From Neoechinorhynchus agilis (Eukaryota; Animalia; Acanthocephala), in assembly GCA_051530055.1 (NCBI GenBank), contig CM121342.1, forward strand, positions 654,797 through 718,796: 64,000 nt of DNA. The letters are read 5' to 3'. The translations under genes were made by a program, and so were the position numbers. The notes beneath the pieces were generated by a model, which did no database searches, had not been told where the DNA came from, and saw nothing but the letters and a program-made list of their open reading frames with translations. Of the stretch, positions 1 through 64,000 are shown piece after piece. Numbering within the stretch: the stretch's first letter is position 1; each line of letters begins with the position of its first letter.

Positions 1-1849
1 AGCAAACTTTAAAATGCACAGAAAAAAATTAAATAATCATAATTCAGAATTATACTTAAGATATAAGAATACTATAAAACCACTGTTTTTTAATGCAAAA
101 GTATTGTATAAATAATGATTATTAACTTAACTTCAAAACGAATCTAAATTTAAAAACTAAATGCAATCGTAAACAACAATTTTAGTAGACAAAAATATCT
201 CAGCAGAAGTTGCTATCAGAGGCAATAACGTAAATTGATTTTAAATTTTCATTTTACGTTTTTAATTTCTTCATCCTTATTCAAGGGTCGATGAATGGGA
301 ATAAAAATATTCGGAATCGGTACGATTTTACAAAGAGATTATTTTAAGAAATAAAATTTAACAACATTACGATTGAACACTATTGAAATTTGTAAAATTA
401 GAAGAAATCGTTTAACTAGGTTTAATTATTTTAAGAGTGGTTAAAAAGTTTCATGAATGGAAGTAATTGTTTTCGTAGCTTTGCAGCAATTCAACTTTTT
501 ATAGCATTTCTAGGTTTTCCGCTAGTCAGCGAAGAGGAGCACTTTTTCGATAATAACGAAGTGTCCAATGTAGGTTCATTATTCATGTAATCAGCCTTGG
601 ACAATGAATTTATTTCTTGATAAATAGAAAAGAACATAAATACAAATTTATTCTTTAAAAGTGAAATGGCATCAAGCAGCAAAGAAGTGGAACTTCACCA
701 AAACTAATCAATATTTTTATTGAGATTAGTTCGGACTTCAGATCAATTCATTACGACTTACTTTTCCGACTTTAAAATTTATGGCTTGCATTCTTATGAG
801 GCTCCAAGCCGTTCGTTGCGGAGCTAAAGATTAATAACGAAATTTCCATTCATTTCTTCGTTGTCCCATCCGCAAATTTTTGGTGTTTTATATGATCAAG
901 CATAACAGTTAAAAAATCGAATCTATATGCGCATGAACATTGCTAGTTGTTCTTCGTTCTTTATCAGATTAGAAAATGCTCGAATTTACAGCGGTGATGA
1001 CTTATAATTAACTATAAAAATTAAAAAGAATGAAGCTTTCAGTATAAAGACCTTAACTTGTTTATCTCAAGAGAAGAATTCGAATTTTTGACATTTTCGA
1101 ACAGAATACATCGTAAAATGCTAACAGTTTCTTGAAGTTTTGCCAATGTTTTTATTAGCAAATTACACCCACGAGTAAAGGTAGCGTTTCGCACAGCGAA
1201 GCAAACAATAATTAATAATTTTTCGAAATTATAGTAAGACGTATAAGTCTTGATTACCATTCCTTGTGAGTCTAATATGCATTCCATTAGACCAGATTAT
1301 CGTCTTTTTCCATCAATAGCAATTCCTTCTCCTCTTGCTCTATATCTTTTTTGAGTTTTGCTATTCGTTCTTTTATTTTTTCCAAATTAAGCTGATATCT
1401 TTTCTCGGCCGAGAAATGATAATGCAATCGATCCAACAACAAGACTAGCAAATGGCAGGGACCATATAATATGAATGAAGAGAGTGAAAACATTGTAAAA
1501 TATCTTCTTGTGAAGGAAAGCTTGTGCGAATAAGAGTTTGTCAACGTTCTTCCTTTAAAGAGTATCTTCACAAACGATGACAATGAACTTGATGATTTTC
1601 CACACCAACACCATATTCCCGCGATGCTTCAATTCTATTCTTCGTTTGATGACATTTTGATCATCAAAAAATAATAAAGGTCACGGTTAGAACGCCATTA
1701 AGAGAGAAATGCAATCAGAAGGAAATTCATTGGAGTTTGATAGTACGCGTTGATTTCTGCTTCAAAGGATTTGATATCGACTTGTTTGAGCGCCATAGGC
1801 TGAAAACGTGAAGTAGATTCATTTTTTAATCGATATCAAAAGATATTAT

Positions 1850-2100
1850 TTTTGAAACTATTAAATTATTTGCTTATTCAAAGTAAGTGCTGCAAAATTA
1901 ATCAAAGTAGGTAGCTCTAAAAATACAAACCTGTTCTCTTGTCGGGTTTAGAATAGTAGCTGGAAAACGGTATTATTCTTTGATGCTTTAACCGTTTTAA
2001 TTTTATGCATAGCAAGTTTAAATCATCGAAATCATTTTCAACGTATAAAGTATTTTTATCATAGTTTAATGCAAATCAATAGATAACTGTGAGAAGCAAT
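1850..2100. repeat. Dispersed non-coding repeat, related copy at about 5250-5290 plus 5510-5700
   Basis: Shared blocks such as tgctgcaaaatt(a/g)atcaaa(a)gtaggtagc and cctgttctc...ggtttagaa occur in both places. Confidence 0.6.
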
Positions 2101-3353
2101 CAATATTCTACTTTTCAATTGCCACAAAGGCTAAAAGGTCATGTGTCATTATAAATACTTTACAATCTTCAATTATAAATTTAATTAATTAAGAGAATCA
2201 TAGCATTGGAAGTTTAAAAAGCATAAAGCTAATAAAAAAAGTAATAATTGCATTCAAAACGAAATAGTTGGGATTTTCAAATCGGAATTTACTTCTGGCA
2301 AATGCTATTCATTTGTGCGGTTAACGTATACAGTTTTACGAAGCTAAAAACGCGCACTGATATTCTCAGTGCTTTACGACGCCACAAATATACTCACAAT
2401 CACAAATGTCTTAATTTCGATCAACAAAAAATCTTCAATATAATGAAATATACGCTTTTGAAATGTGTGCAAATTTGGCAGGTATAAATTGTGTAAAAAA
2501 GTACAACTTCAATGTTTGAAAATTTAACTATTCATGCTTGCTTATGAATAAATTCTTTTAATTTTACGCCATAAACAAGTATAACTTCAATGGAATTTAA
2601 GCTGGAAATTTTTGTCTTCATTTTAATTCTCATTCTGTACAAAAATCTTTTCAAAAATTTAAAATTAGAAGAGAATGTTATGATGCTTAGTAATGGATTC
2701 TATTTGCTTAATTTGCCATAGTAGAGGAACAATTTTTTACAAATACTTTTTATTAAGGCTAAAATAATGAGAAATTCTCGAAATTGATCTTCTTTAAAAA
2801 AAGTTGAAATGGATATAAATTGGAAGTTTCATTTTTGATATTGAAAGGACTATGGTATTGCTGAAGGATATCTAGAAAAATGCCATCAGGTTTTTAAGGC
2901 GCTTCCCAGACCGAAATCGGTGGACTGTGTGTCCATTCAGCCGTGTAGAGAAAAATGAAAATATCTATCGAATAAGAACTGTTTTTACGTTTTAAGATAT
3001 GATTTTAATATTTAGCAAGCCAAAAGGGGTTTTAATCCCGTAAGAAAAAACAATTAAAATCTATCGTATCGCCATTTATGCAAAAATAAACGATAGTAAT
3101 GGTTAAAAGTAACTGTAAAATCAAGAATGTTGGGTCGTATGCGACAGCTTCTAAATTAACAACCAAGCATTGCGAAGTTGTAGCCAAGCATTGAACGTAG
3201 CTATATAGAAAGAAGAGCAGTGATGAATTAAGCTGAAATATTTTATGAAAATAATTTTTATGTTTAAAGTATTAAAAAATGTCACATGTCAAAATTTTGC
3301 TTTTGGATCCAGCTTTTTTTCAAAACATTGTATTTTTTTAAATCAATTTAATT

Positions 3354-3705
3354 TTGAAATTCCATCGTGCCGCATGGCGAGAAGGAAAATGCCTTCTCGC
3401 CGCCATTAAACCAGGGGGAGCCGCAACCGCCGCTGAGGAACGCAAAAGGACAAAATACAGGCACCTGAGTCGAAATCATTATTTTGTGCCCTTTGGCGTC
3501 GAGACACTCGGCTCGTTTGGTACCGCGGCGCAGGACCTGGTGAAGCAATTGTCCAAGCGATTGAAACGAATCACTGGCGATCCGAGATAAGGAGCATTCT
3601 TCCTACAAAACATAAGTTGGCTGTGTAAAGAGGGAGCGCTGCATCCGTCATTTCTACTTTTACAGCAGGACGGCAGCTGAGTGATCCAGAGCAGTGGCAT
3701 GAATG
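3354..3705 (+). mobile_element. CRE-like non-LTR retroelement 3' fragment (restriction-like endonuclease domain)
   Basis: Translates WREGKCLL...AATAAEERKRTKY...FVPFGVETLGSFG...TGDPR and ends in the family 3' motif GATCCAGAGC.GTGG..TGAATG. Confidence 0.8.
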
Positions 3706-4271
3706 TTTGTAAGAACTGGTCGGATCTACTTTGATTAGAGATTCTTCTATCATGTTTTTACATCAAACTATTTCAAACATAATTATTTCACCCCAAAGTG
3801 CAGGTATTGGCTGAAATTTTCAATTAACAATAACCTCGCCTCGCTTTGGCTCACGCGCAAAGCATCTAAAACATAAGTATATCACCCAGTGTACTTTTGT
3901 GGTTTATAATTTTTTATAGTTGCGCGACCGTCGATTTCGATGATTTGATTAAGAGAAGTAAGTTTATCACAAACAAGAAAAATGCTTGAAATGATTTTTT
4001 CTGTGGGTTTTTATTCAGACGCTTATTTTACAATTAGTAATAAAGTGTTTTTGATTAAAAATTAGCAAAATCGATTATTAACATTACGGTGCTGTCGTGA
4101 TCATTTTTAAAGATAGATTTCGGGTAGTTTAGTATTCCTTAATGACAAAAATTCACTTGAAATTTTTAAAATAAAAGATGCTGCCGACTGATGTGCACCA
4201 CACTCAAAATATTAAAGATTCTTTGTGGTTTTTTGTAAAACCTGTTTTAACTTGAATTCTGAACCTTCCTT

Positions 4272-4656
4272 TTAAAGTATACCCTGACGATGCATAATTT
4301 TAGTGCTTCCTTGCTCTAGTTCCCTTTTGATCCTTTCCATCACCGTGTTCAGTTTATTAACTTCTTCGCCCTGTTGCATCTTAAGCATCGATAATTTCTC
4401 TTCCTCTTCCTTGAATATTCTCTCCTTTTCCATTTCTCGTTGCATATTTTCTTCCCTTTCTTTATCCCATCGTTCTCTTAAACGTTTATTTCTCTGCTTT
4501 AAATCGCACACTTTCTTTTTAATGCCAGCTACCTCGTCACCTATGACTTTCAAAACACTTTCACAATCTTTCCTAAAAATAGACAATGAACGATATTTTT
4601 TGTTAGCAAATCGAAAGGTACTCTAAGTCTAGGACTTACATTGGCGATTCCAACAT
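4272..4656 (-). CDS. Small coiled-coil protein, 2 exons (4656-4640, 4572-4272)
   Basis: ATG 4656; GTAAGT...TTTTAG intron 4573-4639 joins in frame to MLESPMKDCESVLK...; E/K/R-rich. Confidence 0.55.
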
Positions 4657-4974
4657 TTTTTATGTTCTAGCTGAAAAGGGTTTGCTGAAGAAAGAAAACT
4701 TCAATGGTTGTTTATATACCGAAATATAGTTGCAAACAACGACGAAAATAAAATGATTTTTCATCTGTGTGCTACATTTTGGGATGATTCAATTCTATTA
4801 TTCCTTACCGACACGCTGATCATTAAGAAATATAGGAGATTGAAGAGCGTAGAAATTTTTGAAGAACGAATATGACTCATTTAAATTCTGCCCTAAAAAG
4901 GTGTCATTCTAAACACCATTAATAGAAAAGAAATTCATTGCGGGTATAAATTTTTGGAGCTCGCCATAGGCTTT

Positions 4975-5155
4975 AAGGTCTTCATCCGGTAAATAATTTT
5001 TTGTTAAATGCGTTTCGAACCTCGTCGGGATCAACATCAGTTTGTTAGTTATTAAAAGACGTATATTGAGGGTCAATAACAAAAAAAAATGATGATCTCG
5101 ACGAGGTTCGATACGCATTTAATAAAATATTATTTACCGGATGAAGACCTAAGTA
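4975..5155. repeat. Inverted pair of a ~58 bp repeat (third copy 20529-20585) resembling permuted hammerhead halves
   Basis: CCGACGAGGTTCGAAACG...TTATTT(A/T)CCGG(A/G)TGAAGACCT at 4975-5030 (-), 5097-5155 (+), 20529-20585 (+). Confidence 0.6.
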
Positions 5156-5304
5156 CCAAGTGATAACCCAAACAACAAGTCTAACCACTTATACCCCGGT
5201 ACCTCACGTATCGGCATTCTGAAAACGTGAATTAAATCAAAAAAAATTATTTTGAAACTATCAAATTATTTTTTTATTTATTAAATTATTGCTTTCTTTT
5301 GGTA

Positions 5305-5445
5305 CTTTTGCCACCCTGGATTTAAATTCAATTATTTATTTCCGATATTTCGTCGGATAATTCCGATATTATCAAGGTTTGTCATTGTTTATCCCACGTG
5401 AAATATCGGAAATAAACCCGTGAAGTTAAATCCAGGGTAGCAAAA
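5305..5445. mobile_element. Palindromic MITE-like element
   Basis: Outer inverted repeat TTTTGCCACCCTGGATTTAA / TTAAATCCAGGGTAGCAAAA and inner inverted repeat TTTATTTCCGATATTTC / GAAATATCGGAAATAAA. Confidence 0.6.
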
Positions 5446-8202
5446 CTACTAAACGAAAGTATATTTTTAAACGAAGACAATAATCCAAGAAATCAAATTA
5501 TTGTTTGATCCCAAATAAATGCTGCAAAATTGATCAAAAGTAGGTAGCAATTAAAGCATAAACCCTGTTCTCCCTTTCGGTTTAGAACAATATGTTGAAA
5601 TATGTCGAAAAAAGCGCTGTAAAATATTGAGAGAAGCAATATTACTGATAAAAACTTCAATTATACTTCTAAATTTGTGACAATAATTTTTCTCATTGTA
5701 ATGCATATTAATTTTTGCTATCGAAACAGATTTTAACATTTAAACATCCGCATTTTTCATGTTCGGCGTTTTAGTTTCGCAAACAGGTAACACGATAACC
5801 TGATAATGCAATGCCAAAGGTGCTTGCGCCCAAATAGCTGGACACGATAATTGTTTAAAGAAATATATACATGCGGTCGGGAAAATCAGCTGACAATGTA
5901 ACAAATAATAAAAAAAAGAACAAGGGATAAATAAAAATTTTAATTGTGAGACGAGAATAAACACTTGCAACTCAAAAGATCGTCCGTGTTGCTTTAATTA
6001 TCATGGAAGCCAATGTCCTGTAAAATGATTGTAATCAGCTACTTGATGGTAATTGAGTTTCTATTTCTCACAGAATTTATCCTCTATTATTATTAGTTTC
6101 ACCGACCGTAATTTATAAATGTTCCACAATTTAATATAGAAATAAAAGTAAAAATTTGGATCATTCTCAATATGTTAAGAGATGTGCTTAAATTTCTTTA
6201 ACATTCGATTGGCCGAAAACTGTTATCTATAATAAAAAAATTACGACTGGATTATGAACATTTAACTGAAAGTTGTATTGTATAAAAAATGTATAAAGCC
6301 GTGAAGAATGACGAACAATGATATAGAAATAGTTTAAGCGTATGTATTTATCTCAAAAAAATAACGCTGTTTCCTGACCTAAAACTTTCTAATCATCCTT
6401 CTCTATTACCAGGGTTCTTATTTTGCTCGCCATTGTTTGAAATAGCCGAATTCCGTTTTTTGAAGGATGACAGCTCTTAAATAAATCATTCTATTGCTTA
6501 CTTAACTTTTGATCTTAATCTTTAAATAAAAATTATATTTTTTTAAAATCTGGCTAGTCCGTTACTTTTATTTTGTGTCTAAGTGTAACCTTTTTCACGG
6601 TTGGAGCAAATAGCAATACGCGCCCAAGGAAAAATTATCAGTCGTGAAAAATGCCAAACTTAAACACAGAAAAAAATCTATGCAAATTTCAATACAAGCC
6701 TATCACTTTTTATTAAAATTGTTAACAATAAAAATCCTCAAATGCAATGAAGGACTCAATCAGTTCATATAGGCGTTCGAGGACTTTCAATCAAAATAGA
6801 GAAGTTTCAAAATAAAAAAGAAAGAAGATATAAGATCTCATAAGGAGAGAAGTTTTGGATTTTTCGCCAATATTATTTCGCTTCGAAATTGTCTGAAACT
6901 TTTGCACTATTTTTCGCCAGGGCGATAACTATTGTTTTTCTCCTTAACTTTAAAAAATTAAACATCAATGCGCGAGGCTGGTTTCTCAACCGGTATCAAA
7001 AATTTCACTCAGGCATAATTTATAGTCGCCGTTGTTTTACCTAAGAAATCCAGATGAACTCTGAAAGTTTTCTTGCAAATAACCTATGTTAGTAACTTTA
7101 GTTGCGTCTGAATTTATGATCAGTATACTTAAATAATGAAGTTTATTTGCTGGTAAAATACTGGCAACAATGAAAAATTTCTTATGATAATATTTCTCAA
7201 GTCTTGAAATCACGCATTAAAGCGCTCCAATTGTTTTCTAGTCTTATTCGTAAAAGCGTTCGTGTGTTTACCTTTAAGAGTCTAAACTTATTCGAATTTC
7301 TACTTCATACAAACGGTGACCATATTAATCACCCATCTTCTCTATCACTAGGCTTCAATCATGATGCTTTTCGATACTCATGCAATGTTGGCTCTTCAAT
7401 CTCTACATTCTGCAATACCTTTTAGGCATGTACAGATTCTGGAACTTTAATCACATTCTCCTAACGTTCCAACCTTTGTCCTTCGCCTGATAACTTTTGT
7501 AAAGTTTTATTTTTTAAGTATTCGACTAATAATCATTCGTATAAAAATCATTGACGATCTTCAGATTCTCTGAAGCACTCTTCCTAATAATAGATTGTTC
7601 CTTTCCTCATTTTGCCTGACATTTCCAACTTATTCATTATTTGTTGCATGTAAATGCAGACGTGATGCGAATATATTTTTAATGCTATGTTCATTTTGCA
7701 TCCTATCAGACTTTCTGGAAAAAACAATTTTATAAAATAAAAATCATTTCTGCGATAAATATTACGATAGAAATAGTACATAATGTTAACGTTCGCTTCC
7801 CATCTTCGAGTCTTATTCCAAAAATACTATATTTACTTCCAAAATACGTAAATGCACCTTTAAGTTATAAAATTCAATGTTTAACACTTCAACTTTCGGA
7901 TTGGTTATTTTTTACGCCTGATTTATGAATAATTAAAGGAGACAATCGATACGTCCGTTTTCGCAATCATATAAGGGTGAGATCAGTCAAATTGTTTGCA
8001 TTTTTAGCGCTTTAGAAAACTTCATTCGAAAAAGAGAATAAATTTTTTAACTTTATTTGCCAAATCTCTGAAAACGTTAATTGGCCCTTAAGAGGGCCAT
8101 TTAATGCAAAAACTTCTTATCGCTAATCATTTGTCTCTGTCTTAGAGCAGTGTCAATATGAAGCAACACTGAAAGCAAAACTTAACATCATTTTGCACCT
8201 TA

Positions 8203-10299
8203 TCAATCATCATCCTCTGATACCATCGAATCATCGCTGTAATTATCTAGGTCGCTGATACTTGGTAGTGGCTCTTTAAGTATCCTATCCATTCCATCTT
8301 GATCACCAATCAATTCCAATTCGAAAAGTTTCATTCCCTGGGTCTTATAAAATTGAGCATAACGTCTTTTTATTATTTCCTTTTTTGTCCTGCGGATCTT
8401 TGGAGGTTCAGGGATCTTTTCATCGTCTTCTTCCTTATGGCTTTTATCAGTGCGATCTGGTTGCACAAAATCCAACGGTTCTTGACTGCTGCACTTCGTG
8501 ATCTTTTCATCGTCTTCCTCCTTTACGCTTTCATCGCTGCTCTCAGTATGTACAGAGTCGAATGATTCTTCAATAGTGCAATCTCTGATCAATTCAACGT
8601 CTTCCTCCTTAGCGATTTTATCGCTGACATCAACCTGCTCAAGTCCCCTTGGTTCTTGACTGCTACATTTCGTGATCTTTTCATCGTCTACATCCTTCAC
8701 ACTTTCATCGCCGCTGTCAAACTTTAGTAATTCCAACGCTTCTTGACGCCAACGCTCCAAATCGAAGGCTGCTTCTCCCGAAATCATTTCATAGTTGACA
8801 GGACGGTCACTGAGTGTTACTTTTCCAAGTATTTCCAGATCAATTTTAAATACTTCTTGAATGCATTTTTTACAAGAAAGCACAATTTCGTCTGAGGCTA
8901 TTGTGATTTCGCTGACCGGGCCATGGTATATGAGGGTATTTTGACGCATAATACGTAAATCATTAATAAAATCTTCAACATTTTGGTACGAGTTCCTCTT
9001 AATTTTTCGTTTTATCAGTGCTAAATGCATTGGATTCTTAATTACTTCGTAGTATCTTGGATTTTTTTTGCGATGTACGGCTTCTTTAAAGTAATCAGCA
9101 TTCTTCACCTGCATGATATGCTCGTTGATAATACGGTTGAGAATGTGTGCAAATGATGTATCACTATTTTCTCCAAGCATTGGATCAATTCTTATTTCCA
9201 ATTCCATTATTTCTACCTCTCGTTTTTCAATTCCATTTGCCAATGCACGACAAACTTTTATGGCCGACGTAGTCATCCTGTGATCCTTACCATATTCATT
9301 CTCCACATTGTCAATCATGCGCTTGAGATCTATTATAAGAGTTCGTCGGTGTAAATAATACCTTTCATTCAATCTCTTATGAATTGTGCGAAGGTTAAAT
9401 ACCTCTTCTTTGTGATTTTGTGCTTTGTTTTTATTTCTTACCAAAGTATAAAACGGTTTTGCCTCAGGCAATTTCGTTATTTTCAAAAAAATATCCTTAA
9501 GGATTTTTGAAAGTGATTTTACGGGGTCCGAACGACCAAATGTTGATTTTCGTTGTTGTTTGCTGTTATCAACTCTATCAAAAAACATTCAATACGTCCG
9601 AAAGTTAGTAAAATAGTACTTACTCTTGGTCTGAAACTTCAGATGACGATAGTTCTAGAGCTTCGAAGAAATCAGATAGCTCCTCTTCAGATTCATCTTT
9701 GTTTTTTATTGGGATTGCACACGAAACCTTTGAATGTTTACGTGAACGAATATTTCCCGAATCGCGTATCATTCGGTTGGATGAATTTAATGTGCCAAAT
9801 TTTTTAGAAGGCTCATCTTGTGAACTATCATCCTCATTCACTGGAATCGCACGAGAAACTTTCGATCGCTTCCGAGCTAGTTTTTTACCGCGTTGTTTAA
9901 GCCGATCGAATAAAGGATCGTGTTGAGAAATGCTCAACGTGTTCAAATTTTGGGAAAGTTCATGTTCAGAATCACTATTCTTCTTTACTGTCTTTGTGGA
10001 AGAAAGTTTTATAATTTTGTCTTCATCTGAGCCACTGCGATTTCGGCTCTCGTTCGTGCATATATTCGATGGATGATTTTGCTTTGATGGTTTTGTATCA
10101 TCTTCACCTTTTCCAACGGTTTTCTTGTCGGAATTATCCGTATTTTTCTCTTCCTGCGTTGAATTTGTTCTAAAAGCGAAAGTTTAATAATCTTGCATAT
10201 TTTACCAGTGAGGACTTACGTTTCATCTGATTCATCACTTTGAGAAATGCCAAATCTGTGAAAGGATTTGGAATGATCGTTTTCAGAGGGTTCGTCCAT
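8203..10299 (-). CDS. Stand-alone TAF1-like tandem (double) bromodomain protein A; exons 10299-10220, 10169-9624, 9574-8203
   Basis: LSKILKDI...ELEIRIDPML...FAHILNRII...YYEVIKNPMHL...YHGP matches the recalled TAF1 double bromodomain; two GTAAGT..AG introns of 50 and 49 nt keep the frame. Confidence 0.8.
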
Positions 10300-12528
10300 T
10301 TTAAGAAAATCGCAAGAAAAGCTCAATAACGAGGTGGTATGTATTCAGTTCTAAGCGGGCTCGATGCACTATTCAGCTGAAATGAGCCAATAGGATTTCA
10401 AGCTGTATGATCAAAGGAGATTTGTTTTGTTTTTCATTAAGAATGTGTGTTCATTAAAGCGTGCAATAAGATGTCTTTTGATCTTTAAGTGCGTTGCGTG
10501 TTTTTATTTGCCTGCTGCTGTGAAACACTAAATGGCTTTTAAGTTCTCGCAACTGGAGTTAAACTGATTTATTTTAAAATTTAAAGACTTTTCGTGAAAA
10601 TCTTAGCTTCTGTAGTAAATTACCTCCGTTAAAATGTAATAACAAATGCAACTAAATTTTAATTGTGTTTAATCTTCAATTTTTCTAGAACTATTTCCCA
10701 ATGAGTGAAAATTCAGCCGTTAAATTCTCGAACGGGCAAGAGGGTGAACAGGCGATGACTGCTGCGGCATCAAATGGAAAATCAAGAAGCGTCAATTTAA
10801 AAAATGAAAATTCATTGACTGTCAAAGACAAAGTGGTTCGCGGCGATTCAAATTCCCTGCAAAAAAAGCAGAATTAGGAAATCGCGCTAGAACAAAAAGT
10901 TATGGAGGAAACGAAGTCATGCAAACTTGTCAAGGATAACCATAAAAAATCATAGTGCATCCACAATCGCTTATTTCGGTATTAGATAAAAAAAATTGAG
11001 GGCAGTGGCGGCGTACATTAGTCATTAAGAACTACAGCAGGAATGCTCAATCACCTTCAAACGATTAAACTGCATATTCATATTGTTCGTGTCAAAAAAG
11101 TGGTTATTTAGTCTTTTTCTATTATGAAGCAATTGTGCAGTTTAAATAAAAAAAACCAATAAAGGAATGAAAATACATTTTTCTTAAAACAAATTTACTG
11201 TCGCAAAGATAAACAAATATTCTCGTTATGCAAAATAAATAGAAATCTTCCTATTTTAACATTTAATGCACAACGCAAAATTGCAAAAATTGCCTAAAAA
11301 TAAATGCACATTTTAAACCACATTTAAAAATGACTCATTCATTCCGCCAAAACAAAACTTTTGAAATCGTTACTTATTGACAATAAATTTTCGAAATTAT
11401 TTATATCAGTTAACTTTATCGCATTTAAATTTTATGCTCTCAATTAAGGCCGTAAATTTCTAGGAATTCCAATGGAAAGCAAAAGAAATGTTTACCATTT
11501 AAAATGCAACTTATAAAACTTTTGATGCTAATAATGATCACTCAAACGATGTTTAAAATAGTGTTATTCTGTAAAAAAATTTCCTTCTGATGCACCTTTT
11601 TATCAATGAATCTCGATTTAAACCAGATAAAAAAATGGGAATATCCCGATAATGAGCTGGAGTTTCGGTGCACAAATGCGTAATGGTCGTTCTTCTATAA
11701 ATTTGATTTATCTTCGGCGGAATTAACAAAAATTAAGACGACAAATACCATATTACCTCGCGGTATAAATATTTCTAACAATTTGGAAACACTTTTGAAC
11801 TACGGCATTGAAATAGTAACATATAATTAATTTTCCCACTTGTAGCACTTGGGGAAAATGCAAAGTAATTAAAATGTCATAAAAAAGGCGCCTTAAAATT
11901 AATAACGCCTCTGATCGATTTATGTATTGTATATTGAAACTATTGCTTTTTAATCAAAGCAAAGATAGATAAAGGACGCTTCAAAAACAATGGAAAAATC
12001 GTAAAAGTCATTGAATCATTTTACGGACGATGTGTACTTCTAAGAGCCCTGAAATGTATTTTGTAATCACATAAAAATATTTCGAGCATTTTTTTTTATT
12101 TTTCATAAGTTTAATTGTAAGAGAGTGTTGTAAGAGAATTGATTTTATTGAATCTTTTCCCATTAATTAATTTTTCAGTGCAAAAGTACTAAGAACGTTT
12201 CGTTTGCATCGACTTTGTTTCATTTTGATTGATTTTTCACTCTTAGTGGGTAATGCCACGAGTAATTACGGGAAAGTCGTTTAATTAGTTTTTATATTAA
12301 AGATCTTCCAAAACTACGCAAATAAGATTCTAACGAATGCACGAACAAACATTTCTTTGCGACTCATTTCCTGAATTCTGATTGGTTGCAAAATTGTGCG
12401 CATGCTATCTAATGCAACAATACTATTTTTGCAAGAACTAATTACCTCCGTTAAGTCTACAATCTAGCTTAAAACTTTACAAAACACTAATCATTTTTTG
12501 TTTCCAAATGTCATTTTCTACTCCATGG

Positions 12529-13468
12529 ATGGAACTAATTGAGTTGCAAGACCTCCGGGAACTTCTTGTCCATGGAATGAGGCCAAACGTAGAATTTAAG
12601 TAAGTAATATTTTTCATTTAATAGCTAGACTATAAAAACTTTCATTTTTAGGAATATGAATTCACTACAGCAGGAAGCTGTGGTTAACCTGTCGAAGGTG
12701 CTTCGCCACATACTAAATCTTCCATTTGACGATTATGCTGAACTAAACGAATTGCGAATACATGACGATACAGAAAAAGTATATCACTCGAAAATTAATT
12801 CTGAATGGATGTCAATAAAGAAAATCGAAGAAAAAATAATACGGTACGAATATCATCACCGGTACATGATGTTGGGTGACCTTAAGGTTTTCGAGCACTG
12901 TTATAAAATAGTTTACGGGCCGTCAGGTCGAATGTATTCACTTGCCAGGAGTTTTGTTAGGAGAATTTTGAAGCCAATGAAGACGTTCCGAACCATGATG
13001 CTCGATTATGAAATGCAAGCTTATCGTCCTAAAATCGTGTACAACAATCTTGTCCTACGAAGGTGTTTGGAACTTATTGTTCAACGTTGTGTTCGACCTT
13101 ATCTTCCACCAGTATTCATTCAAACAAGAACACGTCGCGAACAAAAAGATTACGATGCAGTTATCAAAACTCCAATGGATTTTGAAATTGTTATGGAAAA
13201 GATAAATTGCGAATGTTATTATCATGCTGGTGAATTCATTAAGGATATGAGACAAATACACATCAACGTTAAATTGTACTATGGATATGTTTGTAACGAA
13301 GAACTAAAGATGGCCTTAATGCGTAGAAGTTGCGATAGATATATTTATGAACATCTCGAATACGTTTTATGTGTCGCAGAACGAGAAGACATTTATGAGG
13401 ATAACTACGAAGAGAATGAAAACCCAAACACCAATGTGATCAATGGAACCAATAATGAAGACGAATGA
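12529..13468 (+). CDS. Divergent double-bromodomain protein B; exons 12529-12599, 12652-13468
   Basis: DYDAVIKTPMDFEIVMEKI...Y...EFIKDMRQIHINVKLYYG bromodomain pattern plus a degenerate first repeat; 52-nt GT-AG intron. Confidence 0.7.
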
Positions 13469-14607
13469 GAAAGTTGAGAGAAAATGCCGTTTACTCAGTA
13501 AAAATATCCACGAAAAAAGCGTCCTACGAAGGATTAATGATGAAAAATTGAAAAAGGAATTATAGGTCTAACAACATTTTCTCGCAAAAATCAGTTGCTG
13601 CTTAAAGTTGCTTAGAAATTAAACATTTGTATATAAAAAATAAATTATTGTAAAATACTTTCATACTATAAAGAAAAAATGACAGCTATGAGTAATGTCG
13701 GAATCACGCAGAATAGAATTTCGCGATGAGAAATTTAAATGAATTTTACTTGGAATTCTTGAAATCTTCGAATGCCTTGACGTCATACTCAGAATAATTA
13801 TCACATACTTTAAAGGTTTTTCACAATGTGACCGAGTAATTGAAAGCGAAAAATGGGGGAAAAATTAATTGTAATTACCCACCATTTTGATATATTCTGT
13901 AAAAATAACGAAAAAGCTTTTACATTTTAAAACCGAGATTTTTACACGTAAGTCAATTAATATAGTTTTTACTCCTTCCTATGTCATATCTAAATCCGAT
14001 TTACGACCGATCAATCTTCTTATGCAAAATAATGCATCGACACCACAGACGTTTACAGATTTTTATATTTCGGAGAAATTAATTGAAAACCATGCCACAG
14101 GAAAGAAGCATGAATAAATTATAATTTGAGAACCTTGTTAGCATGTCAAAAAATTCCGAAGATACAATTTTTTTCAATTCATACAAACTTCAAAAGTTTG
14201 AAAAATCACAAGTTTAATTATGGCGTTTTCGTTATATCTTTGATTATCGATGTGTTGATTTGAAATAATTAAGTAAATTTTATTTTACGCACAAATTATC
14301 TTTCAATCAAGGAACGATTGCGCAATGCAAATTAATTTCAATCCAAATAGATTTAAGTTACGATTGCGTGCCTTTATCAACTTGATCGCTGATTGGCTAC
14401 ATTATCATTAGTATTTTTAAGGAACCGTGCTACTGCACATTATAGAAGACTGATCACGAAATTTATACAGCCAAACACTTTCAATCCAGTGTAAAAGATA
14501 GTTTTTATCTCACAAGACTGAATCTTCCTCAAACAACTTTTGCATTGCTCTCGTACACATAATCGTAAGCTCTAACAAAGAAGCACAATACCAAGCCCTC
14601 AAAAATC

Positions 14608-16425
14608 ATGATCAATTCAAACCCACTCTTGGATAAAATCACTTCTATTCCTGAAGTTGAAGAGCTAGAAAAATACGCCGAAAAGTACATTTCGGTTTAC
14701 AGTTCACGAAATGCAATGTTCTATGCAGATTTGATGCGGTCGCAGTATCCAAACTATACAAAAGTTAATAACAAGTATTTGAAGTTCAAAAAAAAATGCA
14801 GTGATAAATATTTAAACTCTCTGGACGCCTTACGTATTTTGGTTGTTGATCTAAGCACAATAGAGGCAAAAACGCGTTTCGCCAGGTCTTGTTACACATG
14901 GAGAAAATTGGACTCTTTTCAAGATGAGTTTTGTCGGTGGACGAATACAATATCTGGATCAGACGATCATGACGATATACGTCGTTTAAATTTACTTTAC
15001 AGAATATGTGGAGATAATGTAATTGGAAAAAATGACCGAATAATGCTCGGCTCACTATTTGAAACAATCGGCTACATTTTACTTGAACAGTTAAAACATA
15101 TTGTCGCCATGCGGGCCTTTCGATTGGGCTTAAAAGCTGATCCAACTTCAGTGCATTGTATTGAGGGAGCATGTGACACTATAAAGTGGAATTTACAAAT
15201 CGAAAATTTAGTGTTGAAGCTCACACCACATCTCGATGATTCTATTAAGATTTTACTAAATATTAAAATCAATGCAATCAATACAGGGATAAAAAGACCC
15301 ATAGCGATTACCGTAGATGAAGATAGGAAAAGTGATCTCGAGCCAGTTGGAAAATATAAAAGAATAGACAAAAATGGGGAAGTGAGTCGTAGTTCTGTTG
15401 AGAATAGAAACTTTCATCGATCCAATGCTTTGACGATCATTTTAGTTCAATACGCTCGAGCCTACCATGCATTTTCACTATGCAGATTTCGAGAAGCAAT
15501 GGAGCATATTAAGACACTCGACGGAATTTGTTGTTACGAAATGGTTCATTCTATTCAACTGCTAGTAGCCAAAATTCAATTTGAACAAATGTTAAACGAC
15601 GCGTGCATTCTATCCTTTGAGCGTCTAATGCAACATTTCCCCGATTCAACAGAAGGTTTAGAATATTATTCTACGGCACTTTATCGTAAAAATGATGAGG
15701 ACAGCCTCCACAACCTTTGTCTTAAGTCAATATCCACATTGCCAAACAATGCTATTTACTATTGCGCCAAAGGAAATCTATTAACTTTGTATAAGGATAA
15801 GGAACTTGCGGTCAAAGCTTTTGAGAAAGCAATTAAAGTTGAAGATTCGAACGTTAAACTTCGGGCCTATGCCACTTCACTTCTTGTAAGTGAACGTTAC
15901 TTAAACGGTCAATACAGAAGGATGGATCAAGCAATCAATATCCTTATTAAATATGATCCTTTCACTTATAAATCATTTATGTACCGAGGAATGTTATTAT
16001 TTGACAAAGGGTATTTTGACTGCGCGATCGTAGAATTAAAACAAGCGCTGGTCATGAACCCCTCACATTGGAGATTGGAAATCAGATTAGCGGTCTCTTT
16101 CTTTAAGCTTAAACAGATCGATGATTCGCTACAGGCTCTGGGTCGAGCGTTGGATATTAGTGATAACAATTCGTTAGTTAAGGTCCATTTGGCAGGTGTT
16201 TTGTTGAACTCAAACCGAACCAATGAAGCTCACAATATATTGCAAGAATTAATTGAAAATGATCCTGGAAACGCTGATGGTCACTACATGATGGCTATAT
16301 ATCACAAATTTATGGGTACCAAGAAGCTTTACGTCCATTACTACAAAGCCGCTGTATCCAAAGGAATTGATACCAAACAGCGAAATTATCTGTCCAAGAT
16401 TTTCACAGTAAATTATTTACCTTAA
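14608..16425 (+). CDS. Divergent intronless CDC27/APC3-like TPR protein
   Basis: EGLEYYSTAL...YCAKGN...AVKAFEKAI...ALVMNP...ALDI...HLAGVL aligns with the recalled CDC27 C-terminal TPR block. Confidence 0.7.
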   Translation: MINSNPLLDKITSIPEVEELEKYAEKYISVYSSRNAMFYADLMRSQYPNYTKVNNKYLKFKKKCSDKYLNSLDALRILVVDLSTIEAKTRFARSCYTWRKLDSFQDEFCRWTNTISGSDDHDDIRRLNLLYRICGDNVIGKNDRIMLGSLFETIGYILLEQLKHIVAMRAFRLGLKADPTSVHCIEGACDTIKWNLQIENLVLKLTPHLDDSIKILLNIKINAINTGIKRPIAITVDEDRKSDLEPVGKYKRIDKNGEVSRSSVENRNFHRSNALTIILVQYARAYHAFSLCRFREAMEHIKTLDGICCYEMVHSIQLLVAKIQFEQMLNDACILSFERLMQHFPDSTEGLEYYSTALYRKNDEDSLHNLCLKSISTLPNNAIYYCAKGNLLTLYKDKELAVKAFEKAIKVEDSNVKLRAYATSLLVSERYLNGQYRRMDQAINILIKYDPFTYKSFMYRGMLLFDKGYFDCAIVELKQALVMNPSHWRLEIRLAVSFFKLKQIDDSLQALGRALDISDNNSLVKVHLAGVLLNSNRTNEAHNILQELIENDPGNADGHYMMAIYHKFMGTKKLYVHYYKAAVSKGIDTKQRNYLSKIFTVNYLP

Positions 16426-17101
16426 ATAAATATTTAATTCATTTATTTATCATGCTTCACAGTGGCGACATAGTAACAGTTAGTAAAATACAATCTCTTC
16501 CAGCAATAATTTGTCTTATACCTCGGAAATATTACAGGGTCTGTGTAACGATATTGAGCTGAATTATTTACTGAACAAAGGGACGGTGTCATTGGTAAAG
16601 CATCAAAATTTCTCCGAGCTTGCACAAGATTTGGAAGATTAAGATTTGGAAAAATCTTCCAACATTATAAATCTTGCTCCTTTGTATTCACTGGCATTAG
16701 ACTTTAGGTCTATATTCCTGAATTATTCGTAAGAAAATGTCGACAGCTATACACTAATGTCTTCGTTTATAACGATTGCTCTATTTAACTTAGATTTTTC
16801 GTGCTTTCCGATAATCTTTTTTGCAGCAGTTTTATTCAGATGGATACATTTCATTTCTCAAATGTGATTCAAAGAATACAAACTTTTTGGAACAAAAACT
16901 GAGCACAAATGGCTGCGATTTCTAAATAATGTATAAAAGTAGCGGAAAAGCTTTTACATTTAATAAAAGCCTTCGAAAATAAATTCGTGTAAACAAAAAG
17001 TCAACAGAAAACGATAAACATCGGTCGAAAAAACACTTCCAATCTCGGCCCATCAAGTCGACTATTAAATAAAAGGTGTCTTTTCCCGAGAACTGAATTC
17101 A

Positions 17102-18406
17102 ATGAACACACTCGAGATTTGTGCTGTGATCTCTTTGATCATTTTTTTCAATATAACTTCCGCTCGTCCACGACCAAGAGAACTTTCGCCGCACATTTTT
17201 TCGGATTATCTAGGAGATCAATTACCAAGCACCAACTATGACAGATACGACTTGGTAAATAACCGGTTTGCGAACAATGAGCGGGCTGTGGTCTTGGTGC
17301 TGCCTGATGATCAACTCGATAAGATATTGATCGGAAATGTTGATGATAACGATCAGCAATGGAATAGGTCAACATTTTGGAAACTCTCAGGTCTTCAGAA
17401 AGTGTCAACAACAGAAGATGTCGCATCGCTCGAAGAGGAAACGACAACGGACTTCTCAACTGAAGAAATTGATATTTGTAATGTGCACTTCTGCGATAAT
17501 CTGAAGACTTCATCGGCAATGACAACAACAGAGGAAACCACAATTCAGACTACTGACGTGGCTACAGAATCAACAACCGAAGAGCAAACAAGCGAGCCAA
17601 GGACAGAGGAAACGACAATACAGACGACTGAAGTGACTAAAGAATCAACAACTGAAGAGCAAACAAGCGAGCCTAAAACAGAGGAAACAACAATAGAGGA
17701 AACGACAATGCAGACGACTGAGTTGACTAAAGAATCAACAGCTGAAGAGCAAACAAGCGAGCCAAAGACAGAGGAAACAATGACTGAGGAAACGACAATG
17801 GAGACGACGGATGTGACTAAAGAATCAACAACTGAAGAGCAAACAAGCGAGCCAAAGACAGAGGAAACAATGACTGAGGAAACGACAATGCAGACGACTG
17901 AAGTGACTACCGAATCAATATTCCAAGAGCAAACAAGTGAGTCAAAAGCGGAGGAAACAACAACGCAGACGACCGTAGTGACTTCAGAGACAACAACCCA
18001 AAATGCCGAGACCACAGAAATCACCGGAATGGAAAAGGGCAAAATGAAACCGGCTATTCTCCCGGTGACTGAACACGTCGCTAAAATGAAAAGCAATGAA
18101 CAGTCGCTGAGCACCATGGATTCTCTCAAGCTTCCAACAGAAATTCCTTGTTTATGTGAGATTCTTGACTTCGTTGATTCACTATTCGATAACATAATCA
18201 AGCAAATGGCATTACTTGTAGAAAACTCAGAAGATAAACAAGAACAAGAGATGATTAATCGACTTGTTTATAAAAAGAATAAGATCATTGAGAGGTATAG
18301 ACCAAGAACGCAATGTAGATCGGTATTCTCGAAAGACCAAGTTGCCGACTTTGCAGGATGCTTCGACCCTTTGGTAGCTTATGCTGGAGCGAGGAAGGAT
18401 AAATAG
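17102..18406 (+). CDS. Secreted mucin-like Thr/Glu-rich protein
   Basis: N-terminal signal peptide; tandem TEEQTSEPKTEETT..QTTEVTKEST repeats at about 17530-17960. Confidence 0.75.
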   Translation: MNTLEICAVISLIIFFNITSARPRPRELSPHIFSDYLGDQLPSTNYDRYDLVNNRFANNERAVVLVLPDDQLDKILIGNVDDNDQQWNRSTFWKLSGLQKVSTTEDVASLEEETTTDFSTEEIDICNVHFCDNLKTSSAMTTTEETTIQTTDVATESTTEEQTSEPRTEETTIQTTEVTKESTTEEQTSEPKTEETTIEETTMQTTELTKESTAEEQTSEPKTEETMTEETTMETTDVTKESTTEEQTSEPKTEETMTEETTMQTTEVTTESIFQEQTSESKAEETTTQTTVVTSETTTQNAETTEITGMEKGKMKPAILPVTEHVAKMKSNEQSLSTMDSLKLPTEIPCLCEILDFVDSLFDNIIKQMALLVENSEDKQEQEMINRLVYKKNKIIERYRPRTQCRSVFSKDQVADFAGCFDPLVAYAGARKDK

Positions 18407-18741
18407 TTCATGAAGAGCCGTGAGCGTTTCGACTAATCGTTAGTGACTCATTAGTTTATAGACAAAATGCTTCAAATATTTATTTAATCAAAATAAAGGT
18501 CAGTTTTAAATTTTTGTTTTCTGTGGTCTTTTCCTTTTTTTTCATAAAACGATTTGATCTTAAGAATAAATTGTAAAAAGTAATAACACATTATCGAGAT
18601 GTAGTCATCAGTAGAACAGGAGTGCTGATGTACAAAAGGCTTTTGTGGGTATAGGACTATAATCTGCGCAAAATCTGGAAATCACAAGTTAAGAAGAGTT
18701 AAAAACACTTTTCCTGTGAATAAATATCTATAAGATGTCTT

Positions 18742-18815
18742 GGGAACGCTGTATCCATCCTGTCGACCATTACACCCGGACGGCAGCTGAGTTATCCAGA
18801 GCGGTGGTGTGAATG
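18742..18815 (+). mobile_element. CRE-like 3' end fragment
   Basis: GGACGGCAGCTGAGTTATCCAGAGCGGTGGTGTGAATG. Confidence 0.7.
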
Positions 18816-19169
18816 ATCTAACGTGTTTTTGTAATCTATTTTGTTATTATCATCATTAAATTTTAGTTTTTCCCTTCTTGTCCGGCTTATTTTTAGGCGG
18901 TAGAACATCTGTTAATTATTCCAATAACTTTCGTCCTGTGTTTGACTAAGCTATATTTATTCCAGTTTTAGTAACTCAAGCATATCCATCCGGGTTATTT
19001 TAGCCGTTGGCTTGTCTTAACAATTTGACAAAATAACTCTTCATTTTATTAGGGAAATTCTAGAATTTGTTGCATTCCTTACAATGTTATCTCTAGAATC
19101 TATAATATTTTATTCACGAAATCTTTATATTACGATCATGCCCCCTCAAAGACGTTATTTTATCCTCTG

Positions 19170-19300
19170 ACTAGTGTACCGCAGTGTTCGCCGCTTTCTC
19201 CTATTTTATTTCTACTGCCTTCCAAATACCTAACACAAAATTTTAAAATTTATGCCTCACTGACGTGTTATGCTGATGACATAACTTTTGTGATTAAAAT
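19170..19300 (+). mobile_element. Non-LTR reverse transcriptase remnant
   Basis: Translates SVPQCSPLSPILF...CYADDITF (GxPQG and YADD motifs). Confidence 0.65.
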
Positions 19301-19457
19301 TCACAGGGTATTTTCCCTTGTTGTCCGGCTTATTTATTTGGGCATAAACCCAAACAAATTACATCAGAGAAGTGATATAACAACATAGTCTCTAATGCAC
19401 GGTTAAAAGTTTGTACATTCCTCCGGATCCTCAGATACCTCCAGGAGGCGCGGCTCA

Positions 19458-19900
19458 TCAGTGAGTTTCCTCTTCGTCCCCTAACTTGAATCTCCTATTA
19501 AGGGTCGGGGGATTTTTGGAGGGAATGCGCACAACATTTTTGTGGGATGAAACGCAGAATGCAAATCGGGGAAAAGGAGTTGAGTAATACGCAGTATTAT
19601 TGTGGCGGTGGTGTGCATCAGAGGCAAAAGGATCTGTAGCGGGGGATTCAGGTATTCCAGTAATAAATATGATGCGATTTATATCCTCGATGGAGGAGTG
19701 CCTGATACGATGGGTCGAATTCAATTCGACGAGGGATGATGGACGGGGAGGGGGGAGAAGTCGTATCATGACAGAAATGAATCGGAGGGTTGATTAATTG
19801 TGATGGCATTGAGGCCGACTTCATATCCTCATAGTTCTTTGCTCCTCGTTTTGCTCTTCTTTCTACTCGTTCAGATGTTTCTTTGACCTTTTTCTCAACC
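19458..19900 (-). mobile_element. Degenerate RT remnant, probably Penelope-like
   Basis: Stop-riddled frame containing IRPIVSG...IASYL. Confidence 0.4.
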
Positions 19901-20751
19901 GTAGCTTTCTTAGTAGTTACTGGCGGTGAATCGCTTTCGCTTTTCCTATCGCTATGTTTTATCAATCTTAATATCATAATCCTCCACAGTAATTTTAGAA
20001 TCGGGTGGTACCATGTCCCTAATAATTGTCAAAGTATTCACAGTATTTTTAAAACCATCGTTTCCAACAAATCTTCGTTTGAGTTTGCCATACTGATGGC
20101 CCTCTTCACTAGCCGATTTTTGTATTTTCTTAGCTTGTTTCTTAGAATTCCCATTTGGAACCTTTGTCTCCCTCTTTGAATTTTTTGAATTCGACCAAAT
20201 CTTCACTTCTAAGAGAATTCTTTTCGCACATAGTAGCCTCCGTTAATATATCTTTAACTGTTCTAATCGCTTCAATCAATTAGCCTTTGTTCAAAGCGCT
20301 TCTTTAGTGCAACATCAATAAGTGCAAAATACATAGCTTAGTCGCGTTCACAGTTGAAGAGAGACAAAAAAGGATGGCGATGATGCCAAAATGCAGAGCA
20401 TTTTAGTATTTTTTTTGCCATCGATTGTAACGGTTTACTTATTCATCGATGTCGGTATGTGAGATTCTGATTTATAGGATTAGAATTACTATTTCGGTTT
20501 TCACCCGGTATATAATTTTTTATATAAACCCGACGAGGTTCGAAACGTCTTTAATAAAAAATTATTTTCCGGGTGAAGACCTAAATAAAAAAATTATTCA
20601 TCAATGATTGTCAATTTTAGCATAAATGAGTAAACTGAATATAAACGTGTTTCATATATAATTGCATAAATCCGAAAGGTTTCGAACCCATCAATCTCGC
20701 CAATATACTGAAAATGTCAATTTTTACACTCACGTATAAATCGCATCGTTG

Positions 20752-23700
20752 CTATGGAACAACATCGTCGCCAGCGTTTCGGGATTGATTGTCAAACTGT
20801 TCAGTAGTTGAGCTTTGTCTACTCTTTTTGTCATTCTTAACAGCACTTTCCTCCACATAGTCTCTTTCTTCAACTTTCCGGACTCGCATAATGGGAACGA
20901 TGGATATATCTCTTATAGCTCGTTGAATGGCGCAATTATTGACATGTTCACATTCAAGTCTGAAAATATTCCAGAGAGATCGCCGAGAGAGTTCGCATAG
21001 GGAAAAGAGGGTGCCCATCCATACTTTGGACAAGCTTCCAGGCCATAGGATACTTTTACCGACTCTAAATTTTCCTGTCCACGAAGCGCGAAGGAGTCCG
21101 TTTAAAAGAACTGCAGAAATATATTTAAGAGATGATCCGTAAATGAGCGGTTTACGGAAAATCCCGTTTTCCTCTACTTCATCATCTTGATTTATGCGTT
21201 CATCTTTAAGCATGAACAAATTCCAGTCCATATGAACATCCCAGATGAACTTAATCACCATATCAAGTGCTCCTGAGACTGCAAAACAGGCGTTCCAGAA
21301 GCTCGGACTGGTACCCGCCTGAACGATCGGTTTCAGAACGGCGAATGTGACGACCGGCATTCCGATTAAATACTTCATTGCATTCCAAAAATGTAGACGC
21401 ACTCGTACCTCGTAGTATCGTCTACAACATTGAAGAAATCTTGATAGATGTGGAAGGAGAAGAACCACTAGCATTATAATCAAATATGTAGTACTAAGCT
21501 TTGTGCTCAAGTCAACGTAAGCCTTTGAAGAGATGGGACTTCCCTTGTGCCAATTATAGAATCCCATGAAGAAAACTCCGAAAAACACAAGATCTCCGAA
21601 TACTGTTGTAAGACTGAGGAATTGATCGCCAATCCAGAAATGTCGAAATAAGACAGGGCGACATGATGGTCGGATTATTACATCGATTGATGTTCTCATA
21701 TACCAGTACCTTGCTTTTCGATACTGAACATCGAAAGGGTTAATGAAAATCAGCACAGTGATCAGATGAGCAAAGAAAGGAAACAGAAAAAGGTTTTTGA
21801 TTTCCATTATTGGTACATCGCTCGCCTGGTGGATTCTCCACATTGTAAGAAGGAGAGCGGAATGAGTCACTGTCAAAAACTGAAGTCCAATGTCTAATAT
21901 ATGTTCAAAGCTCATGTGATCACGCGGATCTAATTCAAAAATTAGTACATAATTAACGCCGTAGTGTTTCCAACAAAATGTACAAGCTGAAATGAATATT
22001 AATTCCAAGTCTATCAGGTATAAAGATCGATACATGTATGTAAGAACTGATATCCAGTGTAAGTCTAGAGGATAAGTCTTGAGTGGATTTGTCTCATTAA
22101 AATATAATGGCGAATAGCGAGCTTTAGCAACAAGTGTCGTGTATCAATCGACGTGATTCTGGAAACATGAAGGATTCCAGGTCGTAAAAATGCGAAAGCG
22201 GAAAATCGGTCTGGTAACTAAGGAAAAGAGAGTTAAAGTCCTAATATGATGAAATTCGTTTCTTATGGAGGTGGTATCTTCATAGCTTAAGGTGCCATAC
22301 TTTCATTCGATAAAACGTTGAGATGTTCAGATTTGGGGCTTAAAAACCTTGCATTTCAATGCCGGAATAACGAATTTTCTATGTTGATATCTCTTTTTAA
22401 AAGTAGGCAAATGACGGCTTTCGTGAGTATGGAAATTTAGTCCTAAATTATGCCGATATTAGCGAAAAAAATTGAAATAAGAAATGGAGGACTGAAGGAA
22501 GCACGTCAGGTTGTTTTAAATTCCAATTAGAACGGACATTGCAGCCAGTATCCCAGACCAAAGTCCGATTCTAAACAGCACCCAAGCACTAGCTCTTTCA
22601 TCTTCTCGTGTAACTCGCAACTGTCTCATCGCTTCGTGGCGGTTTCCACCCTCAAGTTTTTCAATATATATAGTTTCAATCGTACTAGTAAGATCACTGA
22701 GATCATCACTTGTAAAGAATATTGAATCGACGACATTTTCATGGAACCAGATCATTCCACGTTGAGTACCGAATACCTTATCGTGCTTCTTTAAGATTTT
22801 GCGAAATCCCGTATAGTTGAGTTCCCTGTATTCCTTGATCAAAACAAGCATGAAGTATAATTCACTCATTCCTAACTTTAGAGCTTTCATTCTCCGTTTA
22901 AATTGAAATTCGTCCCTCTTGGTCCTTTTAATCCAAGAATCGCTTTATAGGAAACTAGCATAAGAATTTAAATTTAAACTTGGAATATGCAGGAAAGGGT
23001 TGAAGCGAATCTAATTACTTTAAACACTCGTGGTTATCTCATGTGGTATTTATTGCTCACAAAAATATCTTATCATGTTTGTGGCAGCATTCTTTGACGA
23101 ACCTACAAACTTGCTTATCTAATACACAATTCACTAGTTAAAATGTTTGCCGTTTGAAAAACAACTGTTCTTCATTTATGAATGCTTAAAAAGCCTAAAT
23201 GGATCAAAGAATGAGTATTGAACATAACAAAAAAATCATTACGAACAAAAACAGTAAGGATGGTTTGAAGATAATTTAGCTTCAATTTATAATTTAAAGT
23301 CTAATCGATTTCAACGACATTGAATTGAGCGATTCTTGGTCTAAGGAGGTTGCGTTTCCGCTCCCAGAATTGATGAGCAGCGATTTTAGTAGACCGAATA
23401 TTCGACAAGACTCCAACGGGCGAGTCTTCTGATGGAAGCAATTTTTCAAAGTTTTGTTTTTTTGACTTTTCAAAGTCAAAATTTTCATCACCGAACGTCA
23501 GATCGATTTGTTGCTTTAGGACATTGAGCCTATTTTTTGATTCTTCGATTTTCGTCGCATAGAATTGGTTTATTTTTTCCAGTTCTCGTTTACATTGATC
23601 AAGGAATTCTTGATCGATATTTTCGTAGAACTCGCTCGTACTATCAGAAGTAATGAATCCATTGCTGAGTGCATTCGCTTGAGCAGAGTACAGGATCTCC

Positions 23701-23777
23701 TTCATTTCATCATATCGAATGTATTCCGATCTCCATTCGGGTGCTTTATGAGTCGCAAGGTATTTGGCGAATTTCAT
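20752..23777 (-). CDS. XPR1: XPR1/SYG1 SPX-EXS phosphate exporter, three coding blocks
   Basis: MKFAKYL...PEWR..YI.Y (SPX start), LNYTGFRKILKKHDK, GVNYVLIFELDPR, FRHFWIGDQFLSL, RRSLWNIFRLECEH. Confidence 0.93.
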
Positions 23778-26062
23778 CTGAAATGGATTTATTAGAAACA
23801 AGGTCTCAAAAGAAGAATTCAGCTTAAATCAGAGAAAAAAAGTAGTAGAAGACGTTTGTGGAAGGTAGCGAGATGAACCACTATGTGCGCTATATCTCTC
23901 AGGGGAACGAAAAGGCGCCTACGGGAAAGTTTCTCAGCGTCACTCACATAAGTCGTAGATACCATAAGAGAATTTACCTTAAAGCGCACTACTTCAAGCT
24001 AATTTTTGTCAAGCTGAATTTAAATTTTAAGACGCCCAAGTCGCGCAAAAGGTAAAGCGATGTCAAGATAGTGTGTTGCAACAAGATGAGTTAGTGCAAC
24101 TCACGTAGCTTATTAGGTTGTTTTTGTTGAGACCAAATTTTGTTTTTTGAATGGAACCCACTCAAAAGGGACTCGCAAAGTCTGAATTTGGGTTACCATG
24201 GAGTTGACAGAATACGAAACTTTTACAATTTTCAATATTGTTGGTATACTCGAACGCTCCAGAAATATGTGGCTCATTTGCCACACTTTCACGGCTTTAT
24301 CGATTAAAGTAGATGTCGTCGAATGGTGCGCAATTTGCTTAACGCTGCTCTGTTTGTTTGCTGGTATTAAAGTATGTTGCTTTGGTGTCAAGGTAATTGG
24401 TGTGGATACTACGCATTATAATGTTAAGATTTGAAGACCAGAGATCACATCCTCAAAGAAATGGAAATAATAGATCCTGAGTTTATCCTTCGTGATTGAA
24501 GTTTGCTAAAAAAGGAAGACGTTCTATCTGAAGAATGAAGTTTTGAAATGTAAATTTTTTACCAATAAATCCTGTAAATCGCCCCTGTTTCCCGAAGGTT
24601 ACTAAAGCGATCGCTTTTTTGTTTCTGTAGACTTTGAAGTTTCGAATGGCTTCGAAAATACCCACTAAAATTTCAGGGATACCGAACGTGGGCGTAAAAA
24701 CGGTGAAAAGTGTTTGTTTTCATCGCGTACGCAAGTGTTCATTGCTTTTGAGCAATAATTGCACAGATATCCCTATTCATGCTGAAGGATATGAACGGTG
24801 GAAAAGAATTCGAGTACGCCGCATATTGGCATATTTATTTTGTTCTTAAAATACGGCAAAGAGGATGACAAAAACATTAAGCTTCAAAGAACATGCATGG
24901 ATATCGTGAGTGCAGTGAAAACACAATAATGTTATGATTTTAAAATCATTATGTGAGCATTAATCAACTTGTATTTTACGAAAATTTGAAAAATGCCATA
25001 ATGGAGAAGTGCTATGAAGTCTTAGAAAAATGCTAGTATGCAGATCGAAGATTTCCACGCGGAGTATTGCTTGTACAACTTAAGAATTTTAATCCACTAT
25101 AGGTTTGGAAATTTGTCGGAATAGAACGAGAGAAACTCTAACGAGAATAAAGGCAGAACTTTTGCTTTTGTGAACTATAAAGAATTGGTTTGATTTTTGG
25201 CTAACTGCTAACAGATTTCAATGCACATTCAAAGCGAATTTTCATAGCTTTTAGGTGATTCCTTCAGTTTTAAAGCAAGAAAAGTTGGATATCGAGTTTG
25301 TCATCTTTCAAAATAAATCATTTTGATATGAGAAAAAACTGAAAAAAGAATTATCTTTATCAGCGTAAGAGAATAAAAATAAAAAGGTTCAATGTTTTCG
25401 AACCATATTTGAAAGTGATTCTTGTTACCTCCCCAACTCGAATATCACCATACGGCTAAAATACCACTGGGAGTTAATTCCTGACTATATTTTAAACTCC
25501 CTGATAAATAGTTTAGGCGTTTTATGATCGTGGTCACTTGTTTCCGACATTCGAACTCGTGTTCGTAATTCTTTGGATTGAATCATTTTCAAATCTTGCA
25601 ACAATTTCATTTTGCTGCATTTCGAAAAACAGGATGAAAACTAATGGAGACGACAATACGTGCCACCAAAATTAAACACTTCTGACGGGGTTTTCGTTGA
25701 AAACTGCGATTTCCGCACTTCAAAATCTTAAATGCACCGACTTGAGGATTAAACAACGGTTTCTAATTAATGACATTTATTGGTCAAAATTGCTCGATTT
25801 TGGTTCTATGACTCGTTTTTGCAACATTGCTTTGAACTCATTACTCGTTAATACAGCTTTCAAAAACGTTGGTCGTTTTGTTCAAGAGTAATAATCAATA
25901 AACACTCGAATCGTCTAAGTGATAGTGATCAATAAAAGTAAGCGCGCTGTATTTGTGGCCGTTTTTAGTGAAATCGATTTGCAAATACGGCACTCTGTAC
26001 GCGCAATATCCATAACAACAACAAAATAAATTAACGCCGATTGCAAATAAAAATGGAAAAAA

Positions 26063-28502
26063 ATGAAAATAATTTCATTACTTTCGTTCGCCTATCTGTA
26101 TGCAAGATCATTGGATGAATATGAAGATTGTATTAGACGACGGTTCGAAATAGCCAGAAATGGATTTGTCAATGGCATAGACGTGTTTGCTACTAGGAAT
26201 TCGACATTTATTTTTCACTGCCGTTTTTGTCCTCTATACCATGAAAACGATTCGAGGATTAGTTGGTTTAGATTTAGGTACAACACGAATGTGGTTGAAG
26301 AGATAAAGACGGAACGTATTAAAACACCACTTGAGTACATTAATGATTTATTATTGGATAAATTAAATAAAGAAGCAAGATTCTATGCTGACAAGAATTT
26401 TCTTGAAATCAGATTGGTTAACGAAAAGGACGAAGGATGGTATTGGTGCGCAATTGATGGTTACCGCTTATTTTCATATCATCTGTCTGTGAGTTCTTTT
26501 GCAATGAGTGAAGCTCAAAAAAGGCATCGCTCGGTTGTACTCGAGACAGCCGATTTCGCTAGAGTCGCAATTGCCTTTTAATTGAATGTACAAATTTATC
26601 TCTACTATGTGAAACATTCATTTGATCTAGAAAAATCTGAAAGTCTAAATGAAGACCATTATTTAAACCTGATCTTCTAGTGATTAAGTCGAATGCAAAT
26701 ACCCACTTTTAGGATCAAATCTAATAAAATCACAGCTATTTTGATTTGAAAAGACAAAAAATACTAATAGGCCAACCTTGGGTAATCATGTTCAAAAATT
26801 GAAACATGTCATGGACATTTTCAAAAAATTATCTAAAAGTAATCAATAAAATTCCGTCCTTTCGTCCGTTACACCAGAACGCAGCTGAGTGATCCAGAGA
26901 GGCGGTGGTGTACATGTCTAAAAACATTACCCAGTAAATCATTAAAATTAATTTGAATCGGTGATGATTTAAACATTCAGTTTAATTGCCACTATTACTA
27001 AATCGATGAAAGATTCTTAATAGGTAGCCATTTTTATCTTTAGTTTTTTGAGATTGATTCATGTAAAATTTTTTTAGGAACATCAACTTTAATTCAAAAT
27101 TAGTATTATAAAAATAACGTATCTGCGGAAACGTCTTTAAAGAGCTTTTTCAACGTGAAATCTCCATTAGTTTTTTAAATTAAAATAAAAAATCGATCTT
27201 TATTATTTTGCCAACTAGTAACTTCATTAATTCCCATTTGACTTAAAACCTTCAAACCTTCAACCCATCAAAGTCCAAGCGGTCTTGAAATTTGCCTTGC
27301 ATTTTTTGACAATCTATCCTTCATAGGCATTAAACTTCCTGTATGAAGTCCATCTATTGCTTGTGGATATAAAAACTTAAGACGGAGAGATTATTTTTTG
27401 ATACATATTCCATAAGAATTGTTTTTTTATCTTCCATTATGAACCTTTATACAAAAGCGTTCCTTTTTTTATGAAGAGTCTAAAAAATGGAAAGACGGTC
27501 ATTTGTTAAGGATGATATTTTACGACCTTTCTCCCACATAAAATCTTATCTTAAAACAAATCACTGATGTTCTATTTAGTAGCTGTTGCTTTTGTCATTC
27601 AGATCGATAACTGCTTTCAGTTTTCATTCTTTCATGCGGGGAATTCGCACCCTTCCTGTACGCTGCTACTCGCTATAGCAATTCCGTCTCTAACGTTTAC
27701 ACCATCAGTCGACAGTCGTACGAACTTACGGAATGTCAGTGTCCCCAAAGAGCCGTTTGTCAACGTTTGGAGTACTGTTCAATCAAATTTGACTTAAGAG
27801 GTTTATGGTCCACGTTCGAAACTGGATTATGGTGTCAATCGAGATCACTGCCTTATTGGATCCGAGACAAACATTTTGAATGGACCATCAAAACTAGGAT
27901 TGTCCAATCAAGAATCGATTGCGGCAATGAGAGTGATCTGTCTTCATTTCAACTTATTGGACACTTAGCAACTGTCCGGACTTTAGCAGTAAAAGATAGA
28001 GATTCTGTTGAACTAGAATGTCCTTATCTTATTTATCCTTTTGAGGTTCAATGGATGCTCAATGGACAACCGGTTGAGACTAAAATTCAACCGACGTTGT
28101 TTACGCTTTCTGTATATTGTGTTCACATTCAAATTTGTTTAATTTCCTATTTGCGTTTCTAAAGATGAACACGCAATCCTGGGGTATTCTAATATTGAAA
28201 CTCTTTTTTTCACTCAAATTACCGTTGATCGTCGGCTGAATTTTACTCCTTTAGATGACATTGAACACCTAATGGTTGATCCATTATCGGGCAAATTGAT
28301 TATTGTGGAACTGCGACAATCACATCTCGGGAACTACACTTGCGTTCACGCACCTTCGTCCATTACGCTCGCAGTGTTCCAGCTTATCTTGGACAGTAAC
28401 TTATCTCTGATTTCCACATACGTTCAGATTCCTGGAATCACTGCTTTCGTGATGGTGACAGTTATTGTAACCGTATCCTCGTGCTTTTTCGTAAGAGACT
28501 AG
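26063..28502 (+). CDS. Ig-domain type I membrane protein, FAM187A-like
   Basis: Signal peptide, Ig domain (C..W..DEGWYWC), Cys-rich middle (WCQSRSLP), second Ig (VELECP..W..GNYTC), C-terminal TM helix. Confidence 0.6.
26853..26916 (+). mobile_element. CRE-like 3' end fragment inside the long FAM187-like insert
   Basis: GCAGCTGAGTGATCCAGAGAGGCGGTGGTGTACATG. Confidence 0.65.
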
Positions 28503-28604
28503 TTTTGGTGTAGTGCCACTGCTTTTACCATCCAGATTATGTTAGCATAATGCTTCCGACTTTCCCCATTTCTCACATATAAGGCCCATTTCTCTTTTTT
28601 CAGA

Positions 28605-29972
28605 ATGATATCCAGAGCATCACAACAAATGAGATCTTCGTTGGTCAAATCCATACCATCAGTCGCCGCGATTCAAAGTCGCCTCATATCTAGTGCAACG
28701 AATAAATTTAAAGTCCTCGTTTACTCCGCAAAGGAATACGACATTCGTCATCTACAGAAAGGGGTCGAACGCTCTTCTATCAAAGACCGTGTGGAATTAG
28801 CTTTCGAAAAAGAAAATTTAAGTGCTCAAACAGTGCATCGTGCTAAAGCTCACAATGGGATCTGCATCTTTGTCAATGATGATGCCAAATCTGGGGATGT
28901 TGTCAATAATCTCAAAAGCCTAGGAGTTAAACTCGTCCTATTGCGATGCGCAGGTTTCAATAATGTCGATGTTCATAAGGCAGTTAGTGGTGGAATTAAG
29001 TTGGCACGAGTGCCAGCTTATTCACCGTACTGTGTGGAACAAGGTTTCCTCTTTAATGCTGTTTTGGGTGGAACGGTCTTGTCCGAAATATTGCCAAGGA
29101 TTTTTCTAATTTAACTCATTTAAATTTTTACAGTGCTAAAATCAACCAAATTGAAGATTTGACACATAAATACGCTAGAAAATCGGTCAATTTTGGTCGT
29201 CATCGGAAATATTAAAAAAAATTGAAGACTCATTCCGATAAATTACACTTTAAAATTTAATTCTCACATGGGGAGAAATCCTGTTGTAGCAGAATTTTCC
29301 GTCGGATGTCTCCTTGCACTTCAACGAAACATCAATCGTGCCCAGCAACGAGTATCGATTCATAACTTTAGTCTCGAAGGTCTGGAAGGTTTTGAACTCC
29401 ATGGCAAAACTGTGGGAATCATCGGTGCTGGAAAGATTGGTCAAGCCACTGCTGCAATCTACAAAGGATTCGGGTGCAAAGTTTTTGCCTATGATGTTTA
29501 CAAGGACAATCAAGCAGCTTCGAAAATTGGTTTCACCTACGAGGATGACCTCAATAAGCTATACTCAAGTTGCGATGTCGTAAGTCTTCACGCTCCACTG
29601 ACAAAAGATAATCATCACATGATTAACTCGGATGCAATCGCGAAGATGAAAAAGGGAGCGTACTTGATTAATGTTGGACGAGGAGCTCTTGTCGATTCCA
29701 AGGCTCTTCTCGACGGCTTGAAGTCCGGCAAAGTAGGAGGAGCTTGTCTTGATGTATACGAACATGAAGCCGCCGTTTTCTATTCTGATCATTCGACCAA
29801 AGTCCCAAAGGATGACCTATTGTCGCTTCTCATCTCATGTCCTAACGTATTGGTAACCTCTCACCAAGCATTCCTTACCACTGAAGCTCTTACTAACATC
29901 GCTGATACCACGCTGGGAAATCTTACGGAATTCCTCGAAGGAAAGAAGTTGACTAACGAAGTATTACCATAA
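28605..29972 (+). CDS. NAD-dependent D-lactate dehydrogenase (LdhA-type D-2-hydroxyacid dehydrogenase) with putative mitochondrial presequence; interrupted at 29036-29287
   Basis: LRCAGFNNVD, RVPAYSP, ELHGKTVGIIGAGKIG, SLHAPLT, INVGRG, LDVYEHE, VTSHQAFLT. Confidence 0.92.
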
Positions 29973-30231
29973 ATCGGTGATGGCGAAAAAGAAACTGTAG
30001 GACAAAACAGTGGATGGGTTTTGTGTCGAGTAGGATATGGGGGATTTGGGGAAGTTAATTGAAACTGCGTTTATAGGGGATTTCCGTCCATGTGATATAA
30101 TTAAGCATGAAAATATTTTAAATCTTAACTTTTAGCTTAATGAAAACTAGAATATTTCGCCATTATGATCCATTCGAATGGATCATTCGTCGATGACGTC
30201 TGTAGCCCAAACCTTTACCACAAAAAGTTTG

Positions 30232-32349
30232 TCAATTATTTGACTCTCGCGGCAGGCATTCCCGCAATCTTTGAGCAGCATATTCCGGTGTTATATCTCG
30301 TTGAGGTTGTGCAAACATCTCATAACCGACCATGTATTTCTTTATGGCTGCTGATCGAAGAAGGGGCGGATTGAAGACGACATGCATGATCCAATGTTCA
30401 GATGAATCGAATCGTTTTCCCACTGGAGTCCCAAATATTCCCATTGAATAAGGAAACGTCATTTGAAAAAGGTTGTCGTATTTACTTATGGTCAATTTAA
30501 GTATTTTCCCGAAATATCTCACTTGATCTGAATTGAGTTCTGTTATACAATGGACTTTCGATTTTGGCAAAATCATTGTCTCATACGGCCATTCAGCCCA
30601 GAATGGTACCAAACATATAAATTCTTTGTTCTCAGCCACAACCCGATTTTTAGTCGCATGATTTGCTATTTCTATTTTCATGTAGTCAAAAAGAAGCTGG
30701 GAATTGTGGGTTAATGCTCAATGTTCCATTATCATGTCGGTGAATTTCTTACAAATCTTTTAACGGGACGTCTTTACATTCGATAAGGAATATATCGACA
30801 TTCATAATTTCCTGGCCCACAACGAAATGGAAGGCACAGTTTGTATGAGAACCAATATACTTTGATATTTACATTAATATCTCAAATATTTAATGCGTTT
30901 TCTCTATACTGCGAGTTTTTCTCTCCTCGAGATTTATTTGTAAACATGCAAATTTTCGAGGCCTCAACCTCCTTATCAAGCATTGCTTGCGTGCAATAAT
31001 ATTCGATAAATTCAAAGATCTAAAAAGAATAAGCGTCAAGTTCCGCATGGAGGAAAGGGTGACTTAGGGTTAAAGAATATCCTATAAAACAACTATAAAT
31101 ATCGGTCCCGTGAGTGGTTTAACCCAGTACGCTGGTTGTACTAAGCCTTTACTAACTAAAAGGGAATGAAATTTACTATTAATGAAGGAAATAGAAACGA
31201 TATATCCATGTTGAAAAAGGAAGGTCCTTTTTACAAGCAAAATTTCTACAATCCAATTCCGAAGTATGTGTAAAAATGCTACCAGCTCTGAGTTTTGTAA
31301 TGGAAATTCGTAGTGAGTTAATATTTAGTAAATTCATTCGCAAATTGTACAGTGAGCACTTTTCAGGTGGGGGAAGGTTCTAATCGACATTAAAAACGTA
31401 GACTTCGTAGCATGATGAAGAACGTTCTTAGAGATGCTTATGAGGACCCAAAGGTACATGGGTCCTCCAATTCTTTGTATTTTTTAACAATAAACGTGTT
31501 ATTATTGTAAACTAGGAAATTAAAGCACGAAACCCAGATAAAGCTAGACCGATTGTGATGCTTATTAAAAAAATTAATTAATTTTGTTTCAAAGCAATAA
31601 GGCGTAACCAGTCAAACTTATTTTCCTTGAAAACCCGATATTTTGCCATATACAATAATGTAGTTATTGCACGATTCCTTATAGCAAATCGAGAAAATTA
31701 TTTAGCTAAGTCTCATTTCGAAAAAGGTGACAAAAAAGAAGTTTTCAGAGCTGATCTCTGAAATAAATGGAAAATCGAGCAATTGAAGGTATGCACTCTG
31801 AGTTTTATCCTTCCGATCAATTTCGCAAGGAAGGTTCCGAGTGGCCCATATTTGGCAATGAGGATGTGGATTGGAGCAACCCATAAGTGATCCCCTGTTC
31901 TCGAAAATTTGAATCCAATCAAACCTTCCCGTTTTCTTCATTTCCAGATAAACGGTAATCCACGTTCTGACAATCTTCTCGACCTGCTCGTCCGACATAT
32001 TTGGAATAGTCATCTTCCTGTCTGGATGATAGCACATCACTTTACATTCTCCCGATTCCAGTCGAACTTTGAGTAGATCATCATTTGATTGAGAAACGAC
32101 ACTCGAAACGACTTCAGTTACGTTAAATGCCGGAAAATCGTTGTTAAAGACAAAAACATCTTTATAATCTAAATTTTTGATGCCGGAATATCGGAAGGCG
32201 CCCGGCATCAGACTATTGTCCATGGATTCAACCTTCTCATCGGATTTAGACCCTTCGCCTGACCAAGGACGATTAACTCTGTGAGGACTCACTAACGTCC
32301 ATTTGTCCAATAGGGGATTGTATCTGGAGTGGGAATATTCGCTCTCCAT
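30232..32349 (-). CDS. GALT: Galactose-1-phosphate uridylyltransferase; interrupted at 30713-31783
   Basis: RYNPLLDKWTLVSPHRVNRPWSG, FENRGSLMGCSNPHPHCQIW, VPFWAEWPYET, FPYSMG, GYEMFAQPQRDITPE. Confidence 0.95.
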
Positions 32350-33075
32350 ATTCTGTGTACCGTTGTTACTATGACGCTCAGGTAAAGACGAGAGCTTCGA
32401 GAATTTTAAAAGAAAGATACGAAACGATGTGAGCACAGCTTTTGAAGTAAACTTTCGTGACAATATCGTTAAATCGACTTTTTCAGAGCAAAAAATAATG
32501 TTTAACGGATCTAACAAATTGGTCGGATGAAATCGTATGAATTTGGGTGTTTCCGAAAAAATACCAAAATTAGTCCTACAGAAGCGAAAAGTGTTATTTA
32601 CTCCAACGATTTCAAAACTACACGGTTTGAAAAAAAGGCAGAGTAAAATGCGATTTCTTTGTAATGATTATTTACAACTGAAGTCCCTTAAATTTACTTA
32701 AACTTCTATTGTTTCCCGTGGGGACAAGGTTGTGTTGGTCCAATCAGGGTTTCGCTTGACAACGAAACTAACTCCGTGTAGCCGTGATTATAATAACACA
32801 TTTATTTGTTACTTAACAAGAATTAGACCAATGTACATTTTGAGTCCTCATTTCGTCACCCAGTTTGCCTTCCCGACCTTCTCCTCGAATTATGCCTTCT
32901 GCGAGCCGCTTTGTTTCGCTCAAGGCTGCTACGTCGCCGTTGAATCGGGCTGCAACCCAAGCTCCTAATATGTGAGGTTTCGAACTGGAATATGTTGAGG
33001 TAGAAGGTTTTTGAAATTTGTAATTCTTTGTTTGATTAACAATTTTTTCTTTCTTTTTCAACAAGAACTTACAAA

Positions 33076-33250
33076 CATTCACACCACCGCTCTGGATCAC
33101 TCAGCTGCCTTAGTGATGTAACGGTCCAGAAGACGGATGCAGCGTTTCCTCTCGTTGCACAGATAGACTTATGTTTTGTAGGAGGAATGCTCCTTATCTC
33201 AAATCGCCAGTGATTCGTCTCAATCGCTTGATCAGATCTTGCGCTCCAAG
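33076..33250 (-). mobile_element. CRE-like 3' fragment
   Basis: About 170 bp similar to 3560-3705, same 3' terminus. Confidence 0.75.
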
Positions 33251-33623
33251 GGGATGATACTGAAAGGGGAAAGTGGCCGAAACAGATATTATTTGCCGCC
33301 AGGAAACAGGACCACGTGCCACTTTAACATTGCCCCAAATGATAAAGTCAAAAAAACCTTGATAAAGGCGTACAAGATTGTGCCGAAATATCAGATTTTA
33401 AAATAAAATCATTTTAATTTCTTCACTATAAAACAACCAATATGAACAGTTCAGCCTTCAAACACACAGTAACATTGATTGTCTTTTTAATATTTTATCA
33501 GAAATGAACTTTCTTAGATTGAGATGAATAATGGAGGTATTACGATTTTCAAACAAAATTAAATTTTTTATTGAAATATGATGCCAGTTTCATCTAAAAA
33601 TTTACTTCTTAAAGCCATAAGAT

Positions 33624-33815
33624 CATTCACACCACCGTTTTGGATCACTCAGCTGCCGTCCTGCTGTAACGGTAGAAATGACGGATGTAGCGTTCCCTCT
33701 TTACACAGCCCAACTTATGTTTTGTAGGAAGAATGCTCCTTATCTCGGATCGCCAGTGATTCGTCTCAATCTCTTAGACAATTGCTTGAACAGGTCCTGC
33801 GTCGCGGTACCAAAC
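33624..33815 (-). mobile_element. CRE-like 3' fragment
   Basis: Highly similar to 3520-3705. Confidence 0.8.
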
Positions 33816-34461
33816 TATGCCATCAGTTATCTTTCAAAGGATACAATTTAAAAGTGGCCGACGACAAATCGAATTTCATATAAATGTGAGGCAATTGGAA
33901 AAATAACGATGGGAGAGACGCAACTAAACACGGGACGCCCAAACTGTGAACGATCATGCCAGAATGGTTTGAAGTGGACGATGTTAACCCATCATTTCTA
34001 GGGGCATTCCCATGCAAGGTAGGCTGGGTACTCTTGAATAGGCCAGCCCAGGTCACGAATCCAGCTGCCGTACTGCTCTGTCACGGCCGTTCACCGGAGG
34101 GCGACCATCTTGGATTCGCCGCGGTGTGCCTTCGCGTGCTATGGAGCTCTCAGATATTCAAGCCTGCCCACTTGCTTGCGATACCGTCAGAACTTGTTAT
34201 CGATGGGAAAAGACTGAAGTTCGAAGATAGTTGAAAATGGATGAAAGCCATTCGCGGAGGGGTTTGTTCAAGTTGCTCATAACTGCGCGACTGCCACAAT
34301 TGGTCGGCATACAGTCTCGTTGAAACTGGTCGCAGTGAGCGGTCCCAATCTTTTTTCGCCTTGCTGCGCCTGCCCACCGGGAGAGGGTCGCATTCGACAA
34401 GGTCAGCTGTTGGGTCCGAAAGGCTCTCTTCTGCCAGATCCGCCGCCGGAGTCAATAACAC

Positions 34462-34712
34462 ATTTTATTTATTTCGTTTAAGAAGAGCACCCATGTATCT
34501 CTGGGTCCTCGTGATCACTTTAGAGTTGATGACGGATCCGGTGTGGATGACGGATCCGGAGGGTGACGGTCGACGACCTTAAGCCCCAGATACTAGCCCC
34601 CTTTTTAGTCCGATGGGTAAAACGTTCTACCCCCGAAGCACAGGCTTCCCTCGATCAGCCACCTGGGGACACACCGCTTTGGGGTTTCAGGTTCCGTGGG
34701 CCACCCCTTTAA
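34462..34712 (-). repeat. SINE-like repeat with an 18-bp VNTR and an (AAAT)n tail; second copy 61363-61557
   Basis: GTGGATGACGGATCCGG(T/A) units next to a shared ~60 bp block (AAGAAGAG.ACCCATGTATC.CTGG...) and TTTATTTATT. Confidence 0.6.
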
Positions 34713-34869
34713 ATAATATGCAAAACGTCGACAATGAAAACGTTTCATACCTCGTTGGGTTCATTATCAGTTCTAAAATACAAATTTCTAATGGTTATTC
34801 TGCTCTTACACGAGCTTATGGTTGATTGTGCTGTTCCTTTTTTTTATAGCCATGAAGACAGATTTTGTA

Positions 34870-35721
34870 ACTAAGAACTAAGAACTTCGATTTTATTGTG
34901 AATTTTCGGCCTTAGCGTAGGCCTTCTTCAGACTATCTAAAATGTATCAGTCACAAATCCTATGTCCTTTTGGAACGATATCTGGCGGAACGCGTAGGCG
35001 GAGTGTGTAATCGCCCTTGTTGTGCGTAAATGTATGCACTGTTTGGATAAACATCGCCTCCATCGTCATTCTATCCCGTCGGTTTCTACACTCTGCGAGA
35101 ACCTCAGTTGCTCCAAAATCGATTGATGTCCAATCTCAATCGTATGATGTACAATCGCGGACTTCGTATCCATTTGTTTGGAGACAGCTCTCCGGTGTTC
35201 AACTAGACGCCTCTTGAGATTGTTCGTCCTACATACGATTGATCACAATCCCTGCAGGGGATTTTATAAACACACTCTGTTGCACCATCAACTGTTCTTT
35301 TAGGTTGCAACATGCTGTACATTGTCTGTCCCTTCTTGCAATATAGAACACACTCCTTCTTCACATCGAATCGTTTGACCAAGGTTTCAATATTACAGTT
35401 CCAATTCTCGTTAATATATGGAACTTCAATATATCGGGTGTCTGCATTCGTTGAAGGAACGATATCCCGATCTTTTGTGGGTGGCCGTCGGATAGTTTGC
35501 TGGACATTTTTCCATGTCCATAATAATAGTTTTCTTGGATAGCCTACTATCGAGACTAACTCAGAGTTGTCGTGGATGCATCTCTTTGCGCTCCCTAGAC
35601 TAGCGTTTTCCGCTGGTGATGGTTCTGGGGGATCACGCTTAGTCGACCAATTTGCAGGGGGGAGAGTTGAATCCCAAAGCAATTGAGTTATTTTTCTGCG
35701 CATCTTTGTGTGAACTCGCAA
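34870..35721 (-). mobile_element. Penelope-like element 3' part: GIY-YIG endonuclease with frameshifts, then pLTR hammerhead
   Basis: CVYKIPCRDCDQSYVGRT...KRRLVEHRR...SAIVHH...MEAMFI. Confidence 0.85.
34898..34933 (-). ncRNA. Minimal type I hammerhead ribozyme motif
   Basis: GU-CUGAAGA-A-GGCCU acgcua AGGCC-GAAA-AU-UC-AC. Confidence 0.7.
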
Positions 35722-35769
35722 AAAGAAAGGTGGGATCAGTCCGTTGCAATTGGAGCAACTCTGCGCCGC

Positions 35770-36070
35770 TTAACAGCGAAAAGGTTAAATTAAAGGATCG
35801 CAGAATACTCAGTTTGTCTCACATCAATAGCAGTGGGCATGAAATCAATTTTGATGGCGTCGAGGTTCTTGCGTGGAGTGACGTAAGACGCGACAAAGTG
35901 ACTATGGAAGCCATCATTATCCAGCAAACAGGTACTTTTGTTGTCAACAAAGCTGACTACAAACTCGGTCTGCGAGTCCCACCGGATAAACTATTTGACC
36001 ATGCTTCTTTTAAATTGTAGATTGACTGAAGAAGGCCAACGAAAAGGCCGAAAATTTTCAAGATAAAATT
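35770..36070 (+). mobile_element. Penelope-like GIY-YIG C-terminus/pLTR, inverted relative to 34870-35721
   Basis: HINSSGHEINFDGVEVLA...MEAIIIQ...NKADYKLGLRVPP parallels the minus-strand copy. Confidence 0.75.
36022..36061 (+). ncRNA. Minimal type I hammerhead ribozyme motif
   Basis: UUGA-CUGAAGA-A-GGCC aacgaaaa GGCC-GAAA-AU-UU-UCAA. Confidence 0.7.
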
Positions 36071-36149
36071 ATTTTCTGAATCAAACATCGCTAATTGAAA
36101 CTGAAACTATAATGAATAATTTCTTTACAATGGAATTTATCACTCTAGA

Positions 36150-36879
36150 ATGGTTGAAATTGCCAATCTTCAACCGCAACTTTCGTTGCTGTGTGAACGA
36201 GTTAATGAATTATCTTCACCCGAAGCTCTGCTCCTGATCAAGAACACCCTTTTTATTCCAAAACTATTATATAAGCTGCGCACAGCACCTTTTTTTAGAC
36301 ATAAGGATAAGCTGGCAAAATTAAGCGAGACGGTGAAAGCCTCTCTCGAGAAAATTTTAAATACTCAGCTGTCAGACAAGGCCTGGGGTCAAGCGTCCTT
36401 GCCTGTGTCGTCCGGCGGCTTGGGTATCCGAAAAGCAGCCGATATTTCTCTGGCACCTTATTTGGGATCATATGAAGCAAGCCGCAAAGTAGTTAAATCC
36501 GTTCTTGGCGAGAATTACACTTTGGATGAAGATTTCGTAAAGGCGCTTAATCTTTGGTGTGGAGATTCAGGCAGCGAGCAGGTACTAGTCAATGGTTGCA
36601 AACAATCAGTTTGGGACTTACCCCTGGTAGCGAGAATTCACAACTCTTTAATTTCAGATTCTCGCGACCTGGTGAACTAAACTCGATTGGCGGCAATCTC
36701 TACAAGAGAATCGGGTGCTTGGCTCAACGCTCTCCCAATCGCTTATGTGGACACCCTTCGCTCCGACGAGACAGTAAGGATTGCAGTGTCCTTGAGAGTT
36801 GGAGTACCGGTATCTCATCGTTGCAGTTGCGGAGCGACAGTGGAACCACGGGGACTAATCCAGAGCGGTGGTGTGAATG
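36150..36879 (+). mobile_element. CRE-like retroelement fragment (RT C-terminus/thumb), internally deleted, joined to the family 3' end
   Basis: ALLLIKNT..IPKLLYKLRT...QASLPVSSGGLGIR...GAWLNALP...VRIAVSLRVG. Confidence 0.8.
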
Positions 36880-36969
36880 GTTCCTGCTCCGAGATTCTTA
36901 AGGTTCTGTAAATAAATATTTGAAAGGAAAAAAATTTAGTGGACATACAAAAAGTATTTACAGGCATTC

Positions 36970-37035
36970 TCTCCACCACGCGGTACCAAACAACCCAAGT
37001 GTCTCAACGTCAAAGGGAACGAAATAATGATTTCG
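36970..37035 (-). mobile_element. CRE-like fragment
   Basis: Reverse complement matches the YFVPFDVETLG..GTA-coding region of 3470-3530. Confidence 0.55.
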
Positions 37036-37454
37036 ACCCATGTTCATTGGGTTTGGTGTTTTGATATCCTCAACGGCGTAGTTAACTTAAACAGTTTCGA
37101 TTCTATTTTTGTAGATTCTACGAGTATTCAGAAGTTAGTTTTAAAGAATTTCTTTGAATTTTAAGGTGTGTGCATTGTCAACGTTGCGTTTTCTATTAAA
37201 TCATTTTAAAATTTCCAGAAATCAAGTCTACTAAATGGTGAAATGTGACTGTAAATCTATAGAAAGTGTTTGAAAGACTCACATTATCCCTCGCCGTCTT
37301 CTACTCATTTGTCCCATGCACTGTTTATAGAAGGATTCATATACAAACTTGTTTTATGCGACCGAGTTTTTATCGTCTCCTAAATTCGGTACATCGCTTA
37401 AAAGGATCACCAATGACGAATACTGTCTCATCGATGTCTTTAGCGAATGACAGA

Positions 37455-38187
37455 ATGAAAGACGTCTCAATAGTGCCCCTTCCGCCATCAGGATCACAAT
37501 TTGTGAGACCATATCGCATACACTACACAGACGTCAACCATAAATCTCGAATTTACGATGCGGTTCAAGTTCACGATGCAGTTTCGATCGTTGTGTATTC
37601 TTTGAATAAGCGCGGTAGAATATCGAGGGAAGAGATACTTAACCGCTTATAGGCAGACTCTTATCATGGTCCGACAACTTCGTCCAGTTGTTTTTATAAC
37701 TATTGCCAAGGAAAGGAGTAAAAAGGCGACTGTGTCCCAGTTGAACAAGGAGGACTTTGACCGCATAGATGATCAGCTGGCTGTGACTTATGAGCTTTGC
37801 TCAGGTGTGGTTGATAAAGCGACGAGTCTTAAACAAATCGCACTGGATGAGGTTGAGGAGGAGTGCGGATACAAAGTGCCAGAGAAGTACCTTCAAGAGA
37901 TTACGGCACTGCGTGGAAGTCTTGGGATTCACGGATCGAAACTCACGATATACTATTGTGAAGTGACCGATGAAATGAAGGTTTCTGAGGGTGGCGGTAA
38001 AGCATCAGAGCATGAGTATATTGAAGTTTGCGAAATTGGAATCGGTAAGGTACGTGAGCTATTTTATGACGAATCCGTTGGGAAGGCTCCCAGCTTGATG
38101 GTCGGTCTCATGTGGTTTTTGTATGAACGCGAGGATTTTTTACGGAAGAGTGGATATGTGTCTCCTACGGTATCTAAAAATAAATAG
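37455..38187 (+). CDS. NUDT14: Nudix UDP-sugar pyrophosphatase (NUDT14-like); 43-bp interruption near 37607-37649; alternative upstream ATG at 37413
   Basis: VHDAVSIVVY...LIMVRQLRPVVF...TYELCSGVVDK...DEVEEECGY (Nudix box). Confidence 0.85.
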
Positions 38188-38657
38188 TTTGTTGATCCAG
38201 AAAGCACAAAATTATAATAATAATAATACTTATTGGTCAGTATGAAAAAAGGAGTAGATGTAGAGGGAGGATGAACGGAATTGGGATTGCTAGTGTTGTG
38301 CTCGTTGGAAAAAAGGAACAAAATGTTGTAAAATTGTGGTGGTAGGGTTGAGAGGCATTTTGATTGTTTGTTGAAAATTTTATAGAGGCATTTGGTGAGC
38401 GAGGGAAAATCAGCTGTGCAAATCTTAGAGGCTCTTCCTTGACCAAACTCCAAAAAAATACTGGCCGCGAATCCAGAAACGCCAGAGAACATTACAGCGC
38501 CCAGATTATCCATTTTCGATGAAGTTTTGACAGGTACAATCTTACCACAATCGTCCTCAATTTGAAACGCCGATTTTTTGCAAATTCGAAAATTAAGACT
38601 TCTTGACAAATCTGCAATCAATAATATTAAATACGCGTTAAAAATCGAAGCATACAC
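38064..38657 (-). CDS. Possible secreted protein ORF, unverified
   Basis: Signal-peptide-like N-terminus; the 3' part overlaps NUDT14 antisense and is probably not coding. Confidence 0.25.
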   Translation of the reverse strand: MYASIFNAYLILLIADLSRSLNFRICKKSAFQIEDDCGKIVPVKTSSKMDNLGAVMFSGVSGFAASIFLEFGQGRASKICTADFPSLTKCLYKIFNKQSKCLSTLPPQFYNILFLFSNEHNTSNPNSVHPPSTSTPFFILTNKYYYYYNFVLSGSTNYLFLDTVGDTYPLFRKKSSRSYKNHMRPTIKLGAFPTDSS

Positions 38658-39032
38658 TATTAATTCTTTTATGATTGCTTTTCTTAGATGGCCCTAATTT
38701 ATTTCTCTGTTAACAAATTTTTAATATAGGAAGCATTTCGGCAATTTTGGATTCAAGTTTATCGTATGGAGAAAACTGATTTATCAAATAAACTTCGTTT
38801 CTTTCTAAACGTTGTTATTAAGAATTGGACTTCGTGGGGTTACATTTTTTCTCGCAGCAAAAGCAGAGAAATGGTACGTGTTTCGATGAACTTTAGATTA
38901 AGAGAAGATTTACGCAATTTTGTATGGCGACTTTGTTAGGTCTTATTAGAGGGATAGAAGATTAACTTCGGAGAAACTGCGATAAATGGAACAGTACGTT
39001 TGAACAAGATCTTTGACAATCATTCAATCACT

Positions 39033-40073
39033 TTACCGCCTAGGTCTCCAATGCATTGGATGTCTGTTTTGATAGTCGTATCCGCCTGGATAATAAGGTG
39101 GACGCTGATTCCATATACCAGGATACATATTCCACGAAGTGTTCACCATATATTGTGGATATTGGTGAACCATTGGCGGCTGTTGTGGTACCAGAAACGG
39201 TCCACGTATACGAGGATCCCATTGTTCTCGATAAGAAGGATTCATTTGTGGGCGATATACATCATCTTGATTCACCACGGGGTTATCGACTTTTAACTTC
39301 TTAGTTTGTTTCCTTTTATTTGCCTTCTTGTGGCTTCGTTCAGCCTCGTCGTCACTGAATTCGGCCTTATCGGCAGGCATCTCTTCATCATTTCTCCAAC
39401 TTGCGTCGCATCCCTTCTTGGTTATTTCCAGCAACTCTGGAACATTACTCACAGCGGCCACTTTTTCCACATTAATATCTCTATTTCGAACCGCTTCAGA
39501 AAGCAAATACACGGTCAGATCGCGATCATTAGGGAGGTAAAATACCTCTTGTCCAATACTCATCTTGATTTCGGTGATCGCCTTCATCGTATAGTAAGGT
39601 CGGACAATCGGTCCAATAACGTCGTTAACTCGACCAACGGATGATCCGAACTTATCGAATACAACTGTACCTTCATCGACGGTGTTGATCTTCATTGCAC
39701 CTCGTCCAGGAACATTTACTTGGGTGTGCAAAGCGATGGGCTCCGATTGAATGGTTACTATTTGATCAACGGTGGACACTATAGTACCTAAACGCTCCAA
39801 TCGATCGTGGGTTGGGTCCACGAAAAGGGTTATATCTTCGATCGGTGGAAGATCTTCAACCACATACGAATTTTGTTCTTCTATGATTTCAAATTGCTTT
39901 TTGATCAATTTTTCATCCTTAACCACAGAACGACTTTTATCCAGTAGATTTCTAAAAAAAAGAACAGAATTAAAATCCTTCTTTAGATGAAAATGCTGAC
40001 CGAATAAATGAGTCGTCTGATGATTCACTGCTAGAACTGATCGTACGTATCGATCGATCAATCGTCCATTCAA
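39033..40073 (-). CDS. NAF1: H/ACA snoRNP assembly factor NAF1
   Basis: VEDLPPIED, LGTIVS.VDQIV, VDEGTVVF...VGRVNDVIGPIVRPYY, KGCDASWRNDEE.P...EFSDDEAE, Pro/Tyr/Gln tail. Confidence 0.88.
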   Translation of the reverse strand: MNGRLIDRYVRSVLAVNHQTTHLFGQHFHLKKDFNSVLFFRNLLDKSRSVVKDEKLIKKQFEIIEEQNSYVVEDLPPIEDITLFVDPTHDRLERLGTIVSTVDQIVTIQSEPIALHTQVNVPGRGAMKINTVDEGTVVFDKFGSSVGRVNDVIGPIVRPYYTMKAITEIKMSIGQEVFYLPNDRDLTVYLLSEAVRNRDINVEKVAAVSNVPELLEITKKGCDASWRNDEEMPADKAEFSDDEAERSHKKANKRKQTKKLKVDNPVVNQDDVYRPQMNPSYREQWDPRIRGPFLVPQQPPMVHQYPQYMVNTSWNMYPGIWNQRPPYYPGGYDYQNRHPMHWRPRR

Positions 40074-40289
40074 TCTTGTCAGTCATCTTGAAAGAGAGAA
40101 TTTGTGGCCTTACTTTCTGTCAAAAAACCCCTCACAAGTACAACTTTGGCAACGACTTTCAGCCAATTTAAAAAACTGTTTTCGTCTGTAAAAACACTTA
40201 AATCGCTTAGTTAGCTAATCTCTAGAAGTTTCCAGATTTTCTTCAATACGAAAAAGGTACGAAAGAACAATTTGATGCGGCCCGGTTAA

Positions 40290-40590
40290 ATTTGGACGAT
40301 GGAAGGCAACAAATCTAAACACACTCTGGTGCAACAAAAGTTGCGTGGCATGACGAACAAATTAGTCGGCAACAAACCGCAAGAGGTGTGTGTGGATCGA
40401 ACCCCCACACTTCGGGTATTAGCAAACCCGCGGATCTGAGCTACATCCAAACGCGACCGACTGTGCATGCTGTTTATATTGTCTCCGTTTTAGATAGAGA
40501 CTGAAGAGGCAAGGAAAACCGTGCGAAATATTTCTCAAATAAATGAGTAACGGCAACACCGCTGACAGGATTCGCCAACGTACAAATATT
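40290..40590 (+). mobile_element. Penelope-like pLTR, near-identical to 62095-62392
   Basis: About 300 bp with only a handful of differences from the 62 kb copy; contains a hammerhead. Confidence 0.85.
40497..40536 (+). ncRNA. Minimal type I hammerhead ribozyme motif
   Basis: GAGA-CUGAAGA-G-GCAAGG aaaa CCGUGC-GAAA-UA-UU-UCUC. Confidence 0.65.
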
Positions 40591-41029
40591 GAATGTTTTG
40601 ATTGGATAGAAATAAGATCAAAGGTCACCTAAGTGGAAAAGTCGATTTTCATATTTATCTTCGTAAGTTTAACTCTAGCTAATAAGTACATTTAGACACG
40701 AAGTCCGATGAGACGGACGAAATATTGTGTGAAAGGGAATTAATAAATCAAATATCTTGGATTATTATCTTCGGTAGAAAAGATAGTTTCTTTTTCTTAG
40801 TTGTACCATCGCTCTGATTTAGATTCACTACTTTATATTTCTTTGAAGATTGAATTATTCATATAGGTTGTTTTCTGGCGTAGAAATTAAAAATTTTTTA
40901 ATACTTGAATTTTACTTTGAAGATATAAACCTAATTATTCGCCGTCCTCTTCCTCAATTGTCGCCTGAATGCATGCAGTGTTGCCTCTCAACACGGCTAT
41001 GCTGATATTTTGAACCAGGTACATCGCCG

Positions 41030-41395
41030 GTTGTAACCTGAAGGCGTCACTTCAGATCCCTCCGGAGTTGAAGAGCCTCACTACCAAAAGATCCGCAGGT
41101 CTTAACCCCAAAAAGCACAAACACTTGAACCCGGGCTAAATCGGGGTATTTCGCCGTTTTCCGTCCTTCTGCAGCGCTCGCTGCACCTCCAGCTTGAACC
41201 ACCGAGAACTTGAGATTGCTGGCCGCGAGTGTATCGACACAGTGGCGTCCCAGAGGTGGTATTTACCCTCCCGCCACGGAAATACGGTCACCCCATCAGG
41301 TCTACGCCCGTCGTCCCTACAGAAGTTTACAGGTTAAAAAATATTGGGGACAGGTACCGCGTAACGAGTGCCCGGCTCAGCACCATGTTAATTGC
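41030..41395 (-). mobile_element. CRE-like endonuclease-domain fragment (second subfamily)
   Basis: [11 protein letters not shown]...VDTLAASN...[15 protein letters not shown]. Confidence 0.75.
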
Positions 41396-41573
41396 GGATT
41401 TTAGGCTCAATATTAAAACCAGGAAAAATATTTCGATCGAAGTAACGTCGCCTTATCAATCATTGTTTGAAAGTGTGTTTACGACGATGTCGTGACCGGG
41501 ATTTTTTTTACCAAAAGTATAATAAATTAATCTTTACTATATCACCAAACAAAATATAATTGGTAAGAAAGCG

Positions 41574-43596
41574 TCAACCACTTGCATAATATTTTTGAAC
41601 ATTTTCAACGCTTGGTCTATAAATTTTTTTGTCCTTTAAATTCACAATCCAACCAGGTTCCAAACCGTATAAAATCTGGGTACGATGCTTCATTTCGTTC
41701 AAAGCCGTGTTTGAACATCGATCTTCATTTCTCATGTATTCGTAACCGTACTTCTGGGCCAATTTGAATCTCTCCACTTCGATCTCTTCTGGATCAGCGA
41801 GGTAGCCTCGCCATCGAGGGTCTGAATACATCTCCATTGATATCAGTGGAGGTGTGCCACATTTCGGAAGTGGAAGTCCTGATAGAAAAAATGATTTTGG
41901 GTCTTTTAATACAACTCGGCGTGTTCAGCAAGAAAAAATACGGCTGATCAAATCCAAAAATTTCGTTCAGAAAATTTGCAAGTGCATTCAAGTCGACTTT
42001 ACCTCCTCCGACTTATCATGTCAATTGCATCAAACTTGATCTTTCAAATTCTAATTTTCTGGTTTTTGCTTCAATATGCATATCATTTTCCTCCTTTTAG
42101 ATGGTGGATCGGCGACTGATTTCTCAATCGCATGTTTTCTTTTTGATTGCTTTTAGCAATCCATGCGGTTTAAACAAAATGTTTATTTTTGACACCATTA
42201 TTTCGGCGTTTTACTCCTTCTTCAGGTCCTCCCTCGGAAAAAAATTGGTCCTAAAATAAAACAATTGGTTTCAACAGCATAAAGTGCTCAAATAACGACA
42301 ATCTTTTCTTAGAGTATTGAATCCAAGTAAAAAACAAGGTATGAATTAAAATTTTAAATGAACTTCGATGGACGTTTGAGTAAATTATTATTTAACTATG
42401 AGAAATCTACAGACGATTTTACGTCAAAGGGGTGGTTATTCCTGAGCAAACTAAGTTGAGCCCCGCTACTATCAATATTTTCCGATATCTTCTTACGTTT
42501 ATCTAAAAGGCTTCATATGTTTTCCATAAACTTTCAAAACATTGTGATGAGACGTTTCGCCTTTGCCAAAATGCTCATCAGGTTATTCAAAAGATCAACT
42601 TGTAGTATGTTTCTGGACTTAGTTTTGATATTGTTCATTAAGCTGAAACCAATGGATGCTTGAAAAGCTTAACAATCATCCTGCACAAACTACAGATCTG
42701 GAGTATTTTTTGAAAACTTAAATAAAACCTTACAGTTCAATTTTGTTTCGAAGGTTTCGACAAACGACACCAATAGCCTGCGATTCTTTAAACTATCAAA
42801 GTCAAAAACACCAATTTAGTTAAAATCGAATTCAAAAATAGATTCTGTTGAATTAACCCTATTTTGTACGCAGAGTTGCTACTTAAAACATTAAGGCTTT
42901 CGATATCGTAGTATCGACAAGTGATGCGTCCGCCCAATTGTTCAATTGCAGCAATCACAGTTTCACTGGACACATTTTGAACTTCAATATTGATACCACG
43001 GGCGGCAAACGCATTGCTGCCTTCATCCGTCAGATTAAATCCAAAATATCCTTCTTCGACTGGAACCCGAAATATGCGGGTGTTACATATTGCAGCCATA
43101 TCGATAAGCTGATCGGTTTTTAGCTTTCCAAGATCAATCAATCGTTGGAGTTGTAGAAGTGAAATCGGAGTGTACTGACGAGCATCCTCAAAGCCTTCGT
43201 AATACGGTTCGTTTGGAACATCAAGATAAAATGGTTTGACGGCTTTTTTAGATTTTGACGAAAGTAAACTTGCTTCATATTGTGGCCTCAGTCTGCAAGG
43301 TAAGAGCTATAAACAAAATGTTGATTCTCTATTGGAAAAAAGGAATATATTACCCGTCTTTTACGAAGGATGGCACTTTCTGGGAGATTGGAGAGGTTGT
43401 GCAAAGTGATTCGTGGAAGTGTACTTAGTTTCTGCAGACAGGCTTCGACGGAGCGAAGGTCCATCGTTGAACTGTTTGGGGATAATGGGATCTTGCCTGC
43501 GTTTTCAAGTTGGCGGAAGGGAGGTACTACGATTTCGCGCTTTTTAAATCTTGGCTTGCTTGACAAGTTTCTACAAAATCGCACTAAAATCTTCAT
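41574..43596 (-). CDS. MRPL15: Mitochondrial ribosomal protein L15 (uL15m), multi-exon
   Basis: LPRITLHNL, KPFYLDVP.EPYY, RQYTPISLLQLQRLIDLG, NIEVQNVS...AIEQLGG, RGYLADP, ILYGLEPGWIVNL.DKKIYRP; GT-AG introns 43307-43353 and 43243-43269. Confidence 0.92.
42551..42581 (-). ncRNA. Hammerhead core inside the long MRPL15 insert
   Basis: CUGAUGA-GCAUUUUGGCAAAGGC-GAAA-CG-UC; stem I not evident. Confidence 0.5.
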
Positions 43597-44456
43597 CTAA
43601 AAAGCGTTTTTTTCTTGTAGATCGCTCAGTTTGCAACGATCCGCATGTAAACCTATTAATTTATTAGAATCTTCGAAAATAAATCACATGGCCTCCCATG
43701 TACGTAAAAAGAATTCCAACGAAAGAATATAGTAAATTGCATGACGGTGATTGGGTGCATTTTCGCGTTCTAAAATGAACCCTGAACGAATAGTAGTTCT
43801 TCAGCGTCTGTTATTTGACCAATCAGAAATTTAGTCATTTTATTTGTCCTTGTTTAACCATTAAAGGGACTTTTTTCTGACAATTGCAAACCATTAAATT
43901 CAAATCCTTATTTTTTTGCGCAGGCTTTAATTTTGCCTTAATTTTCTAAAATTAGCCGCTTTCTGTTAGATTTTAATCCGTTCCCAAGTGAAAAACCACA
44001 ATACTTATAGAAAGCGAATTTATGCTTTATATTGTTGTGTTTTCACGTTTTGAAAAAGCTGCGCTACATTTCTCAAGAGTTTTTACCGTATATTTTTGGT
44101 TTAGGGCTGTGATCGTTTGCAAATTTTTCAGTAGTCCACACGAGGACAAAAGGTCCATGAACGGAAAATATACGGTAAAAACTTTGATATTTTCAGGGCA
44201 AAGAGTTTTGATCCTAATTGTTATTCGATGACCTCCTGTGCAGAAAAGTGATTTTTAGCTCATGTTTCAACTGACCCTTCTTTGTTTCCTATAAATTTGT
44301 TCATCATTTGCGTTTTTTTTAATATATTTTTTATATGGACGCATTTCGAGTGTCGAAATATAACATATTTCCAATACAAGATTTTAAACATTGTTAAAGA
44401 ATAGAAATGATAACGTGCTATAGAAACGGTACTTTAATCAAGGGACCTATTTTTTA

Positions 44457-44678
44457 TTACACATAACATTCTATTTTTCCTTTCTTTAGTTTCGCTGCTC
44501 TCGCTTTTGAAACTCTCATTGCTTCCTGCTTATCTATTTGGTAGAATGCAAAGAGTAGGGAGAACATCGTCACCCAATACAAATAATCTGCCATAAAATA
44601 CTCTGCAAGTCGAATAGAGATGTGTAAGAGCAATCTTGCGCAGTCGTTCATCGACACCTTACTTAAAAAACATGGCAT
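44457..44678 (-). CDS. Possible small single-TM protein
   Basis: GTAAGG..CTTGCAG intron gives MPCFLKYFMADYLYWVTMFSLLFAFY...basic tail. Confidence 0.3.
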   Translation of the reverse strand: MPCFLSKVSMNDCARLLLHISIRLAEYFMADYLYWVTMFSLLFAFYQIDKQEAMRVSKARAAKLKKGKIECYV

Positions 44679-44877
44679 CCGAATCTTAAAATGCAAAAAC
44701 CCTAGTCGCCATGGAGACTACAATGGGACCTTAGAGATAATCTTAAAACCTTGATAGTTAGTCTTTTAAAATTAAACCGAATAAGATATTAATATTGTTG
44801 TAACCGAATGAAACTAATCTGGGATTAAGACGATCACTAATGACTTTAAAAGACGAAAATCCCGAATTTCGTTGCAG

Positions 44878-45145
44878 ATGGCACCTCATAAACACGACAG
44901 TAACTGCTGCTGCCATTCATCGGAAACAATGACAGAAGAGGTGGACGACCCCTTGTCAATGGGCAAAGATCTCTTTCCTTACATAAACCTTACGGTCGGA
45001 CTCGGTTGCCAATACCTCCAGCGCACTCGATGGGGCATTGAACACTTCAAAGCGCGAGTGCACCGGTGGAATAAATGAGCTTATTGCAGGTTCATACAAG
45101 AACGTATTTCGTCCAATCGATGACCGCTTAAAACTCCCAGATAAG
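44878..45145 (+). CDS. PITH-domain protein (PITHD1-like) N-terminal part only
   Basis: MAPHKH..CCC...LFPYINL...INE...GSYKNVFRP..DR; no downstream PITH exons recognised. Confidence 0.65.
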
Positions 45146-45160
45146 GTAAAAAGATGTAAT

Positions 45161-45778
45161 CTACAAAAGATCAGTTATTATCTCTTTGACCGCATTATGA
45201 ATATCCGTTGGTGTTTGACCACTCACATTGATAATATGCCAGCGTTCGTCATTTTTGTTCATCATTGCCTTATAGGCTGCTCGTACTTTTGATTGGAACT
45301 CGATTTCCTCGTAGATTTCATTCCCGTAATCATTTCGACTGGACGCAAGGTAATGAGGATCTCCGTCGAGCATTATAACACAATCAGGTTCTGGGAGACC
45401 ATTTTCCGGTGCTTTAAGCCATTCCGCAGATATACTTGAATCTTGTGCCCGAGTGTACGCAAATCCTGAATAATGGTATCGATCAACTAGGACAATGAAC
45501 CCTTTAGAAAGCCATTCATCAATTCGTGCCTTTTCTTCCCATCGGTTAGCCGAAAAGAGTAGATGCATTAATCGTGGGTTGTTCGGATTCGGAACTTGTT
45601 TTGATAAAATGTCCGATATAAATCGACCCGTACTGTTTTCCCGATACGGAAATCGAATCAATCGACATCGGGTGTCTAGCCAATCCTCACACATTCTGAT
45701 CTGAGTGGTTTTACCTGATCGATCGAGTCCTTCGAAAACTATAAGACGTCCACGCCGTTGACCATTTCTTACTGACAT
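45161..45778 (-). CDS. DTYMK: Thymidylate kinase
   Basis: RGRLIVFEGLDRSGKTTQ, RFPYR, HLLFSANRWE, LVDRYHYSG.AY, GLPEPD, EIYEEIEFQ. Confidence 0.95.
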   Translation of the reverse strand: MSVRNGQRRGRLIVFEGLDRSGKTTQIRMCEDWLDTRCRLIRFPYRENSTGRFISDILSKQVPNPNNPRLMHLLFSANRWEEKARIDEWLSKGFIVLVDRYHYSGFAYTRAQDSSISAEWLKAPENGLPEPDCVIMLDGDPHYLASSRNDYGNEIYEEIEFQSKVRAAYKAMMNKNDERWHIINVSGQTPTDIHNAVKEIITDLL

Positions 45779-46604
45779 CTTCAACTCACAGGCACTTAAA
45801 AGCGATCTGGACCAAGACCTCCTATTTACAATCAATTTCACAAATCCCGTTCAATTAAAGTCGTTTATTATTATGGGCGCCGACGAACACTCACATCCGC
45901 GAGTCGTAAAACTGTAAGTGACGGTGATGGTGGTGGTGAATGGCAATGAGATGGATTCGCGTTTGTGATTACCGACCTGAGAAATTTCTTTCCTGTTTGC
46001 ATCAATACTTCATTAACTTGACGATTTTTTGTTGTTGTTGAGGCGAAATGATAGGTTTTCATATTTTTTCTAATTTAGATCTCGCTCCTAAGCTTAAGTC
46101 CAACCAAAAATTATCCTTTTAAACGTTTTTTTGTGCATTTGCATGCCAAAGTTTTTGTAAAGTTTAAATTTTCATAATTAACCGATAGTAGCAATATATT
46201 TTCGTAACGAAATTCCAATTATTGTCTTAGGTGTTATTTATTTCTGTATTATCTACTCTGTTTTCTGCAGACATTTTATAAAATTCACATTTTATTTGAC
46301 AATCTAGGTAATAGGAACATAAAATTAGGATTATCGTCGAGAGAAAATTAGAGATGTGATGACTAGCATCGTAGGAAACTTACAAACAATGACTGATGAC
46401 CTTTCGAAATATCTCAATAAAATATTTTCTACCCGAGATCACGGTCGAATTATTCTCTCTTTTATTTCTTGAATTTATTCTTTAAAGCTTACTTCATTCT
46501 GAATTGCTCGCTCGTCGTATGAGTAAGCAAACTCGACATATTTTTTTTGAAAAAGTGTCTAAGGGCATTTTAAGTTTTTAAATCAGCAAGAAGAGTTCGA
46601 AAAA

Positions 46605-46683
46605 CATTTACACCATCGCCTCTCTGGATCATTCATGTGCCGTCCTGGTTTAACGGTCGAAAGGACGGATGCAGCGTCCCCCC
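46605..46683 (-). mobile_element. CRE-like 3' end fragment
   Basis: GGGACGCTGCATCCGTCC...ATGATCCAGAGAGGCGATGGTGTAAATG. Confidence 0.65.
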
Positions 46684-47196
46684 TAGCCCGTTGCATTACA
46701 TTATATTTCGAACGAATCCGATGAGTTACAACGTTTTATAGACTGACTTTTTTGGTACTTAAAATTGACCTGTTTCTTTTGCGATTGTTCTCCTGCTTCC
46801 ATTACCCTTAGATTCTGCAACAGACCAACGACGGACTGCTACGGAGCGAGTCGTTCGGAAGGAACACAAAAGTTTGAAGTTCCTTTGAACATTAGAGGAG
46901 ATTTGGCCATACCAGTCACGTAAGTTATTTTTCTTATACACCATTAACCCGGTTTCTTTGCAGTTCAAGCAAATTCAACCCTTGTACACACTTGTGCTTG
47001 TACGTTGCCAACAACTACGGCGGAAACGTGGCCACGAGCGTCGTTTTCGTCGGTTTCCGTGGAAAAGTTTTGGACTCTGATCTAAATAAGCCGCAGGTGG
47101 TAACGACAAAATACGAAGCATTCTCGAGGATAAAAGGATCTCAGACGATGTCAGAACCACGTTATGAGGTCAGTTGAGCAATAAATCGAATTTTAT

Positions 47197-49360
47197 TTAC
47201 AATTTGGTAGAGTACACATTGATTCGTCTTGTTCTTTTTGACATTGTTGTTTGTTGTTGTTGTTGACCCAAAAACCCCGATGGCATGCTTCGAATCGTGT
47301 TCAGGGTTGATTGGCTGCTTTGATCTTTCATTTTATACCGAGTGTTGCCGGTCACGCTAACAAACGGTTGAGTTGGTGCAAGACAATGAGACATTGGAGA
47401 CGTTGGAAGTGGTTGAAACACTCTTGTCGTGAAGAAGTTCAGGAATCGTCTAGCGTAAATCTTCGGATCCGTTACGCTAATTGATTCTGGATCGGTGTTT
47501 AAAACAGCGGTTTTTAGTACGTGTTCAAGGCGTTTACGCACTCCGTATGACTGGAGGATGTCGATTATGCCCAAAAATACAACCACTCGCTCGCCACGAA
47601 ATGTCGTTGCAAGAATGCCACCGCCGAACATGTCAGTTGGAGCCGGAGATGTGCTGTCGATCCGAATCGGTTGACCGGGCGCCGCTATGGAGCCCATTGT
47701 CGTCAGATACAAGGGATGCGCTATTGTGCTGGTAAACACATTGAGGAAAGTGGTTCAGGAAACAGTGGGAGAGAAAATCCTTGGAGATGATGGAGACGAG
47801 TGATGATTATGGGATAGAAAAAACATTTTGAATTGTGTATATCGTGATCATCGCGACTACAAACTTTATGTGCATTTTAAAAACCACAAAAAAGGGAAGG
47901 AAAGAGGTCTTTTAGATTTTGCCAAATCCTTTTGTTTTTATCGAACCACTGCCCTTCTTTGTTACGTTTAACGTTTTGATCTAATCGATGGATTCCGATC
48001 AGCATAGAATAGTCCATGATGCCAAAGCTCATGAGTACAAGGCAGTCTTTCCCGATTGTCTTAACTAGACTGTCATAGGTTTGTTGCTTGACCCTTAGAG
48101 CGCCCTGTGAGAACATATCAAGGAAATCATTGTCCTTAAGTGTAGGTTGAGATTTCCTTTTTTCAGCCTCACTCGCATTTCGTCCGTATGTACTTCCTTT
48201 TAGATCGAATCGCATATGAATGGGTTTAAATGAAGAAGGCAGAATATTGTTCATCACAATCAATCTCACTTGATTGAATCGATTGACATAAGTGTAAAGA
48301 CCGAAGAACTTTGGTAGAAGGCTTCGTGTGTTTTGATTAAAATTCAAGAAATAAGAAGGCATTAGGCGCGATAGGAAAACTGCCTCGCCAGCTTGAACGC
48401 TCTTTATTATGAAATTGTCGTCCGCAGTCGCGTACAGGAACGATCCAGATCGGCCGGGATTCGCTAACTGTCGTAGTGGTTCCGAACATAGAGAATTTAA
48501 ATATTCTATTGTGGCAGGTAGAGAAAAAACCAGATAAAATGATACGTCATCGATTTTTTAAAATTTTTCAATAACGTGCTATTTGTTACCATTCACATCT
48601 GCCACCTTCAGAATCTTAGAGCAAAAATCATTCACACCACCGCTCCTCCTGGCGTAACGGTCGAAACTGCGGACGCAGCGTTTCCCTTTAAATTGGCGGT
48701 ATTTTTAAAAGAAGAATAGCCAAAATTAAATAGCTTGAAAACTGTTTTTTGACAAACGTCCAAGTTATTCTCTGCCTGCCACGATGAGGCAGATATGCCG
48801 AAAAGCTGTCTAAAGTATCTGAAAGCGATCGGCGCAAAGTGCTTAAACCGAAAATCATGGAACGGATGACTGGGGGTTAACGCCGATCCCGCACTGGGAA
48901 AGTCAGTCTCTTCCATGACGCTGAAATCCTGGATGAGAACGTCTCGTTGAGGCTGTGATTCCAATCGGCTCGTTGTTACCTCAATGGCTATTTGAACACA
49001 CCTCATTATATCTTCGTCCCGGCTACTTTTTCCAACAGCAGAACTCGTATGAACGTTGCCGGATACAGGGCTTTCTGAGGGTCGATCGACGACCTCTGAT
49101 TGTCCATGTTTCGAATCGGAAGCTTGTAAAAAGAAATTTGGAGGGTCGTCATCAATTCCGGCCTGTAAGCGATGACCACTCCTTGCGCGATGCAACCAAG
49201 AACGGTCGCTGCGCGCGAATGGACTGTTTTGTAGCGGACTATCCTCACAATTTGATCGGGATCGATGACGTAACGAATACAGTTTATCTCGACCTAACGA
49301 ATCCAGTCTTTGTCGATATAATCTTACTTTTTTACACCGGATCGAGTGCTGGTAATTCAA
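47197..49360 (-). CDS. PIP5K1: Type I phosphatidylinositol-4-phosphate 5-kinase, multi-block; start codon uncertain
   Basis: QRDVLIQDF, FKHFAPIAFRYFRQLFGI, SLCSEPL...NPGRSGS, LLPKFFGLY, RFDLKGSTYGR, IMDYSMLIGIH, FLGIIDILQSY. Confidence 0.93.
48630..48687 (-). mobile_element. CRE-like 3' end fragment inside the PIP5K insert
   Basis: GGGAAACGCTGCGTCCG...GAGCGGTGGTGTGAATG. Confidence 0.65.
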
Positions 49361-49549
49361 GCAAAAAATTTACATTTGTATGTGCGCTAAAATCAAGGAA
49401 GAAATCTAAGTTACTATTGACAATGTGTGCGTAAACGCTATTGTAATGTTCCTTTTTCCGGTGTGGTTTTTAGACTAAAGGAAATAATCGATGTTTGTGT
49501 AAGATTTTTTTAACGCATTTGATTTTTTTTCATTTACAAGCAACAACAA

Positions 49550-49990
49550 AACGTGTCGCCACCACACTCGCTGCGTTTCCTCTACTCCTTTGTAAATCCA
49601 AGTGCCGAGCTATCGAGCGCACCCGGAGTCTCCACTTCAAAGGGTACAAAAACGTGAGACCTAGTTAATTCTTTATATTTCGCCATCTTTCGGTCCTTCG
49701 CGGCAGTAGCGGCTTCGCCTGGGGACTGCACTACAAACCTCCTGTTAGTTGCCGCGAACGTGTCTACAGACGTGGCGTCCCAGAGAAGACATTTGCCTTC
49801 TCGCCACGAAAATACGGTGACGCCATCCGGACGACGACCATCGAGTTGGCACAGGTTGCTTGGCTCTCAAATGTTTGGGACGTTCACCGTTTTTAGGGCA
49901 CGCGAAATTACGTGTTTCAATTTAGCATGCCCTCCCCAGCTGATCCACGATCATTCCACACCGTCAACGATGTTCGACACAAATCGGTAG
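49550..49990 (-). mobile_element. CRE-like endonuclease-domain fragment
   Basis: [24 protein letters not shown]...GEAATAAKDRKMAKY. Confidence 0.8.
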
Positions 49991-50656
49991 ACCTAATCTG
50001 AGGGATACTCCGATCCGAACTGCTTCGTCTGCGAGGAGTGTTCCTACGGATGCAATGGGTAGGGCTTTTAACCATGCTCCTTCAATTTTTTCTCACCGTA
50101 AACAAGGACATGAGCAATTCAAAACAATCAGTCTTGATTTAATGGGAGGGGGAGATTTTTTTATTCGTACATGGAAATTCAATACTGTTTGAATATTGAA
50201 CTGTTCATATTGGTTGTTTTTTGGCGAACTTTCAAAACAACCTTGTGATCGATTGTTGGTCTATTATTTTTTAGGATTTCGTCATGAGCTATGTTTGTAG
50301 ATTGCGACGTTTAGTTTAAGTGAACATTCTCTTATTAATTATCAACCAAGAAGGAGCTTTCTCGAATATGATGAGCTGGGCCATTTTACCACTGATCAAT
50401 TTTAAAAATAAATGCATTGAATATTTTTATAATCTATCATCACTTTGCGGTTCGCATTGTCGAGTCGAATAAAAAAATTTACTTTTTAAACCCAACCATT
50501 TTTGATTAGTCGAACTATTTCCGTTATTATTTTGGTCGATTATTAATACCCGAGAGGGATATTGTCAATTTAAATATAAAAAATAAGTACCTAAGGTTAC
50601 AAACCTCGAGATCGTCACCAGCCTACAGAATGCCTCATTAGGTGAATTTTGGCCAA

Positions 50657-51180
50657 TTATGGAAACGTTTGCTTTGTTCTCTGTTCCATCATGTTGGCCA
50701 TTTCAACGTATATTGATTCTTTTATCAGTCGATATTTGTTGCTCACGGAGACGAGTTTCTTTGGACAACGCATTGTTTCATCTAAGAAGACCGTCTCGCA
50801 TTCTTCGCTTGGGGAGGATGAGTCCTCTTGTGATACAGGCAAATGTAGTCCATCGAATTTCCAAGTGTTCCGTTCAAAGTTTTTAAAGCGAATGTCATCA
50901 ATTAATCCAAATTCCAGATTTATTATCGAACGGAAAATGGGTGTTTTATTTATTGCTTCAAATTTTCGACGCCTCGCGTCTTCGTCAGGAAGCTTTTCTT
51001 CGGTTATCTGAAAAGGAATTAGAGGAGGGCAACGCTGTTAAACACATTCCGCTTGAGAAAATGCAATGACTCCTTAGAGTTCCTCAAGCTCATCATTAGG
51101 CATTGTTCTTCGCAGAAAAATGATCCGTTTGGATCTGTCTCGGGTGTTGACATGCCACCATGCAATATTGGGTAAAACAT
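50657..51180 (-). CDS. Unknown protein, 2 exons, divergent from KDM8
   Basis: E/K/D-rich open frame 51010-50657 after a TTTTCAG acceptor; upstream exon MFYPILHGGMSTPETDP... Confidence 0.4.
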
Positions 51181-51301
51181 TGACAGTTGTTGAAAGACTA
51201 AAATGCTATTGGAACTTTTGACGATCGTCTCTTGGTTTCCGTATGTGTGTGAGTGTGTGTGAAGAACGATTTCACCTAAAAAATGCCTCGAATTTGTAGA
51301 A

Positions 51302-53169
51302 ATGTCACAAATTAGAGCGGATGCTTTAGAGGTGATATGTAAAATTTGTCTCGAGAGCTCGAAACTCGATATTGTTGGAAACGTACCAGACAGCATGATG
51401 GCGATTCTTAGAAAATGCAAAGAGTCGTTGAATTTGGAGCATGAAGATACAAATATTGATTGGGTGCGCAGTAGATTAAAGCCGATAATCGAGCATTGTA
51501 GATCGTATTCTTAGCTAAATGTTCTGATCTAAATATTTTTCATTATCTTGTCCTAATCGATAGCCTCATTCTAACGGGATCTCGACACCTATCTTCAAAA
51601 AACTATACATCTATTAGAAGACTTACGGTATAAATTTTATTCGCATTTTGGTGACCTTGATCTATTAGTAAAATCAGCCTAGTTCAATTGCTGTACATTT
51701 TCAATTTTAGTTCATGGAGTTTAAGAAGGTAGTCGTGATCGATAATAACCTCTTTTTGGTTTTGAATCCGGAATTGAAAATAGTGTTCAAGTCAAATGTG
51801 TAAACTGTAATAAATCCAATGTGTCCATTGCGCGCAGATATTATTTATTAATTTTTATTTTTTGTTTTAAATCCGAAACATCTACAATGATCAATAGTGC
51901 TAATTAGTTGGTACCAACTGAACTGTGGATCTTGGAAAGACGTTTGCGATTATTGGCGTCACCTCTACGGAATAGCATCTCTTATGTCCATTGTCACAGA
52001 TTTTGTACAACAATTATGTGAGACATCAAACGACGATTTAATAAAAGATTTAATTTGCCAATGCGATCGGGCAATCCTGATGGGCGGGCCTGCTATCGAA
52101 CCTCTCGTATCAGAACTTATTGCGGTTCTGGTGCGCTCATGCTCAGATTCTGAACCATTGAAGTCGGTTCGTTTTATTTTTATAATTTTCATTTATCTGT
52201 TATGTTTCTAAGAATATGGATATATTCGAACGAGTCGCTCAAATCGATATGGACGATCGGCGCGTTAAGGAAATGGAAGTTCCGCCAACGATAGAAACGT
52301 TTGATAATGAATTTTTCCGAAAAGGAAAACCAGTGCTTTTGAACGGATGTATATCTCATTGGCCAGCAATGAAATCTTGGAGGTGGTTTTTTTGTGATTT
52401 TAGTCATTCGCAAATCAAATGATTGCTAAAGTTTTGAGTATTTTGTTAACTTGATCGGAGATCGAATCGTGCCCGTTGAAATTGGATCCAACTATGCAGA
52501 TATAAAATGGACTCAGAAGCTCATGACATTTAAGAAGTTCTACCATGAATATTTAATAAATAAGGAGAATTTGACCATTGGATACTTGGCTCAACATCCT
52601 CTTCTTGATCAGGTATGTAATTTGTTCGCATAAAACCTCATATCTTTTTTTGTGATTTCGGTGTTAATCCCCATTGAAAGCGATAAAATCGATACATTTT
52701 TCTTTTATACAGATTCCCAAACTAAGACAGGACGTATGTGTACCCGATTTTTGCTGCCTCGGAACCACAGAAGTCGTCGATATGAATATCTGGATAGGAC
52801 CGGCCGATACAATTTCACCTCTCCATCAAGATCCAAAACCCAACCTTCTTTGTCAGGTCCGATGATTTCTAATGCCTACACAGTGATCATTGCTTTTTAA
52901 ATATTTCCTAGATTAGAGGGACAAAGTTTGTAAGAATGATCAGTCCTGAGTATCGCGCCTTCGTGTATCCGTTTCCATCAACATTGATCAGTAATACTAG
53001 TCAAATGGACGTTATGAACCCGGATTACGAAAAATTCCCACTGTTTCGAGACGTTCCTTACATGGATACAATCCTGCGTCCGGGAACAATGCTGTATATT
53101 CCACCAAACTATTGGCATTATGTAAAGTCGCTCAGTCCAAGCATTTCTCTGAGTATTTGGTTCGAATAA
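51302..53169 (+). CDS. KDM8: JmjC hydroxylase KDM8/JMJD5
   Basis: N-terminal [84 protein letters not shown]; four short GT-AG introns. Confidence 0.92.
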
Positions 53170-54143
53170 AATCGTGAAGTGTCAAAATTTTGATTCATTT
53201 AATAATACGCGGATATTAGCAAGGTTTTTAAATTAGCCATGAAAATCTCGTCTTTGATTTAAGCGATTACACCCTTGTTCCTAAAAAAATCAATTTTATT
53301 GTACGCCGATCGATACCTCACTCAAATCTATCAAAAATACTACTAGCGCCTTAATTACACATTTCTCCTTTGACTCAAACTTACCACACTCGTTGTCCCA
53401 ACAACATTTTCTATCTCTCAGTTCCTCGCACAGCGTCCACACCGCTAAATCCTCCAAATATGAATTGATTCGGAGGAATACATTAAACAGTTTCACTAGA
53501 TACCTGAGTTGCATGGTTCGGTTGCTTTTATTTGTCCAAATAAAACGTATTATTATATCCGCATATCAAAGTAGTGCACAAAAATAATAAAATGCAATTT
53601 ATTAAATTTAATAGACGTATCAGTGATCGACAAAAGATTAAGATCATTCGTCTTCGTACAAAAGAATTTTTATCATCATTAGAAAATATTTCGGGATTAT
53701 AGAGTTATAATTTTGGTGAACATAATCCCCGGGCATTAAATACCTGATTTATTTGAAATATTTCGCTAGGTAATCTCGCCTCATCAGTCATTGTATACAC
53801 ACATCTAGTCGATTGGATTAATTTACAATGACTGATGATGCGATATTACCTCCTTCGAAATATTTCCCTTATAATTCAATATCAAATAGGTTATGGCCTG
53901 GAGTATGTTCACCAAGATTCTAAGAATTTTTATATTAATCGAAAAAAATTATTTCTTAAAAGTTGAAATTTTAGCTTAAAGTCTACTGTTGGTTTGTAAG
54001 ACGTTTAATGCAATCATGATTTCGATCGGATAAAAGACATATTTTTTATCGTATAAGTTGAACTTTTGTTCTTTAAAAGACCCAATTATTAAGTCTTAAG
54101 TAATGCTTTTTCGTTGCAAGCAGATATAACCGTCGAAAGTCCA

Positions 54144-54577
54144 TCAAAGTCTTTTATAGAGTCCTATGTAACTGTTGCAATTCGGGCATCGATGAAGTGC
54201 GTCTTTAGTACTGTCTAACATGAACGGCACAAGACAACAACCGCACCAGAATCTATTTTTAGTGAATCAAAGTCGGAAATTTCACACAAATCCTACCCAA
54301 CGACGAGCATGACAGAGCATACGATCCAAGTGATCACACCGGTTTTGTATTCAACCTTTGTGATTACTTGTTGATGACAATGGGGACACGTGATGTCCAC
54401 TAGAATTGGTCCCAGTACTGGGTTACTTGGTGGAATATTTGACTGCGATGGAACCAGCCCTGGGGCAGTGGCAGGGTATGGCGGTGGCGGCTCTATACAC
54501 AAAATGATTTTAAGAAAATAGACTATCATACCTGCAATGTGAGTTTGCTCTTTTTCGTCTACAATGTATTTCTCCAT
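54144..54577 (-). CDS. LITAF: LITAF-domain protein, 3 exons
   Basis: PPPPY, CPHCHQQVIT.V.Y.TG, GCCLVPF..D..KD..HRCPNC..YIG.YKRL. Confidence 0.88.
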
Positions 54578-54982
54578 TAAGATTTGAGTTCTAAGAACAG
54601 TCTCGCTATTTAGAACCAACGCTAAGTTGAAAGTATTTCGTTCTAAGAACAAAGTCTCGCTTTTTACAACCAACGGTGAGTTAAATGTACTTCGTTCTTT
54701 GTTGTCGTATACTAATGAGTCATCGAGCAATGTAAAACTAAAAAAGTAACCGGTTTGTTAGCTACAAATTGCTCTATTATCTGCGATACAATCTTTAGTC
54801 GGGATATTTCCAAGTGCGACGAGGTGGCCATTACGCTTTTGAAAACAATAATTCCTGTTTTAAATTGAGAAACTTAAACAATTTTTCGCTCTTTGCGTAA
54901 TTGTCTTTAACTGTAAAACCGATCTCCTGATTGTCACACAAATATCAATAATGACTTTTAATATAAGCGGTCGCATCCATTC

Positions 54983-55734
54983 ATGGCCATAAATCTTCTT
55001 GATGAGATCAAGCATCAATTTTCATGGTGTAAAATTAAGGATGAAAAGCTAATTAACATCCAGCCAATCATTTATTTGATTCCTTCATCATTCTCTCTCG
55101 AGGTAATCAATCAGCTTACGTGCCCATATCAAGTTCAAAACTTTCAATGCTTTTGTTTCTGTAGAACAAATTCTTCGTTCAAACTGCTTTCCAAATGTGC
55201 AATCTTACATATGATACAAATATACAAACTTTTCAAAGGCGATTGGAAGTTCAGCATGTAGTTCTTGAAAAAGCGACATTATATCAGGAAAAAGTAACGG
55301 GTCAAATAAAACTTTTAGATAATCATATCTTTGAAAAACGAGTTGTTGTTCGTTACACCGTCAATAGTTGGAAAAGTTTTAAGGATGTGGACGCAAAGTA
55401 CTTAAAAAATTCATACGATGGCCGAACGAGTCGATTTATTTTTGAGATTCAACTTAGGGAAAAAATAAAATCGGTGGATTTTGCAATTTGTTTTTGCGAC
55501 AACCCAACGTCGATTAATAACTCTGGTTTTTGGGATAATAATGATCGCTGCAATTATCGTCTTTGTAATGGTCAGGAGCATTATGATTTCAAAACAGGAT
55601 ACAGAAGCCGTTTTCTGGATGAGCTCCATGTAAATCCTTGCTATAAGCTTGTGAATGCTAAATTTTACGGCGTGGTATTGGAAATGAAGGTCTACCCAAT
55701 ATTGTGCAGAACATCCCAATATTGGTTTGATTGA
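54983..55734 (+). CDS. Glycogen-targeting PP1 regulatory subunit (CBM21, PPP1R3 family)
   Basis: VVLE...VTGQIKLLDNHIFEKRVVVRYTVNSWKSF...VDFAICF...FWDNNDRCNY. Confidence 0.8.
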
Positions 55735-57794
55735 ATGCAAGGAAACTCTTTATTTTTGGTTACTAATAAAACATATAATTTTTTAAATGTGCATTCCCTG
55801 TCAAGTCTCAACTTTAAATTTTCGTCTTCAAAATTCTACAATTTTAGTATACATGTTTCAAATTTCTATAAATTTTAATTTACAATCCTCACTTCAGACT
55901 TTTTTAAATTAATATCATTTTGTTAAAAAGAAAGCGATAATTTTTATACTAAAAATCTGAGTGATGATAGTGCTCTTTAAAAGGCAAATTTTAATGCGGT
56001 TTTCACGCATTTTCTAAATAGTCTAAAAGATAATGCTGTAAAGATTTTACCCCTCGGCTTTTCTACACGCACTTGATTTTTAACGCAATTATATTGTAGC
56101 ATTGTATATTTTGATAGGGAAGAGAAAGCAAGCAGTAGAATCCTTAAAGTCCTTAATCAAATTAAAATTTATCGAATTTATTAAGTTAAAATGTTCATTA
56201 TGTTTATTTTCAAATAGGAATGTATATATACAACTGAATCGTTCTTATGCTATAAGTGCTTGTCAACCTTTCTTTGAAGCATGGATTTTAATTGAATTTT
56301 ATTAAACTCCAGAAAGCTCGGGTTCTCGTTAACAGGTCCCAAATATTTTATGTCCACTTTGCGGCTACTAAAAATAAAAACTTTTGTGGTAAGTCTGAAT
56401 CACTCACTCCGAATTCCACGAAACTAAAATTTTCTTTATGTTTACATTAAGGCAAGCTCATTACGAATCTCACAAAAGAAAACGAATGGGCAATGACAAA
56501 AGATCGTGAGTAGGGCGAGAATCTCTATTCCCTTATTTACAAAGGCAACGTACTTTTCGTCGTACATTGAAGCTTATTTTTTGTTTGAGTACGCATATTT
56601 TGACTTGCATGTGGGTGAAAATAAGAATGTGATTAAACTGGAAGGAAATCAACTTTTGCAACTAAAAAAAATTTATTTGAAAATTTTTTTTATAGACTTA
56701 TGAGAAGAAATACAAATATATATTTGCCGAATTATGTGACCACATTACCTTTTTTTTAGTCGTCGAACTTAAAATTTGTTTAGTCCGATGAGGACTACGA
56801 CGTGCCAACTTATACTTAGAAACTGCAATTTGTCTTTAGAGAGAGTTTAATGGAACATTAAAGCAAAAAATATTTACCTTCAAGCATTACTAAGCTTTTT
56901 AAATCAAGTGTAATTATTCGGGTTTCGATTATAAACCATCATAAAATCGAAACCTTTAATAGCAAGGTCTAGTGAAATACTACTTAATTTTCCAGCTGCA
57001 TGATCAATCAAGTTTTGTTTTTTAATTGACACTTGGACGGGCTGTTCTAGTGATAAAGAAAAATGTTTATTTTCGAGCTTAATTAAGAACAGTAACGGTT
57101 TATGCTTACGGTTTTCTGCAATTAGCTAAAATTGAACGATTTAATGCTAAATTAGCAACGGGCCAAGATCTTCATAGACATTTTTCGTGCATTGAACACA
57201 AGACTTTCTAATGAAGTGTTTCGTGTACGACGATTTTTATATTCCAAATCAATCAAACTTTGTCTTTAAATGGACACTTGGGCGGGCTGTTATAGTGACA
57301 AAGAAAATCTTTATTTTCGGGCATTCACCGTCTTACGGCTTCTTCAGGCGTGTTGAAATAACGGAATGGAAGTGGAAAGTTCGTCCAGCCGTAAGACGGC
57401 GAAAGTTCGGAAAAAAAGACTATCATACAAAAGTGTGCCCAAGTATCAATTAAAAAACAAAAGTTGATTTAATGACAAGAGACAAGTAAATTCAAAAACT
57501 GCAATAGTAATTTCTTAGAAAAAGGTGTAAAAATGACATAAAACAAAAAGATCGTCTGATGGTTTAATTGATCAGCCTTGCTGCAAATAACCTATTATTC
57601 TTTTTCATACAGTATTCCGCCTATCAAAACAAGTACAGAATACGAAACAGTGCTCGAACGAAGGAACAAGTTTACGATAGGGAACATAATTAGGGTGACG
57701 GTAATGAATGTTTTGAGCGATAACGCAAGCAAGTGTTGCGTGAGAGTTATGCTTTGGTATTCTTACACTACTATTCGTCGTAGTTTTGGTTTAG

Positions 57795-59233
57795 ATGTCA
57801 AAAAACGAATTTCCTAAACGACGTGAATCACGTTATGGAATCGACGTTGAAGAGGAAGGACTGATCGTAAAGGACACACCAGCGGTCCTTGTACGAATTG
57901 ATAGACCATGCCACAAGATATCAGAATCGCTTCTAACTCGGCATGACAATCAGGAACTAAGCTATCGCGGATTCTTTAATCTAATAATCGTTCTATTCCA
58001 CATTTTATACGGTCGTCTTGCGGTTGAGAACATCGTGAAATACGGATCTTTTCTAAGACACAATCCGTTCGATATCATCGTTGTTCGATCATGGTCGAAT
58101 CCAGCACTCCGACTTCTTTTACTTTTAATCCCAACCCTTTTGATGCTTTTCGCTCTGGAAAAAGGAATAAGCACTAGAAAGATAAAACAAGCGGTTGGAA
58201 GACCATTGCAAATCTTAAACCTCGTGATAATGATAACGATTCCAGTTTTATATATTCATCGGCACCAAATGTCCATCCCCATTTTATACATTGCAGTATG
58301 TTTGCTATATGTTGCTCTCTTCTTAGCGAGTGCACCACAGAGAATGAGGGATTTTTTGTATACACTGTACGGCACTCAGCGACTTTAAAATGCTGCTCCT
58401 ACGTCCATATTAACTTTCTTTGTTGCAGTTATAGTGACAGGAAGCTCCTTTTAATTGACGAGATTAAAAAGGAAAAAGTTCTTTACCCATCAAATGTCAC
58501 ATTGCAGAACTTCCTGTACTACCTGGCATCGCCAACACTCTGTTACGAACTCTCATATCCTAGATCTTCAGAAATCCGCATTTTATTCATTATTAGAGAA
58601 TTATTTGAAACAGTAATGTGTCTAAGTCTTGAACTCCTTATAGCTCAAAAATGGATTGGACCAATACTGTACTCTTCAACGATTCCACTGATCAACCTCG
58701 ATTACCTTCAAATCATTGAAAAGTTCATGCGATTGGCCGTGCCTACTCACCTTTCATGGCTACTGTTCTTTTACATCACGTTTCATTCATTTCCAAACAT
58801 GATAGCCGAATTTCTCCGATTTGGGGATCGCGAATTTTACTTGGACTGGTGGAATGCGCAAGATATTGATGAGTTCTGGAGAAAATGGAACATGCCTGTC
58901 CATCGATGGGCGAAACGGCACCTTTACAAACCTTTGCTACAACTGCTACATTTCCCGAAATGGGGCGCATCATTTGTTGTTTTCTTTGTTTCGGCGATTT
59001 TCCATGAATATGTAGTGAGCGTTCCAATGTGCATTACGAGATTCTGGTTCTTCTTGGGAATGGGAGCACAAGTACCACTTGGATTCATTGTAAGATATTT
59101 TAAAGGAGATCGTGGCAACATGGCGATGTGGCTTAGTATTGTGATGGGACTGCCGATGATTATTATGGCTTACGTTCATGAATTCGTCGTAATGAACCAC
59201 GAATATTTCTTTGCTGTTCCATTAAAAGATTGA
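57795..59233 (+). CDS. DGAT1: Diacylglycerol O-acyltransferase 1; short interruption near 58323-58387
   Basis: SYRGFFN, YPSNVTL, APTLCYELSYPR, AEFLRFGDREFYLDWWN, FWRKWNMPVHRW.KRHLYKP, SAIFHEY, GNMAMW. Confidence 0.94.
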
Positions 59234-59620
59234 CTGGTTCTAATGTTTGTACTTGGAGTTGGCGCACAAATGTTCAGAAACGTATGTCCTTCGTAGTTAT
59301 AAAAGTTTATTCTTACAGGAAATTGTCTTATCGCAATATACCTATTGTTTGCATCCCTGCAAAGCCAGAAAATGTGGAATCTTTTATATCCGATTAAGTA
59401 TTATTTGTTCTACCTGCTGAAAATACATTTTCTGAGATGAAATCGAAATATCTTATACAAAAATTCAATGCCTTTGGTGGAATGCTTCGGCTTTTTTTCT
59501 ACGGGATATTCACTGTAAGAAGCAATATATCCCAGGGTGACTATCAGAAAATAGCAGTAATAACATCTTTACTATAAATTATAAGAAAAACGGAAACCAT
59601 TACACTGAAGAGTGCGTAAA

Positions 59621-60534
59621 TCAGCATCGCCTCCAATGCCACTGTCGATTGTATTTTAGTGGGTCTTCCATTTTTATATTATTTTCATTTGGAACCTCCT
59701 CGATTTCGAGAGAGTCGACATCGCACTCCAAAGAAGGATCCTTCCTGCCTACATGATCATCATAATATCCATTGACAAAGCTTCGCAGCTTGTCCTCGAA
59801 TTTTCCGGAAATTGGATACGTCCTCGGAAAGAGGTTAGTGAACGCGTCGGACCTTTGACTCAGTTTCATATTACTAAATAGCTCAAAATGGAAGCAGAAA
59901 TAAACAAGAGTTTACCTGCAGTGGCCCAAGCACGCCGGTAGCCGGCTCTCGGCTGCTCCGTCGAATTTAATAAAGATAATTGCTTGTGATAGAAAAACGG
60001 AAATAGAGGACAAAACAAGACTTGCCAACGCAATGTAATATGAACAACTATGCGAGTAATGTTTTTCACCCACACAAAAGAAGTAGATTCCGATTCCCAA
60101 AATCTCGCATATTACTAAAAATTGAATGATTATAACGACATTCAAAACATAAAATGAGATTTACACGACACTTGTCCTAGACTAGATGCTAACTGCATCA
60201 AAACAAAGGATTTTCTTCCCTTGTGGACAATAAAGGCAACAATAAGAAGGAGCGCTGTTATTTCAAATGAAAAACTGCTCAACAAAAGTCCGCTTATCAT
60301 TTTTCCTACAAAAAGCACGACTTTGTGATGACTAAATTGAATTACTTGGAACTTACTTTCCCTGTTTCTATTTGACATTGACAAAGATAAGCTTCCGAAT
60401 GGGCCAATGGTAAAGTTTCCATCCGGCCCGGTCGCCCATGGTTGGATACACATGGTCATCCATATCAGAGCTGATGTAAGGAAGTAAAAAATTACTGAAC
60501 TGTAGCTCACAGTTTTTAGAACGTTTGAAGGCAT
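59621..60534 (-). CDS. Tetraspan claudin/PMP22-like membrane protein, 3 exons
   Basis: Four hydrophobic helices, W..G...GPF extracellular loop, ending YSHSCSYYIALAS; GT-AG introns restore the frame. Confidence 0.55.
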
Positions 60535-61362
60535 GTTGCGATAATAATTAAACGTATACACACACGTTCAATGATGCATAAATGTTCGTTTTAAGTTCAA
60601 TTACAAACTATCAAAGAAAAAGAAACTTTGTACAAAAGCGTAAATCAGTTTATTAAAAAATAACAAACATCTTTACTATTCGGGGGGGGATGAAATTATT
60701 AACTGTTCTGGCGTAAATTTACTCTTAACCTCCTCGCGATATTAATGGATTTATTGTAAATTTTCTCGACTTTAGATTATTTGGTGCTTACATGAAGGGA
60801 ACTCAGATATCAAAGGTCGTGAAGCCAGAAAAGGATCTCATACTTCCTTAGAGCACCAATTAATCTAAAACGCACTTTTTATAGATGTCTGAAGAGGACC
60901 ATATGCGGCGGTCGAAAATTTACCATAAATCAATTAATATCGCAGGGAGGCTAAGAGTGAAGTTGCGCCATAACAATTTATAACTTCTTAACTAGTTCCT
61001 GCGTCAAAACATTCGTCTCGCGATAGTGTGGTCGCGACCACTAAGGGGAGAGAGATGCCTCTTCTTCGTGAACGGTGGTGATTGTTGAAACGTTTTGTTG
61101 TTGTATGTGTAAATGAAAGAGTTGCTTTCAAAAATGCTGAAACGCGATTTGCTGTATAATCTTAAATTTTGTCGAATTTATAAGCGACGTTTTACTACAA
61201 AATGTTGAAACCAATATTTTTCTAAGACGGTGATGTTTCTATTCACCAAGCTACACTTGGGAAAATATTGTAAGAATCAATTTTTTTGTGAAATATTCAT
61301 AAGATCAAATATGTTGCAGTCTTGGATGTTTTCAGATTGCTGTACGCTTAAAAAACAACACG

Positions 61363-61557
61363 TTTTATTTATTTATTTTGTTTAAGAAGAGGACCCATGT
61401 ATCGCTGGATTCTCGTGACTATCTTAGATTGGATGACGGATTTGGAGTGGATGACGGACCCGGTGTGGATGACGGATCAGGGGTGGATGACAGATCCGGA
61501 GTGGATGTTGGATCCAGGGTGGATTACGGGTCCGGTGTGGACTACGGATCCGGTTTT
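61363..61557 (-). repeat. SINE-like repeat with 7 x 18-bp VNTR
   Basis: GTGGATGACGGATCCGGT-type units at about 61430-61553; flank shared with 34462. Confidence 0.7.
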
Positions 61558-61579
61558 GTTTTAGAAAGCATGTATTGGG

Positions 61580-62392
61580 AATAAGAAAAACAAAGGATCA
61601 CCAAAGTTCTCAGATCACTAGGCTTCCCTGAATGGGCCATCAAAATCGGTCTCAAAAAAGCAACACATAGCGGCCGTCGCAATAAGAAGGATACCACAAG
61701 CACCTCCCTCAAATACACCGGCCTTTATCACATAAGTGACACAGCGACCAGAAAACTGAGGCGCCTCAAGTACCTCGCTCCAAATCTTTTGATTTACAAC
61801 AAACGGGGCGCATCCATTGCGGGTATTCTCAAGAGAAAACCCAAACAAGAGACCAAATGAGGGATCTACAAAATTCCATGTGCAGAATGCTCAAGTGTCT
61901 ACATTGGACAAACTATGCAAGGGATCAAGAACCGCAGCATAAACAGATTTGCAGGACATTCGACAAATCCTCAGCAATCTCGAACCAATAGCAAACAACC
62001 CAGCACAAGGTGGATTTTGAAAAAACGGCATTCCTAACCAGCGAACCGGATCTAATAAGAAGACTGATTCTTGAGGCCATTCACATCCGGGGAAGTCCAA
62101 CGATGGAAGGCAACAAATCAAACTTTACTCTGGTGCAACAAAAGTTGCGTAGCATGACGAGCAAATTAGTCGGCAACAAACCGCAAGAGGTGTGTGTGGA
62201 TCGAACCCCCACACTTCGGGTATTAGCAAACCCGCGGATCTGAGCTACATCCAAACGCGACCGACTGTGCATGCTGTTTATATTGTCTCCGCTTTAGATA
62301 GAGACTGAAGAGGCAAGGAAAACCGTGCGAAATATTTCTCAAATAAATGAGTAACGGCAACACCGCTGACAGGATTCGCCAACGTACAATCA
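61580..62392 (+). mobile_element. Penelope-like element 3' part (GIY-YIG plus pLTR)
   Basis: GIYKIPCAECSSVYIGQT...DFEKTAFL...RRLILEAIHI. Confidence 0.85.
62301..62340 (+). ncRNA. Minimal type I hammerhead ribozyme motif
   Basis: Identical to 40497-40536. Confidence 0.65.
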
Positions 62393-62976
62393 AATCCACC
62401 TCGAGGACAATGATATATGACAATAAAAACGTAATGTTTCTCTGATAAAAACAACAACAAAAAACTAAGAGCTAAAGCAGGATTTGGTCCATAATGTTGA
62501 CAAATGCAATGTTTCTAAACAAACGCTGAAAGAATACGTGTAATCAAGCGAGAGTTTTGATTGTTGACGTGTACATTTTTAGGCATTACAAAACATAAAT
62601 ATTATTGGGGATTATTGTTAAGGCGAGCCTCGTAAGGGTTTCATCAACATTTTTTGCATGCTAGTTGCTATACCCGAACTTAACCTTTACGAGGTTCGTA
62701 GAGAACTTCAATAAACTCTTCATTGCGAATGAAGATTTCTAAACAATAATCCTCAATAATATTTATCCCGTTAACTTCTAACATATCGACATTTACACCA
62801 AAAAAATTAAAGATTACATTCTCGTTGGTTAGAGATTTGTTGTTATTTAGGTCGCTTGTCGACGACACCCGAGAAGAGAGATCATTAAAGACGAATTCAC
62901 TAAAGTCGACTGCTTGAAGTGATAATGAATGATTCGATCAGTCGAATTGTACGTTTTGAGGTTATTGCCATTTTAG

Positions 62977-64000
62977 ATGGATTTCCTCGAAACGATGCGC
63001 CAATCCTATATGAAGGACTGTGAAAAAAGGTCATGGACTCAACGGGATAATTCAATTGAAATTGGTGGAAGCGTTTTTCTATTATCAATGGAAACCAATT
63101 TTGTTTCTGCATTTGGATCGCGTTTCACCGTTCGTGACATATTGCATATTTTACGGACATCCGATGAAAACCAAGGAGATTATGAGAAGATTGCTCGTTC
63201 GTCGGATCACTCAGTTATTGCAAATCGTGCAGAACGGAAAATGTTAATCGATTATTTTATCGGACGAATCGATGTTTTACCTTCGAAGCATTTGCTTTCA
63301 AGAAAGAGAAGTCTGCCAGAATTAAAAGTACCAAGGCTAAGAGCTGCGAACGCTCTTGAGTCAGAACAGAAAATCGAATTTGAACGCATTTACAATCCCA
63401 TGACTTATTGGATGCGTAGAGTATTGGAGACTCACATTCCTAAAAATTGTCAACTTGATTTTTCGTCAAATCAATTTAGCCAAGACGGCGAATACGACTG
63501 TCTGATGGCTCAAAATGAAGACTTAAGTGAAGATATTGTCAACATTGCTGAATTTGTGCGGAAACGAACTACTAAACAGGATAATAAACCACTCAAGCCT
63601 TATAGTCGATATAGTCAAGAAAAGGTTGACCCACGAACGGCTGATGATCCAGCGATCAATGAAGCCATTCGTCTAAGTCGCATGCAAGAAAGTCAGGAAT
63701 TCGTTAACCCTCTTCGTTCAGACCCAATTACGTTCAATAACGATATAGCAATCATTAGCTGTCTCATGATGATTACTATGTTTCTAAAGATACTCCGATT
63801 CCAAGGGACCTCACTAAAATTCCAATTATAATCATTCCGGTAGTCAAAAGTTCAATCTTAAGTATGTTCAACGCAAAAGATGTTCTTGGCGATTGTTTTT
63901 TTGTGCCTAATGAAGTAAAGTTGAGACAAGGAACCGCAATAACTGATGACGTTTTGATTACTCGCAAAAATCCTGATCGGCGTGAGGTCAACTATTTGCT
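62977..64000 (+). CDS. CDC73: Parafibromin CDC73, partial (runs off the window)
   Basis: MDFLETMR...METNF...VIANRAERKMLIDYF.G; after a 56-nt GT-AG intron, IPIIIIP...SILSMFNAKDVL.D.FFVP. Confidence 0.85.

Follow-up and report, generated by a model that had tools for sequence, protein, structure and literature searches.

We identified inserts without GT-AG boundaries and with self-pairing ends that are precisely removed, at three introns, from the mRNA of conserved genes of the acanthocephalan Neoechinorhynchus agilis. This second mode of intron removal runs beside ordinary GT-AG splicing in the same transcripts. The loci lie in a single stretch of 64,000 nucleotides (the window), for which an earlier note had claimed conserved genes split by precisely removed inserts that lack GT..AG ends. 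RNA joints over intact DNA bear this out for three introns, and none of the three has GT..AG ends. Calling the inserts a candidate new system was nonetheless too strong, considering that precedents have been published for Amoebophrya (PMC7789003), for Euglena (PMC12501133) and as SOS splicing (PMC12779559). Our literature search for non-canonical introns in acanthocephalans or rotifers found no description of them.

We compared positions 47150-53149 of the window with three RNA runs and a whole-genome DNA run; the RNA-verified set comprises three of about 11 loci, namely two introns of PIP5K and one of KDM8. The features of this region are:

48507..48784, minus strand: PIP5K non-canonical intron 1, 278 nt, joint 48506->48785, RNA-verified
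48768..48782, minus strand: 5' stem arm of PIP5K intron 1, 14/15 paired with 48511-48525
48511..48525, minus strand: 3' stem arm of PIP5K intron 1, partner of 48768-48782
47740..47963, minus strand: PIP5K non-canonical intron 2, 221 nt (from 47960) or 224 nt (from 47963), RNA-verified
51485..51893, plus strand: KDM8 non-canonical intron 1, 409 nt, joint 51484->51894, RNA-verified
52167-52212, 52383-52431, 52613-52712 and 52857-52911, plus strand: ordinary GT..AG introns of KDM8 with RNA joints, internal controls

Every RNA run contained the non-GT-AG joints of all three introns, whereas not a single DNA read did. The joined form is the major form at every one of them, with ratios that are alike across the runs; its depth is far higher than that of the unspliced form at two introns and about 1.5-fold higher at the third. 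All three removals restore the reading frame. Most loci, the verified ones included, have in-frame GT-AG alternatives close by; at the verified introns such pairs are no more than 30 nt away and are unused in RNA. The use of alternative GT-AG junctions, for which the earlier note had advised checking the RNA, thus did not materialize at these three introns. The RNA evidence consists of contigs assembled from a 31-mer graph, which drop rare isoforms.

For PIP5K intron 1 the joint has a depth of 61-83, and the sense ends read TC..TA, or AT..AT after a shift of 1 nt. Earlier coordinates of 48508-48785 describe the same junction within this 1-nt ambiguity. Removal joins FRQLFGISAS to EYLNSLCSEP, in agreement with the conserved spacing of PIP5K, and the duplex between the intron ends amounts to -25.9 kcal/mol. 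PIP5K intron 2, which was missing from the earlier list, has two in-frame 5' junctions that are 3 nt apart: joint 47739->47961 at a depth of 72-98 and joint 47739->47964 at 143-165, both seen in each of the three RNA runs but never in a DNA read. The former shares no letter across the junction, so its position is unambiguous. The sense ends of the intron are AA..AT. The core stem pairs 47943-47950 with 47749-47756. Both PIP5K introns have 3 unpaired nucleotides followed by the stem at either end, and pyrimidine-rich 3' ends.

At KDM8 the joined form reached a depth of 80-110 in all three RNA runs, versus 8-13 for the unspliced contig, and again no DNA read carried the joint. The intron ends read AT..CA (in the +2 register, AA..AT); the direct repeat is ATA, and a perfect 10-bp stem is formed by 51494-51503 and 51880-51889. 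The insert is removed as had been claimed, yet the RNA joint gives 409 nt instead of 408 nt; likewise, the cuts had been placed symmetrically within 0-3 nt of the repeat edge, but at KDM8 they lie 6-7 nt from the perfect stem. The four short introns of the same gene are plain GT-AG according to their RNA joints, as anticipated. Pairing between their ends is not significant (p=0.13-0.82), and their sequences indicate that canonical donors in N. agilis are very degenerate (GTTCGT, GTGGTT, GTCCGA).

End pairing was tested at each locus against 1000 random positions with the same spacing. The resulting p values were <0.001 for PIP5K intron 1, 0.003 for PIP5K intron 2, 0.02 for KDM8, 0.003 for GALT, 0.007 for DGAT1, 0.019 for D-LDH, 0.03 for NUDT14, <0.001 for XPR1 insert 1 and 0.19 for XPR1 insert 2. 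The inverted repeats claimed before thus pair beyond random expectation at eight inserts but not at the second insert of XPR1. Terminal duplexes of the verified introns range from -15 to -26 kcal/mol (p<0.001-0.02). Stems measure 8-15 bp and their sequence differs at every locus; no family common to the inserts was found, as blastn among them and against the rest of the window showed no similarity except three short matches of 19-42 nt, all to a segment inside PIP5K intron 1. The DNA depth over the verified inserts equals that of the flanks, indicating a single copy. Direct repeats had been reported and are present as TGT (D-LDH), ATA (KDM8), TTA (DGAT1), TTAA (MRPL15) and TA (NUDT14); they measure 3-4 nt at four loci (ATA, TGT, TTA, TTAA) and 0-2 nt elsewhere.

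At four loci, of which two are RNA-verified, the stem starts 0-4 nt from the junction; at KDM8 the distance is 7 nt. Depending on the register, the verified junctions fall 2-9 nt outside the stems. A fixed distance between cut and stem was ruled out, as the offsets span 0-7 nt. Ends of the form A...AT are allowed in one register at all four RNA-verified junctions, at NUDT14 and at GALT; as a strict rule this fails at D-LDH and DGAT1, and we keep it as a lead only. An ending in CAAT is possible for all three verified introns. Base pairing is a candidate for the removal signal: stems are enriched, but the verified junctions also share these possible sequence features.

Homology suggests that inserts in four further genes belong to the same class:

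30713..31783, minus strand: putative non-canonical GALT insert, 1071 nt, from a profile scan
37607..37649, plus strand: putative NUDT14 insert, 43 nt, TA direct repeat, AA..AT in the +1 register
58323..58384, plus strand: putative DGAT1 insert, 62 nt, TTA direct repeat
41907..42883, minus strand: putative MRPL15 insert, 977 nt, TTAA direct repeat

The GALT profile scan has its optimum at exactly 1071 nt, and the highest-scoring GT-AG pair falls 13.7 bits short of it and costs three residues. Its end stem pairs 31769-31783 with 30713-30727. When the GALT exons plus insert were compared with sequencing runs, the word share was 0.62-0.68, the exons making up 0.50 of the query, which is compatible with, though not decisive for, a spliced and expressed gene. 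Removing 43 nt from NUDT14 gives exactly the spacing of human NUDT14; the in-frame GT-AG alternative that we worked through (58 nt) leaves the conserved spacing five residues shorter. Alignment with human DGAT1 favours the LFLK spacing and hence a removal of 62 nt, in place of the 65 nt given earlier. At NUDT14 and DGAT1 the structural support comes solely from the end-pairing test, their whole-fold z-scores (-1.2 and -0.7, respectively) not being significant alone. The MRPL15 insert carries an inverted repeat matching at 10 of 11 positions, 5 nt inside each end; alignments to PDB entries set the junction between SLNVL and KDPKSFFL, and an in-frame GT..AG alternative loses one residue. In all four genes the GT-AG options that we examined alter the conserved spacing.

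The junctions of D-LDH and XPR1 are more ambiguous:

29036..29287, plus strand: D-LDH insert, 252 nt, inside the PAYSPxAVAE motif, TGT direct repeat
22933..23339, minus strand: XPR1 insert 1, perfect 12-bp terminal inverted repeat
22125..22520, minus strand: XPR1 insert 2, about 396 nt, a weak case whose stem is not significant

For D-LDH the profile optimum is 252 nt, and a credible GT..AG pair (29044..29289) scores just 7.6 bits lower; from its sequence, the insert is probably of the non-canonical class, though ambiguous. Neither the D-LDH of P. laevis nor the N. agilis D-LDH paralog has an intron at this site, and the insert looks like a lineage-specific gain. Both the D-LDH and the XPR1 gene of P. 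laevis are free of introns, and the XPR1 inserts are probably lineage-specific gains as well. The score landscape of the XPR1 profile is flat at both junctions, so homology cannot place them; at insert 1 a GT..AG pair (23394..22925) scores just about 2 bits lower, and at insert 2 a previously proposed length of 398 nt is out of frame, whereas about 396 nt fits. Individually, D-LDH and XPR1 may be ordinary GT-AG introns. A search of the FAM187-like exon against 1.8 billion representatives returned weak matches alone (E about 1e-6).

How could such inserts be removed? SOS splicing, described in C. elegans and human cells and conserved from nematode to human, is triggered by paired inverted repeats of any sequence, joins the RNA at non-GU-AG sites within or close to the termini of the repeats, operates on RNA and rescues genes broken by DNA transposons; it depends on AKAP17A, CAAP1 and RTCB and is independent of the spliceosome (Zhao et al., Nature 2025, PMC12779559). 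It has been published for fresh insertions of Tc1, Tc3, Tc4 and HSMAR2, and for three endogenous targets in UTRs or pseudogenes (PMC12779559). The verified N. agilis introns are alike in bearing inverted repeats that could form a duplex in the mRNA, in being removed from RNA while the DNA keeps them (0 of about 15-25 DNA reads per site lack the insert), and in having non-GU-AG junctions (AA..AT; TC..TA or AT..AT; AT..CA) near the stems. The N. agilis inserts differ in being old and single copy, and in interrupting coding exons in many conserved genes. As published, SOS splicing lacks precision and yields numerous junction isoforms as well as indels. In N. agilis a single in-frame junction appears to dominate at two introns, and the third has two junctions 3 nt apart, among the joints listed from contigs in which rare isoforms are lost. 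Moreover, the specified triggers are long terminal repeats (54 nt in Tc1), in contrast to stems of 8-15 bp.

The anatomy of the inserts is nearly identical to that of the introner elements of Amoebophrya, which have end inverted repeats of 8-20 nt, boundary direct repeats of 3-5 nt and no consensus end dinucleotides, coexist with canonical introns and in many cases form repeated families (Farhat et al., 2021, PMC7789003). The stems of 8-15 bp, the direct repeats and the non-canonical ends of N. agilis match this description. Amoebophrya, however, is a dinoflagellate parasite with repeated families, whereas N. agilis is an animal whose inserts are single copy.

We consider it most likely, with a probability of roughly 0.45, that the inserts represent a second, non-GT-AG class of introns with a transposon-like origin, removed from RNA by a structure-guided process of SOS type and not by the spliceosome. 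Each would have begun as a transposon-like insertion into an exon, as suggested by the direct repeats found at the junctions and the inverted repeats located close to the ends, and the copies would since have diverged to the single-copy inserts seen now. At the three verified introns, the transcript is made with the insert, whose ends are able to form a stem that would bring the junctions together; the insert is then taken out of the RNA at two non-GT/AG positions, nearly symmetric and 0-7 nt outside the stem, giving back the original frame, while the DNA retains the insert and GT-AG splicing proceeds alongside in the same transcripts. The enzymes would presumably be an endonuclease cutting near the paired inverted repeats, followed by a ligase of RTCB type. 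In the N. agilis lineage this SOS-type step may have become precise and constitutive for many genes. More tentatively still, hairpin-guided cutting and ligation by RTCB, independent of the spliceosome, could be a routine and precise second system that serves many fixed, transposon-derived inserts genome-wide, essential genes included.

The main competitor is a spliceosome with relaxed end recognition, in which the stem merely brings the ends together, a serious option that we nonetheless regard as doubtful. In Fritillaria borealis, non-canonical introns derive from families of non-autonomous DNA transposons with recurring ends and are handled by a modified major spliceosome (bioRxiv 10.1101/2025.08.15.670264). 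This is a precedent for diverse transposon-derived ends being processed in an animal, one that likewise has a compact genome and terminal inverted repeats at the splice sites. Precise and efficient removal, and a 5' site alternating by 3 nt at one intron, would also resemble ordinary (alternative) splicing; the canonical donors of N. agilis are already very degenerate, the 3' ends of PIP5K introns 1 and 2 are pyrimidine-rich and a possible common CAAT ending could be an unusual 3' site. On the other hand, G is missing as the first and the last letter in introns ending in AA..AT, AT..AT or TC..TA, and in-frame GT-AG pairs close by are passed over. Given that at four loci the stem begins 0-4 nt from the junction, a spliceosomal 5' site would probably be buried in it. 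The motif of U12-type (AT-AC) introns (ATATCCTT as 5' site with an AC 3' end) occurs at no verified intron end. Additionally, N. agilis lacks the multi-copy terminal-repeat families of the Fritillaria kind: neither a family nor a recurring end sequence was found among its inserts, and the DNA depth over the verified ones equals that of the flanks. Inserts as short as 43 and 62 nt would accord with the SOS-type route, and the unambiguous AA..AT ends of one intron would favour it too. On balance we favour structure-guided, SOS-type excision over a relaxed spliceosome.

An unlikely alternative is another machinery, comparable to that of euglenids, which would recognize a short stem by its defined distance to the intron ends and might release the intron as a circle. 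Nonconventional introns of euglenids and diplonemids have variable non-GT-AG borders and a stem that joins their ends, and release as circles has been reported (PMC12501133, PMC6221363). Few unpaired nucleotides before the stem, non-GT-AG borders and conventional introns alongside are shared with N. agilis, and the layout of PIP5K introns 1 and 2 recalls the 3 free nucleotides followed by a paired CAG in Euglena (PMC12501133). However, the protist code (CAG/CTG pairing, with 5-6 nt before a purine at the exon start) is not seen: the verified introns start with ATC-GTGG, AAA-GAAGG and ATAATCGAG-CATTG and end 3-7 nt past the stem, and a search of them for the signature 5'-N3-CDG ... CH'G-N5-6 before a purine exon found no instance. 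The offsets also vary from 0 to 7 nt, and Euglenozoa are very distant from animals.

It is highly improbable that we are dealing with ordinary GT-AG introns whose junctions were misplaced, or with dead genes. In-frame GT-AG pairs do occur near most loci outside the verified set, scoring 7.6 bits lower at D-LDH and about 2 bits lower at XPR1, but the RNA excludes this for the three verified introns, whose genes are expressed and intact after removal, and at GALT, NUDT14, DGAT1 and MRPL15 the examined options shift the conserved spacing. Even less credible is an artefact or polymorphism, such as reverse-transcriptase jumps at hairpins, assembly errors or transcripts of insert-free alleles. Hairpins and short direct repeats would favour template switching, and the RNA evidence comes from assembled contigs; yet the joined forms are the major forms at three introns, by a wide margin at two and in similar ratios in three runs, at one joint not a single letter is shared, every joint is in frame and regains the conserved spacing where homology fixes the position, a 31-mer graph is unable to join across repeats of 0-3 nt, and an empty allele was seen in no DNA read. 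Ciliate internal eliminated sequences have short direct repeats (often TA) and a transposon origin, and are precisely cut from the DNA. Programmed elimination of this kind, in which the RNA would mirror rearranged somatic DNA, would fit the direct and inverted repeats and the precise removal, but can be dismissed almost entirely, since N. agilis DNA keeps the inserts, with no DNA joint at three of three verified sites at about 15-25x and even coverage across them, and unspliced RNA contigs contain the inserts, which are thus transcribed; of the earlier suggestion of structure-guided splicing or DNA excision, removal at the RNA level is what stands.

The inserts also leave their mark on annotation. 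Public N. agilis gene models are truncated at them (GALT at 215 aa, P0001; D-LDH at 234 aa; XPR1 without its SPX domain), and a search of protein collections for products of N. agilis transcripts across further junctions matched genome-derived, truncated proteins alone. Because of this truncation, BUSCO-based counts of gene loss in N. agilis (PMC12256650) may partly be annotation artefacts.

Hairpin-ended introns have until now been found mainly in protists, and SOS splicing mainly on engineered or recent transposon alleles. Here, transcripts demonstrate that in a metazoan the mRNAs of conserved genes are routinely freed of inserts with hairpin ends and non-GT-AG boundaries. The N. agilis inserts therefore offer natural substrates for studying cut-site precision in structure-guided RNA excision and the path from an insertion in an exon to an intron. 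If removal is truly of SOS type, N. agilis would provide the first natural large-scale set of substrates for this process, and a live example of exon insertions becoming introns.

Three N. agilis RNA runs (X2-X4, assembled contigs) were compared with one whole-genome DNA run of the same species (X8, raw reads) over positions 47150-53149. The RNA runs have the character of RNA, with intergenic depth near zero. As the earlier note had claimed for one PIP5K and one KDM8 insert, introns without GT..AG ends are removed there in all three RNA runs, and so are four short GT..AG introns:

48507-48784, (-), PIP5K intron 1, 278 nt
47740-47960 and 47740-47963, (-), PIP5K intron 2, 221 and 224 nt
51485-51893, (+), KDM8 intron 1, 409 nt
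52167-52212, 52383-52431, 52613-52712 and 52857-52911, KDM8 GT..AG introns, spliced out according to RNA joints in X2-X4

The last four agree with its further statement that the short introns of these genes are ordinary, and both kinds of intron share transcripts. In X2-X4 the spliced form is deeper than the unspliced one at each non-GT..AG intron: about 240 (unspliced 9-14) at PIP5K intron 2, 80-110 (unspliced 8-13) at KDM8 intron 1 and 61-83 (unspliced 41-51) at PIP5K intron 1. No read of X8 carries the joints of these three introns, and X8 covers the inserts evenly, at single-copy depth. Given joints in RNA and none in DNA reads, removal takes place at the RNA level, and the programmed DNA excision that the earlier note had also considered is unsupported in the sequenced material.

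The ends of these introns are able to pair. PIP5K intron 1 is laid out as ctca/TC-(15-nt arm)...(15-nt arm)-AATA/gaat, in which 14 of 15 arm positions pair, and its removal restores FRQLFGISAS/EYLNSLCSEP across the junction. PIP5K intron 2 reads aac/AAA-GAAGGGCAGTGGTTC...GAACCACTTTCCTC-AAT/gtg; both of its removals are in frame, the 221-nt one being positionally unambiguous. In KDM8 intron 1, CATTGTAGAT and ATCTACAATG form a perfect 10-bp stem 6-9 nt inside the ends, with an ATA direct repeat. Read in one of the registers allowed, each of the four verified junctions has an A start, an AT end and a pyrimidine-purine step at each cut, which in so few cases is only a lead. The best duplex that the two ends of each intron or insert can form was set against those of 1000 randomly chosen, equally spaced position pairs within the window.

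End pairing of introns and inserts (p)
PIP5K intron 1 (RNA-verified): <0.001
PIP5K intron 2 (RNA-verified): 0.003
KDM8 intron 1 (RNA-verified): 0.02
GALT insert: 0.003
DGAT1 insert: 0.007
D-LDH insert: 0.019
NUDT14 insert: 0.03
XPR1 insert 1: <0.001
XPR1 insert 2: 0.19
Four RNA-verified GT-AG introns: 0.13-0.82

PIP5K intron 2 is cut at either of two 5' junctions one codon (AAC, 47961-47963) apart. Both are abundant, at about 40:60 in each of the three RNA runs, and thus yield two forms of the protein, with and without one Asn. PIP5K intron 1 is polymorphic, with a 3-nt deletion at 48765 (10 of 25 DNA reads) just inside the 5' stem arm and A>G variants in the interior at 48618 and 48624, all of which leave the stem untouched.

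How are such introns removed? SOS splicing, common to C. elegans and human cells, operates on RNA at non-GU-AG sites near inverted repeats, is triggered by their pairing whatever the repeat sequence, and needs AKAP17A, CAAP1, RTCB and SUT-2 (PMC12779559). These features match the anatomy of the N. agilis introns, and an SOS-type route is the favoured candidate for their removal (probability about 0.45), although SOS splicing as published is imprecise and the triggers specified for it are repeats of great length. The main rival, possible if rather doubtful, is a spliceosome with relaxed requirements like that of Fritillaria (bioRxiv 10.1101/2025.08.15.670264): it would suit the precise removal, the alternative 5' site 3 nt away and 3' ends that are pyrimidine-rich in two introns, but not intron ends without G, a 5' site covered by stems and the lack of repeat families. 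Some other machinery is improbable, and artefact, DNA excision and misreading jointly take the small remaining odds. Reverse-transcriptase jumps or assembly errors are unlikely to have made the joints, since the joined form is the major one at all three introns, recurs in each of the three runs and keeps the frame, and one joint lacks any shared letter. Transcripts of alleles without the insert are also an unlikely source, as every insert is present in all DNA reads across its site and the spliced/unspliced and two-joint ratios are alike across the RNA runs.

Full-text literature searches turned up no description of introns of this kind from acanthocephalans or rotifers, and the two N. agilis genome/transcriptome papers are silent on introns of any sort. 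In anatomy, Amoebophrya introners (PMC7789003) are the nearest published match; the stem-dependent code of Euglena introns (PMC12501133) is not followed here.

The inserts are single copy, and blastn among them and within the window found no common family. The D-LDH and XPR1 genes of Pomphorhynchus laevis are intronless, and a D-LDH paralog of N. agilis, also on CM121342.1, has no intron at the insert site; this suggests that the D-LDH insert was gained in the N. agilis lineage, as the XPR1 inserts may have been. With direct repeats (TA, TTA, TTAA, ATA, TGT) as well as terminal inverted repeats, the inserts are consistent with old exon insertions of the DNA-transposon type. The D-LDH protein itself is of bacterial type (55-59% identity to myxobacterial and other bacterial enzymes), and acanthocephalans may have acquired it horizontally long ago.

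The other inserts were judged by homology. For GALT, a profile from 60 homologues scores highest at exactly 1071 nt; with the top GT-AG pair the score is 13.7 bits lower and three residues are lost. For D-LDH the optimum is 252 nt, the direct repeat is TGT and the removal restores PAYSPYCVAEFSV, as in acanthocephalan relatives; its junction is nonetheless ambiguous, because a plausible GT..AG pair (29044..29289) is only 7.6 bits lower. A 43-nt removal matches human spacing exactly in NUDT14, and in DGAT1 62 nt fits instead of the 65 nt proposed earlier. In the MRPL15 insert (41907-42883, 977 nt) the direct repeat is TTAA and an inverted repeat (10/11) lies 5 nt within each end; the first intron of that gene is plain GT..AG. 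Homology constrains neither XPR1 junction, and GT-AG options score nearly equally. The FAM187-like exon gave only weak hits (E about 1e-6) against 1.8 billion representatives. The RNA-verified introns, too, have in-frame GT-AG pairs no more than 30 nt away that go unused in transcripts, so at other loci such pairs are weak evidence against a non-canonical reading.

The locus is compact, AT-rich and animal, with Pfam matches to XPR1 (SPX and EXS domains), 2-hydroxyacid (D-lactate) dehydrogenase, GALT, Naf1, MRPL15, dTMP kinase, PIP5K, KDM8 and DGAT1. Between GALT and NUDT14, a GC-rich block (33600-37000; up to 47% GC against about 36%) with long open frames on both strands and no Pfam match may represent foreign or mobile DNA that has decayed. 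A palindromic, high-copy repeat (50910-51040) lies between the PIP5K gene and the first KDM8 exon; DNA reads cover it at a depth of 200-500, compared with about 15 on either side, and many of them link opposite strands. Related mobile-element fragments at 49550-50350 and 41050-41490 encode similar peptides (PRKYG.PIR), with 2-3x DNA depth, many polymorphic sites and low-depth RNA contig cover. A 163-aa frame at 51022-51510 (- strand) is spurious: the plus strand is KDM8 exon 1, which ends at 51484 and is joined in RNA to 51894.

Public gene calls of this assembly end at inserts: GALT (30235-32667) is called as 215 aa running into its insert, D-LDH (28551-29969) as 234 aa, and XPR1 (20755-23828) as 394 aa that include no domain but EXS, the EXS exon in the window being identical to N. 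agilis NCBI protein ACOME3_004739. Published BUSCO gene-loss estimates for N. agilis (PMC12256650) may be inflated by such introns.
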